A stretch of DNA of 47,801 nt from assembly GCA_964631625.1 (NCBI GenBank), contig CAZVZP010000001.1:1-47801 (forward strand), read 5' to 3'. Within the stretch, counting starts at the first letter, position 1; every line of letters starts with the position of its first letter. Below the pieces are notes generated by a model. It was not told the origin of the DNA, made no database searches, and saw nothing but the letters and a program-made list of their open reading frames with translations. A program made the position numbers and the translations under genes. Shown here in pieces: positions 1 to 47,801 of this stretch. The DNA comes from an uncultured Hyphomicrobiales bacterium (GTDB taxonomy: Bacteria; Pseudomonadota; Alphaproteobacteria; UBA828; JAPUJA01).

Positions 1-39
1 CCGGTCGTTGGATCGCTGAAAGCGATTCCAACTGACCGG
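1..39 (-). terminator. Imperfect long hairpin downstream of the PhyH-family gene (possible terminator or REP-like element, touches window edge)
   Basis: Left arm 1-17 ccggtcgttggatcgct, loop gaa, right arm 21-39 agcgattccaactgaccgg. The arms pair with two single-base bulges. Lies just 3' of the minus-strand stop at 48-50. No clear T-tract. Confidence 0.25.
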
Positions 40-47
40 ATGCTGCT

Positions 48-941
48 CTAGGCCGCACCCTTGCGCAGGCGCTGGCGCACCTCGTCCGGGAGCGGCGAGC
101 CTAGGTCCGCCGCCGCGGTCGTGCCGAAGTCGTCCGTCTCGAGCACGATATGGGGATCCTGCATCTCGACCCAGCCCATAAAAGGTTCCTGGATCGAGTA
201 GCCGATCAGGCGGGCGAGTTCGTCGGGAAGTGTCTTCGCAATCTTGGGCGGCACGACGAGGTACTGGTTTTCTTCCTGACGGAGCCAGCCCAACGAATAA
301 CCCATAATGATACCGATCCGGAATTGATCCTTTGTGCGGTTTGCCCCGCCGCCGTGATAGACCGAGCCGACATAAACTAACGCAGAACCCCGCGGCATCA
401 CGGCGCTCACCCCCTCACTGTCGAGTGGTTGGCGCTCGTCGTCCCACAGGTGACTCTTGGGAACCGCTCGGGTCGCCCCATTCTCCTCCGTATACTCGGT
501 CACCGCCCAAAATGCGTGCAGTAACGCCTCTTTGCCGTTCATGGGATGGGGAAACGGGACGATCGCGTCGTCGCGATGAAGCGGTTGCGTCTTCTCGCCC
601 GGTCCGATGCAGACGGCTTGCGTGACGTGGAGCTGCGGATGGTCGCAGCGATCGCCGAGCGTCTTGTCGGCCAGCGCCCGGAGGAGCGGGTTGAGCGCGA
701 GCTCGCCGCATGCGCGGGATTTGGCGATAAGCGCCGACACGCGCCGGGTCCGGTAGCCGACGAACTCGCCGGTCCCTTCCGGCGTTCTGGCGACCACCGG
801 CCACAGCTCGCTCTCCACCCGGTCCATGACGGCCTGATCGACAAGATTGAGGATTCGCGCGCAACCGTGCTCGCGCAAGACGGCCATAACCTCATCGGCC
901 GAGGCCGTGCCCGGTACAGCGGGAATTTCGAGCTTGCTCAT
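48..941 (-). CDS. Phytanoyl-CoA dioxygenase (PhyH) family Fe(II)/2-oxoglutarate oxygenase
   Basis: 297-aa ORF. ATG at 941 is preceded by GGAAGGGGG. Contains HxD (PLHRDD) and a distal His/Arg (VYHGGGANRT) pattern typical of the PhyH family. Confidence 0.75.
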   Translation of the reverse strand: MSKLEIPAVPGTASADEVMAVLREHGCARILNLVDQAVMDRVESELWPVVARTPEGTGEFVGYRTRRVSALIAKSRACGELALNPLLRALADKTLGDRCDHPQLHVTQAVCIGPGEKTQPLHRDDAIVPFPHPMNGKEALLHAFWAVTEYTEENGATRAVPKSHLWDDERQPLDSEGVSAVMPRGSALVYVGSVYHGGGANRTKDQFRIGIIMGYSLGWLRQEENQYLVVPPKIAKTLPDELARLIGYSIQEPFMGWVEMQDPHIVLETDDFGTTAAADLGSPLPDEVRQRLRKGAA

Positions 942-1093
942 GTCCGCCCCCTTCCGGCGCCTGCCGGCCCGCGATCACCGATTCGAACAGAACAGCGCAA
1001 TCGTAAGGTCGTCCGACAACTCTTTCAACAAGTAACCCCGGACCCCGGGTCCCCTCTCGCGCAGCATTGAGCCGGGCGACGCGCTCTTGCGCG

Positions 1094-2353
1094 TCACGGG
1101 CGGCCGTAACGCTCGTGATACGCCTCGACCGCCTTCTCGAAGCAGGGCATCGGCGCGCTCACGACGCCGGCGCCGATCTGTCCGCCGTCGCGTCCCGCGA
1201 TTCCAATATCCATCACGGGCAGCACACCCGTTTCTTTCACCTTGAAGATGTCGATGCCGGTGGGCGTGCCGCGGTAGCCCAGGAACGGGATGTGAAACTC
1301 GCTGTGCTCGCCCACGGTAATTTTGTAGAGCGAGCGATTGCGCTCGACCATGGCCTCGGCCGAGCCGCCCTGATAGGCCTGCAGCGCGAAGGCGCAGGCC
1401 TGGGCGAAGCCGCCCAAGCCCACGGTCTCGGTGATTGGGCTCTCGCCGCCCATCCAGGTGATCTCGTCCTCGGTGTGCCCTTCGAACAGCTTGGCCTTGA
1501 CCGTGGCGTGCGGGCCGGTGAACCAGGTATCGCCGAGCCCTGAGACGCGGATGGCGAACTCGTGGCACGAGAAGCCCATGGCCGTGACCACGCTCGAACC
1601 CTCGACACCGTGCGCCGCGTCGGCAACGCACTTGGCGGCCGCCATCGAGAGCCGAAGGAAGAAATAGTGATCCTCGGTGAGCGCCGTAATGGTCTTCTCG
1701 ACCGCCGCGCGCTTGCCTTCCGCCAGCGCCAGGAAATGGGGGTAGAGCTCGCGCGTGAACAGCAGAGCGGCCGCGGTGTTGCGGCTGTGCAGCTCATCGC
1801 CCATGTGGAGCGCCCGTTTCATGATCGGTTTCAGCGGCACGCCGCCGGTGCGCCGGATGGCCTCACTCAAGACGGGCGCGACTTCGTTCTGCACGAACAG
1901 GAGCCGCTCGCGCACGTCCTCGTCGTACACGCCGTAGTTCAGGCGGCGCGGATTGGTGCCCTCGTAGAAGTTGCAGTAGCCGACGTTGCCGAACGCCGCA
2001 TTGCGCACGACGAACACCGGCATGGAGGCGGTGTAGATGCCGGCGAGCGAGCCGACGGCGCCATGCCCGTGACAGCCGTCGATTCGGATCTCGCCCGAGG
2101 CGAGCTTGCGCTCGGCCTCCGCCCGGTCCTTGGCCAAGCCCTCGAAGAGCGCGCCGCCGATGATGCCGTTGCGTTGACCGCCCGTATATTTGTCCCACGG
2201 CAGCGGCGGGCCCGAGGTCAGGATCAGGTTCTTGGCCATGCCCGGCAAGACTTCGCTCGCCGGGCGCACGTCCTTAAGAACCGGCTCCGACTCGCACAGC
2301 CGGCGAAAGGTTTCCACATTGGCCCTCTCCCTGTGCGGGGGGATGGCTGCCAT
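1094..2353 (-). CDS. DUF1116 (YlbE-like) protein
   Basis: The ORF track gives 1094..2410. The internal ATG at 2353 (MAAIPPH...) is preceded by AGGAGGAGAG. The protein resembles the YlbE/DUF1116 family (GGALFEGLA..., IDGCHGHGAVGSLAGI, CNFYEGTNP). A 7-bp hairpin GACGCGC-tctt-GCGCGTC sits at 1078-1095 at the stop. Confidence 0.65.
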   Translation of the reverse strand: MAAIPPHRERANVETFRRLCESEPVLKDVRPASEVLPGMAKNLILTSGPPLPWDKYTGGQRNGIIGGALFEGLAKDRAEAERKLASGEIRIDGCHGHGAVGSLAGIYTASMPVFVVRNAAFGNVGYCNFYEGTNPRRLNYGVYDEDVRERLLFVQNEVAPVLSEAIRRTGGVPLKPIMKRALHMGDELHSRNTAAALLFTRELYPHFLALAEGKRAAVEKTITALTEDHYFFLRLSMAAAKCVADAAHGVEGSSVVTAMGFSCHEFAIRVSGLGDTWFTGPHATVKAKLFEGHTEDEITWMGGESPITETVGLGGFAQACAFALQAYQGGSAEAMVERNRSLYKITVGEHSEFHIPFLGYRGTPTGIDIFKVKETGVLPVMDIGIAGRDGGQIGAGVVSAPMPCFEKAVEAYHERYGRP

Positions 2354-2430
2354 TCCGCTCTCCTCCTGACCGATTGAACTGCTGAGATGCCCGCGCCGAA
2401 GCCCGCCCACTCCGATGGCCGGGCCTCCGC

Positions 2431-2847
2431 TTACACGGTGTCGAGCTTGGGCAGCTCGTCCTTGACCTCGAGCCAGGGCACTTTGGATTTGAAGTAGATG
2501 TGCCGGAGCGAAGACTCCGGATGGCCCGGATGCGCGCCGCCGTCGAACGTTCCGGTCGCGACCTCCACGATTTCCGGATGGTCGTCGTCGAGCGCGAAGA
2601 GCTGGCAGCCGCAGGTCTTGCAGAAGTGCCGATGCACCGGGGGCGAGCTATCGAACACCGAGAGGTTATCTTTCCCCTTCTCAAGCACGAATTTGTCCTT
2701 GGCCACATGCGAGAACGTCACCATGACGGTGCCGTGAATCTTGCGGCACATGCTGCAGTGGCAGTGTTCGGTCACGGTTGCCGGGGCGTGAATCGAGTAG
2801 CGCACGGCGCCGCACTGGCAGCCGCCCGTTCTCCTGAACTCGGTCAT
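2431..2847 (-). CDS. GFA/CENP-V family Zn-binding protein, paralog 1 of 7
   Basis: 138 aa from the internal ATG at 2847 (MTEFRRTGGCQCG), with SD GAGGAG 8 nt upstream. Motifs are CQC, HCHCSMCRK, FCKTCGC, and a C-terminal GTFDGGAHPGHP...HIYFKSKVPW. Confidence 0.85.
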   Translation of the reverse strand: MTEFRRTGGCQCGAVRYSIHAPATVTEHCHCSMCRKIHGTVMVTFSHVAKDKFVLEKGKDNLSVFDSSPPVHRHFCKTCGCQLFALDDDHPEIVEVATGTFDGGAHPGHPESSLRHIYFKSKVPWLEVKDELPKLDTV

Positions 2848-2860
2848 GCTTGCTTCTCCT

Positions 2861-3277
2861 CTAGTATTCGTTCTTCTGCGGCAAGTCGTCGGCGATCTTG
2901 AACCACGGCACCTTCGAACCCACGAAGATGTGCTGCTCGCGGTCCTTCGGATGGCCCGGGTGCGCGCCGCCGTCGAGCGTGCCCGTGGCGTAGTAGATGG
3001 CATTCGGCGTCGAATCGATCTCGGTGTAAACCTGACAACCGCAGGTGCGGCAGAAATGCCGGTGGTTGCCGGGCGAGCTTTGGTATTCCGCGAGATTGTC
3101 CGCGCCCCGCTCGATGCGAAAACCGGCGCGCGGCACCTCCGAGAACGTGACGTAGATGGCACCGTGCAGTTTGCGGCACATGGAGCAATGACAATGGCTA
3201 AGCGCGCGCGCCGGCTCGCTCACCACGTAGCGCACGGTGCCGCACTGACAGCCGCCTTTGAGCTCGAACGCCGCCAC
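2861..3277 (-). CDS. GFA/CENP-V family Zn-binding protein, paralog 2 of 7
   Basis: The ORF track gives 2861..3304 (TTG start). GTG at 3277 (VAAFELKGGCQCG) is preceded by GGAAGGAGG and gives 138 aa, like paralog 1. Motifs are CQC, HCHCSMCRK and FCRTCGC. Confidence 0.8.
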   Translation of the reverse strand: MAAFELKGGCQCGTVRYVVSEPARALSHCHCSMCRKLHGAIYVTFSEVPRAGFRIERGADNLAEYQSSPGNHRHFCRTCGCQVYTEIDSTPNAIYYATGTLDGGAHPGHPKDREQHIFVGSKVPWFKIADDLPQKNEY

Positions 3278-3300
3278 GGCAAGCCTCCTTCCCGGAACCC

Positions 3301-3720
3301 TCAAAACTCTTGATTCTGCGGCAAATCGTCGGTGATCGCGTGCCAGGGCACCTTCGAGCCGACGAAGATGTGGCGCAGGCTGTCCCGCGGATGGCCCGGG
3401 TGGGCGCCGCCGTCGAGCGTGCCCGTCGCGAGCTCGACCACGCTCGTGTTGCCCACGAGCTCATCGAAGATATGGCAGCCGCAGCTCTTGCAGAAGTTGC
3501 GCCGGAGCCGCTCCGAGCTCGCGTAGGGCGTGAGATTGTCGGCTCCCCTATCTTGCGTTTACTTTGGGCCCACCACCACCGAGAAGGCGCCGAACATCGC
3601 GCCGTGCACCTTGCGGCACATGGAGCAGTGGCAGAAATGGCTCTCGAGCGCCGGCGCGCGTAGGGTGTAGCGCACCGCGCCGCACAGGCATCCGCCGGTG
3701 AGTCGGAAGTCTTCGGCCAT
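3301..3720 (-). pseudogene. GFA/CENP-V family paralog 3 of 7, interrupted by one in-frame TAA (codon 54, plus-strand tta at 3559-3561)
   Basis: ATG at 3720 gives MAEDFRLTGGCLCG...FCHCSMCRKVHGAMFGAFSVVVGPK, then TAA. The same frame continues TQDRGADNLTPYASSERLRRNFCKSCGCHIF...GTLDGGAHPGHPRDSLRHIFVGSKVPWHAITDDLPQNQEF, then TGA at 3301-3303. All family motifs downstream of the stop are intact. Confidence 0.8.
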
Positions 3721-3730
3721 CGCCCGCGCT

Positions 3731-4147
3731 CTAATACTCCTCCCGTTGCGGCAGGCCGTCGCGCAGCGGATACCAGGGGACCTTGGAGCCCACGAAGATG
3801 TGGTGCAGCTTTTCCCTGTAACCTTCGGGTGCCGCACCGCCATCGAGGGTTGCGACCGAGACGTAGACCTGGCCCGGCATGCCGTCCGCCCGACCCAAAA
3901 TATTGCAGCCACAGGCCTTGCAGAATAGCCGGTGCGTGCCAGGTGAGCTGTCGTAGGTGGCGAGATTGGCCGCCGGCGTCGTGAGCTCGAAATTCTCTTC
4001 CCGATAGCTCGCGTAAGTGCCGAACAGCGCGCCCTGCAGCCTGCGGCACATCGCGCAGTGGCAATGATACATGTCCTCGACCGGCCCCTTCACGCGATAG
4101 CGGACGGCGCCGCATTGGCAGCCGCCAGTCAGAACCCCGTCGCTCAT
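3731..4147 (-). CDS. GFA/CENP-V family Zn-binding protein, paralog 4 of 7
   Basis: 138-aa ORF. ATG at 4147 is preceded by GGGAG. Motifs are CQC, HCHCAMCRR, FCKACGC, and ATLDGGAAPEGY...HIFVGSKVPWY. Confidence 0.85.
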   Translation of the reverse strand: MSDGVLTGGCQCGAVRYRVKGPVEDMYHCHCAMCRRLQGALFGTYASYREENFELTTPAANLATYDSSPGTHRLFCKACGCNILGRADGMPGQVYVSVATLDGGAAPEGYREKLHHIFVGSKVPWYPLRDGLPQREEY

Positions 4148-4220
4148 CTCTCGCTCCCTTTGGCGCCGGTTCCCCCCGGCAACGCTCGCCCATAAAGCCT
4201 AGAGCCCGTGCGCTCCCGGT

Positions 4221-4685
4221 TCAATATCTCTCGTGCTGAGGCAACCCGTCGGCGATGGGGAACCACGGCGACTTGGAGCCCACGAAGATGTGAATCTCTC
4301 TGTCCGCGGGATGACCCGGATGGGCACCGCTATCGAGCGTGCCGGCCGCGAGCCACACCCGATCGGGATAGCCATAGATCGTGATAAAGAGCGGCGAGCC
4401 GCAGGTCGTGCAGAAATGACGCTGCACGACGGCCGAACTCCTGAAAACGCCGAGATCCGCTTCGCTTGGCTGTTCGAGAATGAAGTTCGACTTTCGCACC
4501 CGGGCGAAGCTCGCGAACAGGGCGCCGTGAATCTTCCGGCACATCGAGCAGTGGCAGTGGTCGACCTCAAGCGCCGGTGCCGTGATCCGGTAGCGCACTC
4601 CGCCGCACTGGCAGCCTCCGGCGCGGACAAATTCGGCCTTGCCGGCGTGCTGTTCGGCGACAGCGCCGGCGTCGTCAGTAATCAT
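4221..4685 (-). CDS. GFA/CENP-V family Zn-binding protein, paralog 5 of 7 (CGSPLF variant)
   Basis: 154-aa ORF. The ATG at 4685 lies inside the last codons of paralog 6 (11-nt overlap). Motifs are CQC, HCHCSMCRK and FCTTCGSPLF, so the last Cys of the third motif is replaced. Confidence 0.8.
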   Translation of the reverse strand: MITDDAGAVAEQHAGKAEFVRAGGCQCGGVRYRITAPALEVDHCHCSMCRKIHGALFASFARVRKSNFILEQPSEADLGVFRSSAVVQRHFCTTCGSPLFITIYGYPDRVWLAAGTLDSGAHPGHPADREIHIFVGSKSPWFPIADGLPQHERY

Positions 4686-5097
4686 CGCTTTGTGGCAGAT
4701 CGTCCGCGATCCGATACCACGGCACCTTCGAGCTCACGAACACGTGGCGCACGGGTTCTCGCGGGCTCGGATAGGCGCCACCGTCCAAGGTCGCCGGCGT
4801 GAACCAGAACAGCTCGGGGTAGCGCTCGTCGTCGCCGAACAGATAACAACCGCAGGTCTTGCAGAACATGCGGTGATTGGGCGGCGAGCTGTCGTAGATC
4901 CTCAGGTTGGCCTTGCCCTTGTCGATCGTGATGCCACCGCGCTTCACGGTGCCGAAGGTGACGTAAAGGGCGCCGTGCAGCTTGCGGCACATCTCGCAAT
5001 GGCAGTGATAAAGCTCCCGCGCGGGCTCATGGAGCGTGTAGCGCACGGCGCCGCACTGGCAGCCGCCGTGGAGCGGCTTGAAGGCTTGCTCCGTCAT
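4675..5097 (-). CDS. GFA/CENP-V family Zn-binding protein, paralog 6 of 7
   Basis: The ORF track gives 4675..5118. ATG at 5097 (MTEQAFKPLHGGCQCG) forms an ATGA overlap with the stop of paralog 7. Motifs are CQC, HCHCEMCRK and FCKTCGC. Confidence 0.8.
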   Translation of the reverse strand: MTEQAFKPLHGGCQCGAVRYTLHEPARELYHCHCEMCRKLHGALYVTFGTVKRGGITIDKGKANLRIYDSSPPNHRMFCKTCGCYLFGDDERYPELFWFTPATLDGGAYPSPREPVRHVFVSSKVPWYRIADDLPQSDDY

Positions 5098-5519
5098 CGA
5101 TCGCGGTCCTTGGGCCACTGCTTGAGATCATCGGTAATCGTGAACCATCCCGCCTTCGAGGCGACGAAGATATGAGCCTCCTGCTCGCGCCCGTGGCCGG
5201 GGTGGGCGCCACCGTCGAGAGTGCCGGTGGCGACATCGACGATCGCCTCGCCTCCATCGTAGTCGAAGAACAGAGGCGAGCCGCAATGGCGGCAGAACCT
5301 GCGGCGCACGCCCGGCGAACTGTTATAGGTCGCGAGCGCATCCTGGCCCCGTTCGAGCACAAAGTGATCGCGGGGAAAGGCCGAGTAAGTGGCGAACAGC
5401 GCGCCGTGAACCTTGCGGCACATCGAGCAGTGGCAATGGGTCGTGCGCTCCGCCGGCGCAGCGATGCGATAGCGCACCGCGCCGCATTGACACCCGCCGC
5501 TCCACACCCCCTCGTTCAC
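5094..5519 (-). CDS. GFA/CENP-V family Zn-binding protein, paralog 7 of 7 (CGSPLF variant)
   Basis: The ORF track gives 5094..5546 (TTG start). GTG at 5519 (VNEGVWSGGCQCG) is preceded by AAAGG and matches the N-terminal length of the other copies. Motifs are CQC, HCHCSMCRK and FCRHCGSPLF. Confidence 0.8.
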   Translation of the reverse strand: MNEGVWSGGCQCGAVRYRIAAPAERTTHCHCSMCRKVHGALFATYSAFPRDHFVLERGQDALATYNSSPGVRRRFCRHCGSPLFFDYDGGEAIVDVATGTLDGGAHPGHGREQEAHIFVASKAGWFTITDDLKQWPKDRDR

Positions 5520-5581
5520 GGCCAAGCCTTTCGCGTCCGTCCTCAAAGCATGGGGCGGGCCGGGTTGGAAGGCAAGGCCGC

Positions 5582-6436
5582 CTAGGGCCTCGTGCGCAGG
5601 GTCTGCGCATGATCACGGGCAAACTGCGCGAAGGCGATGGGCGCCCGGCCAACGACGCGCTCGACGTGGTCGCTCGTCGGCTCGTTCTCGCCGCGCCGCA
5701 GCCGCAGGGTGAGATCGACCATCTCCTCGATCCACCAGTCGGGCGCATCGTCGGCGCGAAGCTCCTCCGCGTAGTCGTCGAGCGAAGGCGATTCATACCG
5801 ATAGGGCCGTCCGCTCGCGCGGCTAAGCTCGGCCACCACCTCCTCGTGCGAAAGCGCCGCCGGGCCCGTCGGCGCATAGGTCCGCCCGGCGTGCCCGGGC
5901 TCGAGCAGGGCTTCGACCGCGACCGCGGCAATGTCGCGCGCATCGACGAAGCTCAGGCGCGCCGACCCGGCCGGCAGCCGCACGACTCCGCCCCGCCCGT
6001 ACTCGTAGAGGAAGTTGTCCATGTACCAGTTGGGCCGCAGGTGCACGAACGGAATCCCCGAGCGTTCGAGCAGCCGCTCGCATTCGCCATGGCAGTGGGC
6101 GTAGTTCGCCGAGGCTTGCGGATCGGCGGCCGGCGCCGATAGGCGCACCACGAGCCGCACATCCGCCGCCTTGGCCGCCCTGATGACCTCGGCCTGCGCC
6201 TCGGCCGCATTGGGGCCGTCGAAGGACGTGAGATAGAGCCGCTCCACGCCCCGCATCGCCGCATCGACGGACTTGCGCTCGGCGAAATCGCCGATCGCGA
6301 GCTCGCCCGCACCGGCGAGGTCGGCGGGCAACTTCAAAGCGCTCCGGACAAAGAGGCGGATCGGCAGCCCCCGAGCCCGCAGCGCACGCGCCACCTCGCG
6401 GCCCACCATGCCGCTCGCGCCGGTGACCAGGATCAC
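5582..6436 (-). CDS. NmrA-like NAD(P)-binding (atypical SDR) protein
   Basis: 284-aa ORF. GTG start is preceded by GGGAGGGGAGGAG. N-terminal Rossmann motif ILVTGASGMVGREV. The HLRPNWYMDNF region is typical of NmrA-like proteins. Confidence 0.75.
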   Translation of the reverse strand: MILVTGASGMVGREVARALRARGLPIRLFVRSALKLPADLAGAGELAIGDFAERKSVDAAMRGVERLYLTSFDGPNAAEAQAEVIRAAKAADVRLVVRLSAPAADPQASANYAHCHGECERLLERSGIPFVHLRPNWYMDNFLYEYGRGGVVRLPAGSARLSFVDARDIAAVAVEALLEPGHAGRTYAPTGPAALSHEEVVAELSRASGRPYRYESPSLDDYAEELRADDAPDWWIEEMVDLTLRLRRGENEPTSDHVERVVGRAPIAFAQFARDHAQTLRTRP

Positions 6437-6609
6437 TCCGCTCCTCCCCTCCCGACAGCGATCATTTCATTCCCTCCGCTTTGCTCCGCCCACGCGCGTG
6501 ATCCCCGGTGGGGCGCCAACGCCGACCCCGATCTTCCGGGTGACGGGCCGGCGCGGCGCGGAGTAGACTATGATCGTGGCCCACGATCCCAGGGACCAGG
6601 CAGGACCCC

Positions 6610-6834
6610 ATGCTCTATCTCACGCGCAAGCCCGGCGAAGCCATTATGATCAACGATGCGATCGAGGTCACGGTCATCGAGATCAGGGGCAAGTCGGTCA
6701 AGCTCGGCTTCACCTTCCCGCCGCAGGCGACCGTCCTGCGCAAGGAGATCTTCGAGAAGATCCGCCAGGAGAACATCGAGGCGGCCAAGGCCGCGGCCGA
6801 ACTGAGTCCGCGAGGGGTCAAGCGCGCCGAGTAG
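6610..6834 (+). CDS. csrA: Carbon storage regulator CsrA (RNA-binding translational regulator) with C-terminal extension
   Basis: 74 aa: MLYLTRKPGEAIMINDAIEVTVIEIRGKSVKLGFTFPPQATVLRKEIFEKI..., colinear with CsrA/RsmA. It is the only plus-strand gene between minus-strand neighbours. Confidence 0.9.
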   Translation: MLYLTRKPGEAIMINDAIEVTVIEIRGKSVKLGFTFPPQATVLRKEIFEKIRQENIEAAKAAAELSPRGVKRAE

Positions 6835-6895
6835 GCTGCGGCATGGTCGCGGCCGCCTAAGCCGCCACAGGCGACGTCCCCCGCGCATCCGCGAT

Positions 6896-7717
6896 TCAAG
6901 CGCCGGGCGCGGTCTGCGCGAACTGCTCTTCCGTGCGCCGCGCCTGGGCGCGGGTGATTGTCATGATCTTGTTGCGCAGGTGGATGAAGGCCTCGCTGTC
7001 CTTGATCGAGACGTCGTGCTCGAGCGGCAGGTGATCGGCGACCCTGACCTCCTCGAGGATGATGGCGGGGCGGGCCGAGAAGACCACGATGCGTTCCGAG
7101 AGGAAGATCGCCTCCTCCACGTCGTGGGTCACGAACACCGTGGTCTTGCGTTCCTTGGCGCAGATCTCGAGGAGCTGAATCTGCAGGAATTCGCGGTTCT
7201 GCGCGTCGAGTGCGCCGAAGGGCTCGTCCATGAGCAAGACGTCGGGGCCGGCGGCGAGCGTGCGCGCGATCGCGACCCGCTGGCGCATGCCGCCCGAGAT
7301 CCGGTTGACGTAGAAATCGGCGAACGCCGAGATGCCCACGAGCTCGATGTAGTGCTGCGCGATCTCGTCCTTCCGGGAGCGGCTCAGATCGGTGCGGAAT
7401 TTGAGGCCGAACAGCACGTTCTCGATCACCGTGAGCCAGGGGAAGGACGAATAGGACTGGAAGACCACGCCCTTGCGCCGGTCGGGGCCTTTCACCTCCT
7501 CGCCCTCGAGCAGAATGCGGCCTTTGCTCGGCCGATCGAGCCCGCCAATGATGCGCATGAGCGTGGTCTTGCCGCAGCCCGAGGGCCCCAAGAACGCCAC
7601 GAACTCGCCTTTCGCGATGCCGAGGGACACATCGTCGATGACCTGGATCGGCTCGGGCGCCCGCTCGACGGGGAACCACTTGCCGACGTGATCGATCTCA
7701 AGGAACGGCTCGGGCAT
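6896..7717 (-). CDS. ABC transporter ATP-binding protein (nitrate/sulfonate/taurine-type)
   Basis: 273 aa. Walker A is GPSGCGKTT, signature is ISGGMRQR, Walker B is LLMDEPFGALD. Confidence 0.9.
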   Translation of the reverse strand: MPEPFLEIDHVGKWFPVERAPEPIQVIDDVSLGIAKGEFVAFLGPSGCGKTTLMRIIGGLDRPSKGRILLEGEEVKGPDRRKGVVFQSYSSFPWLTVIENVLFGLKFRTDLSRSRKDEIAQHYIELVGISAFADFYVNRISGGMRQRVAIARTLAAGPDVLLMDEPFGALDAQNREFLQIQLLEICAKERKTTVFVTHDVEEAIFLSERIVVFSARPAIILEEVRVADHLPLEHDVSIKDSEAFIHLRNKIMTITRAQARRTEEQFAQTAPGA

Positions 7718-7727
7718 GCCGGGCTCC

Positions 7728-8543
7728 CTAACGCAGATAGCGGAAGGCGCGCCGATGGAGGTAGCGGATCGCCTGGTCGGTGACGAGTCCGATGATGCCG
7801 ATCGCGAGCACGCCCGCGATCACCTCCGGGGTCTTGCCGAAGCGGCGCGAGGCCCAGATCACGTGCCCGATGCCGTCGTTGGAGGCAACGATCTCCGCAA
7901 CGATGACGTAGGACCAGCACCAGCCGAGAGTGATCCTCAAGTTGTCCACCATGGTGGGCAGCATGGCGGGCAGCACGATCGAGCGCATGACTTGGCGCGA
8001 TTTCGCGCCGAGCGTGTACCCGATCTCGGCATACTCGTGGGGGACGCGTCGCGCGTCATCGGCGATCAGGAGCACGAGCTGGAAGAAGGTGCCCATCCAG
8101 AGGAGCGCGATCTTGGCCACCTCGCCGATGCCGAGCCAGATCACCGTCAAGGGCACGAGCGCCGGCACCGGCAGATAACGGACGAGGTCGATCACCGGCT
8201 CGCTCATGCCGCCGACGATCCGGAAGCTGCTCATGAAGACGCCGAGCGGGATCGCCATGAGCGCCGAGATCACGAAGGCCACGCCGACCCGGAAAATGCT
8301 GATGCCGATGTCGTGGATGAAATCGAAGTCGCGGAAGAGGCGCACGAAGGCCGCCACGATCTCCCAGGGCGCCGGCAGGAACTGCGCCTTGATCAGGCCC
8401 AGCTGAGTGATCGCGATCCACAGGAGTATCGCGGCCACGAAGGCGGCGACGGCGAGCCCGAGCTCGATCGTGCGCGTGGTCGTGCCCCGGAAAATGAACA
8501 GGGATTTCCAGGGCGAGGGCGCATTGGGGTCCCGCTGTGGCAT
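7728..8543 (-). CDS. ABC transporter permease (TauC/SsuC-like)
   Basis: 271-aa hydrophobic ORF with multiple predicted TM segments. Lies directly upstream of the ATPase gene. Confidence 0.85.
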   Translation of the reverse strand: MPQRDPNAPSPWKSLFIFRGTTTRTIELGLAVAAFVAAILLWIAITQLGLIKAQFLPAPWEIVAAFVRLFRDFDFIHDIGISIFRVGVAFVISALMAIPLGVFMSSFRIVGGMSEPVIDLVRYLPVPALVPLTVIWLGIGEVAKIALLWMGTFFQLVLLIADDARRVPHEYAEIGYTLGAKSRQVMRSIVLPAMLPTMVDNLRITLGWCWSYVIVAEIVASNDGIGHVIWASRRFGKTPEVIAGVLAIGIIGLVTDQAIRYLHRRAFRYLR

Positions 8544-8611
8544 CGCCTCCCCCGGAAACGAGGCGGGGACCGGATCGACGAGACCGGCCCCCGACCATCG
8601 TCACGAATTGA

Positions 8612-9634
8612 TCAGCGGGTGTGGCCGTCGAACAGGCCGACGAGCAGCGCGTTGCTCATGTGGTGCTGCGCATCGAGCGGGGCGTCGGCCGTCCCGTTCT
8701 CGACGTTGAGCTGCATGACCTGATCGAAGATGCCGAAGACCTCTCCGGGCGCGTCCGGCGTGCCGAAGTACTTCACGGCGTCCTCGTAGCTCGTGTACTT
8801 GCCGCCGGCGAGCGCCTCGGCCATCTCCTCGGGCGTCAGGTTGAAGAAGGTCGCCATGATCTTGGTGTCCTCCTCGGGATTCGCGAGGTAGTGGTCGACC
8901 GCCCGATAGATCGCCCGTAGATAGGCGCGGATGAGCTCGGGGTTTTTCTCGATCAGCTCGTTGTGGAAGAACCAGACGTCGAAGATCAGGCCCGGAAAAG
9001 CCGAGGAATCAACAAGCTTATAGGCTCCTTCGCGTCCGCTCTGCGAGACGATCTGGCTCATCACCGGCTCGTAGGAGGCGACCGCCATGATCGAGGGATC
9101 GCCGAACACCGCGACGCCATCGGCCGTCGCGATATGCACGGTGTTGACGTCCGCGAGCGTCATGCCGTTGCATTCATCCTTCAGCCGCTTCTGCAGCAGA
9201 AGGATGCCGGGAATCGTCGGCTCGAAGGCGACGGTCTTGCCCTTGAGATCGCACACGCTCTTAATCGAGCCGTCGACCACCACACCGTCGCCGCCCAGCG
9301 ACAGGTCCTCGGCCGCGACAATGGTGCCCATGGTGTCCGCCGTGCGCGGGCGGCTTTGGTACTCGCCGATAGTGCGCGAGTTGCAGTTGATGTGGCCCGC
9401 GTCCATGGCCGCAAGCTGAACCTGCAGGTCGTCGTCGAAGATGTACTCGACCTCGACCTCCTCCTCCTTGAAGTAGCCGAGGTCGTCGGCGAGTTTGTTG
9501 ATCCCCTGGAAGGGCCAGAAGGTGATGGCGCAGACGAGCTTGTCGAGGTCGACTGCGGCCGCGGGCTTGGGCGCTGCGCTCAAGGTTCCGAGCGCGATCA
9601 GCGCCGCCACGAGAATCGCGAAAATCCGAAGCAT
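8612..9634 (-). CDS. ABC transporter periplasmic substrate-binding protein (NMT1/THI5-like)
   Basis: The ORF track gives 8612..9760. The internal ATG at 9634 (MLRIFAILVAALIALGTLSAAPKPAAA, a signal peptide) is preceded by GGGAGG. Confidence 0.8.
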   Translation of the reverse strand: MLRIFAILVAALIALGTLSAAPKPAAAVDLDKLVCAITFWPFQGINKLADDLGYFKEEEVEVEYIFDDDLQVQLAAMDAGHINCNSRTIGEYQSRPRTADTMGTIVAAEDLSLGGDGVVVDGSIKSVCDLKGKTVAFEPTIPGILLLQKRLKDECNGMTLADVNTVHIATADGVAVFGDPSIMAVASYEPVMSQIVSQSGREGAYKLVDSSAFPGLIFDVWFFHNELIEKNPELIRAYLRAIYRAVDHYLANPEEDTKIMATFFNLTPEEMAEALAGGKYTSYEDAVKYFGTPDAPGEVFGIFDQVMQLNVENGTADAPLDAQHHMSNALLVGLFDGHTR

Positions 9635-9800
9635 GGCGAATGAGACCTCCCTTGTTTCTCTCACGGCGCAGCCGAGCGAAGGCCTCCGCCGCACCGGTCC
9701 GTGCCCGCCACCGCCGGGTGACGGGCCGCACGTCCCTGACGGCTCAAAGGATGACGCCAAAGACCCGCGCCAGCAACGAGTTTTCCGCCGCGCACGACGG

Positions 9801-9815
9801 TTAATCGTTTGTTAA
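9801..9815. promoter_or_regulatory. TTAA-N7-TTAA (CtrA-type) box upstream of the flhB-like/fliOP operon
   Basis: TTAAtcgtttgTTAA, about 95 bp upstream of the ATG at 9909. Lies in the divergent intergenic region shared with the ABC operon. TTAA is rare in this GC-rich sequence. Confidence 0.45.
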
Positions 9816-9908
9816 GCGGGGCTTACGCACAATCCGGCAAGGCTCGGCGGCGGGGCAGCCCGAAACACCCTGCCGTCGGCCCCTGCCAAGGGCCTCTTAG
9901 CGAACTCC

Positions 9909-10202
9909 ATGAGCGATTCCCGCCGCACCGACGCCGCCGCCGTGGCGCTGAAATACGAGCGGCCCAAGGATCCGGCGCCCCGGGTGACGGCCGCTGGGCG
10001 CGGCGCCGTGGCCGAGCAGATCATCGCTCTGGCCCTGGCCAACGGCGTCGCCGTGCGCGAGGACCACGACTTGGCCGAGCTCCTGGCCGAGCTCGAGATC
10101 AACAGCGTCATTCCGCTGCCGGCCTTTGCCGCGGTCGCGGAAATCCTCGCCTACCTCTATCGCCTGAACGGCGCCACTGCGGCGCAGGAGCGCAGCTCAT
10201 GA
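9909..10202 (+). CDS. Stand-alone FlhB C-terminal-domain-like protein (FlhX/YlqH-like, EscU/YscU family)
   Basis: 97 aa: AVALKYERPKDPAPRVTAAGRGAVAEQIIALALANGVAVREDHDLAELL...IPLPAFAAVAEILAYLY. It matches the part of FlhB that follows the NPTH cleavage site. No NPTH motif and no TM region. Confidence 0.8.
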   Translation: MSDSRRTDAAAVALKYERPKDPAPRVTAAGRGAVAEQIIALALANGVAVREDHDLAELLAELEINSVIPLPAFAAVAEILAYLYRLNGATAAQERSS

Positions 10203-10522
10203 GTGCGACCCTTGCCATCGATCAGCGGCTTCAGTCCGTGCGCGGCCGACTCAACGCCTTGCGCGCCGATCTCGACGCGGGACGGCCGGTGGATGCCGGG
10301 CCGCTCGCCGTCGAGGTCCACGCCCTCTGCCAGGACATGGCGCAGGCCGCGCGCCCCGACGCCCGCTCCCGGTTCAACGATCTGATTACGCTCTACGACG
10401 AGATCGAAGGCCTCCAGCGGGCGATGAAGGCCCAGCAGACCACCATCAAGAAGCAGCTGTCCCAGGTCACGGCGGGCCGCCAGGCCGCGCGCGCCTACGG
10501 CACACCGAAACCGACCCGTTAG
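10199..10522 (+). CDS. Hypothetical coiled-coil protein translationally coupled to the FlhB-like gene
   Basis: 107 aa (MSATLAIDQRLQSVRGRLNALRADL...). It is the last part of track ORF 9809..10522. ATGA overlap at 10199-10202. High GC3. No family recognised. Confidence 0.5.
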   Translation: MSATLAIDQRLQSVRGRLNALRADLDAGRPVDAGPLAVEVHALCQDMAQAARPDARSRFNDLITLYDEIEGLQRAMKAQQTTIKKQLSQVTAGRQAARAYGTPKPTR

Positions 10523-10550
10523 TCCGCACCAGCCACGCCCGCCCCGGGTC

Positions 10551-10901
10551 ATGGACTTCGACGCCTACTTAAGGTTCGCCCTCGCACTCGCGCTCGTGCT
10601 CGGGCTGATCGGCCTGGCCGCCTACCTGGCCCGGCGCTTCGGCCTGGGCACCCGCACGGGCCCGAGCGGGCCCAAGCGCGGCCGCCGGCTTGCCGTGCTC
10701 GAAGTCTTGCCGCTCGACCCCAAGCGGAGGCTGGTGCTCATCGCGCAGGATGAGAGCGAACATCTGTTGCTCTTGGGCCCGAGCCACGATCTCGTCATCG
10801 CGGGCCCGGGCGGCAACGCGCCGCAGCCTGATTTCCGCGCGGCCTTGGCCGAGGCCGCTCGAGGCACGGCACCCGAAGATGCCTCCGGCCCTCGTCCATG
10901 A
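10551..10901 (+). CDS. fliO: Flagellar biosynthesis protein FliO
   Basis: 116 aa. Single N-terminal TM segment (ALALALVLGLIGLAAYLARRF), then LAVLEVLPLDPKRRLVLI. Sits immediately upstream of fliP with an ATGA overlap. Confidence 0.8.
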   Translation: MDFDAYLRFALALALVLGLIGLAAYLARRFGLGTRTGPSGPKRGRRLAVLEVLPLDPKRRLVLIAQDESEHLLLLGPSHDLVIAGPGGNAPQPDFRAALAEAARGTAPEDASGPRP

Positions 10902-11644
10902 CCCGCCGGCTTCTGCTCGCGCTGGGGCTCGCCGCCGCCCTCGTCCTCCCGGCGGGGGCCGCCGGGGCTCAGGAGCTCACGCTCGACCTCGGCGGCGAAG
11001 AGGGCACGCTGACCGGCCAACTGTTCCGCCTGATCGCGCTCATCACGATCTTGAGCGTGGCGCCGGGCATTCTGGTCGTAGTCACCTCGTTCACCCGCAT
11101 CGTGATCGTCTTCTCTCTGCTGCGCAGCGCCCTCGGCTTGCAACAGACGCCGCCCAACATGGTCATCATCAGCCTCGCGCTGTTCTTGACCGCCTTCATT
11201 ATGGGCCCGACGCTCGAGAAGGCGTACGACGACGGCATCGCGCCCTTAATCGCCGAGGAGATCACGGAGGACGAGGCGTTCGATCGCACCGTCGCGCCGC
11301 TGCGCGGCTTCATGCTCAATCAGGTGCGCGAGAGCGACCTCGCGCTCTTCATGGACATGGCCGAGGAGCCCGCCGCCGAGGCGCCCGAAGAGATCTCGCT
11401 GCGCGCGCTCGTGCCCGCCTTCATGGTGAGCGAGTTGCGGCGCGCCTTCGAGATCGGCTTCCTGGTCTTCGTCCCGTTCCTGATCATCGACATGGTGGTG
11501 GCCTCGATTCTGCTGTCGATGGGCATGATGATGCTGCCGCCGGTCATGGTCTCGCTGCCCTTCAAGCTGATCTTCTTCGTGCTCGTCGATGGCTGGCACA
11601 TGCTGGCCGGCAGCCTGGTCGAGAGCTTCGTCTTCACGCCGTAG
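10898..11644 (+). CDS. fliP: Flagellar type III export apparatus protein FliP
   Basis: 248 aa with a signal peptide. Contains the conserved stretches SVAPGILVVVTSFTRIVIVFSLLRSALGLQQTPPNMVIISLALFLT and MMMLPPVMVSLPFKL. Confidence 0.95.
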   Translation: MTRRLLLALGLAAALVLPAGAAGAQELTLDLGGEEGTLTGQLFRLIALITILSVAPGILVVVTSFTRIVIVFSLLRSALGLQQTPPNMVIISLALFLTAFIMGPTLEKAYDDGIAPLIAEEITEDEAFDRTVAPLRGFMLNQVRESDLALFMDMAEEPAAEAPEEISLRALVPAFMVSELRRAFEIGFLVFVPFLIIDMVVASILLSMGMMMLPPVMVSLPFKLIFFVLVDGWHMLAGSLVESFVFTP

Positions 11645-11725
11645 GGCACGGCAAGGCGGCGCAACCCCGACTGCGAGCACCGGAGCACGATGCCCAAGCA
11701 TCGCGCGCAGTATCCAATTGAGGAT

Positions 11726-14700
11726 TTAATTGAGGCCCGAGAGGCCGGCTGTCTTGATCTTCTGCCGGTAACCTTCGAGGAACGCCTCGATGGGCGCGAT
11801 ATCGGAAACCGCGTCGACGAAGCTGAGGAACGGCATGTCGCTCGAGGGGTCGTTCGCCGTCGCGACGCGGAACGCCGCGCCATAGGCGCTGTCTCTCATC
11901 GCCTCGCCATAGTCGGCGGCAAGCGCCACCAGCTCTGCGCGCGCGCCCGACAACGCGAGCGCGAGCGCCAGCTTGGCCAGGTAAAGCTCGTCGTCCTTGG
12001 CGAACCCTGGGAGCGCACGAGCGCCGCCGTAGATGGGCAGGAGCGCGGCCGCGAGCGCGGCCCAATCGTTCCGGCTCCAGTAGATGTCGGCGGCGAGCCA
12101 CAGCGCCTCCTTGCGGCCGTCGCCGTCCAGCAGCGCCAGGGCCTCGCCGATCCGGCCGATGCCGAAGAGGGCCCGCGCTTCGAGCAGGCGGCGCTCGGCC
12201 GCCAGCGCCAACGGCATGGCCTCCTGGGCGATGTCACTGATCTTAAGGGCGTGGAGTGCGCCGCTGGCGTTGCCGTCGAGCAGCTGGATCACCGCGAGTC
12301 GCGTGCCGACCCGCGCCTTGTCGATGCCGGACAATCTCTGCTCGACCTGTGCCTCGAGAAGGGCCGTGGCGCGCGGCAGGAGATCCATCGCAACGAGCCG
12401 GTCGGCAAACGTACGCACCATGTCGTCGCCCTCACGCCCCTCGGGCGTCAGGTTGCGGAATTCGTAGAACAGTCCGGCAGCATCGACAGACCCGAGGCGG
12501 CCCTTCTTCGCCTCACCGTGCACCTCGACAAAGACCTCGGCCATCCGCTTCTTAATGACCGGGGTGAGCGGCGAGTCCTCGAAGCCTTCGGTTGCGGTGC
12601 GCCAGGCCGCGAGAGCCAAATCGTAGTTGCCCTGCTTGAGGTAAAGCTCGCCCAGCTTATCGAGCAGGCGCTGCTCGACTGCATCGCCGCGCCAACTGAA
12701 GCGAATCGATTCGAGCTCGGCGATCGCCTGCTCGTCGGTCAAGTTGCGCCGCCGCAGCAGCAGCTCCGTGCGTGCGATCCGGGCTTCCGCATGAGCCTCG
12801 CCCGAATCGCTCGCGATCACCTTGTCCCATGTGGCCAGCGCTCGCTCTGGATTGTTGAGCAGCGCGTAGGTGCAGCCGCGCAGGTAGTCGAAGTGGCCCT
12901 GAAGCGTCGCCGGATAGCCCGCCTCCTCGGCCTTGTTCAGGTGAAAGGCGGCGCGGACCGGATCGCGCAACTCGCAATCGGCTCGGGCGGCCGCGATCTC
13001 GATCCTTCCTCGCCAGGCCGTGGGCAGATCGAAGAAGGCCGCATCGGCTTCGCGGAACAGCTCCTTGGCCCGAACCCAGTCTCTACGCCCGGCGGCGGCG
13101 AGCCCGCGCCACAGCGCAATGTCGGGACGGCCCTCGAATGCCGGCAACGCGAGCGCCTGTTCCGCCTCCCTAAAGCGTTTGAGATGCACCAGCGCAACGC
13201 CCTTGAGCGCGTGGAACCGCGGCGAAGCCGCGGCGTTCGGGTCCTCGCGCTCGATCATTTCGAGCACGCCCAGGGCATCGGCGAAGAAATCGTTGGCCAC
13301 GTAGAACGAGGCGAGGTTGAGCCGCGCCGCGGTGCGGAATTCTTCGTCCACGAGCGCGAGCGCGCGCACCAGGCGAAGCCGGGTCTCTTCGACGGTCTTG
13401 ATGTCTGGCACGCGCCAAGCCTTGAGGTCGAGCGGCGGTTCCGCAAGACGGGCATCCGCGGCCGTCTCGGCGCTCGAGGGCGACAGAAAGAGACCACGCG
13501 CAGCGGTGATAACGACGCCCTCGCTCGCGGTCTCGACCCGCACGTCGTCGCGCAGGGGCCGCACCGCGACGCCCTGGGACGAGGCCAGCAGTTCGAACTC
13601 GCTGTACGCCCGCCCCGGCGCGACACCGTACCCGGGCTTCGACAGCGGCACGACGAGCAGACGATCGCCCACCTCCGGGTCGGTGAGAGCGAGAACGGGG
13701 CCGGCCGCCTGCTCCGGCACGACTACCCTCGCGATCCCCCCCTCCGTTGCTTCGACCCGAACGGGAAGCACGTGCTCGGGAGCCTGCGGGGCACGCGCGA
13801 TCTCAACGATCCAATCCTCGCCGGCTCGCTTTGCGCGGGCGTCGAAGCCGGGCGCGAGCTCGAAGCGCACGACGCTCGTGGGCTGCTGCTCGAGAACCTC
13901 GCCCGCTTCGATGCCGTGAGCGCGCAACCACGGCGCCTCGAGATCCGGCAGCACCAGCGAGCGGGCCTGATCGAACACGAGCCAAAGATGGGCCCCGCGC
14001 CGGAACAGGGCGGCGGCGCTCGGGCGATCCCAGGCGAAGCGGAGTTCGAGCCCGGTGTCCTTCGGCAGCAGGCTGACGCCGATGCCCGGAGCGCTCACCG
14101 AAGCCGCCGGCGCGATCAGGGGCGCCGGGCCGGCGCTCAAGGCTTTCGGCGCCGATCCCGGTGTGGCAACCGGCGCCGGTGCCGTGCTCGCGGGCTCGGC
14201 TGCGCGTTCTTGAGGACCCGCCGCTGGAGCAAGCGCCACGAGCGACGTCGGATAGGCGGGATTCGCCGACAAGGCTTCGGGGCGATCGCCAAGCGAGGCG
14301 ACACTCCAGGGGACGGCTTCGGCTTCGAGCGCCGTCGCCGGAATCGGCTCAACGGGCCGGGTTAAATCGAGCGCCACGGCGGGCCCGTCCGTGAAGGCGT
14401 GGTATTCGGTCGAGGGCGGTACCCGCAGGTTGACCGTCAGCGAATCCTCGAGGCGATCGACCCGCCCGGGCCGCACCCAATCGGGCAGGCGCTCAGCGAG
14501 GCTGCCCGCATCGAGCGCCCCCGCGCGGTCGAAGCGGATGGCCAGGGCTTCGGCCTCGCGCTCGATGACGAACCCGACGGGCTCAGGCCAGTCGAACACG
14601 ATGCGATCGAAACCATCGTGCGCGCCGACGCGCACGCCGACCCTTTCGAGCGGTTCCTGCCCGGCGGTTCGAGCCGGTGCCGCACCCTCGTAAAAATCGA

Positions 14701-15064
14701 CCACGACCAGCTGATCGTAGGCAGAGGCGCGGTACTCGACACCTTCCTTGAGTCGAAGCACGAGGACCCGTGGATCGCCCGAGGAAGACAGGCCCTCCAG
14801 ATAATCGGACAAGGTCTCGAGCGCCAGGGCGGGATCGATCGGCGCCGGCCGCTCGAAGCGCAGGTGCAGCTCGCGACCCCGCTGCTCCGCCCCATAGCCG
14901 GTCGGTTCGCTCCACTCGAAGACGAGGCGGCCAAAGCCCTCGTGCAGGCCGCTGCGCGTCGTCACCGTCGCCGCTTGGGAAGCGGCGCAGACGGAGAGGG
15001 CAAGCGCGACGGCGGCGGCCGATGCGAAAAATCCTGCGATCCGATGAAGGATGCTACCGATCAT
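11726..15064 (-). CDS. Secreted 1112-aa protein with two N-terminal AMIN-like repeats, an Ala/Pro-rich linker and a long TPR region
   Basis: Signal peptide MIGSILHRIAGFFASAAAVALALSVCAASQAA. Residues 33-125 and 141-234 form an obvious internal repeat (R.G.H.GF.R.VF.W.EP.G...RF.R). The C-terminal two thirds are TPR-like helical repeats. Co-directional with cheY-cheZ. Confidence 0.8.
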   Translation of the reverse strand: MIGSILHRIAGFFASAAAVALALSVCAASQAATVTTRSGLHEGFGRLVFEWSEPTGYGAEQRGRELHLRFERPAPIDPALALETLSDYLEGLSSSGDPRVLVLRLKEGVEYRASAYDQLVVVDFYEGAAPARTAGQEPLERVGVRVGAHDGFDRIVFDWPEPVGFVIEREAEALAIRFDRAGALDAGSLAERLPDWVRPGRVDRLEDSLTVNLRVPPSTEYHAFTDGPAVALDLTRPVEPIPATALEAEAVPWSVASLGDRPEALSANPAYPTSLVALAPAAGPQERAAEPASTAPAPVATPGSAPKALSAGPAPLIAPAASVSAPGIGVSLLPKDTGLELRFAWDRPSAAALFRRGAHLWLVFDQARSLVLPDLEAPWLRAHGIEAGEVLEQQPTSVVRFELAPGFDARAKRAGEDWIVEIARAPQAPEHVLPVRVEATEGGIARVVVPEQAAGPVLALTDPEVGDRLLVVPLSKPGYGVAPGRAYSEFELLASSQGVAVRPLRDDVRVETASEGVVITAARGLFLSPSSAETAADARLAEPPLDLKAWRVPDIKTVEETRLRLVRALALVDEEFRTAARLNLASFYVANDFFADALGVLEMIEREDPNAAASPRFHALKGVALVHLKRFREAEQALALPAFEGRPDIALWRGLAAAGRRDWVRAKELFREADAAFFDLPTAWRGRIEIAAARADCELRDPVRAAFHLNKAEEAGYPATLQGHFDYLRGCTYALLNNPERALATWDKVIASDSGEAHAEARIARTELLLRRRNLTDEQAIAELESIRFSWRGDAVEQRLLDKLGELYLKQGNYDLALAAWRTATEGFEDSPLTPVIKKRMAEVFVEVHGEAKKGRLGSVDAAGLFYEFRNLTPEGREGDDMVRTFADRLVAMDLLPRATALLEAQVEQRLSGIDKARVGTRLAVIQLLDGNASGALHALKISDIAQEAMPLALAAERRLLEARALFGIGRIGEALALLDGDGRKEALWLAADIYWSRNDWAALAAALLPIYGGARALPGFAKDDELYLAKLALALALSGARAELVALAADYGEAMRDSAYGAAFRVATANDPSSDMPFLSFVDAVSDIAPIEAFLEGYRQKIKTAGLSGLN

Positions 15065-15160
15065 GCGCCCTTTCCGGCCCGTGAGCCGGCCGAGCCCCAG
15101 GCCATCGCCGCCTCGTGGCGCCGCGCGGCACGGCGCTTCCCGGCGCCGCGCGCCGGAGCG

Positions 15161-15793
15161 CTAATCGAAGTTGGCCAGAAGCGCGTCGATCTCGGCCTGG
15201 CGGTTCGCGTCTTCCGGCAGCTGCGGTCCGCTCAGGAGCCCCTTGGCGTCCGCCGGATCGGCCGGAGCCTTCTTCGGTCGCGCCGGGGCCTCGATGCCGA
15301 AGACATGGAGCAGCTTGTCGAGCTCCTCCTCGATGTGCTTGAGCGTCTTGACGACCTTCGTGATGCGCTGGCCGGTGATGTCCTGAAAGTTGCAGGCCTC
15401 ATAAATCCGGGTCACCGACTCGCGGATCGGATCGCGGAGCTTGGGATCGGTATCGCTCACGAGCCTGTCGATCGTCTCCGCGTTGTCGAGGATCTGGGTC
15501 GTCGCCTCCTCGGTGTGCGTGATGATCGCGTCGAGCTGATCGGCCGCCGCCGGTAATTCGTCGTGCCGCAGCTCCGCCGGCGACAGCTCAGAGATCTCTT
15601 CTCTCGCACGGTTGATGTAGGCCGCGAGCTGCTCGAGCTCCCGGTAGAGCCGCAGATCGAGGCCGGTCAGATCGCCCTCGAGCGAGCCTAGGAGCTGCTC
15701 GACCACCTCGGCGATCTCTTCGACCGGGACGCGCTCGCCCCGCTCGGCCTTGAGCTCGTTCAGCCGCCGTTCAAAAGAGATGTCCGCCGCCAT
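15161..15793 (-). CDS. cheZ: CheY-P phosphatase CheZ (alphaproteobacterial type)
   Basis: ATG at 15793 (MAADISFERR); the track ORF starts at GTG 15802. Active-site region is NFQDITGQRITKV. The acidic C-terminal peptide EIDALLANFD resembles the CheY-binding tail. Confidence 0.8.
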   Translation of the reverse strand: MAADISFERRLNELKAERGERVPVEEIAEVVEQLLGSLEGDLTGLDLRLYRELEQLAAYINRAREEISELSPAELRHDELPAAADQLDAIITHTEEATTQILDNAETIDRLVSDTDPKLRDPIRESVTRIYEACNFQDITGQRITKVVKTLKHIEEELDKLLHVFGIEAPARPKKAPADPADAKGLLSGPQLPEDANRQAEIDALLANFD

Positions 15794-15837
15794 GGTTCTC
15801 ACACGCCCCTCTCGACCGCCCCGTCTGCCATCGGCCC

Positions 15838-16224
15838 CTAGAGCGGGCCGAGAACGCTTTCGATCTTGGCCTTCAAGGTCTCCGCATTGAACGGCTTGAC
15901 GATGTAGTTACTGACGCCGGCCTCCTTCGCTGCGATCACGTTCTCGGTCTTGCTTTCCGCCGTGACCATAATGAAGGGCAGCTTCTTGAGCTTCGCGTCG
16001 GCGCGCACTTCCTTGAGCAGCTGGAGGCCGGTCATCGGCTCCATGTTCCAATCGGAAATCACGAGCCCGAAATTGCCGCCGCGCAGCTTGCCCAGCGCCG
16101 TACTGCCGTCGGTGGCGTCGTGGACGTTCGTGAACTGCAGCTGATTCAAGAGATTCGTCACGATTCGGATCATCGTCTTGTAGTCGTCGACGACCAGAAC
16201 CGCCATATTCTTGTCGACCGCCAT
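15838..16224 (-). CDS. cheY: Chemotaxis response regulator CheY (single receiver domain)
   Basis: 128 aa from ATG 16224, with GGAG upstream. Receiver residues are VVDDYKTM, ISDWNMEPMTG, TAES and IVKPF. Confidence 0.9.
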   Translation of the reverse strand: MAVDKNMAVLVVDDYKTMIRIVTNLLNQLQFTNVHDATDGSTALGKLRGGNFGLVISDWNMEPMTGLQLLKEVRADAKLKKLPFIMVTAESKTENVIAAKEAGVSNYIVKPFNAETLKAKIESVLGPL

Positions 16225-16301
16225 GATTCCGCTCCGCGTCCCCACAATGACAGAACTGCCGCGCACCCGTGAAAGACGGACACGACCGTAATCCGAAGCC
16301 G

Positions 16302-16316
16302 TTAATGCCCGGTTAA
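16302..16316. promoter_or_regulatory. TTAA-N7-TTAA (CtrA-type) box upstream of cheY
   Basis: TTAAtgcccggTTAA, between the motE stop (16323) and the cheY start (16224). The flank GAAGCCGTTAA is shared with the box at 24276. Confidence 0.4.
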
Positions 16317-16322
16317 GGACGA

Positions 16323-17162
16323 TTACGGGGCGCCCGGGGAAGCGGGCGGCGTCGCGGCCGACGAGGCGGTCTCGGGCAGGCTCTGACGTAGCGCAAGCTC
16401 GATGGTGATCTCCTTCGCCCGCGAGGGATCCATGAGGGCGAGGATCGGCGCGACCTTCGACTCCCGCATGCGCTCGACCACGTCGAGCAGCACATGGGTG
16501 TCGAGCTCCATGAAGATGCGTGCGGCATCCTTGGGCTTCATGTTCTGGTAGATCTTGACCAGGCTTTCGATGCGGGCCGACTGCGCCCCGCCGAAGCGGC
16601 CGAGGAGGTCCTGCACCGTCACTTCGATGCGTTTGAGCTCGTCGATCTTGACCGTGACCTGCTGTTCGACCGCCATCAAGGTCTTCTCGCGCAGATCAAG
16701 GTCGGCGGCGCGGGCGTCCAGTTCGGCTCGCCGGGCGGCCAGGTCCTGCAGCAACGCGATCTCGGTGCTCGTGAGGCCCAGGGGATCGAAATCGCTTTGA
16801 ACGGAGGCGAGGCGTTCCGGTTCGGCGGTTTCCTTGCTTGCGGCCGGCGCCGCGCCCGGCTCTGGGTTCGTCTCGGCCGCGGCCGGCGCTTCCTCGGCCG
16901 CCGGAGCGCTCGCCTCGGATGGCGCCAGGGGTGCCGGCTCCGACTGTTCGGCGGGCCCGGCGGGTTCGCCTGTGACCGCCGGAGGCGCCGCCTCCGTGGA
17001 CGCCGTCTCTGCGTAGGAGCGCTTGACCGTGACACTCTCGAGCACGGACTCCAGGTCGTCGAAGAACGATCCAGCCTTGACGCTCAAGAGCAGCACGGCC
17101 GCGAAGATCGCGACGGGAAGGAGACGTAAGCGGCGCAGCACGGCGAGCGACCTTATTGCCAA
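16323..17162 (-). CDS. motE: MotE/FlbB-family flagellar motility protein (MgtE_N-like C-terminal domain)
   Basis: 279 aa. N-terminal TM segment, Ala/Pro/Glu-rich linker, coiled coil, then IESLVKIYQNMKPKDAARIFMELDTHVLLDVVERMRESKVAPILALMDPSRAKEIT. TTG start lies 4 nt after the upstream stop. Confidence 0.65.
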   Translation of the reverse strand: MAIRSLAVLRRLRLLPVAIFAAVLLLSVKAGSFFDDLESVLESVTVKRSYAETASTEAAPPAVTGEPAGPAEQSEPAPLAPSEASAPAAEEAPAAAETNPEPGAAPAASKETAEPERLASVQSDFDPLGLTSTEIALLQDLAARRAELDARAADLDLREKTLMAVEQQVTVKIDELKRIEVTVQDLLGRFGGAQSARIESLVKIYQNMKPKDAARIFMELDTHVLLDVVERMRESKVAPILALMDPSRAKEITIELALRQSLPETASSAATPPASPGAP

Positions 17163-17166
17163 TGCG

Positions 17167-17574
17167 TCAACGGGCCGCGCGCAACAGCGTGATGAGGTCG
17201 CGCTCGGCCCGGCTGCGCGCCGGGGCTCGCTCGCCGGGCCGCGCCGCCGATTTCGGCGTGCGCTCGAGTGCCAGCTCCAGTCGATCCGCGACGGAGGCGC
17301 CGTGGTGCGCGAGGGCGGAGAGATCGTCGTTCAGCGTCTGCGCCTTGTCGATGCTCGCCTGCAGCTCCTTGCCGACGCCCTGGGCGACCGCCTTGAACTG
17401 CCGCACGCCCGACTCGGCCGAACTCGTCGCCTCACGCAACGCCGCGCCGAATTCTGCGAGCTCGGCCTGGGCCTTGCGCAGGGCGGCAAGGCGTTTGTTC
17501 AAGACCACACAGAATCCGATCGTCGCGCCGAGAAGGGCGACGATCAGCCCGTCGAGCAAGAAGCCCAGTGTCAT
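17167..17574 (-). CDS. Small membrane-anchored coiled-coil protein (DUF6468-like) between fliM and motE
   Basis: 135 aa. N-terminal TM segment (LLDGLIVALLGATIGFCVVL), then a helical region. ATGA overlap with the fliM stop at 17571-17574. Confidence 0.6.
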   Translation of the reverse strand: MTLGFLLDGLIVALLGATIGFCVVLNKRLAALRKAQAELAEFGAALREATSSAESGVRQFKAVAQGVGKELQASIDKAQTLNDDLSALAHHGASVADRLELALERTPKSAARPGERAPARSRAERDLITLLRAAR

Positions 17575-18683
17575 TCTCGACTCCGCCGTTCACCGATGGA
17601 CTGCTCGATGCAGATCGCCACGCGATTGTTGAGATGTCCCATGCGCCCCTGCAGCAATTCGATGCCCCCGCAACGCATGTCCACGGGCGAATCGGGACGC
17701 GAACTGAACATCAGCGTATCGCCCGGACGCAGGTTGACGATCTGACCAAGCGGCAGCATCTGCTCGTCGAGCACGGCCTCGAGATCGACGAGCGTCAGGT
17801 GCAGCTCGTGCGCAAGGTGCGACTCCCAGATGGAGTCGTGGCCGAACTTCTCGCCCATGAACATCTGGAGCAAGAGCTCGCGTACCGGCTCGAGCGTCGC
17901 ATAGGGCAGGAGCAGGCTGAATTTTCCGCCGCGGTCCTTCATATCGATGCGCATGCGCACGACGATCGCCGCGTTCGACGGACGCGAGATCGTCGCAAAG
18001 CGCGGGTTCGTCTCGAGGCGGTCGAAGCGGAAGTTGACCGGGCTCAACGGTTCGAAGGCCGTGCTCATGTCCGCGAGCACGAGGTGGATCATGCGCTCGA
18101 CGAGATTGCGCTCGATCGTCGTGTAGGGTCGGCCCTCGATCCGCAGCGAGCCCGTACTGCGGCGGCCGCCGAGAAGGACATCGACGATCGAGTAGATGAG
18201 CGAGCTGTCGACGGTCAGGAGGGCGTAATTGTCCCACTCCTCGGCCTTGAACACGGCGAGCATGGCCGGCAAGGGGATCGAGTTGACGTAGTCGCCGAAG
18301 CGCGTCGAGGTGATGGAATCGAGGCTGACTTCGACATTGTCGGAGGTGAAGTTGCGCAGGCTCGTCGACATCAGACGGACGAGGCGGTCGAACACCACCT
18401 CGAGCATCGGCAGACGCTCATAGGAGACCAGCGTGCTGTTGAGGATCTCCTGGATGCCGACTTTCTCGGTGCTGTCGTCTCCCCGTTCGAAACCGAGCAG
18501 GCTGTCGATTTCATCCTGATTGACGACGCGCGCCGAATCGAGGTCGTGGTCAGGCGACCAATCGGCCGGATTCGCCGCTGCCGGCGCTTGAGCCTCCTGC
18601 TCGACCATCGAGGCCCATTCGGCCGCGAGGTCGTTGTCGCTGGGCTGACTCGGCGTTTCGGGAGACGCGGGCTCGTCCGCCAT
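17571..18683 (-). CDS. fliM: Flagellar motor switch protein FliM
   Basis: 370 aa. N-terminal CheY-binding-like peptide NQDEIDSLLGF. FliM middle domain and C-terminal SpoA-like region (LRPGDTLMF...). Confidence 0.9.
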   Translation of the reverse strand: MADEPASPETPSQPSDNDLAAEWASMVEQEAQAPAAANPADWSPDHDLDSARVVNQDEIDSLLGFERGDDSTEKVGIQEILNSTLVSYERLPMLEVVFDRLVRLMSTSLRNFTSDNVEVSLDSITSTRFGDYVNSIPLPAMLAVFKAEEWDNYALLTVDSSLIYSIVDVLLGGRRSTGSLRIEGRPYTTIERNLVERMIHLVLADMSTAFEPLSPVNFRFDRLETNPRFATISRPSNAAIVVRMRIDMKDRGGKFSLLLPYATLEPVRELLLQMFMGEKFGHDSIWESHLAHELHLTLVDLEAVLDEQMLPLGQIVNLRPGDTLMFSSRPDSPVDMRCGGIELLQGRMGHLNNRVAICIEQSIGERRSRE

Positions 18684-18692
18684 CGGGGGCCG

Positions 18693-19232
18693 CTATTGAA
18701 CCAGCATTTCCTTGAACAACACGTCACGCACGACGACCGGATAGACGGCCGTGTTCACCCGCGCGAGCAGCTCCTCCTTGAGCCGATAGATGCCGGCCGA
18801 GCCGCTCAAATCCTCGGGCCTGAGCTCGCGCAGGTAGACCTGGAAATTATCGATGATCCGGGGCAGAAGCTTTTCGAGCTCGTCGACCGACACGCCGTCC
18901 TCGATCTCGAGGCTGATCGTGAGCTTGAGGAAGCTCGAGCGGCCATCGGCGGAGCTCAGGTTCACGAGCATATCCGGAAGGTCGTAGTAGATCGCCGATG
19001 GCGCCTCCTCGGCCGCCGCGTGCTCGCCTTCGGCCGGCGCGCCGCCCATGATCGAATCGAGCATGCCGCTCATGTAGGCGCCGACCGCGAGCACGCCGAT
19101 CGCGGCCACGCCGATGACCAGCCGCTTGCCGCTTAATAGCTTGCGCTTCTTCGGGGCGTCGCCTTCGGCGGAGGCCGCGGTTTCTTCCGTGTCCTCCGCG
19201 GCCGCCGCCTTCGCGGCCAGAGCTTGCGCCAT
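18693..19232 (-). CDS. fliL: Flagellar basal-body-associated protein FliL
   Basis: 179 aa. Single TM segment (LVIGVAAIGVLAVGAYM), then a FliL-type domain (YYDLPDMLVNL...FLKLTISLE...). Directly upstream of fliM. Confidence 0.85.
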   Translation of the reverse strand: MAQALAAKAAAAEDTEETAASAEGDAPKKRKLLSGKRLVIGVAAIGVLAVGAYMSGMLDSIMGGAPAEGEHAAAEEAPSAIYYDLPDMLVNLSSADGRSSFLKLTISLEIEDGVSVDELEKLLPRIIDNFQVYLRELRPEDLSGSAGIYRLKEELLARVNTAVYPVVVRDVLFKEMLVQ

Positions 19233-19300
19233 CCGATACCTCCCGCCGGGCGAGACCTCCCCCGGATGCCGAGGGAAAGCCCCATCTGCTTACGAAAAAC

Positions 19301-19323
19301 TCGTTAACAACGGGTTTCCTTAA
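19301..19323 (-). promoter_or_regulatory. Conserved 23-nt motif TTAAGGAAACCCGTTGTTAACGA (copy 1) in the fliL/flgF divergent region
   Basis: Read on the minus strand. 20 of 23 positions are identical to 46374-46396. Lies 69 bp upstream of the fliL ATG. Confidence 0.4.
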
Positions 19324-19365
19324 GGGCCCGCCCGACGGACGGAGGGGCTGGGGGCACGATCTGCT

Positions 19366-19380
19366 CGGCAAGGCCTACCG
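19366..19380. promoter_or_regulatory. Degenerate CGGCA-N5-TGCCG dyad (candidate enhancer-binding-protein site) upstream of the flgF sigma-54 promoter
   Basis: CGGCAaggccTACCG, one mismatch in the right arm. Its centre is about 85 bp upstream of the -24 GG. Confidence 0.3.
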
Positions 19381-19456
19381 AAGCCCCCAGGGCGGCTCTC
19401 GAAAAGTGCCTCCAAGCTGCAGCGTAACGCTTTGATAAGCCGGAGGAAGTGGTCTT

Positions 19457-19472
19457 TGGCACGAGTCCTGCA
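19457..19472 (+). promoter_or_regulatory. Sigma-54 (-24/-12) promoter of the flgFGAH operon
   Basis: TGGCACgagtcCTGCA versus the consensus TGGCAC-N5-TTGCW, with correct GG-N10-GC spacing. Confidence 0.7.
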
Positions 19473-19519
19473 ACGGGAGGGTTGCGGATCATCGGGTGCG
19501 AAAGCTCTCTGAGCAAGCC

Positions 19520-20245
19520 ATGGAAAGCGTGCTCTCGGTCAACCTGTCCCAGTTGTTGGCGCTCTCCGATCTCATGGAGGTCGTCGCCAACAATATCGCC
19601 AACGCCAACACCACCGGGTTCAAGGGCGACCGGCTCACCTTCCGGGAGTACCTGATGCAGGACCCCGATAGCGCCGAAGTCAGCCTCGTGCAGGAGGCCG
19701 GGGTCTATGTCGATCACGCCCAGGGCCCGGCTACGATGACCGGCGCTCCGTTTGATTTCGCCATCGAAGGCGAGGGCTTCTTCGTGCTCGAGACGCCGGA
19801 CGGGCCCCGCTACACGCGCGCCGGCCATTTCCAGCTCGATGCCGAACGGCAAATCATCTCGGCCGACGGCTTTCCCGTGCGCGGCGAAGGCGGCCAGCCG
19901 CTTGCGCTCGCGTCCGAGGACACGGTGGTCGAGGTCTCTCAGGACGGCACGATCGCGGCCGAGAGCGGCGTCATCGGGCGGCTCGAGATCGTCCGGTTCG
20001 AGAATCTCGACGGCCTCGCCAAACGCGGCGGCGGCCTGTTCGAGAGCGCCGAGGAGCCGGCGCCCGTCACCGAGGCGAGGATCCTGCAGGGCGCCCTCGA
20101 AGAGTCGAACGTGCAACCCGTGCTCGAGATCACGAGCATGATCGAGCTCGTACGCCAATATCAGTCGGCGCAGCGATCGAACGAGATGCTGCACGAGCTC
20201 CAGCGTCAGGCGGTCGAGACCCTGCTCTCGACCAACAGCGCCTAA
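19520..20245 (+). CDS. flgF: Flagellar basal-body rod protein FlgF
   Basis: The track ORF starts at GTG 19496. ATG 19520 (MESVLSVNLSQLLALSDLMEVVANNIANANTTGFK) aligns with typical FlgF N-termini and lies downstream of the predicted sigma-54 transcription start. The C-terminal rod motif is present. Confidence 0.9.
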   Translation: MESVLSVNLSQLLALSDLMEVVANNIANANTTGFKGDRLTFREYLMQDPDSAEVSLVQEAGVYVDHAQGPATMTGAPFDFAIEGEGFFVLETPDGPRYTRAGHFQLDAERQIISADGFPVRGEGGQPLALASEDTVVEVSQDGTIAAESGVIGRLEIVRFENLDGLAKRGGGLFESAEEPAPVTEARILQGALEESNVQPVLEITSMIELVRQYQSAQRSNEMLHELQRQAVETLLSTNSA

Positions 20246-20273
20246 CCGAGCGGCTTAAGGAAGGAACGGCACC

Positions 20274-21059
20274 ATGAAGGCATTGAGCATCGCCGCGACC
20301 GGGATGTTGGCGCAGCAGCTCAACGTCGAGGTCATCGCGAACAACATCGCGAACATGACCACGACATCGTTCAAGCGGCAGCGGCCCGAGTTCCAGGATC
20401 TGTTGTATCAGAACCTGCGGCGCATCGGCGCCGCCTCCTCGGACGCCGGCACCATCGTGCCGAGCGGCATCCAGATCGGCACCGGCGTGCGTGCGGCCTC
20501 GATCTATCGCATCACCACCCAGGGCAACGCAGTCTCGACCGGCAACGCCCTCGACCTGTCGATCCAGGGCAAGGGCTACTTCCAGGTCGAGCTGCCCAAC
20601 GGCAATCTGGCCTACACGCGAGCCGGCACCTTCCAGCTCAGCCCCGACGGCGAGATCGTGACCGCCGACGGCTACATCGTAAGCCCCGGAGTGGTCGTGC
20701 CCGCGGATGCGACCGACATCACGATCAACGAGAGCGGCGAGGTCCAGGTCAAGCTTGACGGCCAGGTCGATCCTCAGACCGTCGGCCAGCTCGAGCTCGT
20801 GAATTTCCCCAACGAAGCCGGTCTCGAAGCGATCGGCGACAACCTCTATCTCGAATCGACCTCCTCCGGCACGCCGGGCACCGGCACGCCGGGCACCGAT
20901 GGCTTCGGCCGGCTGCTCCAAGGTTTCCTCGAGACGTCGAACGTCGATGCGGTGGCCGAAATCACCGCGCTCATCACGGCGCAGCGCGCCTACGAGCTTA
21001 ACTCGAAGGTGGTCACCGCGGTCGATGAGATGATGAACGCCACCACCCAGATGCGTTAG
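20274..21059 (+). CDS. flgG: Flagellar distal rod protein FlgG
   Basis: 261 aa: MKALSIAATGMLAQQLNVEVIANNIANMTTTSFK...ITAQRAYELNSKVVTAVDEMMNATTQM. Confidence 0.95.
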   Translation: MKALSIAATGMLAQQLNVEVIANNIANMTTTSFKRQRPEFQDLLYQNLRRIGAASSDAGTIVPSGIQIGTGVRAASIYRITTQGNAVSTGNALDLSIQGKGYFQVELPNGNLAYTRAGTFQLSPDGEIVTADGYIVSPGVVVPADATDITINESGEVQVKLDGQVDPQTVGQLELVNFPNEAGLEAIGDNLYLESTSSGTPGTGTPGTDGFGRLLQGFLETSNVDAVAEITALITAQRAYELNSKVVTAVDEMMNATTQMR

Positions 21060-21069
21060 GAGCGGCGCC

Positions 21070-22035
21070 ATGATGCGGACGGCTCTCCTGCTCGTGATCT
21101 TGGCCCTCGCCCCTCTGGGCATGGCTGTGGCCACCGAACCCCTTCGGCTCAATTCCTCGGTCGTCATCGACGGCGCGAGCGTGACCGTCGGCGACCTGTT
21201 CGAGGGCGCCATCGCCGGCGCCGATATGCCGCTTTTCCCGGCACCCGCTCCGGGCGATCGGGCGCTTCATTCGCTGGCCGAGATCCGCCGCGCGACCGAG
21301 CCGCTCGGCCTCGCCTGGACCGCCGCGCCGGGCACGGCCGGCGTCGAGATCGTGCGCTCGAGCACGACCATCACGCAGGAAGAGATCGAAGACGAACTGC
21401 GGCTCGCCCTCATCGAGCAAGGGGCGAGCGAGCGCCTCGAGCTTCGGCTGTTCCAACGCAATCTCGAGATCGCCGCCGCCGCCGGCGCGCCCGTCGCCCT
21501 AACCGTCGAAGACTTGCGCTATGACCCGCGCACCGGCCGTTTCGACGGGCTCGTCGTGGCCTCGGCCGAAGGAAGCGCGGAGCGCACGCTGCGCGTCTCG
21601 GGCCGCGCCCATGCGATCATCGATCTGCCGGTGCCGATCCAAACCCTGCGGCCCGGAACCATCATTGCTGAAACCGATCTCGAATGGATCGCCGTGCCCG
21701 AGGATCGGCTCGACCGGCGCATCGCGCAGAGCGCCGAGGAGCTGATCGGGCTGTCGGTACGCCGCGCCTTGCGCCCCGGCGAGCCCGTGCGCCTGAGCGA
21801 CCTCGAGGCGCCGCGGCTCGTAACCAAGGGCCGCTCGGTCACCATGATCTACGAAACGCCGTTCATGCGCCTCGTCGCCATCGGCCGGGCCCTCGAGGAC
21901 GGCACCGAGGGCAACACCGTGCGCGTGCTCAACGTGCAGAGCAACACGGTGGTCCATGCGGTGGTGGCGGCGGAGAACCTGGTCCGGCTGTCCACGGCGA
22001 GCCTCGACCTTGCAAGCATGGGGAGCGCCCGATGA
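21070..22035 (+). CDS. flgA: Flagellar P-ring assembly chaperone FlgA
   Basis: 321 aa with a signal peptide. C-terminal SAF/FlgA region is LRPGEPVRLSDLEAPRLVTKGRSVTMIYE...GNTVRVLNVQSNTVVHAVV. Confidence 0.85.
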   Translation: MMRTALLLVILALAPLGMAVATEPLRLNSSVVIDGASVTVGDLFEGAIAGADMPLFPAPAPGDRALHSLAEIRRATEPLGLAWTAAPGTAGVEIVRSSTTITQEEIEDELRLALIEQGASERLELRLFQRNLEIAAAAGAPVALTVEDLRYDPRTGRFDGLVVASAEGSAERTLRVSGRAHAIIDLPVPIQTLRPGTIIAETDLEWIAVPEDRLDRRIAQSAEELIGLSVRRALRPGEPVRLSDLEAPRLVTKGRSVTMIYETPFMRLVAIGRALEDGTEGNTVRVLNVQSNTVVHAVVAAENLVRLSTASLDLASMGSAR

Positions 22036-22805
22036 CGCCCAGCGCCGTCCGGCCGTCCGGCCGCATCGTCCTGCGCGCCGCCGGCCTCGCCCTCGCGGGC
22101 AGCGTGCTCGCCGGTTGCAACATCGTCGACCGCTTGGAGCAGGTGGGCTCGCCGCCCCCGCTCTCGCCGATCGAGAATCCGATGGCCGAAAGCGGTTACG
22201 AACCGGTGATCCTGCCCATGCCGCCGCAGCAGGCCGTCGCGCTGCTGCCCAATTCCCTCTGGCAGCCGGGCGCGCGCCAGTTCTTCAAGGACCAGCGCGC
22301 CGCCAAGATCGGCGACATCCTGACGGTGCTCATCGAGATTAAGGACAGCGCCGACATCAAGAATTCCACCGAGCGCACGCGCACCATGAACGAGGATGAT
22401 TCCGCGAGCGCGCTCATCGGCTACGAAACCCACCTCGACGCCTTCTTGCCCGAGGCCATCGATCCCACGAACCTGATCGACATCAAAAGCCAGAGCGCGC
22501 ACACGGGCGAAGGCACGATCGATCGCACCGAGGAGATCAAGCTCAAGGTCGCCGCCGTGGTGACGCAGACCTTGCCGAACGGCAATCTGGTCATCCAGGG
22601 CCGGCAGGAGATCCGCGTCAACTTCGAAAAGCGCGAGGTCCTGGTCGCGGGCGTGGTGCGGCCCGAGGACATCACGGCCGAGAACACGATCGACGCGGAG
22701 AAGATCGCCGAGGCCCGCATCGCCTACGGCGGCCAGGGCCAGCTCACCGACGTGCAACAGCCCCGCTACGGCTCGCAGGTCATCGATATCCTCTATCCCT
22801 TCTGA
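22032..22805 (+). CDS. flgH: Flagellar L-ring lipoprotein FlgH
   Basis: 257 aa from ATG 22032, with an ATGA overlap onto the flgA stop. Lipobox is LAGC. FlgH core is LWQPGARQFFKDQRAAKIGDILTVLI...NGNLVIQGRQEIRVNFE. Confidence 0.9.
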   Translation: MTPSAVRPSGRIVLRAAGLALAGSVLAGCNIVDRLEQVGSPPPLSPIENPMAESGYEPVILPMPPQQAVALLPNSLWQPGARQFFKDQRAAKIGDILTVLIEIKDSADIKNSTERTRTMNEDDSASALIGYETHLDAFLPEAIDPTNLIDIKSQSAHTGEGTIDRTEEIKLKVAAVVTQTLPNGNLVIQGRQEIRVNFEKREVLVAGVVRPEDITAENTIDAEKIAEARIAYGGQGQLTDVQQPRYGSQVIDILYPF

Positions 22806-22830
22806 TCCGGCGATTTGGCGGCACGCAAAA

Positions 22831-22860
22831 GGCCGGTCTCTCCCGACGGAGAGACCGGCC
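22831..22860. terminator. Strong hairpin between convergent flgH and dksA (bidirectional terminator candidate)
   Basis: GGCCGGTCTCTCC-cgac-GGAGAGACCGGCC, a 13-bp stem. On the minus strand it is followed by TTTTGCG. Confidence 0.7.
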
Positions 22861-22884
22861 TATCCGGATCGCCCGCGCCGCAGC

Positions 22885-23625
22885 CTAATCTTCGCGGTAG
22901 ATCTTCTCCATGCGCTCGTGGCGCTCCTGCGCTTCAATGCCGAGCGTCGCGATCGGACGCGCCTCCAATCGTTTGAGTCCAATCGGCTGGCCGGTCATCT
23001 CGCAATAGCCGTAGGTGCCTTCATCGATGCGCTTGAGCGCCGCGTCGATCTTGGCGATCAGCTTGCGTTCGCGATCGCGGGTGCGCAGCTCGACCGCCCG
23101 CTCGCTCTCGATCATGGCGCGGTCCGCAAGGTCCGCGCTGACGGGCAGACTCTCCTTGAGGTGCGCGAGCGTCTGCTGCGATTCGTCGATCAACTCGGTG
23201 CGCCAGCTCAAGAGCTTCTGACGGAAGTATTCGAGATGATGGGGATTCATGAAGGGCTCGTCCTCGGAGGGACGGTAGCCTTCGGGCAGTTTCACCCGCT
23301 TCACCGGTCCGGAATAGAGCGCCGGAATCTTGGGCGGTTCGACCGCGATCGCTTGGCGCGTCTCCCTCAACGCCCGCGGGGATGCGGCACTCGCTTTCGG
23401 CCTGGCGCTCTTCTTCGCCCGCGCCGGCGATGGCTCCCGGCGTGTCGGCCCACCCGCGGGCGGCTTGCGCGGAGCGCGCCCCGCCGTCTTGGTGCGCCGC
23501 GCGGGCGCGCCCCGGCTCTTGCTCGCCGGCTCGCGCGCGGCCTTGGCGCCGCCCTTGGATCGGGTCTTCGGCCGGGCCTTCGCGCCCCGGCGAGACGATC
23601 GCTTGGGCGGGGGCTTGGACTTCAT
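22885..23625 (-). CDS. dksA: DksA/TraR-family RNA-polymerase-binding regulator with a ~110-aa Lys/Arg/Pro/Ala-rich N-terminal extension
   Basis: 246 aa from ATG 23625; the track ORF extends to 23700. The C-terminal ~135 aa are colinear with DksA (DLADRA coiled-coil tip, GYCEMTGQPIGLKRLEARPIATLGIEAQ). Only 1 of the 4 canonical zinc-finger Cys is present. Confidence 0.8.
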   Translation of the reverse strand: MKSKPPPKRSSRRGAKARPKTRSKGGAKAAREPASKSRGAPARRTKTAGRAPRKPPAGGPTRREPSPARAKKSARPKASAASPRALRETRQAIAVEPPKIPALYSGPVKRVKLPEGYRPSEDEPFMNPHHLEYFRQKLLSWRTELIDESQQTLAHLKESLPVSADLADRAMIESERAVELRTRDRERKLIAKIDAALKRIDEGTYGYCEMTGQPIGLKRLEARPIATLGIEAQERHERMEKIYRED

Positions 23626-23666
23626 TTTCCGGTCCTGCCTACACTTCGTGGTTTTAGGCGGGCCGC

Positions 23667-23695
23667 AGTATAAGAACCCGGGCGGGCTGCCGCAA
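23667..23695 (-). promoter_or_regulatory. Sigma-70-like promoter candidate for dksA
   Basis: On the minus strand: TTGCGG (23695-23690), 17-nt spacer, TATACT (23672-23667). Lies about 40 bp upstream of the ATG, next to an AT-rich patch. Confidence 0.3.
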
Positions 23696-23776
23696 GACAA
23701 CCCAACCTTCTGATTTTGTTTATCTATATGAGAATCCAGCGAGTCCCGGTGCGGGGCCCGCGCAGGGGCCGCGTGC

Positions 23777-24211
23777 TCAGGCGTCTTGATCGTACTTGGC
23801 GAGCTCGACCCGCGCCCTCAGCTCGATTTCGTTCAGAATCCCCCGTAGCCTCGGCTCGAGATCCCTCTGGCGCTCGGCCTCGACCTCTCTTTGCAGGCGC
23901 AGCAGGGCAGCCTTCGGGATGCCACCCGCGAGCAGCCCCATGCGGATTTCGTCCAAGCGGTCGAGCAGCCGGCCGCCGCGGGCGAGGTCCTTGCTGCGGC
24001 CCGACAGCGGATCGCCGACCTCCTGAGCCGCAAGCAACGTGCCGATCGCCGAGACGCCGAAAGCCGCGCCAGCTTCAATAGGGACGCCGGCCGCCGAGGC
24101 CTCCTCGGCCGCCTCGCCGACCACGAAGCGGGGCTTGGCCGCGCCATTGCCCTTGCCGCCAACGCGGCGCAATTGGCCGGAGCCAAACAGCCGCGTGGAT
24201 TCAATCTTCAT
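23777..24211 (-). CDS. fliX: Flagellar assembly regulator FliX
   Basis: 144 aa from ATG 24211 (MKIESTRLFG...). Divergent from flgI, as in Caulobacter. C-terminal helical region is LLDRLDEIRMGLLAGGIP...LNEIELRARVELAKY. Confidence 0.65.
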   Translation of the reverse strand: MKIESTRLFGSGQLRRVGGKGNGAAKPRFVVGEAAEEASAAGVPIEAGAAFGVSAIGTLLAAQEVGDPLSGRSKDLARGGRLLDRLDEIRMGLLAGGIPKAALLRLQREVEAERQRDLEPRLRGILNEIELRARVELAKYDQDA

Positions 24212-24275
24212 CGGGGTGATTCGCGCCAACACCGCAGGTCGCGCCGTTCGCAGGCGAGCATCGGCCACCTCCTCT

Positions 24276-24290
24276 TAAGAAGCCGTTAAG
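24276..24290. promoter_or_regulatory. TTAA-N7-TTAA (CtrA-type) box in the fliX/flgI divergent region
   Basis: TTAAgaagccgTTAA, about 65 bp upstream of the fliX ATG. Confidence 0.45.
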
Positions 24291-24304
24291 GAGTGCCGCG
24301 CCTT

Positions 24305-24319
24305 GGGCAATTTCTGCCG
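24305..24319. promoter_or_regulatory. GGGCA-N5-TGCCG dyad (candidate enhancer-binding-protein site) upstream of the flgI sigma-54 promoter
   Basis: GGGCAatttcTGCCG. Its centre is about 92 bp upstream of the -24 GG. Confidence 0.4.
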
Positions 24320-24402
24320 GTCCGCGCCCCCGGGATCGGCTCGAGTCTCCCGGCGCCTGGAACAAATCGAAGAGCACACAACGACTTAGCCCGTATCGCC
24401 AT

Positions 24403-24418
24403 TGGCACGCCGCTCGCA
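24403..24418 (+). promoter_or_regulatory. Sigma-54 (-24/-12) promoter of the flgI operon
   Basis: TGGCACgccgcTCGCA. The predicted start near 24429 favours ATG 24444 over the upstream in-frame starts. Confidence 0.65.
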
Positions 24419-24443
24419 TGATCCGATGCGAAAGGCTGCGCCC

Positions 24444-25601
24444 ATGAACGATCGATTTGCGCCGCAACGTCCGTTCCGCTTCGCCGGCCGGGTCCTCTCC
24501 ACCGTCCTTCTTGCCCTCCTTGCGCTCGGCCACGCGGACGACGCCGGGGCCCAGGCGCGGATCAAGGACATCGCCGACTTCGAGGGTATTCGCGACAACA
24601 TGCTGGTGGGCTACGGCCTGGTGGTCGGCCTCAACGGCACGGGCGACAGCCTGGACAGCGCCCTGTTCACCAAGCAGAGCTTGGTCAGCATGCTCGAGCG
24701 GCTGGGCGTCAATACGCGCGATCAGGATATCGATACCGAGAACGTCGCCGCTGTGATGGTGACGACAACCCTGCCGGCCTTTGCCCGCCAGGGCTCGCGC
24801 ATCGACGTGACCGTGAGCTCGCTCGGCGACGCCTCGAGCCTGTTGGGCGGCACGTTGCTCGTGACGCCCCTGATGGGCGCCGACGGCGAGGTCTATGCCG
24901 TGGCGCAGGGGCCGATCACCGTCTCGGGCTTTTCCGCACAGGGGGCCTCGGGCTCCTCGACGACGAAGGGCGTCCCCACGAGCGGGCGGATCGCGAGCGG
25001 CGCGATCGTCGAGCGCGAGATCGGCTTCGAGCTCGCGCAACTGAGCTCGATCAAGGTCGCGTTGCGCAACCCGGATCTCACGACGGCGCGGCGCGTCGCC
25101 CAGGTCGTCAACGATCACTTCCAATCCGCGCTCGCCGATCCGCGCGATCCGTCCACGGTCGAGCTGCTCGTGCCCGAGACCTTTCAGAACAACGTGGCGC
25201 TGTTTTTGAGCGAAGTGGAGCAGCTCACGGTCGAAACCGACCAGGCCGCCAAGGTCGTCATCGACGACAAGGCGGGCGTGATCGTCATGGGGCAGAATGT
25301 ACGCATCCAGGAAGTGGCGATCGCCCACGGCAGCCTCACCATCCAGATCAACGAGGCGCCGCAGGTATCGCAGCCCGGCGCGTTCGCACCCGACAGCGCG
25401 ACGACCACCGTGGTGCCGCGCAGCCAGATCGGCATCGATCAGGGGCAGGGCAATCCGCTCGCGGTGTTGCCGCCGAGCGTGACGCTACAGGACCTCGTCA
25501 CCGGCCTCAATGCGCTCGGCATCGGTCCGCGCGACATGATCTCGATCCTCGAAGCGATCAAGGCCGCCGGCGCGCTGCAAGCCGAGATCGAGGTGATGTG
25601 A
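24444..25601 (+). CDS. flgI: Flagellar P-ring protein FlgI
   Basis: The track ORF is 24402..25601. ATG 24444 (MNDRF...) is preceded by AAAGG. Signal peptide, then RIKDIADFEGIRDNMLVGYGLVVGLNGTGD and a C-terminal LNALGIGPRDMISILEAIKAAGALQAEIEVM. Confidence 0.92.
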   Translation: MNDRFAPQRPFRFAGRVLSTVLLALLALGHADDAGAQARIKDIADFEGIRDNMLVGYGLVVGLNGTGDSLDSALFTKQSLVSMLERLGVNTRDQDIDTENVAAVMVTTTLPAFARQGSRIDVTVSSLGDASSLLGGTLLVTPLMGADGEVYAVAQGPITVSGFSAQGASGSSTTKGVPTSGRIASGAIVEREIGFELAQLSSIKVALRNPDLTTARRVAQVVNDHFQSALADPRDPSTVELLVPETFQNNVALFLSEVEQLTVETDQAAKVVIDDKAGVIVMGQNVRIQEVAIAHGSLTIQINEAPQVSQPGAFAPDSATTTVVPRSQIGIDQGQGNPLAVLPPSVTLQDLVTGLNALGIGPRDMISILEAIKAAGALQAEIEVM

Positions 25602-25909
25602 TGACGGCCGTCCCCGCCGCTCCGGGCGCCGAGCTGCTGCCCTCGGCCCGCGGCCAGGGCCTGACGACCGCGCAATGGGCCAAGGCGCGCCACGCCGCGA
25701 AGGAATTCGAGGCCGTGTTCCTGAGCGAGATGTTCAACGCCATGTACGCCGGCCTCTCGGCCGAGCCGCCGTTCGGTGGAGGACCTGCGGAACGGATCTT
25801 CCGCTCGCTGCTCATTCAGGAATACGCCGTCACTCTGGCCGAGCGGGGCGGCGTCGGCATAGCGGATGCCGTGCTCGATCAGCTCTTACGCGCGCAGGAG
25901 GCCAAATGA
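25601..25909 (+). CDS. Rod-binding protein (FlgJ N-terminal domain only; CheL-like)
   Basis: About 102 aa: AKEFEAVFLSEMFNAMY...RIFRSLLIQEYAVTLAERGGVGIADAV. No muramidase domain. Overlaps the flgI stop. Confidence 0.8.
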   Translation: MTAVPAAPGAELLPSARGQGLTTAQWAKARHAAKEFEAVFLSEMFNAMYAGLSAEPPFGGGPAERIFRSLLIQEYAVTLAERGGVGIADAVLDQLLRAQEAK

Positions 25910-26355
25910 CCGCGGCGACCGCCGACGCCTTCAACGACGTGCTCGAGACGTCGCTGCGCCTGAGTGATCTGATCACGGCGGAGGTCGCGTCGCTGCGCGC
26001 CATGCGCCCGCGCGACATCGCTCCGCTCCAGGAGGAGAAGGCCCATTTGGCCGCGCGCTACGACGAATCGCTCCGGCGCCTGCACCACGACCCCGAGTCC
26101 GTCAAGGCCGTCGATCCCGGCCGGCGCGATCAGCTGCGCCGTGCGATCGAGCGGCTGCGCGGCCTGGTGGGCGAAAACCTGCGCGCGATCGATGCGGCCC
26201 GCACCGTGAACGAAAAGGTCTTGATGACGATCGCCGAGGCGGTCGCCCGGCAACGCCGTCCGGCGCAGGGCTACACCGCGGCGGGCACCGACTCCGCGGT
26301 CCGTCCCGACGGGGACTCGCACGCCGTGCCCTTGAGCCTCAACGAGCGCGTCTGA
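25906..26355 (+). CDS. FlgN-like flagellar export chaperone (FlbY position)
   Basis: 149 aa, helical. ATGA overlap at 25906-25909. Sits immediately upstream of flgK-flgL. The FlgN-like N-terminus is LETSLRLSDLITAEVASLRAM...LQEEKAHLAARYDESL. Confidence 0.5.
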   Translation: MTAATADAFNDVLETSLRLSDLITAEVASLRAMRPRDIAPLQEEKAHLAARYDESLRRLHHDPESVKAVDPGRRDQLRRAIERLRGLVGENLRAIDAARTVNEKVLMTIAEAVARQRRPAQGYTAAGTDSAVRPDGDSHAVPLSLNERV

Positions 26356-26366
26356 GCGGGCCGACG

Positions 26367-28154
26367 ATGTCGATCACATTGGCCCTCTACAACGCGGTGA
26401 GCAGCCTGCAGGTCAACCAGATCGGCCTGTCGACGACCGCGCAGAACGTGAGCAATGCGAACACCGAAGGCTATTCGCGCAAGGTGTTGGCCGTCGAAAA
26501 TCGGATCGTCGATGGCCGCGGCGTTGCGGTCGACGTCTCGTCGATCTTCCGCGTGGTCGACCGCTTCCTTGTGGGCGAGATGCGCCGGCAGCTGAGCGAG
26601 TACAACAGCGCGCTCGCGGTCGACGACTTCTACACGCAGATGCAGAACCTGTTCGGCGCGCCCGGCAACAACTCCACCCTTTCGGCCGACCTGTCGCAGC
26701 TCACGAGCGCGCTCGAGGCCCTGTCGAGCACGCCGGAGAGCGCGGGCCTGCGCTTCGAGGTGATCGCCGCGGGCGAACGGATCGCGCGCAATATCGTCCG
26801 CCTCGCGCAGGACATTCAGACCTTGCGCCACCAGGCCGATCAGCAGATCAAGGCCGCCGTCGACGACATCAACGCGAAGCTCGAGGAGATCGAGACGCTC
26901 AACATCGAGATCAGCCGCGCGGTCGCCGAGGGACGCGAAGTTCCCGACCTCGAGGATCGCCGGGATCTGGCAGTCAACTCCATCGCAAACCTCATCGATC
27001 TCAACGTGGTCGCGCAGTCGAACGGCATGGTCGCCTTGCTCACGCAAAACGGCCATGTGCTGCTCGACGGCACCCGGCGGCTCCTCGACTACAGCCCCGC
27101 CTCCACCGTGACGCAGACCTCGACCTTCGACGCCATCACGATCTACTCGCTCGATGAGGACGGCGCAATCATCGGCGAGGGCGATGTGCTCGTGAGTTCG
27201 GGCAACAGCACGACCGTCGCGAGCGACGTCCTTTCGGGCAAGATCGAGGGGCTGCTGCAGGCCCGTGACCACGAGCTCTACGACCTCGCGCGGCAAGTCG
27301 AGGCCTACGCCGCCGCGCTCCGCGATCAGATCAATGCCGTCCACAACCAGGGCGTCGGCTTTCCCCCGCCCGCCTCGCTCACGGGCACGCGCACCGTGGC
27401 CGCCACCGATGCCTTCCAGGCCACGGGCTCGGTGCGCATCGCCGTGTTGGACGGCGACGGCCTCATCGTCACCGCGGCCGACATCGATCTCTTGGCGCTC
27501 GGCGCGACCACCGTGGCCGACCTGATCACGACGATCAACGCCGCGCTCGGCGGCGATGCCACGGCGTCGATCGTCAACGGCAAGCTTGTCATCGCTGCCA
27601 CCAACTCGGGCAATGGCATCGCAATCAACGACTCCGGCACGGCCGAGACCATGACGGGCCGGGGCTTCTCCCACTACTTCGGTCTGAACGATTTCTTCGT
27701 CGGCACGAGCGCCGCGACGCTCGCCGTGCGCTCCGACCTCGCGGACAACCCGAATTTCGTCTCGACCGCCATCCTGTCGATCACGGCCGCCGCCGGCGGG
27801 CGGGGCATCACCCGAGGCGACAACCGCGCCGTGGTCGCGCTCGCCGAGCTCATGGCAACACCGGTCGCTTTTCAGGCGGTCGGCGGTCTTCCCCAGGCCA
27901 ATCTGACCCTGAACGAGTTCGCCGGCGCGATCGTCGGCCTCAACGCGGTGCGCGCATCGAATGCGCAGGATACCCGTGCGGCCCGCGAGCTCCTGGCCGA
28001 GGACCTAGTCCATCGCGTGCAGTCGGTGTCGGGCGTCAACATCGACGAGGAGCTCGCCAAGCTCATCATCTTCCAAAACGCCTACAACGCGTCGGCCCAG
28101 ATCATCCGCATCGCCGACGAGATGTTCGAAACCCTGATCGGGATCCTCGAATAG
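26367..28154 (+). CDS. flgK: Flagellar hook-associated protein 1 FlgK
   Basis: 595 aa. The N-terminus is LQVNQIGLSTTAQNVSNANTEGYSRK. The C-terminus is LIIFQNAYNASAQIIRIADEMFETLIGI. Confidence 0.92.
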   Translation: MSITLALYNAVSSLQVNQIGLSTTAQNVSNANTEGYSRKVLAVENRIVDGRGVAVDVSSIFRVVDRFLVGEMRRQLSEYNSALAVDDFYTQMQNLFGAPGNNSTLSADLSQLTSALEALSSTPESAGLRFEVIAAGERIARNIVRLAQDIQTLRHQADQQIKAAVDDINAKLEEIETLNIEISRAVAEGREVPDLEDRRDLAVNSIANLIDLNVVAQSNGMVALLTQNGHVLLDGTRRLLDYSPASTVTQTSTFDAITIYSLDEDGAIIGEGDVLVSSGNSTTVASDVLSGKIEGLLQARDHELYDLARQVEAYAAALRDQINAVHNQGVGFPPPASLTGTRTVAATDAFQATGSVRIAVLDGDGLIVTAADIDLLALGATTVADLITTINAALGGDATASIVNGKLVIAATNSGNGIAINDSGTAETMTGRGFSHYFGLNDFFVGTSAATLAVRSDLADNPNFVSTAILSITAAAGGRGITRGDNRAVVALAELMATPVAFQAVGGLPQANLTLNEFAGAIVGLNAVRASNAQDTRAARELLAEDLVHRVQSVSGVNIDEELAKLIIFQNAYNASAQIIRIADEMFETLIGILE

Positions 28155-28163
28155 GAGAGGGCC

Positions 28164-29066
28164 ATGGAACGTATCGCCACGATCGGCCAGCAGACGTTCC
28201 TTCTGGGCAACATCATCGATGCCCAGGCGCGCATGTTCAACACCCAGACGCAGATCTCGACAGGCAAGCTCACCCAGTTCCACACCGATATCGCGCGCGA
28301 TACGACGCGGCTCTTGGATTTCGAGACCAACCTCGGGCGCACCGAGCAGTTCATTGCCAACAACAACCGCCTGACCGCGCGACTCGAGCGCATGGATTCG
28401 GCGTTGTCGGGCATGTTCGACGCCCTTTCCCGGCTCCGCCCGCTCCTCCTGCAGCGCCAGAACGCGGCCACCGGCGACGCCGGGGCCTTCGACGTCGAGT
28501 TCGAGAACCTGCTCGAGACGGTCGCGGGCCTCATGAACACTCGCGAGGACGGCCGCTACCTGTTCTCCGGGTCGATGACGAACGTCGCCCCGGTGGCCGA
28601 TCCAGTACCTGATCCCGCGGCCTTCGGCGTGCCCGATGCGACGTATTACCAGGGCGATTCCATCCAGCTCAGCGTGCGCGTGGACGTCGATTTTACCGTC
28701 AGCTACGGCATCGAGGGCGACCGGACCGGCTTCCAGAGGATGATCGGGGCCTTCAAGGCCGCGATCGAAGGCGTCGCGACGAACGACGCCGGAATGCTCG
28801 ATACCGCGATCGATCTGGCGAGCCAGGCGATCACCGATATCGCGAATTACCGCAACGAAGTGGGCTCGAACTTGAAGGTCGTGGACGAGACGACAAGCCG
28901 TCATCTCGACTTCAAGGTCTTCCTGCTCAATCAAATCGACTCGATCGAGAACGTCGACGTGACCCAGGCCGTCATCCGACTGACCAACGACCAGACGATC
29001 CTGCAGGCGTCCTTCATGACGCTCTCGCAATTGAGCCAGATCACGCTGGTCGAGTTCCTTCGTTAA
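28164..29066 (+). CDS. flgL: Flagellar hook-associated protein 3 FlgL
   Basis: 300 aa with flagellin-like N- and C-terminal helices (QISTGKL...; VDVTQAVIRLTNDQTILQASFMTLSQLSQITLVEFL). Confidence 0.85.
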   Translation: MERIATIGQQTFLLGNIIDAQARMFNTQTQISTGKLTQFHTDIARDTTRLLDFETNLGRTEQFIANNNRLTARLERMDSALSGMFDALSRLRPLLLQRQNAATGDAGAFDVEFENLLETVAGLMNTREDGRYLFSGSMTNVAPVADPVPDPAAFGVPDATYYQGDSIQLSVRVDVDFTVSYGIEGDRTGFQRMIGAFKAAIEGVATNDAGMLDTAIDLASQAITDIANYRNEVGSNLKVVDETTSRHLDFKVFLLNQIDSIENVDVTQAVIRLTNDQTILQASFMTLSQLSQITLVEFLR

Positions 29067-29117
29067 TTCCGCATTCACGATTCAACGGCAACCATCTCAC
29101 GAGAAAGGCGCAAGGCT

Positions 29118-29639
29118 ATGGCGACAGGTCTTCAAACGACGGCGGCTCAGCGTTCGGCGACCCCTGTGGAGGCGCTGCCCTCCCCTGCGGCGGAGAGCGA
29201 TGAGGTCGTCACGATCCATTCCCGGTACGGCGAGGTTCAGGTCCGCAAGAGCTCGATCGTGGTGCTTCCCGCCGGCCTGCTCGGTTTTCCGCAATGGCAG
29301 CGTTTCGCGCTGATCGACACCGAGGATCCGCGCTATGCGCAGTTCCGCCTGCTGCAGTCGGTGGACGAGCCGGAACTGTGCTTCATCGTCCTGCCGATCG
29401 CGCCGCGCAATGAGCTCATCGACTACGCCGACATCGAGGCCGCGTGCCGCATGATCGGGATCGGCACCGCCGAGCTCGCGGTTCTCCTTCTGGTTGCGGT
29501 CCGCAAGAGCGAAGAGACGGTCGAACTCACGGCAAACCTGCGCGCGCCGCTTCTGATCGATGCGGCCAGCTTCCGGGGCGCACAGCACGTGCTCGGCAAC
29601 GAGCGTTACCCCGTGCGTTTCCCGCTCTCCGGGGAATAG
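29118..29639 (+). CDS. fliW: Flagellar assembly factor FliW (CsrA antagonist / flagellin-binding protein)
   Basis: 173 aa: IHSRYGEVQVRKSSIVVLPAGLLGFPQWQRFALI...FRLLQSVDEPELCFIVLP...LTANLRAPLLID. Carries about 30 aa of N-terminal extension compared with typical FliW. Confidence 0.85.
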   Translation: MATGLQTTAAQRSATPVEALPSPAAESDEVVTIHSRYGEVQVRKSSIVVLPAGLLGFPQWQRFALIDTEDPRYAQFRLLQSVDEPELCFIVLPIAPRNELIDYADIEAACRMIGIGTAELAVLLLVAVRKSEETVELTANLRAPLLIDAASFRGAQHVLGNERYPVRFPLSGE

Positions 29640-29669
29640 GACGGACCACAAGCCCGCCGGAGCCAAGCC

Positions 29670-30941
29670 ATGCGCATCCATCGGCTCGCTCTCCTCGATC
29701 GCTTCGCCTGCGCTGGAGCCGAATGCCCGGATACCTGTTGCCGGGCCTGGACCATGGCCGTCGACGAACCGACCCTCGCGCGCTACCGCTCGGAGGCGCC
29801 GGAGCTCTTGAGAGCGGTGGTCGAGAGCCCCGAGGGTGCCGCGATGCAACGCAACGGCGAGGGCGACTGCTGCGTGATGCTCAAAGACGGTCTCTGCGGC
29901 ATCCAGATCGAACGCGGCGCGGCCTTTCTGGGCGACGCGTGCCACTTCTACCCGCGGGTGACCCGCCGGCTCGGCGAGCGGGTGCGCATGTCGGCATGCC
30001 TCTCCTGCCCGAGTATCGCGGAGATCGCGCTGTTCGATGAGGACGCGCCTCACTACCGCGAGCGCGAGGTGGAGCGGCTGCCCCACATCGTGCGCGATGT
30101 CCTGCCCCAGGGTCTCGATGCGCGGCGCGGGGAAGCGATCATCGACGACTTTCTCGCGCTCGCGGGCGATCCCACAGTTACGCCCGAGCGGGCCGTCGTG
30201 CGCATCGTGGACGTCGCCCAAGTCCTCTCGCACCAGCCGGTCGAACGCTGGCCCGACGGTGTGCCCTTCCTGATCGACTCGGTCGATGAGCGGCTCGCGG
30301 TGCCGACGTCCCGGCCGGAAGATGCCCACCGTCTTCTCCTCGCGCTCGCCGCGCTCGCCAAGGCGACCCGCCATCCCATGGGCGCGCGCTTCAAGACAAC
30401 CTTCGAGATTATGGAACGCGCGCTCGGCGTAAGGCTCGATTGGCAGACCTTCGCCCTTGAGAGGCGCGTCGAGGGCCCCGATCTCGATGCCGCCTATCCG
30501 CGCCTTGGCGTGCTTTGGCAATTCGCCCGCGCGCGCCTTGCGCCGGTTTTGCGACGGTGGGTGCAGGCCGAGCTCGACGCGATGAGCTTCCCCTTCGCCG
30601 GGCTCGGCGGCTCACCCGCCGAGCGGGCGGTTCTGCTGGCCATCCGTTTCGCCACCGTGCGTCTCGCCCTGATGAGCGCGGTCGCTGAGCACGGTCCCAC
30701 CCTCGAGCGCACGGTCATCGTGCGCACTGTGCAAAGCCTCTCCCGGCTGCTCGATCATCTGGCCGATCCCACGCTCTCGCTCGCCATCTACCGCGAAGCC
30801 GGCTGGGAGCACGTCAGCCGCTTGCGCGGCCTGCTCGGGGACGAGTCCGAGCCGTGCGAGGAGGAACGGCAAGAGCTGCCGCCTGCGGCCCACGCCCATA
30901 CTTCGCCCCCTTCCCCGCTGGCTTGGCCGGCCTCCGCGTGA
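29670..30941 (+). CDS. fliB: FliB-like flagellin lysine-N-methylase (Cys-rich YkgJ-type N-terminus)
   Basis: 423 aa. The N-terminal FACAGAECPDTCCRAWTMAVDE resembles the FliB motif (FxCxGxxCxxxCC.W). Further Cys clusters are GDCCVMLKDGLCGIQ and ACLSCP. SD GGAG lies 7 nt upstream. Confidence 0.6.
   Translation: MRIHRLALLDRFACAGAECPDTCCRAWTMAVDEPTLARYRSEAPELLRAVVESPEGAAMQRNGEGDCCVMLKDGLCGIQIERGAAFLGDACHFYPRVTRRLGERVRMSACLSCPSIAEIALFDEDAPHYREREVERLPHIVRDVLPQGLDARRGEAIIDDFLALAGDPTVTPERAVVRIVDVAQVLSHQPVERWPDGVPFLIDSVDERLAVPTSRPEDAHRLLLALAALAKATRHPMGARFKTTFEIMERALGVRLDWQTFALERRVEGPDLDAAYPRLGVLWQFARARLAPVLRRWVQAELDAMSFPFAGLGGSPAERAVLLAIRFATVRLALMSAVAEHGPTLERTVIVRTVQSLSRLLDHLADPTLSLAIYREAGWEHVSRLRGLLGDESEPCEEERQELPPAAHAHTSPPSPLAWPASA
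30867..30881. promoter_or_regulatory. Perfect CGGCA-N5-TGCCG dyad upstream of the TPR-GT operon sigma-54 promoter (inside the fliB-like 3' end)
   Basis: CGGCAagagcTGCCG. Its centre is about 129 bp upstream of the -24 GG at 31003. Confidence 0.4.
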
Positions 30942-31001
30942 GGCGGCAAGGAACCCGGCATCTCGGGAGCTTCGCCGCGCGCCTGCCACGGACGACGTCC
31001 C

Positions 31002-31017
31002 TGGCACGGCGCTTGCA
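31002..31017 (+). promoter_or_regulatory. Sigma-54 (-24/-12) promoter of the TPR-GT1 / GT8 / TPR-GT2 operon
   Basis: TGGCACggcgcTTGCA, a full match to TGGCAC-N5-TTGCA. Lies 19-40 nt upstream of the candidate starts. Confidence 0.7.
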
Positions 31018-31035
31018 TCGCACCGCACAGGTTGA

Positions 31036-33318
31036 GTGCGACTTGCGCGGGGCACCATGAGAGGCGGTCTTGCCGTCAATCCGAACGCACGCGGGCTTGC
31101 CACGCCCGATGCCGCCCCGCCTGCGACCGCATCCCGTCCCGAGGGAACCCCGGCCGAAGCCGCCTTTCGCGGCGTGCTCGAGCGCCATCCGGGCCAGCCG
31201 GACGTGCTCCATCTCTTAGGCTTGGCCGCCCTCGGGCAGGGCCGCGTCGCCGACGCGCTCGAGCTCATCGGACGGGCGCGCGAGCGCGCCTCGGACGTCG
31301 CCGAATATCACACCAGCTTTGGCCTCGCCCTGCTCGACGCCGGTCGGACCGCGGAGGCTGCGCAGGCGTTCGCCCAGGCCGCGGCACTCGATCGGGACTC
31401 GATCCGCCCTCTCGTCAACCTGGCCCACGCTCAGGAACGCCTGGGCGAGTTGCCGCAGGCGCTCGCGACCTACGCGCTCGCGCTCGAACGCGCGCCAAAC
31501 GACGCGGGGCTCCATGCCGGCATCGGCGGCGCACTTGCCCGTCTCGAGCGCACGAACGAGGCCTTGCGCCACCTCGCGCGGGCCGTCGAGCTCGACGGCA
31601 ATCTGCTCGCCGCTTGGCTCGTGCTCGGCGCCCTGCACGAGCAGCGCGAGGAGGCGCAAGCGGCCCACGACGCCTATCAGCGCGCCCGAGAGCTCGCGCG
31701 GCACGATCCCTCAATCCTCTGCGCGCTCGGCCGCGTCTGCGCCGCGCTGGGGCGCCTCGAGGAGGCAGCGGAGTGGTACGGCCGCGCGCTCATGCTCGAT
31801 CCGGGCCTCCCCGACGCGCGGCTCGGGCTTGCCGCCGTGCTTCATGCGGGCGCGCCCGAGAGCGCCGCCCGCGCTCGCCTGAGCTCAGCCCTCAACGCGC
31901 CGCCCGCGGGCGATCCGGCCGGCAGGACCGGAGAGCGCAAGGACCTCCGGGCGGATGCCGGACTCGAGGCCGAACGCAGCCTGCACCGTTTGCTTCTGCT
32001 CGAGCCCGACAACCTCGAGCTTGGTCTTGAGCTCGGACGGCACCTGCGCCGGCGAGGGCAAGCGGACGACGCCCTCGCGCATTATCAGTCGCTCATCGCC
32101 CGACACCCGCACTCGGCGCACGCCGAGAGCGCGCTCGCCCTCGTGCTCATCGGCGCGAACCGGCGCGAGGAAGCGCTCGCCCATATCGACCACGCCATGG
32201 CGCTCGAGCCGAAGTCGCCCGTAGCCCTCAACAACCTCGGCAGCTTGCGCCAAGAGCTTGGCCAGTTCGACGCGGCGCTCGAGGCCTACGAGCAGGCGCT
32301 CGCGCTGGCGCCCGAGTACGCCGAGGCCCACTACAACCGGGCACAGCTCCTGCTCCGCCTCGGCCGCTACGCCGAGGGTTGGCGCGAATACGACTGGCGC
32401 CTCGGGCTGCCCGCGAGCCGAGCGCTGCCGCGTCTGCCCGCCGATTGGGATGCGGTACGACCGGTCGGCCGCCGGGTCGCGGTCGTCGGCGAACAGGGTC
32501 CGGGCGACGTCGTGCTCTTCGCCCACTGCTTGTCCGATCTGATCGCGGATGCGCACGAGGTGTCGCTCCATGTGGAGCGCCGGCTCGTGCCCCTGTTCCG
32601 CCGTTCGTTTCCGGGGCTCGAGGTGAGCGATCGCAGGCCGCGGCGTGCCGCGGGTCAAGAGGGCGCGACGCTCGTTCTGCCCATCGGCTCGCTGCCGCGC
32701 ATCTACCGCAACAGCGAGGCCGACTTCGCCCGCGCACGCGCGCGCTACCTGACGCCCGATCCCGAACGAGTCGAGCATTGGCGCGCACGCCTCGCGGCCC
32801 TTGGCCCAGGCCCCAAGATCGGCCTGTCCTGGCGCGGCGGCAAGAGCCCCACGGAGCGGCGTCTGCGCGACACCGCGCTGGCCGACTGGGACCCGCTCTT
32901 TGCGGTGAGCGAGGCCCGCTTTGTCAATCTCCAGTACGACGCACGCCGAGGCGAGATCGAACAGGCCCGGCGCCGGCGCAACGCGAAGCTCGACACCTGG
33001 GACGACCTCGAGCTCATGCACGACCTCGACGAGCTCGTTGCCCTGATCGAGGCGCTCGACCTCGTGGTCTCCATGGCAAACACCACCGTCCACTTCGCCG
33101 GGGCGCTGAATAAGCCCGTGTGGATCCTCGTGCCGGCCGCTCCAAGTTGGCGTTGGCAGCACCAACGCGCGGATTCGCCGTGGTACCGCAGCGCGCGCCT
33201 CCTTCGTCAAACCATGGGCGAGCCGTGGTCCCGCTTCGCCGAACGGGTCGCGGCCGAGCTCGCCCGGCACCTGCACAACGTCTCGCAACGGTCCGATCCG
33301 AGGAGCGCCGTGTCATGA
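31036..33318 (+). CDS. TPR repeat + C-terminal GT9-like (heptosyltransferase-fold) glycosyltransferase, paralog 1 of 5
   Basis: 760 aa from GTG 31036; the alternative ATG 31057 gives 753 aa. N-terminal TPRs. C-terminal motifs are GEQGPGDVVLF, IGLSWRGG, LDLVVSMANTTVHFAGALNKPVWILVPAAPSWRW and SPWYRS. Confidence 0.8.
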   Translation: MRLARGTMRGGLAVNPNARGLATPDAAPPATASRPEGTPAEAAFRGVLERHPGQPDVLHLLGLAALGQGRVADALELIGRARERASDVAEYHTSFGLALLDAGRTAEAAQAFAQAAALDRDSIRPLVNLAHAQERLGELPQALATYALALERAPNDAGLHAGIGGALARLERTNEALRHLARAVELDGNLLAAWLVLGALHEQREEAQAAHDAYQRARELARHDPSILCALGRVCAALGRLEEAAEWYGRALMLDPGLPDARLGLAAVLHAGAPESAARARLSSALNAPPAGDPAGRTGERKDLRADAGLEAERSLHRLLLLEPDNLELGLELGRHLRRRGQADDALAHYQSLIARHPHSAHAESALALVLIGANRREEALAHIDHAMALEPKSPVALNNLGSLRQELGQFDAALEAYEQALALAPEYAEAHYNRAQLLLRLGRYAEGWREYDWRLGLPASRALPRLPADWDAVRPVGRRVAVVGEQGPGDVVLFAHCLSDLIADAHEVSLHVERRLVPLFRRSFPGLEVSDRRPRRAAGQEGATLVLPIGSLPRIYRNSEADFARARARYLTPDPERVEHWRARLAALGPGPKIGLSWRGGKSPTERRLRDTALADWDPLFAVSEARFVNLQYDARRGEIEQARRRRNAKLDTWDDLELMHDLDELVALIEALDLVVSMANTTVHFAGALNKPVWILVPAAPSWRWQHQRADSPWYRSARLLRQTMGEPWSRFAERVAAELARHLHNVSQRSDPRSAVS

Positions 33319-34040
33319 ATCCGAGAGAAATCCCGATCTTCGTCGGCTGGGACAGCCGGGAGGACATCGCCTACCAGGTGTGCCGCTATTCGGTTCTGCG
33401 GCGCGCCTCTGAGCCCCTCAAGGTGTTCGCGCTGCGTCAAAAGGCGTTGCGCTACCAGCGGCTCTATTGGCGCGACGCGGACCCCCTGGCCTCGACCGAG
33501 TTCACGTACACCCGCTTCCTCGTGCCGGCACTCGCCGATTACCGGGGGTGGGCGCTCTTCTGCGACTGCGACTTCCTGTTCCTCGCGGATGCGGTGGAAC
33601 TCCTCTCGCTTGCCGATTCGCGCTACGCCATGATGTGCGTGCATCACGATCACCGCCCGACCGAGCGCACGAAGATGGACGGCTGCGCGCAAACGATCTA
33701 TCCACGCAAGAACTGGTCGAGCCTGATGCTGATGAATTGCGCCCACCCGGCCAACCGCGCGTTGACGCCCCAGGTTGTGAACGGGCAGAGCGGCCAGTTC
33801 CTGCATCGCTTGCAGTGGCTCGACGATGCGCTCATCGGCCAATTGCCGGTGAGCTGGAACTGGCTCGAGGGCTGGTACCCCAAGCCCGACAGCGGAACGC
33901 CCAAGGCCGTGCACTTCACCCGCGGTGGCCCGTGGTTCTCAAACTGGCAGCACGTCGACTACGGCGAGTTGTGGCTCGCGGAGCGAGCCGAGTTCGAGCG
34001 CCAGATGGAGCGGCCGAGCGGGCGCATCGCCGCGGCTTGA
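33315..34040 (+). CDS. GT8-like (GT-A fold, DxD) glycosyltransferase
   Basis: 241 aa from ATG 33315, with an ATGA overlap onto the paralog 1 stop. Contains FTYTRFLVPAL...FCDCDFLF (DxD), HHDH and NWSSLMLMNC. Confidence 0.6.
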   Translation: MNPREIPIFVGWDSREDIAYQVCRYSVLRRASEPLKVFALRQKALRYQRLYWRDADPLASTEFTYTRFLVPALADYRGWALFCDCDFLFLADAVELLSLADSRYAMMCVHHDHRPTERTKMDGCAQTIYPRKNWSSLMLMNCAHPANRALTPQVVNGQSGQFLHRLQWLDDALIGQLPVSWNWLEGWYPKPDSGTPKAVHFTRGGPWFSNWQHVDYGELWLAERAEFERQMERPSGRIAAA

Positions 34041-34054
34041 ACCGCAAACCGTCC

Positions 34055-36109
34055 ATGGTCACGCCCGAGCAGACCTTCGGCCAGGCGCTCGGCCATCATC
34101 GGGCCGGCCGGCTCGAGACCGCCGAACGGCTCTATCGCGAGGTACTCGCTGCGGTGCCCGGGCATTGCGATGCCCTGGTCAACTTGGGCGCCATCGCGGC
34201 GGCCCGGAGCCGCTTCGACGAGGCGGCGGCGCTGTCGCAGCGCGCGCTTGAAAACAACCCGCAGTGCCTCAACGCGCTCGTCAACTTGGCCGCGGCACGC
34301 TACGCCCAGGGCGACGCCGATGGCGCGGCCGAGGCCCTCGAGCGTGCCGTCGGACTGGCGCCGCAAGATTTGCCGCTGCTGCTCAATCTGGCCGGTTTGC
34401 GACGCGCACAAGGGCGCGCGGCGGAGGCGCGTGCGCTGCTCGAGCGCGCCCACGAGCGCGCACCGAGCGATCCGGAGCCGCTTGTTCAACTGGCACTCGA
34501 GGCGCTCGCCGGAGGCCGCTTGGAAGAGGCCGAGCGCCATCTGCGTGCGGCCCTCGCGCGCGAGCCGCGCCACGCCGAGGCCCAGTTCAATCTGGCCCGG
34601 CTGCGCGAGCAGGCGGGCGATGCGCAAGGCGCGGTCGAGCATTACCGCCGGGCCCTTCAGGCAAACACCCGACATCCGGGCGCGCTCAACAACTTCGGCC
34701 TCTTGCTCGACAGGCTGGGCAAGAAGGCCGAGGCCGCAATGCTGCTGCGCCGTGCTGTTGCCGCCGAACCCGCCCGGGCGGAATTTCATTACAATCTGGG
34801 CAGCGTGCTGGCGGATCAGGATGAGTTCGACGGCGCCACGATTGCGCTCGGCGAGGCACTGCGCCTCAATCCGGGCTACCGCGAGGCGCGGCTCCGCCTC
34901 GCGAATCTCTACACCGCAACCGGCGCCTACGAGGCGGCCGAGCGCTGCTACCGCTCCGTGCTTGCGCAGGAACCAAGCCACGCGGTCGCCCACGCCAACC
35001 TGGGTGTGCTTCACGAGTACCGGGGCGCCATGGCCGAGGCCGAGGCCGAGTTCCGGCAAGCCATCGCCCTCGATCCCGGTTACGCCGCGGCGCACTTCAA
35101 TCTCGCGTTGCTCCTGTTGCGCGAAGAGCGTTTCGCCGAAGGCTGGCGCGAGTACGAGTGGCGCTGGCAGGTGATCGACAGCCTGCCCCCGCGGGCGCCC
35201 CTGCCGCTGTGGGACGGCAGCCCGCTCGATGGCCGCGGCCTCCTCGTGCTGGGCGAGCAGGGCCCCGGGGACATGGTGATGTTCGCGCAATGCTTGCCCG
35301 AGGTGCTCGAACAGACAAATCGGGTCGTGCTCACCGCCGAGCCCCGTCTCGTGGACCTGCTGGCGCGCTCCTTTCCGCGGGTCGAGATAAGACCAGCCGA
35401 TTATCGGGAAGTGCCGGACGTTCCCGAAGGCTGCGAGGTCGCTCTTGCGATCGGCAGCTTGCTCGGCCTCTTTCGCCGTCGGCCGACGGACTTCGCGCAC
35501 ACGCACATCCCCTACCTCGTGCCCGATCCAGAAGCCGTCGCGCGCTGGCGCGAACGCTTCGCCGCCCTCGGCCCGGGCCCTAAGATCGGTCTCTCCTGGG
35601 CCGGCGGCGCGAGCCCCAGCGAGCGGCGTTTCCGCGGCCTCGATAGTGCCGACCTCGAGCCGCTGCTCGAGCTTCCCGAATGCCGTTTCGTCAATCTGCA
35701 ATACGGTAAACGCCGAGGCGATGGCACGGTGCTGGCCGAGCGGACCGGAATCCCGATTGCCGACTGGGCCGACGCGGATCCGGTGAGCCGCTTCGATGAC
35801 CACGTGGCGCAAATCGCTTGCCTCGATGCCATCGTCTCGGTCGCGAACACGGTCATCCACGCGGCGGGCGCGCTTGGCACGCCCGCGCTGGTGCTCACTC
35901 CCGCGACGCCAAGCTGGCGCTGGGGGCTCAGGCGAAGCCACTGTCTCTGGTATCCGGCCGTCGAACTCTTGCGCCAAGGCGCGGGCGAGCCCTGGCGGGC
36001 GGTCGCCGAGCGCGCCGCCGCGCGGCTCGCGCATCGGCTCGCACGCCGGGAGGGCGACGAGGCGGCCGAGGCGCGCGCACCGATGGGACCGGCAGATTTT
36101 GCCGCTTAA
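34055..36109 (+). CDS. TPR repeat + GT9-like glycosyltransferase, paralog 2 of 5
   Basis: 684 aa from ATG 34055 (MVTPEQTFGQALGHHRAGRLETAERLY). About 9 TPR units. C-terminal motifs are GEQGPGDMVMF, IGLSWAGG, LDAIVSVANTVIHAAGALGTPALVLTPATPSWRW and CLWYPA. Confidence 0.8.
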   Translation: MVTPEQTFGQALGHHRAGRLETAERLYREVLAAVPGHCDALVNLGAIAAARSRFDEAAALSQRALENNPQCLNALVNLAAARYAQGDADGAAEALERAVGLAPQDLPLLLNLAGLRRAQGRAAEARALLERAHERAPSDPEPLVQLALEALAGGRLEEAERHLRAALAREPRHAEAQFNLARLREQAGDAQGAVEHYRRALQANTRHPGALNNFGLLLDRLGKKAEAAMLLRRAVAAEPARAEFHYNLGSVLADQDEFDGATIALGEALRLNPGYREARLRLANLYTATGAYEAAERCYRSVLAQEPSHAVAHANLGVLHEYRGAMAEAEAEFRQAIALDPGYAAAHFNLALLLLREERFAEGWREYEWRWQVIDSLPPRAPLPLWDGSPLDGRGLLVLGEQGPGDMVMFAQCLPEVLEQTNRVVLTAEPRLVDLLARSFPRVEIRPADYREVPDVPEGCEVALAIGSLLGLFRRRPTDFAHTHIPYLVPDPEAVARWRERFAALGPGPKIGLSWAGGASPSERRFRGLDSADLEPLLELPECRFVNLQYGKRRGDGTVLAERTGIPIADWADADPVSRFDDHVAQIACLDAIVSVANTVIHAAGALGTPALVLTPATPSWRWGLRRSHCLWYPAVELLRQGAGEPWRAVAERAAARLAHRLARREGDEAAEARAPMGPADFAA

Positions 36110-36138
36110 TTGGCGAAACTTTCCGGCAACTTTTGCCG
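36090..36138. promoter_or_regulatory. Two CGGCA-N5-TGCCG dyads upstream of the flagellin sigma-54 promoter (candidate enhancer)
   Basis: CGGCAgatttTGCCG (36090-36104) and CGGCAactttTGCCG (36124-36138). Their centres are 34 bp apart, and about 116 and 82 bp upstream of the -24 GG. Confidence 0.45.
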
Positions 36139-36211
36139 ACCCGTTTACGCCGGAAAAAGACAACCCGTTGAAAATGCGCGCTCGAAGGCCTTGCGAGGCA
36201 AGTGCGGATCG

Positions 36212-36227
36212 TGGCACAGCGTTTGCA
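36212..36227 (+). promoter_or_regulatory. Sigma-54 (-24/-12) promoter of the flagellin gene
   Basis: TGGCACagcgtTTGCA, a full consensus match, 82 nt upstream of the fliC ATG. Confidence 0.75.
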
Positions 36228-36240
36228 GCATTAAGGGCCA

Positions 36241-36258
36241 GGACGGCGGAGTCCGTCC
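36241..36258 (+). promoter_or_regulatory. 5'-leader hairpin presenting GGA in the loop (candidate CsrA binding site 1)
   Basis: GGACGG-cGGAgt-CCGTCC, at the predicted 5' end of the fliC mRNA. A second GGA lies within the SD AGGAG at 36295-36299. Confidence 0.4.
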
Positions 36259-36308
36259 CATCGACGGCAAGTAGCCGGAACCAACCATCCATGTAGGAGA
36301 TCATTCCA

Positions 36309-37475
36309 ATGGCTCTTAACATTATTTCGAACTACGCTGCGAACGTTGCGCAGCGCAACTTGGTTCGGACCGACGCCGCGGCCACCGCTTCGCTCGCGAA
36401 GCTGTCCTCGGGCACTCGCGTGGTGAGCGCCAAGGACGACGCCGCATCGCTCGCCATCGGCAAGCGTCTCGAGGCCGAAATCGGTGCCCTGCGCCAAGCG
36501 CAGGTCAACGCCGGTCAGGCCGCGTCGATGCTGCAAATCGCCGACGGCGCGCTGGCGACCCAGGCCGACATCATCGTCCGGATGAAGGTCCTGGCCGTAC
36601 AGTCCTCCTCGAGCCAGCTGTCCAGTACCGAGCGTACACTCCTTAACAACGAGTTTACCTCGCTGCGGGATGAGTTGAACCGTATCGCCCAAGACACAGA
36701 CTTTAACGGCATAAAGTTGCTGAGCGGCTCGACCACGTTCTCGGCGAGCTCGGTCGGCACCGACATCGCCGTGGTGGACGGCTTCGAGCAGTTCATCTTC
36801 GGCTCGGATCCGGGCGGCACGTTCATCTCGGCGGGCGATACCATCGCCATCACCTACAACACCGGCACGGACATCTTGACCGTGACGAACGAGGTGACGG
36901 GTCAGGCGGAGACGGCGAGCGTGAGCGCGGCGCCTTCGGCGGGTTCGTTCTCGGATGTGGTGTTCGGCGATTTCGGCCTCACCGTCCGCTTGAACTCGCT
37001 GTTTGCGACCGGCACCGCGGTGACCGGCGCCAACGCAAAGTTCATCGTGGCCGGCGGCACGTCGAACACGCTGACGCTCTCGTTCCGTGTTGGCACGGGC
37101 ATCAACTCGGAGGATGTCATCAGCTTCTCGCTAGGCAAGTCCACCGCCGTGGCCCTTGCAGCGGGCCTTGACACCGACGACATCCTGACGGTGGCAGCGG
37201 CCGAGACCGCAATCACCGACACGACGACGGCAATCGACGAGGCTAACTCCATCCGAGCCGACGTGGGTGCGGCCCAGAACCGGGTGACCTTCGCGGCCTA
37301 CAACCTCGGGTCGAGCATCGAGAACGCGGAAGCGGCTCGAAGCAACCTGTTGGACCTCGACATCGCGGCGGAGACGACGAACTTCGTCTCCAAGCAGATC
37401 CTGTTCCAGGCTGGTGTGGCCATGCTCGCGCAGGCGCAGCAGCTGCCGCAGGCCCTGCTCAAACTCCTCGGGTAA
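36309..37475 (+). CDS. fliC: Flagellin
   Basis: 388 aa. The conserved N-terminus is LAKLSSGTRVVSAKDDAASLAIGKRLEAEI. The C-terminus is RADVGAAQNRVTFAAYNLGSSIENAEAARSNLLDLDIAAETTNFVSKQILFQAGVAMLAQAQQLPQ. The variable middle is Ser/Thr/Ala/Gly-rich. Confidence 0.95.
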   Translation: MALNIISNYAANVAQRNLVRTDAAATASLAKLSSGTRVVSAKDDAASLAIGKRLEAEIGALRQAQVNAGQAASMLQIADGALATQADIIVRMKVLAVQSSSSQLSSTERTLLNNEFTSLRDELNRIAQDTDFNGIKLLSGSTTFSASSVGTDIAVVDGFEQFIFGSDPGGTFISAGDTIAITYNTGTDILTVTNEVTGQAETASVSAAPSAGSFSDVVFGDFGLTVRLNSLFATGTAVTGANAKFIVAGGTSNTLTLSFRVGTGINSEDVISFSLGKSTAVALAAGLDTDDILTVAAAETAITDTTTAIDEANSIRADVGAAQNRVTFAAYNLGSSIENAEAARSNLLDLDIAAETTNFVSKQILFQAGVAMLAQAQQLPQALLKLLG

Positions 37476-37491
37476 ACCCGAGCGGAAGCGT

Positions 37492-37516
37492 GGCGGAGGG
37501 GAAAATCCCCTCCGCC
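37492..37516 (+). terminator. Hairpin after fliC (terminator/attenuator candidate)
   Basis: GGCGGAGGGG-aaaat-CCCCTCCGCC, a 10-bp stem 17 nt after the stop. No T-tract. Confidence 0.5.
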
Positions 37517-37568
37517 GCCTTCCTCAACCCGAGAGCATATCGCGGAGTAAGGCTTCGGTAGAACGGCC

Positions 37569-37865
37569 ATGCGGATACCGGATGCGATTCCCCTCCAGGG
37601 GCAGCCCGCCGCCATCCGCCATGCCCGTACCGAGGCGGTGAATGCGACCCCGCGCGTCGCCAAGGACAAACGCGACGATCCCTATCGCCGTCGCGACTAC
37701 GACGACGGAGCGGTGGACATAACGCTCGTTCACGCCCAGCCGGAGCCCGACGCGGGCCAGCCCGCGGCCCCGGCGACGGCACCGGAAAACGAGCCTTCGG
37801 GCGAGGAAGGACATACGGAAACCGACCGGCCGAGGGGCCAGCATCTCGTCGACCAGTCGGCATAA
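37569..37865 (+). CDS. Hypothetical acidic, Pro-rich 98-aa protein at the flaG position
   Basis: The ORF sits between fliC and fliD with high GC3 throughout. Only the C-terminal GQHLVDQSA weakly recalls FlaG tails. The SD is weak. Confidence 0.35.
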   Translation: MRIPDAIPLQGQPAAIRHARTEAVNATPRVAKDKRDDPYRRRDYDDGAVDITLVHAQPEPDAGQPAAPATAPENEPSGEEGHTETDRPRGQHLVDQSA

Positions 37866-37914
37866 GAAAGTAGCGAGACAAAGCAACTCCTTTACGGACT
37901 TCGAGCAGACGATC

Positions 37915-40900
37915 ATGGAATCAGTGTTCAACCTGGGCTCGCTCACCGTCGATCCGACGACGGGCCGCGCGAGCTTCTCGGGTCTCGGCACCGGCATCGA
38001 CATTCAAGGCGCGATCACGGCGATCCTGCAGGCCAAGCGGCTGCCGGCGGTCACGCTCGAGACCCGCATCACGGCAAATCAGGAAAAGATCGTAGCCCTC
38101 CAGGCGCTGCGCACGGCCTTGAATGCGGTCAAGAGCTCGCTCAACCGCTTGCGCGGCGCGGTCAGCGTCGGCAACACGAACAACGTGTTCCACGCCAAGA
38201 CCGTGTTCGCCAGCACCTCGCGCCTCGACGGGTTGAGCCCCTCCGCGGCCGGCAATCTCGTCGGGCTCACCGTGTCGAACGCGGCGGCCAAGGGCGTGCA
38301 CGAGATCGAAATCCGCCGCGTCGCCACGGCGCACAAGATCGCGAGCTCGAGCTTCGCGAGCGCGAGCACCGCGCTCGGCCTCTCCGGTTCCTTCCAGATC
38401 GGCAGCGGCAGCACGGCCGCGACGATCACGGTCTCGGCCACCGATACGCTCCTCGACATCCGCGACCGAATCAACAACGCCAACACCGGAACCAACGCCA
38501 CGGGCGTCTCGGCAAGCATGGTCACGGTGAGCAGCACCCAGAACATGCTCGTGGTCTCGAGCGATGCGACCGGCGAGACCCTTCAGATCACGGATTCGGG
38601 CAGCGTGCTCTCGGGCCTCGGCCTGTCGGCCACAGGCGGTGCGGGCGGCTACCGCAATGGGCTCGCAAGCAGCAAGATCGAGAGCACCGATGGCTTCGAC
38701 GCGGTTCTCTTCGACGGCACCGAGGCCGACAACGCCTTCCGCCTGAGCTACGTCGCGGCGACCCGCACGCTGACGCTGACCCGGGGCGACGGCACCTCCG
38801 AGTCCGTGACGCTCTCCGCCGATACGATCGCGGCGGGCGAGACGGAAGAGGCGAGCTTCGACGACTTCGGCGTCACGGTCATGCTCAATTCGAGCTTCAA
38901 CAAGGCCGCCGACATTACGGTGAGCGCCGATACGGTATCGATCACGGGCGGAACGGGCGCGATCGATGCCGGCACGGTGACCATCGCCGACAGCGCCGGA
39001 AACATTTCCGGGATCACGAGCTCGACGCTGACCTTCGGCAACCTCGCCACGCCCGCGGCGATCAGCGTCTCGGTCGGCAGCTTTACCGGCACCTTCAACG
39101 GCACGAGCACCGGCACCAAGACGGTTACGCTGACAAACGGGAGCAATTCGCTGACCGTGCAGTTCAACGTGACCACGGTTTTCGACGGCACCGAGACCGC
39201 CGGCTCGATCACGCTCAACGAGCTCGAGAATGCGCTGGGCGCCACCGGCGACCCGTTCGCAAGCGTCCTGCAAAGGCCGCAGAGCGCGCGCATCACCGCC
39301 GACGGCCTGACCGACGGCACCCATCACGAGTCGCTCGTCGTGGCCGATTCCTCCGCCCAACTCGGCACCTACCTGAGCGATCTGACCTTCCCCGGCAGCT
39401 TCACGATCAACGGAACGAGCTCGCGCACGATCAACTTCGCCTCGACCGACACGCTCGAGACCCTGCGCGACGCCATCAACGTCGAGACCGTGAACACCGG
39501 GGTGACGGCCACCATCGTCGAGGATGGCGGCGGCTACCGCCTCGACTTCGACTCGGCGAGCGCGTTCACCCTCACCGATACGACCGGCTTGCTCGGCGAG
39601 CTCGGTGTCAACAACGCGCTCGTCATCGAGCGCTCGAGCAACACCGTGACCGATCTCTTCGCGGGCGTCACGCTTTCGCTCTTCGCGGCCGAGCCGCGCA
39701 CGACGATCAAGCTCGAAATCGAGCAGGACCTGAGCGGGGTCAAGACCGAGATCACGGGGTTTGCCACCGCCTACAACTCGGCACGTTCGATCATCAACCA
39801 GCACCAGCTGACCGATTTCACGACCGGCGTCAAGAGCGAGGATGCCGACGTGCTGTTCGGCAACCGCGTGCTCGCCGACGCCCAGCGCCGGCTCGCCAAC
39901 GCCGTGAGCGAGGATGTGTCGGGCGTCGATGCCGCCTTCGCGGTGCTCCGCCAGATCGGCATCGAGCTCGTCGACAACACGCTGATCACCGATCCTCTGC
40001 TCAAGGACACGCTCGAGATCGACGAGACCGCGCTCGATCAGGTGCTGCTGTCCAATCTCGCCGACGTGCGCCGCCTCTTCGCCTTCGAGTTCACGAGCTC
40101 CGATCCCCGTGTGGTTTTGAGCCGCTTCACGGCGAACACCCAATACTCGGCCTCGGGCTATGTGCTCAACATCGGCACCTTCGGCCAGCGCAACAAGGAT
40201 TCGGCGAGCGTTGCGAGTGCAAGCGCCATGCTCAACGATGCGGTCAATAGTTTTGGCGCCACCACCTCGGGCAGCTTCACCGTCAACGGCGCGTCCGTTG
40301 CCTACAACGTCGCCACGGACACCCTCGATACGCTGATCAGCAACATGAATGCGGCGTTCGTTACGGCCGGCAACGACGTCACCGCGAGGAAACGCACCGA
40401 CGAGGACGGCAACTTCTTCATCGATCTTCAATCAAACACCCAGACGGCGCTCACGATCGGCGGGGATACGGGCGACCTCGTAGCACTCCTCAACTTCCAG
40501 CCCGACCTCGACATGCTCGACAGCGCGAACATCGGCGGAGCCGCGAACGGCAGCGACGACGGCAGCGCCACGGTCTCGGGGCGCGCGATCACGGCAACCG
40601 ATCAGACCTCGGCCGACGGCCTCGGGGTGATCTACACGGGCACGGGCTCGGCCAGCGCAATTCAGATCGACTTCACCGTGGGGGTCGCCGCCGACCTGTT
40701 CGATGCGCTGGAGCAGTTCGTCGATACGATCGACGGCTCGATCCAAGGGGAGATCGCGGCTCTCGAAGCCCAGAACGAGGTATCCCAAGACCGGGTCGAG
40801 CAGATCGATTTCCGACTCGATCTCTTGCAGGCGTCTCTGCTCGCGCGCTTCGTCGCGATGGAGACGGCGCTCACCCGCATGAAACAGCTTCTAGAGGGCC

Positions 40901-40941
40901 TCAAGGTCCAGTTCGAGGCGCTCAGCAATGCCAACAAGTAA
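37915..40941 (+). CDS. fliD: Flagellar filament cap protein FliD (HAP2), unusually long (1008 aa)
   Basis: The N-terminus is SGLGTGIDIQGAITAILQAKRLPAVTLETRITANQEKIVALQAL. The FliD_C-like region is LFAGVTLSLF...ITGFATAYNSARSII, followed by the terminal coiled coil IDFRLDLLQASLLARFVAMETALTRMKQ. There are three GSFxI/VNG...TDTL...IN modules. Confidence 0.9.
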   Translation: MESVFNLGSLTVDPTTGRASFSGLGTGIDIQGAITAILQAKRLPAVTLETRITANQEKIVALQALRTALNAVKSSLNRLRGAVSVGNTNNVFHAKTVFASTSRLDGLSPSAAGNLVGLTVSNAAAKGVHEIEIRRVATAHKIASSSFASASTALGLSGSFQIGSGSTAATITVSATDTLLDIRDRINNANTGTNATGVSASMVTVSSTQNMLVVSSDATGETLQITDSGSVLSGLGLSATGGAGGYRNGLASSKIESTDGFDAVLFDGTEADNAFRLSYVAATRTLTLTRGDGTSESVTLSADTIAAGETEEASFDDFGVTVMLNSSFNKAADITVSADTVSITGGTGAIDAGTVTIADSAGNISGITSSTLTFGNLATPAAISVSVGSFTGTFNGTSTGTKTVTLTNGSNSLTVQFNVTTVFDGTETAGSITLNELENALGATGDPFASVLQRPQSARITADGLTDGTHHESLVVADSSAQLGTYLSDLTFPGSFTINGTSSRTINFASTDTLETLRDAINVETVNTGVTATIVEDGGGYRLDFDSASAFTLTDTTGLLGELGVNNALVIERSSNTVTDLFAGVTLSLFAAEPRTTIKLEIEQDLSGVKTEITGFATAYNSARSIINQHQLTDFTTGVKSEDADVLFGNRVLADAQRRLANAVSEDVSGVDAAFAVLRQIGIELVDNTLITDPLLKDTLEIDETALDQVLLSNLADVRRLFAFEFTSSDPRVVLSRFTANTQYSASGYVLNIGTFGQRNKDSASVASASAMLNDAVNSFGATTSGSFTVNGASVAYNVATDTLDTLISNMNAAFVTAGNDVTARKRTDEDGNFFIDLQSNTQTALTIGGDTGDLVALLNFQPDLDMLDSANIGGAANGSDDGSATVSGRAITATDQTSADGLGVIYTGTGSASAIQIDFTVGVAADLFDALEQFVDTIDGSIQGEIAALEAQNEVSQDRVEQIDFRLDLLQASLLARFVAMETALTRMKQLLEGLKVQFEALSNANK

Positions 40942-41521
40942 CGGCGACGCCCCCAAACAGCCGCGCGTGCTCACGCCGGAACAGCGCGAGCGCCGGCGGA
41001 AGTTCTACGAGTACTGCAAGGCCAAACGAGTCGACAAGACCAGCGCGCCAGCGCGCCCGCTGTGGGAGAACCGCTACTGGTCCCAGGAGATTCTTTCGGC
41101 CTCGCCGCTCGAGTGCCTGGTCAAGCTCTACGACGGCGCCATCCAGTTCCTGCGCCGCGCGGAAAGCGCGACCAAGGGGGGCGATATCGCCGCGCGCTAC
41201 GAGGCGAGTCAGCGGGCCGCGCGCATCATCGAACATCTGGCCGACACCCTCGACCTGCAGCAGGGCGGCGAGGTGGCCGGGAAGCTCGACGCCATCTACA
41301 AGACGGCCCTGCGTCGCCTCATCGAGGTGAACACCCGCAACGACGCTCAGGCCGCGCGCGACGTGATCGGCCTCTTGGAGCCGCTCGTCCGCTCCTGGCG
41401 CGAGCTCGGCGCCCGGCAAGCGGGTGAGGCCGCGCGGCGTGCCGGCCGTCCTCTATTCCCCACCGAGGAGACGCCGCAGGGCAACGGCCGTCCCCGGCAA
41501 GGGGTTTCCGCTACCGTCTGA
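40928..41521 (+). CDS. fliS: Flagellin-specific export chaperone FliS with ~45-aa basic N-terminal extension
   Basis: 197 aa. The FliS core is YWSQEILSASPLECLVKLYDGAIQFLRRAE...AARIIEHLADTLDLQQGGEVAGKLDAIYKTALRRLIEVN...LLEPLVRSWREL. The start overlaps the fliD 3' end by 14 nt. Confidence 0.8.
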   Translation: MPTSNGDAPKQPRVLTPEQRERRRKFYEYCKAKRVDKTSAPARPLWENRYWSQEILSASPLECLVKLYDGAIQFLRRAESATKGGDIAARYEASQRAARIIEHLADTLDLQQGGEVAGKLDAIYKTALRRLIEVNTRNDAQAARDVIGLLEPLVRSWRELGARQAGEAARRAGRPLFPTEETPQGNGRPRQGVSATV

Positions 41522-41579
41522 GGTCATGCGTTGAAACAATCCGCGCTCGAAGTCCTCAACCCCTGACCTCACGGCGGGC

Positions 41580-41615
41580 GCGCCGGACCGGGCAACCGGT
41601 CCGGCGCTTTCTTTT
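41580..41615 (+). terminator. Rho-independent terminator after fliS
   Basis: GCGCCGGACCGG-gcaa-CCGGTCCGGCGC, a 12-bp perfect stem followed by TTTCTTTT. Confidence 0.85.
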
Positions 41616-41625
41616 GTCGGCACGC

Positions 41626-43074
41626 TCAGCCTTCGAAGCGGACGAGCCGCGCGAGATCGGCGGCCACGCGCCGGAACACTCCGCTCCACTCCCCGGGCCG
41701 CTCCTGCCGGTAGAGGCGTGCCGTTGGATACCACGGGCTCTCGGTGCCCTGCGCCATCCAGCGCCAGTCGGGGGGGATCGGCACAAGAGTCCAGACCGGC
41801 TTGCCGAGCGCGCCCGCGAGATGAACCACGGCGCTGTCCACCGCAACGACGAGATCGAGCGCGGCGATCAGCGCGGCGTAGCGATCGAGGTCGCTCAAGG
41901 GATCGACGCCGTCGATGGGTTCGGGGACGAGACCGCCCGCGGCGGCGGACTCGGCACGCTCGTGCGCCCTATCCCCGTATTGCAAATCGACGAACCGAAC
42001 CCCCGTGATGCGCGCAAGGGGCTGCCAATCGGCGAGCGTGGTGGAGCGGCGCCGCCGTTCCATGCCTTCGCGCCCCCCCCGCCAGGCGATGCCGACGGCT
42101 AATCTCCCGGCCGCGGCGGCGCCGAGGCGCGCGCGAAACTCTTGCGTTGCGGCGTCCTCCGCCCGCAGATAGCCGGGCGTGCGCGGAAAGGCATCGCGCG
42201 AGCCGCGGAAGAGGCGCGGCAGGCTGCCGGCGGGAAGCCAGCATTCGGCGGGCGGCGGCGTCTCGCTCCCGGCACCCTCGCGGCGCGTACCCGAGACCTC
42301 GGCAGCCGGGAAGGAGCGGGCGAAGAGCGGCGCGAGCCTCGGCTCGCACACCACCACCGGCACGGCCCCGGCCGCGCTCAAGTCGGGCAGACAGGACGCG
42401 AACATGATCTCATCGCCCACCCCCTGCTCGCCGTAAATCAGAACACGCCGGCCCTCGGGCGCGCCGCCATCCCACAACGGCAAGGGCAGAGTCGGAAAGC
42501 GCACCTTGCCCGCGGCGATGCGCCAGGCGTAAGACGCCCAACCCCGCGCGAGGTCGCCCTCGAGCAGATACGCGAGCGCCCGGTTCCATTCCGCATGGGG
42601 CCAACGCGGCTTGAGCGCCAGCGCCCGCGCATAGCAGGCTATCGCCTCCTCCAAGCGCGCTTGCGCCCGGAGCGCGTTGCCGAGATTGCACCAGGCCGCC
42701 GCATGGCCGGGGTCGAGAGCCAGCGCCGCCCGATGCTCGGCCTCGGCCTGCGCAAAGTCGCCGAGCGCCTGCAGCGCTCCGCCCAGATTGTCGTGCGCCG
42801 AGATGGAATCGGGCTTGAGCCTAAGAGCCGCCCGCAAGGTGGCCGCCGCCTCGGCAAATTGCCCCGATTGGAGAAGCAAGGCGCCGAGATTGGCGGCAAT
42901 CGCCGGATCCTGCGGCGCGGATGCGTAGGCCTTGCGAAGCCACGCCTCGGCTTCGTCCAGGCGGCCTTGCGCGATCGCCGCAAGCCCCTGCCCGTGCCAG
43001 CTGCGCGCAGCCTCGATTCCGCCGGCTGCCGTCTCCTGCGGGCGCCCCCGAACCCCCTTGAAGGAATGCGTCAT
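41626..43074 (-). CDS. TPR repeat + GT9-like glycosyltransferase, paralog 3 of 5 (shortest TPR arm)
   Basis: 482 aa from ATG 43074, with an ATGA overlap onto the paralog 4 stop; the track fuses it into 41626..44499. Motifs are YGEQGVGDEIMF, IAWRGG, LDLVVAVDSAVVHLAGALGKPVWTLVPIPPDWRW and SPWYPT. Confidence 0.8.
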   Translation of the reverse strand: MTHSFKGVRGRPQETAAGGIEAARSWHGQGLAAIAQGRLDEAEAWLRKAYASAPQDPAIAANLGALLLQSGQFAEAAATLRAALRLKPDSISAHDNLGGALQALGDFAQAEAEHRAALALDPGHAAAWCNLGNALRAQARLEEAIACYARALALKPRWPHAEWNRALAYLLEGDLARGWASYAWRIAAGKVRFPTLPLPLWDGGAPEGRRVLIYGEQGVGDEIMFASCLPDLSAAGAVPVVVCEPRLAPLFARSFPAAEVSGTRREGAGSETPPPAECWLPAGSLPRLFRGSRDAFPRTPGYLRAEDAATQEFRARLGAAAAGRLAVGIAWRGGREGMERRRRSTTLADWQPLARITGVRFVDLQYGDRAHERAESAAAGGLVPEPIDGVDPLSDLDRYAALIAALDLVVAVDSAVVHLAGALGKPVWTLVPIPPDWRWMAQGTESPWYPTARLYRQERPGEWSGVFRRVAADLARLVRFEG

Positions 43075-44630
43075 CGAGCGCGGCCATCCGCAAGAGATCG
43101 CCGCAACGCGGCGAGCCGCTCCGCAGCGCGCTCCACCGCCGGGCTCCAATCCTCGCCTTGTCGCTGCCGGATCAACTCGACGCTCGGGTACCACAAACAG
43201 CGATCGCCCGTGCACTGCCAGCGCCAGCTCGGCACCGTCGGCACCAAGGTGAGCGTCGTCTTGCCGAGCGCGCCCGCGAGATGCACCGTGGTGTTGGCGA
43301 CCGAGACGACGAGATCGAGCGCGTCGATCAGGGCGCACAGCCCGTCGAGGTCCTGGTTTGGATCGTTTTCCGGAAAATCGTGGATCGCGATTCCCGTCGC
43401 GCTGCGCAGGGCCTCGATCTCGCCGCGGCAGTCGTCGTACTGGAGCGTCACGAAGTGGAGGCCCGGTGAGCGCAGGATCGGCTGCCAAGACTCGAGCGTC
43501 ATCCGCCGCAGATGCCGCTCCAGAGGCGACGCGCCGCCTCGCCACGAAATCCCGACCTTGAACCCCGGCCCGAGATCGACGAGGCGGGCGCGCCAAGATT
43601 CGACCGCGCGCGCATCGGGCACGAGATAGCGCGTGGGCGAGCGTTGGAAGCTCGCCGCGGTGGGACGGAAGTAGCGCGGCAGCGAGCCGATCGCGACCGC
43701 GTAGTCGACCGCGGGCTCCGGCCACCAGGCACCGGTGTCGGGCACACGGTCGGCCGTCACCTCGGCTTTGGCAAACGAGCGCGCAAACAGCGGCGCGATC
43801 CTGCCCCGGCATTGCACGAACACCCGGCCCGCGTGTGCCAGGAGCTCGGGCAGGCACGAGGCGAACATCACGATGTCGCCCGGGCCCTGCTCGCCGTAAA
43901 CCAGGATGCGCTTGCCCGACAGCGGCTCGCCCCGCCACTCGGGCGCGTTGAAGCGGCGCCACGCCGTGCGCTGCGCCTTCTCCTTCCAGCGGCCCTCGTA
44001 GGCCGGCCAGCCGCGGGCGAAATCGCCCGCAAGCAACAGCGTGAGCGCGCGGGTAAGCGGCGTTTCCGGGCACCCGGGATTGAGCGCGAGCGCGCGCTCG
44101 TAGCACGCGAGCGCATCCTCGAGACGGTCTTGTGCGCGGCACAGGTTGCCGAGGTTGGTCAGGATGGCCGGGTCGTCGGGCTCGAGCGCCTGGGCCCGCC
44201 TGAGCGCGGCCTCGGCATCCGCGAACGAGCCGAGCTCGTGGAGTGCGCTGCCGAGGTTGATCAGGACATCGACGGCGTCGGGATCGAAGCGCAAGGCACT
44301 GCGATAAGCCTCGACCGCGGCCCCGCGTTCGTCCGCTTCGCGCAGGAGATTGCCGAGATTGAAGTGGGCGAGCGCGTAATCGGGCGCGAGCGCAATCGCT
44401 TGGCGATAGAGCGCCAATGCGCAGTCGCGCTCGCCCCGCGCCTGCGCGAGCGCCGCGCGATTGAGCATGAGCCGCGGGTTGTCGGGTGCGAGCGCGCAAG
44501 CCGCGCTCATAGCGGCTTCCGCTTGCTCGAACCGGCGCTCGCGCAGCGCCGCCAGGCCTAGCGCGTTGAGCTGCTCGACGCGGGCCGCGTCGCTTGCGCT
44601 GAGCGAACTCGAACGGGCGGAGCGCGACAT
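43071..44630 (-). CDS. TPR repeat + GT9-like glycosyltransferase, paralog 4 of 5
   Basis: 519 aa from ATG 44630. Motifs are YGEQGPGDIVMF, ISWRGG, LDLVVSVANTTVHLAGALGKTTLTLVPTVPSWRW and CLWYPS. Confidence 0.8.
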   Translation of the reverse strand: MSRSARSSSLSASDAARVEQLNALGLAALRERRFEQAEAAMSAACALAPDNPRLMLNRAALAQARGERDCALALYRQAIALAPDYALAHFNLGNLLREADERGAAVEAYRSALRFDPDAVDVLINLGSALHELGSFADAEAALRRAQALEPDDPAILTNLGNLCRAQDRLEDALACYERALALNPGCPETPLTRALTLLLAGDFARGWPAYEGRWKEKAQRTAWRRFNAPEWRGEPLSGKRILVYGEQGPGDIVMFASCLPELLAHAGRVFVQCRGRIAPLFARSFAKAEVTADRVPDTGAWWPEPAVDYAVAIGSLPRYFRPTAASFQRSPTRYLVPDARAVESWRARLVDLGPGFKVGISWRGGASPLERHLRRMTLESWQPILRSPGLHFVTLQYDDCRGEIEALRSATGIAIHDFPENDPNQDLDGLCALIDALDLVVSVANTTVHLAGALGKTTLTLVPTVPSWRWQCTGDRCLWYPSVELIRQRQGEDWSPAVERAAERLAALRRSLADGRAR

Positions 44631-44652
44631 CAAGCCGGCCCGGGTGTGGTGC

Positions 44653-46338
44653 CTAGGCGGCGAGGCAGCGGGCGAGCCTTACGGCCACGCGCGCCAGCAC
44701 GGCGGCCCAGGGCTCGCCCGCGCTCTGGCGGATCAGCTCGACGCTCGGGTACCACGGGCTGTCGCTCCGTTCGACCATCCAGCGCCAGCTCGGCACCGCG
44801 GGCACGAGCGCCCACGTGGGCTTGCCGAGCGCGCCGGCGAAGTGGATGGTCGTGTTGGCGACCGAGACGACGAGATCGAGAGCATCGATCTGGGCCGCGA
44901 AGTCATCGAGGTTCTCGACCGCGCCCGGCCAGTCGGCAACGCGCACGCCGTGGGACTCGGCGAGCCGATCGAGCTCCTCGCGGCGCGGGCCGTATTGCAA
45001 ATTGACGAACACGATTCCCGGGGTGCGCAACAGCACGAGCCAATCCTCGAGTGCGGTGCCGCGCAGGTGGCGCTCGACCACGGTGGCGCCGCCCCGCCAC
45101 GAGACCCCGACCTTGAGACCCGGTCCCAAGGCCTCGAGCCGGCCGCGCCAGCGCACCACTCGCCGCGCGTCGGTTGCGAGGTAACGGCGCACGCCCGGAA
45201 ATGCCGCCTCCGAGCGGCGGAAGAACAGCGAAAGGCTGCCGATGGGCAGGACCGAATCGGTGTCCTCCGGCGCCGGCGCCGGCCGGCCGTCGGCCAGCCG
45301 CTCGCTGACCACGGTGATCCGGGGGAAGGAGCGCGCGAGCAGCGGCACGAGAGTGGGCGGGCACTGGACCGCGATGCGCGGCACCGCCGCCAGCGTCTCG
45401 GGCAGGCACGAGGCGAACATCACGACGTCGCCGGGCCCTTGCTCGCCGTAGAGCAGCAGACTCCCCGCGCCGAGCGGCACGCCCCGCCAGAGTGGCCGGC
45501 CGAACGCGCGCCGCAGCGAGGCCGGCTCCGACACCTCGAAGCGGGCTTCGTAGTCGGCCCAGCCCTGGGCGAAGTCGCCGAGGCCGAGCCGCACGACGCC
45601 GCGATTCAAGCGCAGCTCGGGCGAGGCGGGCGCGAGCGCCAGGCCCGCTTCGTAGGCCGCGAGCGCCTCATCGAAGCGGCCTTGAGCTCGAAGGCTGTTG
45701 CCGAGATTGCCGTGAATCTCGGACACCTCGGGAGAGAACGTCAGGGCGGCGCGAAACCTGCGCTCGGCCTCGACAAACGCGGCCGCGTCGTAAAGCGCGA
45801 GGCCCAGTGCATTCTGCGCCGCGGCGAGATCGGGTGCGCGGTCGGCCGCCCGCTCAAGCACCTCGATCGCTTCCTCGGTCTGCCCGTGGCGGCGCAAGGC
45901 GATGCCGAGATTGGTCAGAGTCTTCGCGTCGCTGGGATTGGCCGAAAGCGCGGCCCGCAGGCAATCGATCGCCTCCTCATAACGTGCGAGCCGGCACAGG
46001 GCCTCGCCTCGCCGCGATCGGTAGGAAACGTGATCGGGCGCGAGTGCGATCGCCCGGCTCCAATGGAGTTCGGCGGCCTCGGCATCGCCCAGCGCGAGTG
46101 CCAGCTCGGCCAAGTTGCCGTGCACGGGATGCAAAGCGGGCGCCAGCTTCGCCGCCTCTTCGAGGCAGCGGCGGCCTTCGCTCGCGTCGCCACGGCCCGC
46201 CAGAAGCGCAGCGAGATTGACGAGCACGGGCACCGGGCGCGCCTTGCCGGTTAGCAGCGAACGGTACAGGCGCTCCGCTTCCTCGAGCCGACCGGCTTGG
46301 TGTAGCTGGGCGGCACGATCAAACACCTCTCTCGACAT
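44653..46338 (-). CDS. TPR repeat + GT9-like glycosyltransferase, paralog 5 of 5
   Basis: 561 aa from ATG 46338, with GGAG 6 nt upstream; the track ORF starts at GTG 46359. Motifs are YGEQGPGDVVMF, VSWRGG, LDLVVSVANTTIHFAGALGKPTWALVPAVPSWRW and SPWYPS. Confidence 0.8.
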   Translation of the reverse strand: MSREVFDRAAQLHQAGRLEEAERLYRSLLTGKARPVPVLVNLAALLAGRGDASEGRRCLEEAAKLAPALHPVHGNLAELALALGDAEAAELHWSRAIALAPDHVSYRSRRGEALCRLARYEEAIDCLRAALSANPSDAKTLTNLGIALRRHGQTEEAIEVLERAADRAPDLAAAQNALGLALYDAAAFVEAERRFRAALTFSPEVSEIHGNLGNSLRAQGRFDEALAAYEAGLALAPASPELRLNRGVVRLGLGDFAQGWADYEARFEVSEPASLRRAFGRPLWRGVPLGAGSLLLYGEQGPGDVVMFASCLPETLAAVPRIAVQCPPTLVPLLARSFPRITVVSERLADGRPAPAPEDTDSVLPIGSLSLFFRRSEAAFPGVRRYLATDARRVVRWRGRLEALGPGLKVGVSWRGGATVVERHLRGTALEDWLVLLRTPGIVFVNLQYGPRREELDRLAESHGVRVADWPGAVENLDDFAAQIDALDLVVSVANTTIHFAGALGKPTWALVPAVPSWRWMVERSDSPWYPSVELIRQSAGEPWAAVLARVAVRLARCLAA

Positions 46339-46373
46339 CGGCCGCTCCACCGGCTCCACCGCCGTCCCCGCAC

Positions 46374-46396
46374 ATTAGGAAACCCGTGGTTAACGA
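46374..46396 (+). promoter_or_regulatory. Conserved 23-nt motif ATTAGGAAACCCGTGGTTAACGA (copy 2) in the TPR-GT5/fliK divergent region
   Basis: 20 of 23 positions are identical to the minus-strand reading of 19301-19323. Lies 36 bp from the paralog 5 ATG and about 150 bp upstream of the fliK sigma-54 promoter. Confidence 0.4.
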
Positions 46397-46544
46397 AGCT
46401 TTGCGGACCGTTCTCTGAGCAGCGCATCGAGCTTGCCGCCTCTGCCGATCAAGTTCTGCCGGGACTTCAAGGAAGCCTGGGACCAGCGCGCGCCGGCGGC
46501 CTCCATCGGCTGCCAAATCAAAGGCTTAAAGACCATCGCGGAGT

Positions 46545-46560
46545 TGGCCCGTCTCTTGCC
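46545..46560 (+). promoter_or_regulatory. Sigma-54 (-24/-12) promoter of fliK
   Basis: TGGCCCgtctcTTGCC, with correct GG-N10-GC spacing. Three TGCCG half-sites lie 85-110 bp upstream at 46434-46461. Confidence 0.55.
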
Positions 46561-46603
46561 TTCAGAAGGGGGCGCACCCGTTGCGCGAGCTTTGGAACTC
46601 GGC

Positions 46604-47801
46604 ATGACGCACGTGTTCAACATCTTCTCCGTGCTGGGCGCCGCCTCCGGCACGGCCGAGACACCGGCCGGCAGTTCGGCGCAGCCCGGCTTGTTCGGCG
46701 GGCTGCTCGAGGCCGTCTCGGCCCGTGCGCTCGCAGGCTTGGGCGTCTCGCTGCCGCAGGGTGCTGACGCACCCGGCATCGCTCCATTTGGCACCGCTGC
46801 CGCGAGCGACGAGCAGCCTGCGCCGGGTCCACAACCGTCGGGGGCCGCCGGCGAGAGCCCGCTTGCACCGGACAGCATCCCCGGAATTCCCGGACCCGCG
46901 CTCGCGTCGTTGACGACACCGTGGGAAGCGCCGGGCGAGGACGGAGACGGCGCAAGCAACGGCACACCTCTGCCCGGCGATGGCTTCCGTCTCGGGCGCC
47001 TCCCCGGCGGCCGGCCCTCGGTGCCGACAATGGCGTTGGACGGAACACGGGCGCAGCCCCACGTGCGCGAAGGTGCCCGCGCCGAACTGACGCTCGGGTC
47101 GGAGAAGCCTACGGAATTGCCTACGGAGCGGCCCGGCAACCCGGCTGCTCCGTCCGGGGATCCGCTCGCCCGGCTGCTCGAGGCCGGCCGGGCGCAGTTA
47201 TCCGGCGAGCGCACGCCGAGCTTGCCGCTACTACCCGAGCAGGCGGCCGCGCAGGCCCGCGAGGCGCTGCTCCGCGTCCAGGACAAAATCATTCAGCAGC
47301 GCCTGCAATCCGAGTCGCAGCCCTCGGCAATCGTCGGTGCACTATCCCATTTCCGGAATCGGGCCGGCGCGTTGACGACTGCTCCGCTTGCGGGTGCGAC
47401 GGGGGTGTCGCTGGCCTGGAGCGGCAAGGGGCACACCGACGCGACCGCCGAATCTCGGAGCGCGGTCTGGAGCACGCCAGAGCCCAAGCTCATTAGCGGC
47501 GAGGTGATACGCGCAATGCTCGCCCAACACGATACCGATATGGCGAGCCGAAGCGGCACGGGAACTGCCGGCGATCCTGCACTCGACACGCTTCGCCTCG
47601 ACCCGCCGGCACAGACGCCCGCGGCGACGCGCCTCTCCGCCGCACCGCTCGGCTCGGAGACGTTCGGCGCGACGCTTTCGCACACGATCGGCGATGCCGC
47701 GCACACCTACGCCAAGGCTGAGGCCGCACAGATGGCCCGCGCCTATCCGTCGCTTGCGACCGAGCAGGTCGCCGTTCATCTCGCCCATGCGGTGAAGGAG
47801 G
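46604..47801 (+). CDS. fliK: Flagellar hook-length control protein FliK (5' partial, continues past window end)
   Basis: An open frame from ATG 46604 to the window edge, absent from the ORF track because it has no stop. The protein is Pro/Ala/Gly/Ser-rich and disordered. The last residues, TEQVAVHLAHAVKE, match the start of the FliK C-terminal Flg_hook domain. The minus-strand track ORF 46390..47292 is its shadow. Confidence 0.7.
   Translation, partial: MTHVFNIFSVLGAASGTAETPAGSSAQPGLFGGLLEAVSARALAGLGVSLPQGADAPGIAPFGTAAASDEQPAPGPQPSGAAGESPLAPDSIPGIPGPALASLTTPWEAPGEDGDGASNGTPLPGDGFRLGRLPGGRPSVPTMALDGTRAQPHVREGARAELTLGSEKPTELPTERPGNPAAPSGDPLARLLEAGRAQLSGERTPSLPLLPEQAAAQAREALLRVQDKIIQQRLQSESQPSAIVGALSHFRNRAGALTTAPLAGATGVSLAWSGKGHTDATAESRSAVWSTPEPKLISGEVIRAMLAQHDTDMASRSGTGTAGDPALDTLRLDPPAQTPAATRLSAAPLGSETFGATLSHTIGDAAHTYAKAEAAQMARAYPSLATEQVAVHLAHAVKE

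Follow-up and report, generated by a model that had tools for sequence, protein, structure and literature searches.

FlmG-family glycosyltransferase genes surround the flagellin gene cluster of an uncultured alphaproteobacterium. In the window, by which we mean the whole 47,801-nt stretch of DNA analysed, fliC, fliD and fliS are flanked on both sides by five paralogs that encode an N-terminal TPR array and a C-terminal GT-B domain. We consider it likely that their products are cytoplasmic FlmG-family protein O-glycosyltransferases that act on flagellar substrate before export. In the organism, which is represented by a metagenome-assembled genome, the flagellum is probably sugar-coated by this set of five enzymes. 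The initial annotation had described five such genes bracketing flagellin, cap and chaperone genes; all five ORFs were found with the coordinates and lengths it gave, and the three bracketed genes were confirmed by Pfam. The locus contains the following features:

29670..30941, plus strand: fliB homolog (flagellin lysine-N-methylase), NCBIfam NF038110
31002..31017, plus strand: sigma-54-type promoter TGGCACGGCGCTTGCA, 5' of paralog 1, perfect consensus match
31036..33318, plus strand: paralog 1, FlmG-family TPR + GT-B, 760 aa from GTG
33315..34040, plus strand: GT8-like glycosyltransferase without TPR, 241 aa, DCD motif, weak Pfam GT8 match in homologs
34055..36109, plus strand: paralog 2, FlmG-family TPR + GT-B, 684 aa, ~11 TPRs
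36212..36227, plus strand: sigma-54-type promoter TGGCACAGCGTTTGCA, 5' of fliC, perfect consensus match
36309..37475, plus strand: fliC flagellin, 388 aa, Pfam Flagellin_N and Flagellin_C
37915..40941, plus strand: fliD filament cap, 1008 aa, Pfam FliD_N, Flagellin_IN and FliD_C
40928..41521, plus strand: fliS flagellin chaperone, Pfam FliS
41580..41616, plus strand: terminator-like hairpin and T-run, read by eye
41626..43074, minus strand: paralog 3, FlmG-family TPR + GT-B, 482 aa, ~5 TPRs
43071..44630, minus strand: paralog 4, FlmG-family TPR + GT-B, 519 aa, ~6 TPRs
44653..46338, minus strand: paralog 5, FlmG-family TPR + GT-B, 561 aa, ~7 TPRs

The five proteins share one architecture. All show strong TPR matches in their N-terminal part, with arrays of ~5 to ~11 repeats; in paralog 1 the repeats (~11) form two blocks separated by a linker of ~50 aa. 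The C-terminal domain of ~300 aa is 45-49% identical among the five with 68 invariant columns, and best local alignments between paralogs reach 38-47% identity. The C-terminal motifs reported earlier are all present (GEQGxGD..F, (S/A)W(R/A)GG, LDxxVxxxxxxxH.AGAL, P(S/D)WRW and WY). The AlphaFold model of full-length paralog 3 (pLDDT 94.2, pTM 0.91) consists of a TPR region at residues 16-187 followed by two Rossmann-like halves. Paralog 5 is the first gene of the minus-strand trio (paralogs 5, 4 and 3), in which the proposed ATGA coupling is real for the overlap between the paralog 4 stop and the paralog 3 start. The terminator-like hairpin, read by eye, lies where fliS and paralog 3 converge; it is G+C-rich and followed by a T-run.

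All five paralogs are homologous to Caulobacter FlmG across the TPR region and the C-terminal domain. BLASTP aligned FlmG of Caulobacter vibrioides (596 aa) to each of them at 30-36% identity over 436-515 aa with E-values of about 1e-47 to 1e-61: paralog 1 (32%, 513 aa, 5e-56), paralog 2 (30%, 515 aa, 3e-47), paralog 3 (34%, 441 aa, 2e-56), paralog 4 (36%, 436 aa, 9e-60) and paralog 5 (34%, 488 aa, 4e-61). Comparing the family alignment with C. vibrioides FlmG, hhalign returned a probability of 100% and an E-value of 2e-76 over 526 columns. As both domains are homologous, the likeness to FlmG suggested earlier reflects family membership rather than analogy. FlmG proteins of Caulobacter crescentus/vibrioides and Brevundimonas subvibrioides likewise combine N-terminal TPRs with a compact C-terminal GT-B domain of ~290 aa, in which Pfam recognises no transferase domain either, and EQGxGD, RSFP, LQYGD, DLDxxAA...D(L/A)V and PWYP are common to FlmG and the paralogs. 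Experiments have shown that flagellin glycosylation requires FlmG and that FlmG suffices for it; the TPR domain binds flagellin, the GT-B domain determines donor preference and the donors are CMP-pseudaminic or CMP-legionaminic acid (PMC7591256; bioRxiv 10.1101/2022.03.25.485807). As in the present locus, flmG adjoins flagellin genes, lying in C. vibrioides beside an flmH-like acetyltransferase gene, flbT, flaF and three flagellin genes. Caulobacter has one FlmG, whereas this locus holds five copies and a GT8-like partner gene. No flmH-like acetyltransferase or pseudaminic/legionaminic acid genes were found near the five paralogs, and the scanned window ORFs, a part of all those in the window, included no nucleotide-sugar pathway genes, as the initial annotation had stated. 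A published account restricts FlmG to Caulobacterales (bioRxiv 10.1101/2023.12.03.569772); the host organism, by contrast, falls outside the closest Caulobacter group, and the family of homologs is very wide.

The C-terminal domain adopts a predicted GT-B fold whose nearest solved structures are distantly similar GT9 enzymes, in line with the GT9-like character first proposed for it. Modelled alone, the paralog 4 C-domain (pLDDT 94.6) matched first the PDB entries of WaaF (1psw), a Veillonella GT9 protein (3tov), WaaC (2h1h/2gt1/6dfe) and TibC (4rap), with E-values of 2e-7 to 9e-6 and TM-scores of 0.5-0.6. The sequence similarity is distant: only paralog 3 of the five passed the cut-off of the GT9 family PF01075, and in hhalign 90% was reached only over ~55 residues. 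Two motifs, an N-terminal G-D and a C-terminal (D)xxxxH.AxAL.xP, align in profile comparisons with WaaC/WaaF and with the autotransporter heptosyltransferases TibC/Aah. TibC is a cytoplasmic protein glycosyltransferase, like the role proposed for the paralogs, but GT9 enzymes lack the TPRs that the paralogs possess. An ADP-heptose donor should not be assumed from this resemblance because FlmG uses CMP-activated nonulosonic acids. With GT41 (OGT, SPINDLY and Xanthomonas XcOGT) the paralogs have in common a TPR superhelix that is followed by a GT-B catalytic domain, and the TPR and GT-B enzymes SPY and OGT were the best PDB matches of the full-length paralog 3 model. The paralog C-domain is, however, much smaller than the GT41 catalytic region; GT41 was absent from the 50 best structural matches of the paralog 4 C-domain alone, and none of the five paralogs matched PF13844. 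Maf proteins of Campylobacter, Aeromonas and Shewanella have a biological role in common with the paralogs, and Shewanella Maf-1 also binds flagellin via a TPR domain (bioRxiv 10.1101/2023.12.03.569772), but Maf proteins combine a GT-A-type fold with C-terminal TPRs in contrast to the GT-B fold and N-terminal TPRs found here. MAF_flag10 had no match in the scanned window proteins.

Promoter motifs and gene context link the paralogs to flagellin. Scanning for TGGCAC-N5-TTGCW with up to one mismatch yielded five matches compared to 0.84 expected, and perfect matches precede both paralog 1 and fliC. Copies with one mismatch precede the ortholog of paralog 1 in locus L001 and fliC in L087. A sigma-54 promoter of the type found before fliC probably drives paralog 1, the GT8-like gene and paralog 2. 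These promoters, the GT8-like gene and the fliB homolog had been overlooked in the initial annotation. Flagellar genes are present in 20 of 77 genome loci holding an FlmG-family relative; the nearest family gene usually adjoins the flagellin gene directly (median gap about 250 nt), an adjacency conserved across phyla. In about half of the genome loci where a relative occurs, no flagellar or pilin gene lies within 10 kb, and the family is therefore not exclusively flagellar. It is very large, with flagellin, type IV pilin or autotransporter genes as neighbours; relatives with short TPR arrays share operons with autotransporters on Ralstonia and Enterobacter plasmids, an arrangement resembling the TibC/TibA pairing. 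In 19 genome loci the family is accompanied by TPR-GT41-like genes. On the related metagenome contig L087 the layout is kept with four positional 1:1 orthologs at 59-65% identity (64% for paralog 2), the fifth being cut off at the contig end. The copies are therefore old and probably not redundant.

Together, FlmG homology, conserved flagellin-gene adjacency and the common promoter type make a role in flagellin glycosylation, as originally proposed, the best-supported reading of the paralogs. From these data we infer how activity, acceptors, donors and division of labour might look. Judging from their homology to FlmG, the paralogs would use their N-terminal TPR superhelix to bind unfolded or chaperone-free flagellar substrate, namely flagellin and perhaps FliD, the long cap protein rich in Ser/Thr. 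The GT-B domain would then move a sugar from a nucleotide-sugar donor onto Ser/Thr hydroxyls ahead of export via the flagellar type III system. The copies are old and unlike in TPR length and a donor-pocket residue, and four of them are kept one-to-one on L087; most likely they differ in specificity (site, acceptor or sugar) and are not redundant. The TPR-less GT8-like enzyme probably adds to or extends the glycan.

FliC is presumed to be the main glycan acceptor, with FliD as a possible second one. The Ser/Thr richness noted earlier for both proteins is borne out: Ser+Thr make up 19.8% of FliC (24.5% in residues 146-300) and 22.7% of FliD (27-31% in residues 101-500) compared to an average of 9.2% in other window proteins. 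Such richness is common among flagellins and is therefore weak evidence alone. The FliD protein is also unusually long, and other loci that hold FlmG-family genes repeatedly encode a FliD of 800-1170 aa. Tentatively, the paralogs might divide acceptors between them, different TPR arrays recognising FliC, FliD and possibly FlgK/FlgL or the hook so that the whole external flagellum is glycosylated. The spread in TPR array length, the single visible flagellin gene facing five FlmG-family enzymes, the Ser/Thr-rich extra region of FliD and the long FliD genes beside family members in L015, L035, L050 and L087 are consistent with this possibility. However, the known FlmG acceptors are flagellins only (PMC7591256) and the long FliD is perhaps a mere lineage trait.

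The catalytic domains differ at one donor-pocket position. Across relatives, E-Q-G-x-G is invariant and the next Asp is found in 121 of 122; all five paralogs have this Asp of GEQGxGD, the counterpart of WaaC Asp13, together with the conserved His, Q-Y, R-W and W-Y positions. Because the five retain this catalytic-base Asp, all are probably active. The family C-terminal motif aligns to WaaC SVDTGLSH. At the column of WaaC Asp261, a residue that we take to be functionally important in WaaC, the Asp conserved in GT9 enzymes is kept in paralog 3 and replaced by Ala in paralogs 1, 2, 4 and 5, a loss that could alter or reduce activity. The column is conserved within orthologs but differs between paralogs, and family-wide it varies among D, C, Q, A and G. 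FlmG itself has Ser at this column, Asn for the conserved His, WKSL for WRGG and SSWTRL for PxWRW. FlmG's donor is therefore not simply transferable to the paralogs, and theirs may be a different sugar.

One or two copies could instead start the glycan on Ser/Thr while the remaining copies, together with the GT8-like enzyme, lengthen it one sugar at a time into an oligosaccharide, the TPRs of extending copies serving only for staying on the substrate. This somewhat unlikely scheme would fit a donor-pocket column that varies between paralogs and is constant within orthologs. It would also fit the GT8-like gene, which is ATGA-coupled to paralog 1 and lies 14 nt upstream of paralog 2, and which was found by tblastn near FlmG-family genes in 30 of 78 genome loci. 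Its homologs match Pfam GT8 weakly (32 of 37, best E 2e-5), and JGI and NCBI name its relatives 'glycosyltransferase'. TylF-like O-methyltransferase and DegT aminotransferase genes, recurrent in related loci, point the same way. FlmG, however, adds single nonulosonic acid residues and works without a partner transferase (PMC7591256), and the full TPR array in every copy is not obviously needed by an elongating enzyme.

We regard it as improbable that the transferase domain of some copies has degenerated, leaving proteins that are catalytically weak or dead and bind flagellin as regulators or holdases. The Ala in four of the five paralogs would suit such a role, and other TPR transferases, Listeria GmaR among them, are reported to have a regulatory function as well (PMC9638930). 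Against it, all five keep EQGxGD and the other conserved positions, the Ala is conserved in orthologs at a column that varies family-wide, and FlmG is active with Ser there. That the paralogs are LPS or polysaccharide heptosyltransferases with a chance flagellar neighbourhood is highly improbable: their closest solved folds are LPS heptosyltransferases and JGI labels the GT8-like neighbour 'lipopolysaccharide biosynthesis glycosyltransferase', but clear FlmG homology, the TPR fusion, flagellin-gene adjacency across phyla, the flagellar-type sigma-54 promoter and weak similarity to true GT9 sequences all argue against it.

Paralog 1 more likely starts at ATG 31057 (753 aa) than at GTG 31036; JGI calls the gene from the former on an identical contig, and the latter lies too close to the sigma-54 promoter at 31002-31017. 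The same JGI source gives ATG 34055 for paralog 2, and a longer ORF from 33467 was rejected as it overlaps another gene. Just upstream of paralog 1, the fliB homolog represents a second type of flagellin-modifying enzyme. It scores 122 bits against NF038110 (cut-off 85), carries an N-terminal Cys-rich motif and has counterparts at the equal position in L001 and L080.

By sequence, the five paralogs are homologs of the Caulobacter flagellin glycosyltransferase FlmG with a predicted GT9-like fold, and they surround the flagellin, cap and chaperone genes. All five open reading frames were present where the initial annotation had placed them, and a Pfam scan of the window ORFs confirmed that they enclose fliC, fliD and fliS. 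The genes flgK, flgL and fliW lie upstream of the cluster, and the G+C content of the window is 64-72%. The features relevant to the cluster are as follows.

29670-30941, plus strand: fliB homolog, flagellin lysine-N-methylase (NF038110, 122 bits, cut-off 85), encoded between fliW and paralog 1
31002-31017, plus strand: perfect sigma-54 motif TGGCAC-N5-TTGCA before paralog 1
31036-33318, plus strand: paralog 1
33315-34040, plus strand: GT8-like gene, its ATG overlapping the paralog 1 stop (ATGA) and its end 14 nt before paralog 2
34055-36109, plus strand: paralog 2
36212-36227, plus strand: perfect sigma-54 motif TGGCAC-N5-TTGCA before fliC
41626-43074, minus strand: paralog 3
43071-44630, minus strand: paralog 4
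44653-46338, minus strand: paralog 5

For paralog 1, the gene call on the identical JGI contig and the promoter motif ending at 31017 make the ATG at 31057 the probable start. The ATGA coupling described for the minus-strand trio is real, with paralogs 4 and 3 overlapping. Strong Pfam TPR matches in all five proteins bear out the proposed N-terminal TPR arrays, and a common C-terminal domain is evident from an alignment in which the last ~300 residues are 45-49% identical, 68 columns are invariant and every motif originally quoted recurs.

The paralogs are related to FlmG over both of their domains. The FlmG locus was reached via a FljK bait sequence, which proved 93-95% identical to database Caulobacter FljK proteins, by taking the neighbouring gene. 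In C. vibrioides (CP023315.3), a 596-amino acid TPR protein has an acetyltransferase gene, flbT, flaF and three flagellin genes as its neighbours; in Caulobacter, flmG is located close to flbT, flaF and flagellin genes. We took the 596-amino acid protein as FlmG because its length and the adjoining acetyltransferase gene agree with the published description of FlmG (CCNA_01524) and of FlmH, the N-acetyltransferase CCNA_01523 next to it in number (PMC7591256). The suspected relationship held for all five paralogs (BLASTP, 30-36% identity over 436-515 residues, E-values 4e-47 to 4e-61), and the family alignment matched FlmG with an hhalign probability of 100% and an E-value of 2e-76 over 526 columns spanning the TPR region and the entire C-domain. 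Owing to this homology over both domains, the five genes are assigned to the FlmG family. Among themselves the paralogs share just 38-47% identity, so FlmG is barely more distant from them than they are from each other; in a rough neighbour-joining tree without support values it nests among flagellin-linked members. From this family membership it follows that the GT-B domain of FlmG is likewise GT9-like in fold. Pfam recognises the TPR alone in FlmG too, and the literature searched held no statement on the GT family of its GT-B domain. A search of the literature for a characterised TPR plus GT9 flagellin or pilin enzyme returned only the FlmG papers and a comparative study in which enterobacterial flag-2 loci are noted to contain GT9 genes (PMC6993521). 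Linkage to flagellin genes is as in the FlmG class, with the paralogs flanking fliC-fliD-fliS, and the layout is repeated in three loci from other genomes and metagenomes (L087, L015 and L050). Overall, the initial interpretation is supported and strengthened.

Structure prediction places the C-domain in a GT9-like fold without making it a clear member of the GT9 family. A full-length model of paralog 3 that drew on an alignment of 122 relatives (pLDDT 94.2, pTM 0.91) shows ten TPR-type helices in residues 16-187 followed by two Rossmann-like halves, and its best PDB matches by Foldseek are SPINDLY and OGT. Because this result is driven by the TPR region, a C-domain, that of paralog 4, was modelled by itself (pLDDT 94.6). 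The GT9-type structures expected for it came first in the Foldseek search, namely WaaF 1psw, Veillonella GT9 3tov, WaaC 2h1h/2gt1/6dfe and TibC 4rap, with E-values of 2e-7 to 9e-6 and TM scores of 0.5-0.6. Pfam matches, models and fold matches together give the paralogs the architecture of the FlmG class, an N-terminal TPR array followed by a C-terminal GT-B domain. Structure prediction was required to place the fold because the profile search of the PDB with the C-domain yielded only a 48-residue match, to WaaF; hhalign against WaaC/WaaF/WaaU gave 89.7% over 55 columns. The GT9 link is thin in the sequences: paralog 3 scores 31.6-32.7 bits against the PF01075 cut-off of 22 over 64 residues only, paralogs 1, 4 and 5 score 11-15 bits, and paralog 2 has no match. 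GT41 (OGT/SPINDLY) and Maf membership were both rejected. No paralog matches PF13844, no GT41 structure is among the 50 best matches of the lone C-domain, and GT41 enzymes have the TPR plus GT-B plan alone in common with the paralogs; MAF_flag10 (DUF115, GT-A-type) matches neither the five paralogs nor the neighbours scanned. Among the best C-domain Foldseek matches is also a subunit of the chloroplast NDH-PSI supercomplex (9grx_1, 7f9o_6, 7wff_a), which consequently has a GT9-like fold.

The putative active site combines an invariant motif with a variable donor-pocket position. E-Q-G-x-G is invariant, and the Asp following it is found in all five paralogs and in 121/122 relatives. In the alignment, the GEQGxGD Asp falls on the G-D motif containing WaaC Asp13, which we take to be the catalytic base. 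The column of WaaC Asp261 (SVDTG), located in the donor pocket, is occupied by Asp in paralog 3 and by Ala in the other four. Across 122 sequences (the five paralogs and 117 close database relatives) its composition is D62/C21/Q17/A16/G3/S2, and it is constant within orthologs and varies between paralogs of one locus. FlmG differs from the window paralogs in carrying Ser in this column, Asn in place of an otherwise conserved His, WKSL instead of WRGG and SSWTRL instead of PxWRW. We infer a role in tuning donor-sugar choice for the Asp261 column and the positions around it. The donors of FlmG are CMP-nonulosonic acids (PMC7591256), and because a homolog uses these, a GT9-like fold leaves the donor unfixed; judging from sequence, the window enzymes need not use CMP-nonulosonic acids or ADP-heptose. 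As initially described, no nucleotide-sugar biosynthesis genes are found among the window ORFs scanned; neither nonulosonic acid nor heptose pathway genes were found among these ORFs.

A GT8-like transferase gene, a fliB homolog and sigma-54 promoters had been overlooked in the initial annotation. The GT8-like ORF, encoding 241 amino acids, has no Pfam, NCBIfam or PDB match, alone or as a profile. When its homologs were scanned one by one, 32/37 weakly matched the GT8 Pfam; the protein contains a DCD motif, and some homologs are labelled glycosyltransferase by JGI and NCBI. We read it as a putative distant GT8-like, TPR-less glycosyltransferase. It is highly conserved and has more than 7,300 database matches, the 120 listed being 63-83% identical with the window's own sequence set aside, and tblastn detects it in 30 of 78 genome loci carrying the family. 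Some homologs are fused to DUF924. Given the fliB homolog between fliW and paralog 1, the flagellin of this organism may be both methylated and glycosylated. Sigma-54 motifs with at most one mismatch occur five times against 0.84 expected, and two loci from other genomes, L001 and L087, have one-mismatch counterparts before the orthologous genes. Gene layout and sigma-54 motifs point to co-expression of the paralogs with the flagellin genes, as in the FlmG class. A one-mismatch motif is also located at 19457-19472 on the plus strand, just upstream of a gene at 19496-20245. This motif hints that other flagellar operons of the window share the same sigma factor. For the minus-strand trio, where sigma-54 and sigma-28 promoters were sought, only a poor sigma-54-like match was seen by eye, and a one-mismatch sigma-54 match at 46130 was rejected as the trio promoter since it falls inside paralog 5.

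The arrangement is conserved in another metagenome. Locus L087 carries, in order, three family genes, fliS, fliD (1009 amino acids), a 100-amino acid gene, fliC (388 amino acids), a family gene, a GT8-like gene and a further family gene. Four of the five window paralogs have positional orthologs there at 59-65% identity; the fifth L087 gene, positioned where paralog 1 would be, is cut by the contig end and stands outside this comparison. It follows that the duplications are ancient and that every copy has been kept, which argues against redundancy of the copies. A neighbour-joining tree without support values groups paralogs 1, 2, 4 and 5 in one alphaproteobacterial clade and paralog 3 elsewhere.

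FliC and FliD are the candidate acceptors within the cluster. Their reported Ser/Thr richness is confirmed, Ser+Thr amounting to 19.8% in FliC and 22.7% in the 1008-amino acid FliD compared with 9.2% in the other window proteins. Flagellins are usually Ser/Thr-rich, so this excess is weak evidence. FliD (37915-40941, plus strand) is about twice the usual length with a Ser/Thr-rich insert, and long FliD genes (800-1172 amino acids) recur in loci bearing FlmG-like genes (L015, L035, L050 and L087). Beyond the minus-strand trio, a Pro/Ala/Ser-rich plus-strand ORF (~46600-47801) extends past the window end and, by synteny with L087, is probably fliK (hook-length control); a 300-amino acid ORF at 46390-47292 on the minus strand was rejected as its shadow.

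By homology with FlmG, each paralog would be a soluble cytoplasmic enzyme whose TPR array, by analogy, would bind a flagellar substrate ahead of export while its GT-B domain would move a sugar onto Ser/Thr. The copies are probably distinct in the site, acceptor or sugar that they serve; the GT8-like enzyme is likely to contribute or elongate a sugar, and FliB would methylate flagellin lysines. A division of the copies by acceptor, FliD included, is a tentative possibility. It is rather unlikely that some copies initiate a glycan and others elongate it. Partly dead copies are very improbable, with Ala at the Asp261 column in four paralogs on one side and the conserved GEQGxGD Asp and the constancy of that Ala within orthologs on the other. 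An LPS role unrelated to the flagellum is scarcely credible, structural likeness to WaaC and WaaF being set against the repeated flagellin-gene layout. Returning to copies that differ in site, acceptor or sugar, a joint reading that we hold with low confidence would make the five paralogs and the GT8-like enzyme a combinatorial "glycan code" machine, in which every TPR array would pick its own site or exported protein of the flagellum (FliC, the giant FliD cap, junction proteins) and every donor pocket its own sugar. In the same reading, FlmG would be a minor offshoot of an unrecognised family of great size (~24,000 clusters, E <= 1e-30) whose members would act in the cytoplasm, glycosylating secreted proteins of filaments and the cell surface (flagellins, type IV pilins, autotransporters) across Proteobacteria, Planctomycetes and Nitrospirae.

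Relatives of the paralogs are widespread and commonly adjoin genes for filament proteins. A profile of the five C-domains searched against 1.84 billion representatives of 50%-identity clusters found 42,911 clusters at E <= 1e-3 and 23,795 at E <= 1e-30. Giant proteins carrying two to six C-domain copies are numerous among the relatives; the giant multi-C-domain relatives P0253-P0402 reach 3,140 amino acids, and a 1278-amino acid Azospirillum lipoferum protein (L079, 11611-15447) has two C-domains. Relatives are encoded in 285 stretches of one-genome-per-species contigs, the best 78 of which come from Alpha-, Beta-, Gamma- and Deltaproteobacteria, Planctomycetes and Nitrospirae, with tandem arrays of up to six family genes. 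Neighbours were counted on 77 loci using rough gene calls of our own and BLAST clustering, with no random-locus control: 20 loci have flagellar genes, 20 have type IV pilin genes and none has both. The nearest family gene usually adjoins directly, the median gap being ~250 nt to flagellin genes and 130-250 nt to pilin genes. Other recurrent neighbours are TPR-GT41-like genes (19 loci), TylF-like O-methyltransferases (10), TPR-FkbM methyltransferases (9) and DegT aminotransferases (8). In Betaproteobacteria (Sphaerotilus, Methylibium, Methylococcaceae and others), FlmG-like genes are located directly upstream of type IV pilin genes; the pilin-linked loci are L068, L070, L064, L052 and 16 others, and in four of them the FlmG-like gene stands beside a PglL-type O-oligosaccharyltransferase (Wzy_C + PglL_A).

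An operon of an autotransporter, a TPR-sulfotransferase and a short-TPR FlmG-like protein is present on an Enterobacter sp. 638 plasmid (L085, 6686-12899) and on the Ralstonia solanacearum PSI07 megaplasmid (L086, 3414-9882). Its gene content suggests glycosylation and sulfation of an adhesin, and a short-TPR relative beside an autotransporter recalls the TibC/TibA pair. Azospirillum replicons in a plasmid collection (0.02-2 Mb) contain up to 19 matching places per record with full-length queries and up to 12 with a C-domain query; the one Azospirillum locus opened has chemotaxis neighbours and no flagellin. Taken together, the family resembles a broad toolkit by which surface and filament proteins that are secreted become modified. 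A narrow distribution, restricted to Caulobacterales, has been ascribed to FlmG (bioRxiv 10.1101/2023.12.03.569772), which according to our searches is true of close orthologs only. In the genome scan, the window organism is nearest to unclassified MAGs and falls outside the closest Caulobacter group.

The kind of enzyme is known; what is new is the conserved five-copy set, its GT8-like partner gene and the size of the family. Within its class, FlmG alone has been studied so far, and the locus places clear homologs in an uncultured alphaproteobacterium as five conserved, diverged copies, accompanied by a lysine methylase and a partner transferase. Where the window is concerned, the outcome is a functional annotation with good support, not a new mechanism. 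The locus and the comparative data provide a simple annotation rule for thousands of genes now named "tetratricopeptide repeat protein", a natural paralog set for studying acceptor choice by TPR arrays and donor choice by a single pocket position, and candidate enzymes for targeted protein glycoengineering.

Two further features of the window were observed. A tandem array of ~7 diverged copies of a ~147-amino acid GFA-family gene (PF04828, glutathione-dependent formaldehyde-activating enzyme-like) occupies 2440-5520 on the minus strand, outside the flagellar cluster, with a period of 430-490 nt and 60-85% nucleotide identity. Adjoining fliP, a 1112-amino acid protein with weak TPR and AMIN-like matches is encoded at 11726-15064 on the minus strand.

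Follow-up and report, generated by a model that had tools for sequence, protein, structure and literature searches.

In textbook accounts, Alphaproteobacteria use FlaF/FlbT as their flagellin checkpoint. The flagellar locus analyzed here, from an uncultured Hyphomicrobiales bacterium, carries csrA, fliW, and fliC, and raises the question of which checkpoint governs flagellin synthesis in this organism and at which part of the flagellin mRNA it would act. An initial annotation of this DNA proposed that flagellin translation is controlled by a checkpoint of the Hag-FliW-CsrA type, with a GGA-hexaloop hairpin at the start of the fliC leader as the site bound by CsrA. Our analysis upholds the checkpoint in terms of gene content (a single long csrA, single fliW and fliC genes, the lack of FlaF and FlbT, and a class-wide exclusion between FliW and FlbT), while the GGA-hexaloop hairpin is not supported as a conserved CsrA site, and a pair of hairpins further along the leader appears the better candidate for the operator.

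Flagellar genes and the transcription of fliC

The window, by which we mean the whole stretch of 47,801 nucleotides analyzed, opens a 70.8-kb contig, of which it covers the first 47.8 kb; the contig belongs to a 2.79-Mb assembly of 318 contigs with an estimated completeness of 96%. The G+C content of the window is 67%. The genes called with Pfam scans (Table 1) form a large flagellar cluster of the alphaproteobacterial type, and we take the window to represent the late flagellar region of the organism. The Pfam scans confirmed csrA, fliW, and fliC where the initial annotation had placed them, and tblastn searches of the whole assembly found one copy of each. A G+C-rich hairpin lies downstream of fliC.

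Table 1. Positions of the genes, promoter elements, and leader hairpins in the window.
Feature	Position	Strand	Description
csrA	6610-6834	+	74 aa, C-terminal extension, FliW-binding type; Pfam CsrA, 75.8 bits
ABC transporter genes	6896-9760	-	ATPase, permease, NMT1-like binding protein; Pfam
FlhB C-terminal-like small protein	9909-10202	+	Pfam Bac_export_2; conserved neighbor of csrA (synteny in relatives)
fliO	10551-10901		Pfam FliO; after the flhB-C-terminal-like gene
fliP	10898-11644		Pfam FliP; after fliO
CheZ-like gene, cheY, fliM, fliL, flgF, flgG, flgA, flgH, dksA, fliX, flgI			In the listed order; Pfam
fliX	23777-24268	-	Pfam FliX, 106 bits; Caulobacter-type partner of the sigma-54 activator FlbD
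flgK	26367-28154	+	Pfam
flgL	28164-29066	+	Pfam; fliW directly 3'
fliW	29118-29639	+	Pfam FliW, 76 bits; CsrA antagonist and flagellin-binding protein
423-aa gene	29670-30941		After fliW; without Pfam match
Two TPR proteins			Between the 423-aa gene and fliC; Pfam
Two dyads, CGGCA-N5-TGCCG	36090-36104 and 36124-36138	+	Regular-expression scan; some 100-150 bp before the predicted start
Sigma-54 promoter, TGGCAC-N5-TTGC	36212-36226	+	Regular-expression scan; consensus
H0	36241-36258	+	GGACGG-cGGAgu-CCGUCC; 6-bp stem (GGACGG 36241-36246, CCGTCC 36253-36258), loop CGGAGU (36247-36252); predicted mRNA 5' end
H1	36265-36277	+	CGGC-AAGUA-GCCG; pentaloop AAGUA (36269-36273); in the minimum-energy fold
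H2	36288-36298	+	UCC-AUGUA-GGA; pentaloop AUGUA (36291-36295); 3' arm part of the Shine-Dalgarno sequence AGGAG (36295-36299)
fliC	36309-37475	+	Pfam Flagellin_N and Flagellin_C; ATG at 36309; monocistronic
fliD	37915-40941	+	1008 aa; Pfam
fliS	40928-41521	+	Pfam
Two further TPR proteins			After fliS; Pfam

The PDB entry that best matches the window CsrA is 5DMB, the Geobacillus FliW-CsrA complex (chain D), in an alignment that extends to residue 63 and keeps N55, and FliW finds its best match in chain A of the same structure (41 bits). A long CsrA with N55 and a FliW homolog are shared with this complex and with the Hag-FliW-CsrA system of Bacillus subtilis, and the latter is also matched in having one main flagellin and a GGA at the Shine-Dalgarno sequence. 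Neither flaF nor flbT lies between the flagellar genes, as had been noted initially, and a search of the assembly that detected the Caulobacter control found neither gene. In this the organism differs from Caulobacter crescentus, and FlbT is likewise absent from the 40 genomes of the same order that were searched for the FlbT family. On the evidence of its genes, the FliW-CsrA switch named in the initial annotation is very likely present in this genome, and it is most likely this switch that controls flagellin translation in this alphaproteobacterium.

The placement of csrA also deserves comment. It stands 22 kb from fliW on the same contig, as initially reported, and is not adjacent to it as in B. 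subtilis; the accompanying description of csrA as lying beside unrelated genes proved misleading. The genes that flank csrA in the window (NmrA-like and ABC ATPase) are not kept beside it in relatives, and in three of these, which lack the ABC block at this place, csrA is followed directly by the flhB-C-terminal-like gene and fliO. Since csrA adjoins these flagellar genes in relatives, we regard it as a regular member of the flagellar supercluster rather than a stray gene, and the three-gene ABC-transporter block is an insertion between csrA and its usual flagellar neighbor in this genome. Distances of approximately 20-36 kb between csrA and fliW are found on single contigs of many families, and the two genes are adjacent in a few. 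They probably belong to different operons, fliW to flgKL-fliW and csrA to one with the flhB-like gene and fliOP.

Upstream of fliC, the window contains a consensus sigma-54 promoter that is conserved in 17 orthologous fliC leaders. At the usual -24/-12 spacing, transcription is predicted to start at about position 36238, which is 3 nt before the first leader hairpin (H0) and would give a leader of about 71 nt. A start downstream of this hairpin, on which the initial reading of H0 would founder, is thereby removed as far as prediction allows. A complete RpoN is encoded on contig C17 (Pfam-confirmed), and a regular-expression scan of the genome found a single GAFTGA activator, located at 55.1-56.5 kb of the contig that holds the window. 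This protein has sigma-54 interaction and Fis-type HTH domains (Pfam) and is FlbD-like, and together with RpoN and FliX it matches the FlbD/FliX arrangement of Caulobacter. The two dyads upstream of the promoter are probable enhancer sites for the FlbD-like activator. Similar dyads are found upstream of orthologous fliC leaders, and a second sigma-54 promoter in the window, at 31002 before a TPR gene operon, has the same dyad at 30867. The transcriptional layer is the one known from C. crescentus, a member of the same class, with RpoN, FliX, an activator resembling FlbD, and dyads upstream of a sigma-54 flagellin promoter, and the organism's sigma-54 transcription with an FlbD/FliX-type activator system sets it apart from B. 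subtilis.

The hairpin at the 5' end of the leader

The initial annotation drew attention to H0, with GGA at 36248-36250 in its loop, and to the Shine-Dalgarno sequence of fliC, and both are present as described. Folding of this one leader gives little signal: the portion between the predicted mRNA start and H1 has a folding energy of -9.7 kcal/mol, which does not stand out from dinucleotide shuffles (z = -0.86, p = 0.17), and the fold signal of the whole window leader is not significant (z = -0.52). Flagellin orthologs with 62-65% identity were found in four genomes of the same order, and among the 17 leaders of the sigma-54 type every one has a hairpin at a distance of 0-5 nt from the predicted +1, and the stem sequences are unrelated to one another. 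The z-scores of these 5' hairpins are negative in all 17 leaders, with a mean of -1.93 (t-test p = 4e-7, a value that overstates independence as the leaders are related). Because this comparison finds the hairpin in every leader with a clearly negative mean z-score, we regard H0 as a real and conserved 5'-terminal structure, and most likely it protects the end of the fliC mRNA.

The loop of this hairpin is another matter. GGA falls inside it in only 2 of the 17 orthologous sigma-54 leaders, and relatives have AGGAU, CUGU, AUCGC, ACGU, CCCGU, CACGA, and other loops in its place. As the loop varies this freely among orthologous leaders, the GGA-hexaloop hairpin is not upheld as a conserved CsrA site. 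The model that follows from the initial annotation, in which CsrA would bind the GGA of H0 and the Shine-Dalgarno GGA (36296-36298) in the manner of BS1 and BS2 of B. subtilis hag and H1 would have no role, is in our assessment rather unlikely. In its favor, a stable 6-bp stem just after the predicted start presents GGA in a loop of 6 nt, and the two GGAs are 48 nt apart, a distance within the reported bridging range of one CsrA dimer; in the nearest relative whose leader is comparable, the loop of the 5' hairpin (AGGAU) likewise contains GGA. In addition to the rarity of that GGA among the orthologous leaders, the upstream hairpins of leaders with other promoter types also lack it, there is here no conserved GGA hairpin equivalent to BS1 of hag, and the class-wide conservation of H1, described below, would be left unexplained.

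A further reading takes H0 to be only a 5'-terminal stabilizer against the 5'-end-dependent decay of flagellin mRNA, with its GGA incidental, and we consider this to stand about in the balance. Stem-loops at the 5' terminus are an established stabilizing device of bacterial mRNAs, and the occurrence of a hairpin next to the predicted +1 in all sigma-54-type leaders, with no conservation of sequence and with many different loops, also speaks for such a role. The start site on which it depends is, however, a predicted one, and the stabilizing role is compatible with an extra CsrA contact in this genome, which the GGA loop of H0 may provide.

Twin hairpins H1 and H2 and their association with FliW

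The conserved parts of the leader that are linked to FliW are H1 and H2, which were absent from the initial annotation, rather than H0, which it had described. Relatives conserve two leader blocks, GGC-ANGUA-GCC and AUCC-AWGUA-GGAG, and nearly all 17 sigma-54 leaders have H0, H1, and H2 together in their minimum-energy folds. The stem of H2 is only 3 bp long and gives way to a different pairing in one minimum-energy fold.

We scanned 596 Gb of reference genomes for the pattern GGCANGTAGCC-N6-24-CCAWGTAGGAG, which has 20 fixed bases, and obtained 83 matches, compared with approximately 10 expected by chance on our own estimate, which assumes equal base frequencies. About 74 of the 83 lie 2-10 nt (mostly 6-8) before a flagellin ATG in diverse Alphaproteobacteria. 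The sources of the matches are labelled as Rickettsiales, Midichloriaceae, Geminicoccales, Azospirillum, Dongiaceae, Kiloniellaceae, Magnetococcales, and unclassified Alphaproteobacteria. A fliW gene is present in the same 8-kb locus in 31 cases, and csrA was found within the 8-kb locus in none.

Positions left free by the pattern show that base pairing is maintained. The fourth pair of H1 is formed in 67 of 72 distinct leaders, against a shuffle mean of 32 with none of 2000 shuffles reaching 67, and it is made up variously of GC, CG, UG, AU, GU, and UA. In H2, the U that the pattern leaves free pairs with the A of GGA in 71 of the 72 leaders. An independent set of leaders, drawn from the class sample described below, has compensatory changes in three of the four H1 pairs and an invariant closing C-G pair, and the H2 stem is invariant in all 28 leaders of that sample. 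Since the pairing of H1 is kept through compensatory changes, H1 appears to be under selection on its structure. A comparison of positions 36000-36500 with the 4227 families of Rfam returned two matches at chance level only (E = 4-5) and no family for the leader, and in our literature search we met no account of such a leader element for an alphaproteobacterial FliW-CsrA system. Elsewhere in the organism's genome, isolated H1-like and H2-like words occur mostly within genes, and we attribute them to chance; one H2-like site is located before a gene for a small secreted protein on contig C2.

A peptide-pattern search for FliW relatives in the reference genomes found nothing, and such relatives were sought instead by whole-genome family searches. 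A covariance model of the twin-hairpin element and the FliW, CsrA, and FlbT families were run on an even sample of 401 Alphaproteobacteria. The E-values of the RNA model were far too optimistic, with 255 of the 401 genomes below 0.01, and were therefore replaced by a bit score cut of 28 bits, set after the score distribution had been seen, in which flagellin leaders scored at least 28 bits and noise 19-24 bits. FliW is present in 29 of the 30 motif-positive genomes at this cut (Fisher 9e-24, a test that ignores shared ancestry), and the motif-positive genomes span approximately 22 families. The one motif-positive genome without FliW was rejected as a false hit, as the match lies upstream of a recombinase gene and has a poor H1. 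CsrA accompanies FliW in 65 of the 70 FliW-positive genomes. FlbT, found in 149 genomes of the sample, co-occurs with FliW in none of the 70 (Fisher 2e-16, shared ancestry again being ignored), and the twin hairpin was not found at the flagellin genes of FlbT-type genomes in the 401-genome sample. Our literature search found no report of mutual exclusion between FliW and FlbT within the class; a 2026 preprint reports that CsrA occurs together with FliW, and FlaF together with FlbT.

As flagellar clusters are inherited as blocks, the association between the motif and FliW may be partly historical. A purely historical link, in which an ancestral leader was inherited along with the FliW-type cluster and serves as nothing beyond a good ribosome-binding site, would draw on this inheritance of clusters as units, on the disregard of phylogeny in the association test, and on the presence of the Shine-Dalgarno sequence within H2, which would be constrained in any case. 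We consider it highly unlikely, given that H1 and H2 persist across approximately 22 families despite diverged flanks, flagellin N-termini, and promoter type (sigma-54 in 17 of the motif leaders, none recognized in the rest), and given the compensatory changes by which the pairing of H1 is kept.

Loop types and the proposed operator

Flagellin leaders were also compared from 41 FliW-positive genomes below the 28-bit cut, and most of these leaders have the same two hairpins with other loops. Two genomes (G049 and G363) have GGC-AGGAU-GCC and UCC-AGGAA-GGA, a third (G233) has the AGGAA loop in both hairpins, and five more (G137, G212, G254, G087, and G388) have AGGAU or AGGAA as the distal loop and AAGUA as the proximal one. 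The same position can read CGC-AGGAU-GCG in one genome (G315) and CGC-AAGUA-GCG in another (G087). As tallied from the listed leaders, the distal (H1) loop contains GGA in approximately 20 genomes and is of the GUA type in approximately 17, and the proximal (H2) loop contains GGA in approximately 7 and is of the GUA type in approximately 37. Because both kinds of loop occur at the same hairpin positions across FliW-positive lineages, canonical CsrA loops and ANGUA loops substitute for one another, and because the loops of these hairpins are the canonical AGGAA or AGGAU in other FliW-bearing lineages, H1 and H2 together are a probable CsrA operator.

In a canonical CsrA/RsmE site, GGA lies within the loop of a hairpin that has a C-G closing pair (SELEX consensus RUACARGGAUGU), and GGA is the one element considered essential for CsrA binding. 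The twin hairpins resemble such sites in being small, in their invariant C-G closing pair, and in a loop that starts A-N-G, and orthologous hairpins elsewhere read AGGAU, AGGAA, or AGGAUA. They differ from them in the pentaloop A-N-G-U-A, which lacks GGA, in this genome and in about half of the lineages. In the window, GGA is present at the Shine-Dalgarno sequence, and the AAGUA and AUGUA loops of H1 and H2 are without it, so that binding of CsrA to these hairpins would be non-canonical or weak. Binding of CsrA to loops without GGA is the weak point of the operator model and also its most interesting one. No CsrA residue was found to track loop type among 35 sequences, so that a single type of CsrA would need to recognize loops of either kind.

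The lack of GGA in ANGUA loops and the failure of CsrA sequences to vary with loop type would suit a reading in which H1 and H2 are recognized by some other factor, such as an RNA-binding protein of the cluster, a ribonuclease, or an mRNA localizer, with CsrA acting at the Shine-Dalgarno sequence only or nowhere. The cluster does contain uncharacterized genes, for example the 423-aa gene that follows fliW. We regard this reading as distinctly improbable: the same hairpins have AGGAA or AGGAU loops in approximately 20 of approximately 40 FliW-positive genomes in the case of H1 and in approximately 7 in the case of H2, the motif tracks FliW and CsrA and is missing from the flagellin genes of FlbT-type genomes, and no alternative factor of matching distribution was identified.

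The mechanism that we favor, with CsrA as the factor that recognizes H1 and H2, is in our view moderately probable as a whole. It would combine Caulobacter-type transcription, with an FlbD-like activator, FliX, and sigma-54, and translational control of the FliW-CsrA type in place of FlaF/FlbT. The fliC mRNA would be made from the sigma-54 promoter with a leader containing the three hairpins, of which H0 would protect the end and H1 and H2 would form a twin-hairpin operator. One CsrA dimer bound to both loops would lock H2 and block access of the ribosome. Flagellin retained in the cytoplasm would occupy FliW, leaving CsrA free to repress, and after the hook-basal body has been completed, export of flagellin would release FliW, which would then capture CsrA and so permit translation. 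To the genes, promoter motif, structures, conservation, and FliW association observed here, this mechanism adds a start site, the binding of CsrA to H1 and H2, and a set of protein contacts, all of which we infer.

A comparison with known systems shows both likenesses and disparities. In the flaA leader of Campylobacter jejuni, CsrA footprints cover two stem-loops, the second of them over the ribosome-binding site (PMC4894983, Dugar et al. 2016). The fliC leader is likewise a short one with two stem-loops, the second at the ribosome-binding site, and the proposal made here from sequence, of translational repression by CsrA with FliW as a protein antagonist and without a CsrB-type RNA, follows the same lines. 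Unlike flaA, the loops are AAGUA and AUGUA rather than ANGGA, the Shine-Dalgarno sequence is located in the 3' arm of the second stem rather than in its loop, the promoter is of the sigma-54 rather than the sigma-28 type, an additional hairpin is present at the 5' terminus, and csrA is distant from fliW. With the FlaF/FlbT system of C. crescentus, the proposed switch has its task in common, namely the coupling of flagellin translation to assembly through the 5' leader.

In conclusion, the FliW-CsrA switch is already known, and what our analysis yields for the window alone is a sound annotation that places this circuit in an uncultured lineage, while the twin-hairpin leader element is apparently undescribed. 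For the class as a whole, we tentatively propose that the twin hairpins, with their A-N-G-U/A-A/U pentaloops in FliW-bearing Alphaproteobacteria that include Rickettsiales-labelled members and Magnetococcales, are an undescribed operator of FliW-type CsrA, with recognition of GGA-less (ANGUA) loops in about half of the lineages, and that together with FliW they mark one of two exclusive checkpoints, the other being FlaF/FlbT; this is plausible, if on the doubtful side of the balance. If it is true, the specificity of CsrA would be relaxed or altered toward ANGUA loops, which to our knowledge has been reported for no CsrA. Since many of the loops lack GGA, the natural series AGGAU, AGGAA, AGGUA, AAGUA, and AUGUA at one and the same position offers a probe of how strict CsrA recognition is. 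FliW-CsrA and FlaF/FlbT represent two ways of performing a single task against a shared sigma-54/FlbD/FliX transcriptional background, and the twin-hairpin leader supplies a concrete, testable candidate operator for the FliW-type branch and may serve as a marker in genome annotation.

Predicted sigma-54 control of the late flagellar genes

A regular-expression scan for the GAFTGA and ESELFGH motifs recovered only one sigma-54 activator in the assembly, an FlbD-like gene on the same contig as the window (C1). The RpoN gene lies on a separate contig, C17. The flagellar regulon may be the main client of sigma-54 in the source organism. A second consensus sigma-54 promoter is positioned ahead of the TPR-protein genes located between fliW and fliC, and a CGGCA-N5-TGCCG dyad identical to the fliC type is found 120 bp 5' of it (window 30867-31016). 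The late class to which fliC belongs probably includes these TPR-protein genes as well.

Coordinates of features in the window and elsewhere in the assembly
Feature	Contig	Position	Strand	Remarks
Three ABC-transporter genes	C1 (window)	6896-9760	minus	between csrA and flhB-C-terminal-like gene/fliO/fliP
Second sigma-54 promoter	C1 (window)	31002-31016		TGGCACGGCGCTTGC; between fliW and fliC
G+C-rich hairpin	C1 (window)	37476-37530		GGCGGAGGGG-AAAA-CCCCTCCGCC; 3' of fliC stop codon
fliD	C1 (window)	37915-40941		1008 aa
fliS	C1 (window)	40928-41521		N-terminal extension ~45 aa
FlbD-like activator gene	C1, beyond window	55097-56494
RpoN gene	C17	16843-18264
H2-like word	C2	37573-37600		UCC-AGGUA-GGA

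Gene context of fliC and csrA

Because its stop codon is followed by a G+C-rich hairpin, fliC looks monocistronic. Downstream, the start of fliS overlaps the end of fliD, which is unusually long. The ABC-transporter block beside csrA looks as if it had been inserted locally into an operon of flagellar genes, and relatives carry csrA without such an adjoining block.

Leader hairpins and CsrA across the class

Some flagellin leaders from the sampled alphaproteobacterial genomes (L138/L139 in G261 and G089, L168 in G212) contain three hairpins of the distal (H1) type, and the number of distal sites therefore differs among lineages; one three-hairpin leader reads GGGC-AAGUA-GCCC, then UUGGC-AGGAU-GCCAA, then the proximal hairpin H2. 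A second proximal design was observed in L171, L172, and L183-L185 (G087, G388, G236, G315, G162), in which CGC-ARGWA-GCG stands immediately 5' of an AAAGGAA Shine-Dalgarno that does not form the 3' arm. In the source assembly, the H2-like word that directly precedes the coding start for a secreted protein of 165 aa is probably a chance occurrence.

In the class sample (n=401), 17 genomes possess CsrA without FliW, three of which (G118, G285, and G305) also possess FlbT. These genomes may represent lineages in which CsrA persisted after the loss of FliW.

What the first reader, a model, noticed from the sequence alone, without database searches (positions are those of the whole stretch)
38740..38949. 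A 70-residue module of FliD aligns without gaps to the flagellin variable region
Seen: the two segments below align position by position.
- FliD residues 276-345: LSYVAATRTLTLTRGDGTSESVTLSADTIAAGETEEASFDDFGVTVMLNSSFNKAADITVSADTVSITGG
- FliC residues 181-250 (nt 36849-37058): ITYNTGTDILTVTNEVTGQAETASVSAAPSAGSFSDVVFGDFGLTVRLNSLFATGTAVTGANAKFIVAGG

The alignment gives 20 identities in 70 positions with no gaps. It includes the core F.DFG.TV.LNS.F, with 10 of 14 residues identical.

Inference: the cap and the filament subunit share a surface-exposed module, through domain exchange or common ancestry. That module could be the shared recognition or acceptor element for the neighbouring TPR-glycosyltransferases.

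Caveat: both regions are compositionally biased (S/T/A/G), so only the core is clearly non-random by eye.
Basis: seen in the sequence. Interest (0 to 1): 0.6.

Follow-up and report, generated by a model that had tools for sequence, protein, structure and literature searches.

The report
Shared outer-domain cassette in flagellin and cap
The flagellar cap protein FliD carries a removable 200-residue surface cassette whose first half is truly related to the outer domain of the neighbouring flagellin, and the same unannotated cassette also decorates hook, injection-system sheath and baseplate proteins and secreted RTX proteins in other bacteria.

Summary
It is 20/70 identities without gaps and 10/14 in the core. 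The FliD coordinates are one residue off: the segment is aa 277-346, nt 38743-38952. Composition-corrected BLASTP gives E=2e-5. Profile-profile comparison gives 97.8% probability, E=8e-13, while reversed and shuffled controls score no better than E=0.07. In the whole six-frame genome, each domain's HMM finds only the other protein.

The segment is part of a discrete cassette, FliD aa 244-446. An otherwise collinear FliD in a relative (G007) lacks exactly this block. The cassette has two all-beta lobes, A and B (AF2 pLDDT 95). The single outer domain of FliC (aa ~151-254) is an A-type lobe.

The family has no Pfam or NCBIfam model, and no significant match to solved structures, by sequence or by Foldseek. 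It is rare: 107 of 1.84 billion representatives. About 65 are flagellins. The rest include FliD, one FlgE, eCIS sheath and baseplate-region proteins, and RTX exoproteins.

FliC and FliD copies are old paralogues (~28% identity), not a recent swap. The glycosyltransferase-acceptor idea has no specific support. Domain sharing between cap and flagellin is already published for other folds, so this is a new variant of a known kind.

The parts
36309..37475 (+). fliC, flagellin, 388 aa
   Evidence: ORF. Pfam Flagellin_N aa 6-143 and Flagellin_C aa 305-387.
36759..37070 (+). FliC outer (variable) domain, aa ~151-254: a single A-type lobe
   Evidence: The module HMM aligns its positions 8-105 to this stretch, E=4e-8 genome-wide. 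hhalign gives 97.8%. The AF2 model has pLDDT 74, with seven strands in the same order as the FliD A lobe.
36849..37058 (+).
   Evidence: The translation matches the quoted string.
37915..40941 (+). fliD, filament cap, 1008 aa
   Evidence: ORF. Pfam FliD_N aa 26-140, Flagellin_IN aa 495-545 plus a second stretch, FliD_C from aa 564.
38644..39252 (+). Insert cassette of FliD, aa 244-446, defined by an indel against the collinear FliD of relative G007
   Evidence: MAFFT alignment: G007 FliD has one 203-residue gap at window FliD aa 244-446, and both flanks are conserved at 53-61% identity.
38653..38952 (+). A lobe of the cassette (FliD aa 247-346), homologous to the FliC outer domain
   Evidence: HMM and hhalign. 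AF2 model with pLDDT 95, strands E15-20 to E94-98.
38743..38952 (+).
38953..39237 (+). B lobe of the cassette (FliD aa 347-441). No counterpart was identified in this FliC, but a B lobe is present in A+B flagellins elsewhere.
   Evidence: Module HMM positions ~100-197. The B lobe is duplicated on its own in other proteins. AF2 strands E103-115 to E183-187.

Best explanation
FliD aa 244-446 is a self-contained extracellular cassette of two all-beta lobes, A and B. It belongs to a rare, unannotated domain family whose main home is the outer (variable) domain of flagellins. The neighbouring FliC carries one A-type lobe as its whole outer domain. Cap and filament therefore display related domains because both drew on the same flagellar outer-domain pool long ago.

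The cassette lies between FliD_N and FliD_C, in the head region of the cap, directly after an IN-type domain. It can be present or absent without disturbing the rest of the protein. FliD-type copies were later copied into other tube-building proteins: FlgE, eCIS sheath and proteins encoded in baseplate gene neighbourhoods. More distant copies form the N-terminal part of RTX exoproteins.

The most likely role is a non-catalytic decoration on the outward face of these assemblies. It would set a surface property such as adhesion, outer-layer contacts or display of Ser/Thr-linked glycan. It is probably not needed for core cap or filament assembly.

Shown here: the homology, the cassette borders, the distribution, the confident beta-rich predicted models with matching strand order, and the lack of an obvious conserved catalytic motif. 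Inferred: surface exposure, dispensability for assembly and the actual function.
For: Homology between FliC and FliD
- BLASTP E=2e-5.
- No shuffle reached the observed score.
- hhalign gives 97.8% probability, E about 1e-12, with clean controls.
- Each HMM finds only the other protein in the whole genome.
- Two independent AF2 models agree in secondary-structure state at 78 of 84 aligned positions.

Cassette behaviour
- G007 FliD is collinear with this FliD except for a single 203-aa gap.
- A and B lobes duplicate independently: A+B+B+B, A+A+A+B and a second copy in FliDs of 1250-1290 aa.

Distribution
- 107 hits among 1.84 billion representatives.
- They comprise about 65 flagellins, 10-11 RTX proteins, 9 FliD, 2 eCIS sheaths, 1 FlgE and 2 proteins next to Baseplate_J or Tail_P2_I genes.
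- The eCIS context is Pvc16_N, an AAA ATPase, CIS_tube and three sheath paralogues.

Direction of transfer
- FlgE, sheath and baseplate-region copies nest inside the FliD clade (SH-aLRT 89-90).
- The own-type FliC clade is separate (95).

No enzymatic signature
- The invariant columns are Gly or hydrophobic residues.
- No Pfam or NCBIfam family matches.
Against: - No experiment or full-length structure shows that the cassette is exposed or dispensable. G007 only shows that a FliD gene without the cassette exists in a relative.
- The fold could not be matched to anything, so no functional analogy can be drawn from structure. Foldseek found nothing at E<1e-3 in PDB or BFVD.
- The FliC domain model is only moderately confident (pLDDT 74).
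- The A-lobe tree rests on 97 columns, and many forks are unresolved.
- Module-bearing FliD lies next to an A-type flagellin in four genomes (G000, G008, G028, G035). This could reflect a functional coupling that this explanation treats as historical.
Confidence: 0.7

Rival explanations
1. One reading: the shared module is the common recognition or acceptor element for the flanking FlmG-like TPR-glycosyltransferases. On this reading, cap and filament receive the same O-glycan.
For: - Five TPR + GT9-like paralogues bracket fliC-fliD-fliS in the window.
- Such paralogues also lie next to A-type flagellin genes in G007, G008, G028 and G035.
- The module is Ser/Thr-rich: 30% against 21% in the rest of FliD, and 24% against 18% in FliC.
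- FlmG-type enzymes recognise flagellins through their TPR domain (PMC7591256).
Against: - The GT paralogues also occur in relatives with no module (G001, G003, G004).
- They were not found in G057, which has A-type flagellins.
- No such GT is called near the eCIS or RTX genes that carry the module, or in the L002 locus with module-bearing FliD and FlgE.
- From my own knowledge, the flagellins that FlmG modifies in Caulobacter have no outer domain, so an outer domain is not required for recognition.
Confidence: 0.15
2. Templating: the cap presents a like-folded copy of the flagellin outer domain, and incoming FliC outer domains fold or dock against it. This is the idea Postel et al. proposed for P. 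aeruginosa FliD Head 2 and FliC (PMC5072837).
For: - A module-bearing FliD lies directly next to an A-type flagellin in G000, G008, G028 and G035.
- The A lobe and the FliC domain have the same predicted strand order.
Against: - The pairing is not obligatory. G007 and G057 have A-type flagellins, but their FliDs (open frames of 815 and 630 aa) lack the cassette.
- In L002, FliD and FlgE carry the module, but the adjacent 524-aa flagellin does not.
- The cassette also sits in sheath, baseplate-region and RTX proteins, which have no flagellin to template.
- The own FliC is not the flagellin closest to the FliD lobe: 28% identity against up to 44% for other flagellins.
Confidence: 0.1
3. The similarity is a chance product of S/T/A/G-rich composition in two variable regions.
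For: Both regions are compositionally biased. A first genome-wide protein search with the FliC domain did not list FliD.
Against: - Composition-adjusted BLASTP gives E=2e-5.
- Shuffles keep composition and never reach the observed score.
- Reversed and column-shuffled profiles score E>=0.067, against 8e-13 for the real ones.
- Reciprocal HMM hits are unique in the genome.
- 13 other flagellins of this family match the FliD module by BLASTP, down to E=1.8e-8.
Confidence: 0.01

Closest known systems
P. aeruginosa FliD Head 2 (D3) and the P. aeruginosa FliC outer domain (Postel et al. 2016, eLife, PMC5072837)
   Same: A head-region domain of the cap resembles the outer domain of the cognate flagellin. 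That paper already proposes shared ancestry or templating.
   Different: - That resemblance is structural only (17% identity, RMSD 2.7 A) and concerns a canonical FliD domain.
- Here the relation is detectable in sequence.
- It concerns an extra cassette that a related FliD lacks.
- Foldseek gave no significant match to any solved structure, and no FliD or flagellin chain appears among the 50 listed PDB matches.
Geovibrio thiophilus flagellin D4/D5, related to FliD D2 (Nat Commun 2024, PMC11532411)
   Same: A flagellin outer domain and a FliD domain are proposed to share an origin by recombination among flagellar genes.
   Different: [quoted passage not shown]
- In the passages I searched, the paper does not mention hook protein (FlgE) copies.
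- I did not search it for sheath, baseplate or RTX copies.
Flagellin_IN motif (Pfam PF07196), shared by flagellins and FliD
   Same: A sequence element common to flagellins and hook-associated protein 2.
   Different: The IN motif lies elsewhere in this FliD (aa 495-545 and a second stretch). It does not match the cassette or the FliC outer domain.
Ig-like decoration domains on phage structural proteins (Fraser et al. 2006, cited in PMC9230969) and extra surface domains of tail sheath proteins (PMC9230969)
   Same: Promiscuous non-catalytic beta domains are inserted at outward-facing positions of tube and sheath subunits, away from the assembly interface.
   Different: There is no significant Ig-family match (Big_3 E=0.7). 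The present family links flagellar axial proteins with eCIS and RTX proteins.
FlmG, the TPR + GT-B flagellin O-glycosyltransferase of Caulobacter (PMC7591256)
   Same: The neighbouring genes have the same two-part architecture: TPR repeats plus a GT9-like C-terminal domain.
   Different: This concerns the neighbours, not the module. No link between these enzymes and the module was shown here.

Membership tests
Flagellin (FliC) | N-terminal and C-terminal helical D0/D1 regions (PF00669 + PF00700) flanking a variable middle | tested here: met
   Flagellin_N E=3.5e-36 and Flagellin_C E=2.7e-20; end-to-end matches to solved flagellins.
FliD filament cap (HAP2) | FliD_N (PF02465) and FliD_C (PF07195) regions | tested here: met
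   FliD_N E=9.8e-11 and FliD_C E=2.2e-33. NCBIfam FliD models match below their cut-offs.
Unnamed A/B outer-domain cassette family (defined here) | Significant profile match to the A lobe, with the core F..FG.T..L....F hairpin | tested here: met
   FliD 247-346 and FliC 151-254. The family was recovered from 1.84 billion representatives.
Unnamed A/B outer-domain cassette family (defined here) | B lobe following the A lobe | tested here: met
   Present in FliD aa 347-441. This FliC matches only the A-lobe positions of the module HMM; after the A lobe it returns to the conserved ..LTLSFRVGTG.. segment.
Flagellin_IN motif (PF07196) | A match of the shared segment to the IN profile | tested here: not met
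   The IN hits lie at FliD aa 495-545 and a second stretch. Neither the cassette nor the FliC domain gives an IN hit, even at E<=10.
Canonical FliD head domain D3 / flagellin D2-type folds with solved structures | Structural match to solved FliD, FliC, FlgK or FlgL domains | tested here: inconclusive
   Foldseek against PDB found nothing at E<1e-3. The best hits for the FliC domain are FlgL 5ziz and FlgK 2d4y/9go6 at E=0.2-0.8, TM 0.3-0.4. No flagellar protein appears among the 50 matches listed for the A+B model. Profile searches of PDB sequences were negative.
Bacterial Ig-like decoration domains (Big_x) | A significant Pfam Big-family match | tested here: not met
   Only Big_3 matched, at E=0.7 and 10.6 bits against a cut-off of 21.2.
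O-glycosylated flagellin acceptor domain (substrate of FlmG/Maf-type enzymes) | Ser/Thr residues shown to carry glycan, or binding to the TPR domain | not testable with these tools
   Only composition (30% Ser+Thr) and gene neighbourhood are available.

The most novel reading that the evidence does not exclude
The A/B cassette is a horizontally mobile 'coat' domain with one shared job, such as binding one class of environmental or host-surface ligand, or carrying one glycan. On this reading it was repeatedly grafted onto the outward face of unrelated extracellular machines because it gives them the same surface specificity. Those machines are the flagellar filament, cap and hook, the eCIS sheath and baseplate, and T1SS-secreted RTX proteins. 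It would be a new, structurally unclassified adhesion or decoration module linking motility organelles and contractile injection systems.
Probability: 0.25. Interest if true: 0.7.

Novelty: new variant of a known kind. Interest (0 to 1): 0.5.

Why it matters
Outer domains decide many surface properties of flagella, but most remain uncharacterised and their origins are unclear.

This case gives a sequence-level, statistically solid example of a cap protein and its flagellin displaying related domains. It defines exact cassette borders and a natural cassette-less FliD gene in relative G007, so a deletion experiment is straightforward.

It also shows the same unannotated domain family on hook, contractile-injection-system sheath and baseplate-region proteins and RTX exoproteins, in lineages with 40-67% GC. 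That makes the family a candidate general-purpose surface module. It deserves a family definition and a solved structure. It would also be a handle for asking how outer domains fold after export through three different routes.

Tried and rejected
- A genome-wide protein search with the FliC outer domain listed only FliC itself. The later full HMM search found FliD, so the first look was simply too coarse.
- PDB sequence searches found nothing meaningful with FliD, the module profile or the FliC-domain profile. The uL24 and P22 gp26 hits are weak and come from repeats or composition.
- Foldseek of both models against PDB, and of the module against BFVD, gave no hit at E<1e-3. No fold assignment was possible.
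- Pfam and NCBIfam have no family for the module.
- The search for related loci with the alignment failed because no stretch was conserved enough. With the module alone it found nothing in genome contigs.
- With sheath protein P0035 it returned 80 sheath loci, the closest from Acidobacteriota/Vicinamibacterales MAGs and most of the rest from Actinomycetota. None contains the module. The hosts of the module-bearing eCIS therefore remain unnamed.
- Recent transfer into the low-GC eCIS contig was considered. The module's GC (46.8%) is close to that of the gene core (43.4%), so there is no sign of recent import.
- SprB-repeat and HYR-repeat proteins among the representative hits (P0105, P0116) were set aside as probable repeat or composition artefacts.
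- Literature searches found no paper linking flagellin outer domains with eCIS sheath or RTX proteins.
Full report
**1. The observation**

The window encodes fliC (36309-37475, 388 aa), fliD (37915-40941, 1008 aa) and fliS (40928-41521) in a row.

The FliD string begins one residue later than stated. It is aa 277-346, nt 38743-38952.

Without gaps the two 70-mers share 20 identities, with a BLOSUM62 score of 73. The core FDDFGVTVMLNSSF / FGDFGLTVRLNSLF shares 10 of 14.

**2. Is it more than chance?**

Yes, by several independent tests:
- Fixed-register shuffles of the FliC segment never reached the score in 100,000 trials.
- Smith-Waterman scores lie 6 to 9 standard deviations above shuffles.
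- BLASTP with compositional adjustment gives E=2e-5 and extends the match to FliD 255-388 / FliC 153-286.
- I built separate profiles from relatives of each protein. hhalign gives 97.8% probability and E about 1e-12 over 85 columns.
- Reversing or column-shuffling the flagellin profile drops this to at most 0.8% probability and E>=0.067.
- In the six-frame translation of the whole 2.79-Mb assembly, the FliD-module HMM (built without flagellins) has FliC as its only other hit (E=4e-8). The flagellin-domain HMM has FliD as its only other hit (E=4.5e-7).

**3. What the unit is**

The 70 residues are part of a larger module. Searching FliD aa 235-490 found about 30 long FliDs (1000-1290 aa) from Rhodospirillales and Kiloniellaceae-type metagenome bins. 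Unexpectedly, the same block also appears in unrelated proteins:
- at 50-60% identity in a hook protein FlgE (P0036);
- at 50-60% identity in two contractile-sheath proteins (P0004, with two copies, and P0035);
- at about 33-37% identity in an RTX protein (P0037, two copies).

The common block is FliD aa 247-441.

A relative (G007) has a FliD that is collinear with the window protein, at 61% and 53% identity in the two flanks. It has one clean gap spanning window aa 244-446. The block is therefore a discrete cassette. It is inserted directly after the first IN-type domain (...VLSGLGLSA) and before the ...ARITADGL... segment. It lies between the FliD_N and FliD_C regions, which is the head region of the cap. 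The mapping to the head region rests on the domain layout described for P. aeruginosa FliD in PMC5072837.

**4. Anatomy**

AlphaFold2 with a 28-sequence alignment gives a confident model: pLDDT 95, pTM 0.86. It has about 14 beta strands and no long helix, which I read as two lobes.
- Lobe A is aa 247-346.
- Lobe B is aa 347-441.

The lobes are independent units. Other family members show A alone, A+B, A+B+B+B and A+A+A+B. The 1250-1290-aa FliDs carry a second, divergent copy near aa 790-980.

The outer domain of this FliC (aa ~151-254) is a single A lobe. After it the chain returns to the conserved ..LTLSFRVGTG.. segment.

An independent model of the FliC domain (pLDDT 74) has the same seven strands in the same order. 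At the 84 positions aligned by hhalign, the secondary-structure state agrees at 78.

The invariant columns are glycines and hydrophobic residues. There is no obvious conserved catalytic motif. The module is 30% Ser+Thr.

**5. Is the family known?**

- No Pfam or NCBIfam model matches.
- It is not the Flagellin_IN motif, which lies elsewhere in FliD.
- Profile searches of all PDB sequences are negative.
- Foldseek finds nothing at E<1e-3 in PDB or BFVD. The best hints for the FliC domain are FlgL and FlgK at E=0.2-0.8, which is not significant.

**6. Distribution**

An exhaustive profile search of 1.84 billion representative proteins gave only 107 hits. Classified by their non-module parts and by Pfam, they are:
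- about 65 flagellins, with the module starting near residue 150, and several with the full A+B;
- 10-11 RTX proteins, typically with two tandem A+B units at the N-terminus;
- 9 FliD;
- 2 eCIS sheaths;
- 1 FlgE;
- 2 proteins encoded next to Baseplate_J or Tail_P2_I genes (P0089, P0060);
- fragments, plus a few probable repeat artefacts (SprB, HYR).

The sheath genes lie in typical eCIS loci, with three sheath paralogues, gp19-type tubes, Pvc16_N, an AAA ATPase and CIS_tube. One of these contigs has 40% GC, against 67% for the window. The module there is adjusted to its host's GC, and its two copies are 100% identical over 632 nt.

Among 61 relatives of the window's genome, 11 have a hit:
- FliD module plus adjacent A-type flagellin(s): G000, G008, G028 and G035.
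- A-type flagellins whose FliD lacks the cassette: G007 and G057. Five further genomes have A-type hits, but their FliD could not be assessed.
- Four same-family genomes have no hit at all.

In L002, FliD and FlgE carry the module, but the adjacent 524-aa flagellin does not.

**7. History**

Identity of the window FliD A lobe to other copies:

| Compared with | Identity |
|---|---|
| Other FliDs | 46-61% |
| FlgE copy | 54% |
| Sheath copies | about 49% |
| RTX copies | about 32% |
| Other flagellins | 31-44% |
| Own-type flagellins | about 28% |

Tree results:
- The FlgE, sheath and baseplate-region copies nest inside the FliD clade (SH-aLRT 89-90).
- The window-type flagellins form their own clade (95).
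- Both clades sit within a larger group that also holds flagellins (87).

The tree rests on 97 columns, and many forks are unresolved.

The reading that fits is as follows. A flagellin outer-domain family gave rise to an old FliD cassette lineage and to the FliC lineage of this clade. Later, FliD-type cassettes were copied into hook and contractile-system proteins. There is no sign of a recent FliC-FliD exchange in this genome.

**8. Function**

The shown facts suggest a non-catalytic module that is placed where subunits face outward and that can be added or removed. The facts are:
- a discrete, optional cassette;
- a position in the cap head region, between D1 and the FlgE_D2 domain of the hook protein, and near residue 110 of sheath proteins;
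- export by the flagellar T3SS, and probably by T1SS for the RTX proteins;
- no catalytic signature.

Outward exposure in sheath and hook proteins is inferred from published architecture (PMC9230969 for sheaths), not tested here. I put 0.7 on 'surface decoration cassette of common ancestry, not needed for core assembly'.

- The flanking proteins have the FlmG architecture: TPR repeats plus a GT9-like domain (PMC7591256).
- They accompany A-type flagellin genes in several relatives.
- The module is Ser/Thr-rich.

Against it, the enzymes occur without the module, and the module occurs without the enzymes. No such GT is called in the fetched stretches of the eCIS, RTX or L002 loci.

The templating idea of Postel et al. 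(PMC5072837) gets 0.1. The FliC and FliD copies are uncoupled in G007, G057 and L002. The cassette also sits on proteins that have no flagellin partner.

**9. Novelty**

It is already published that cap and flagellin can share a domain:
- structurally in P. aeruginosa (PMC5072837);
- by inferred recombination in Geovibrio thiophilus (PMC11532411).

What is new here:
- a sequence-detectable case, in a family with no annotation and no structural match found with the tools used here;
- exact cassette borders;
- the spread of the same cassette to FlgE, eCIS sheath and baseplate-region proteins and RTX proteins.

I found no paper describing that spread. I therefore rate it a new variant of a known kind, of moderate interest.

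**10. Limits**

- The hosts of the eCIS, baseplate and RTX contigs are unnamed.
- Function is inferred.

Noticed in passing
window 31036-36109 (+) and 41602-45645 (-): There are five paralogues with TPR repeats plus a GT9-like C-terminal domain, the FlmG-like architecture. Their GT domains lie at 32287-33276, 35051-36106, 41602-42630, 43062-44099 and 44653-45645, bracketing fliC-fliD-fliS. Similar paralogues flank flagellin genes in G007, G008, G028 and G035, but they also occur in relatives without the module.
   Followed up: partly
L002 2324-6085 (fliD of the contig that also carries the module-bearing FlgE): The fliD reading frame is interrupted by one in-frame TAG at codon 264 (nt 3113), inside the A lobe. 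This gives called ORFs of 263 and 955 aa. It may be a pseudogene, a sequencing error or read-through; this was not resolved.
   Followed up: partly
L003 4359-4990 and 5259-5890 (eCIS sheath P0004): The sheath paralogue carries two module copies that are 100% identical over 632 nt at an offset of 900 nt, a very recent tandem duplication. The same protein is seen on 8 contigs from several samples. A related sheath (P0059) has two copies that have already diverged.
   Followed up: partly
P0011, P0013, P0014, P0016, P0023, P0027-P0033, P0061 (FliDs of 1250-1290 aa; P0033 is an 830-aa partial sequence): The longer FliDs carry a second, divergent copy of the module near aa 780-980. In the tree these copies cluster with three flagellins rather than with the first FliD copy. 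The window FliD lacks this second copy.
   Followed up: partly
L103 (P0089) and L104 (P0060): Two more module carriers are encoded next to Baseplate_J and Tail_P2_I genes. The cassette therefore also seems to occur on proteins of baseplate gene neighbourhoods in contractile systems. The contigs are only 4-5 kb.
   Followed up: partly
window 37915-40941 (FliD aa 157-237, 493-565, 785-861): FliD also holds repeated IN-type modules; Pfam Flagellin_IN matches two stretches.
   Followed up: no
window 36309-37475: P0038, which the database search lists as the window's own protein, is 99% identical to the window FliC. It reads SVSSAPSAG where the window reads SVSAAPSAG.
   Followed up: no
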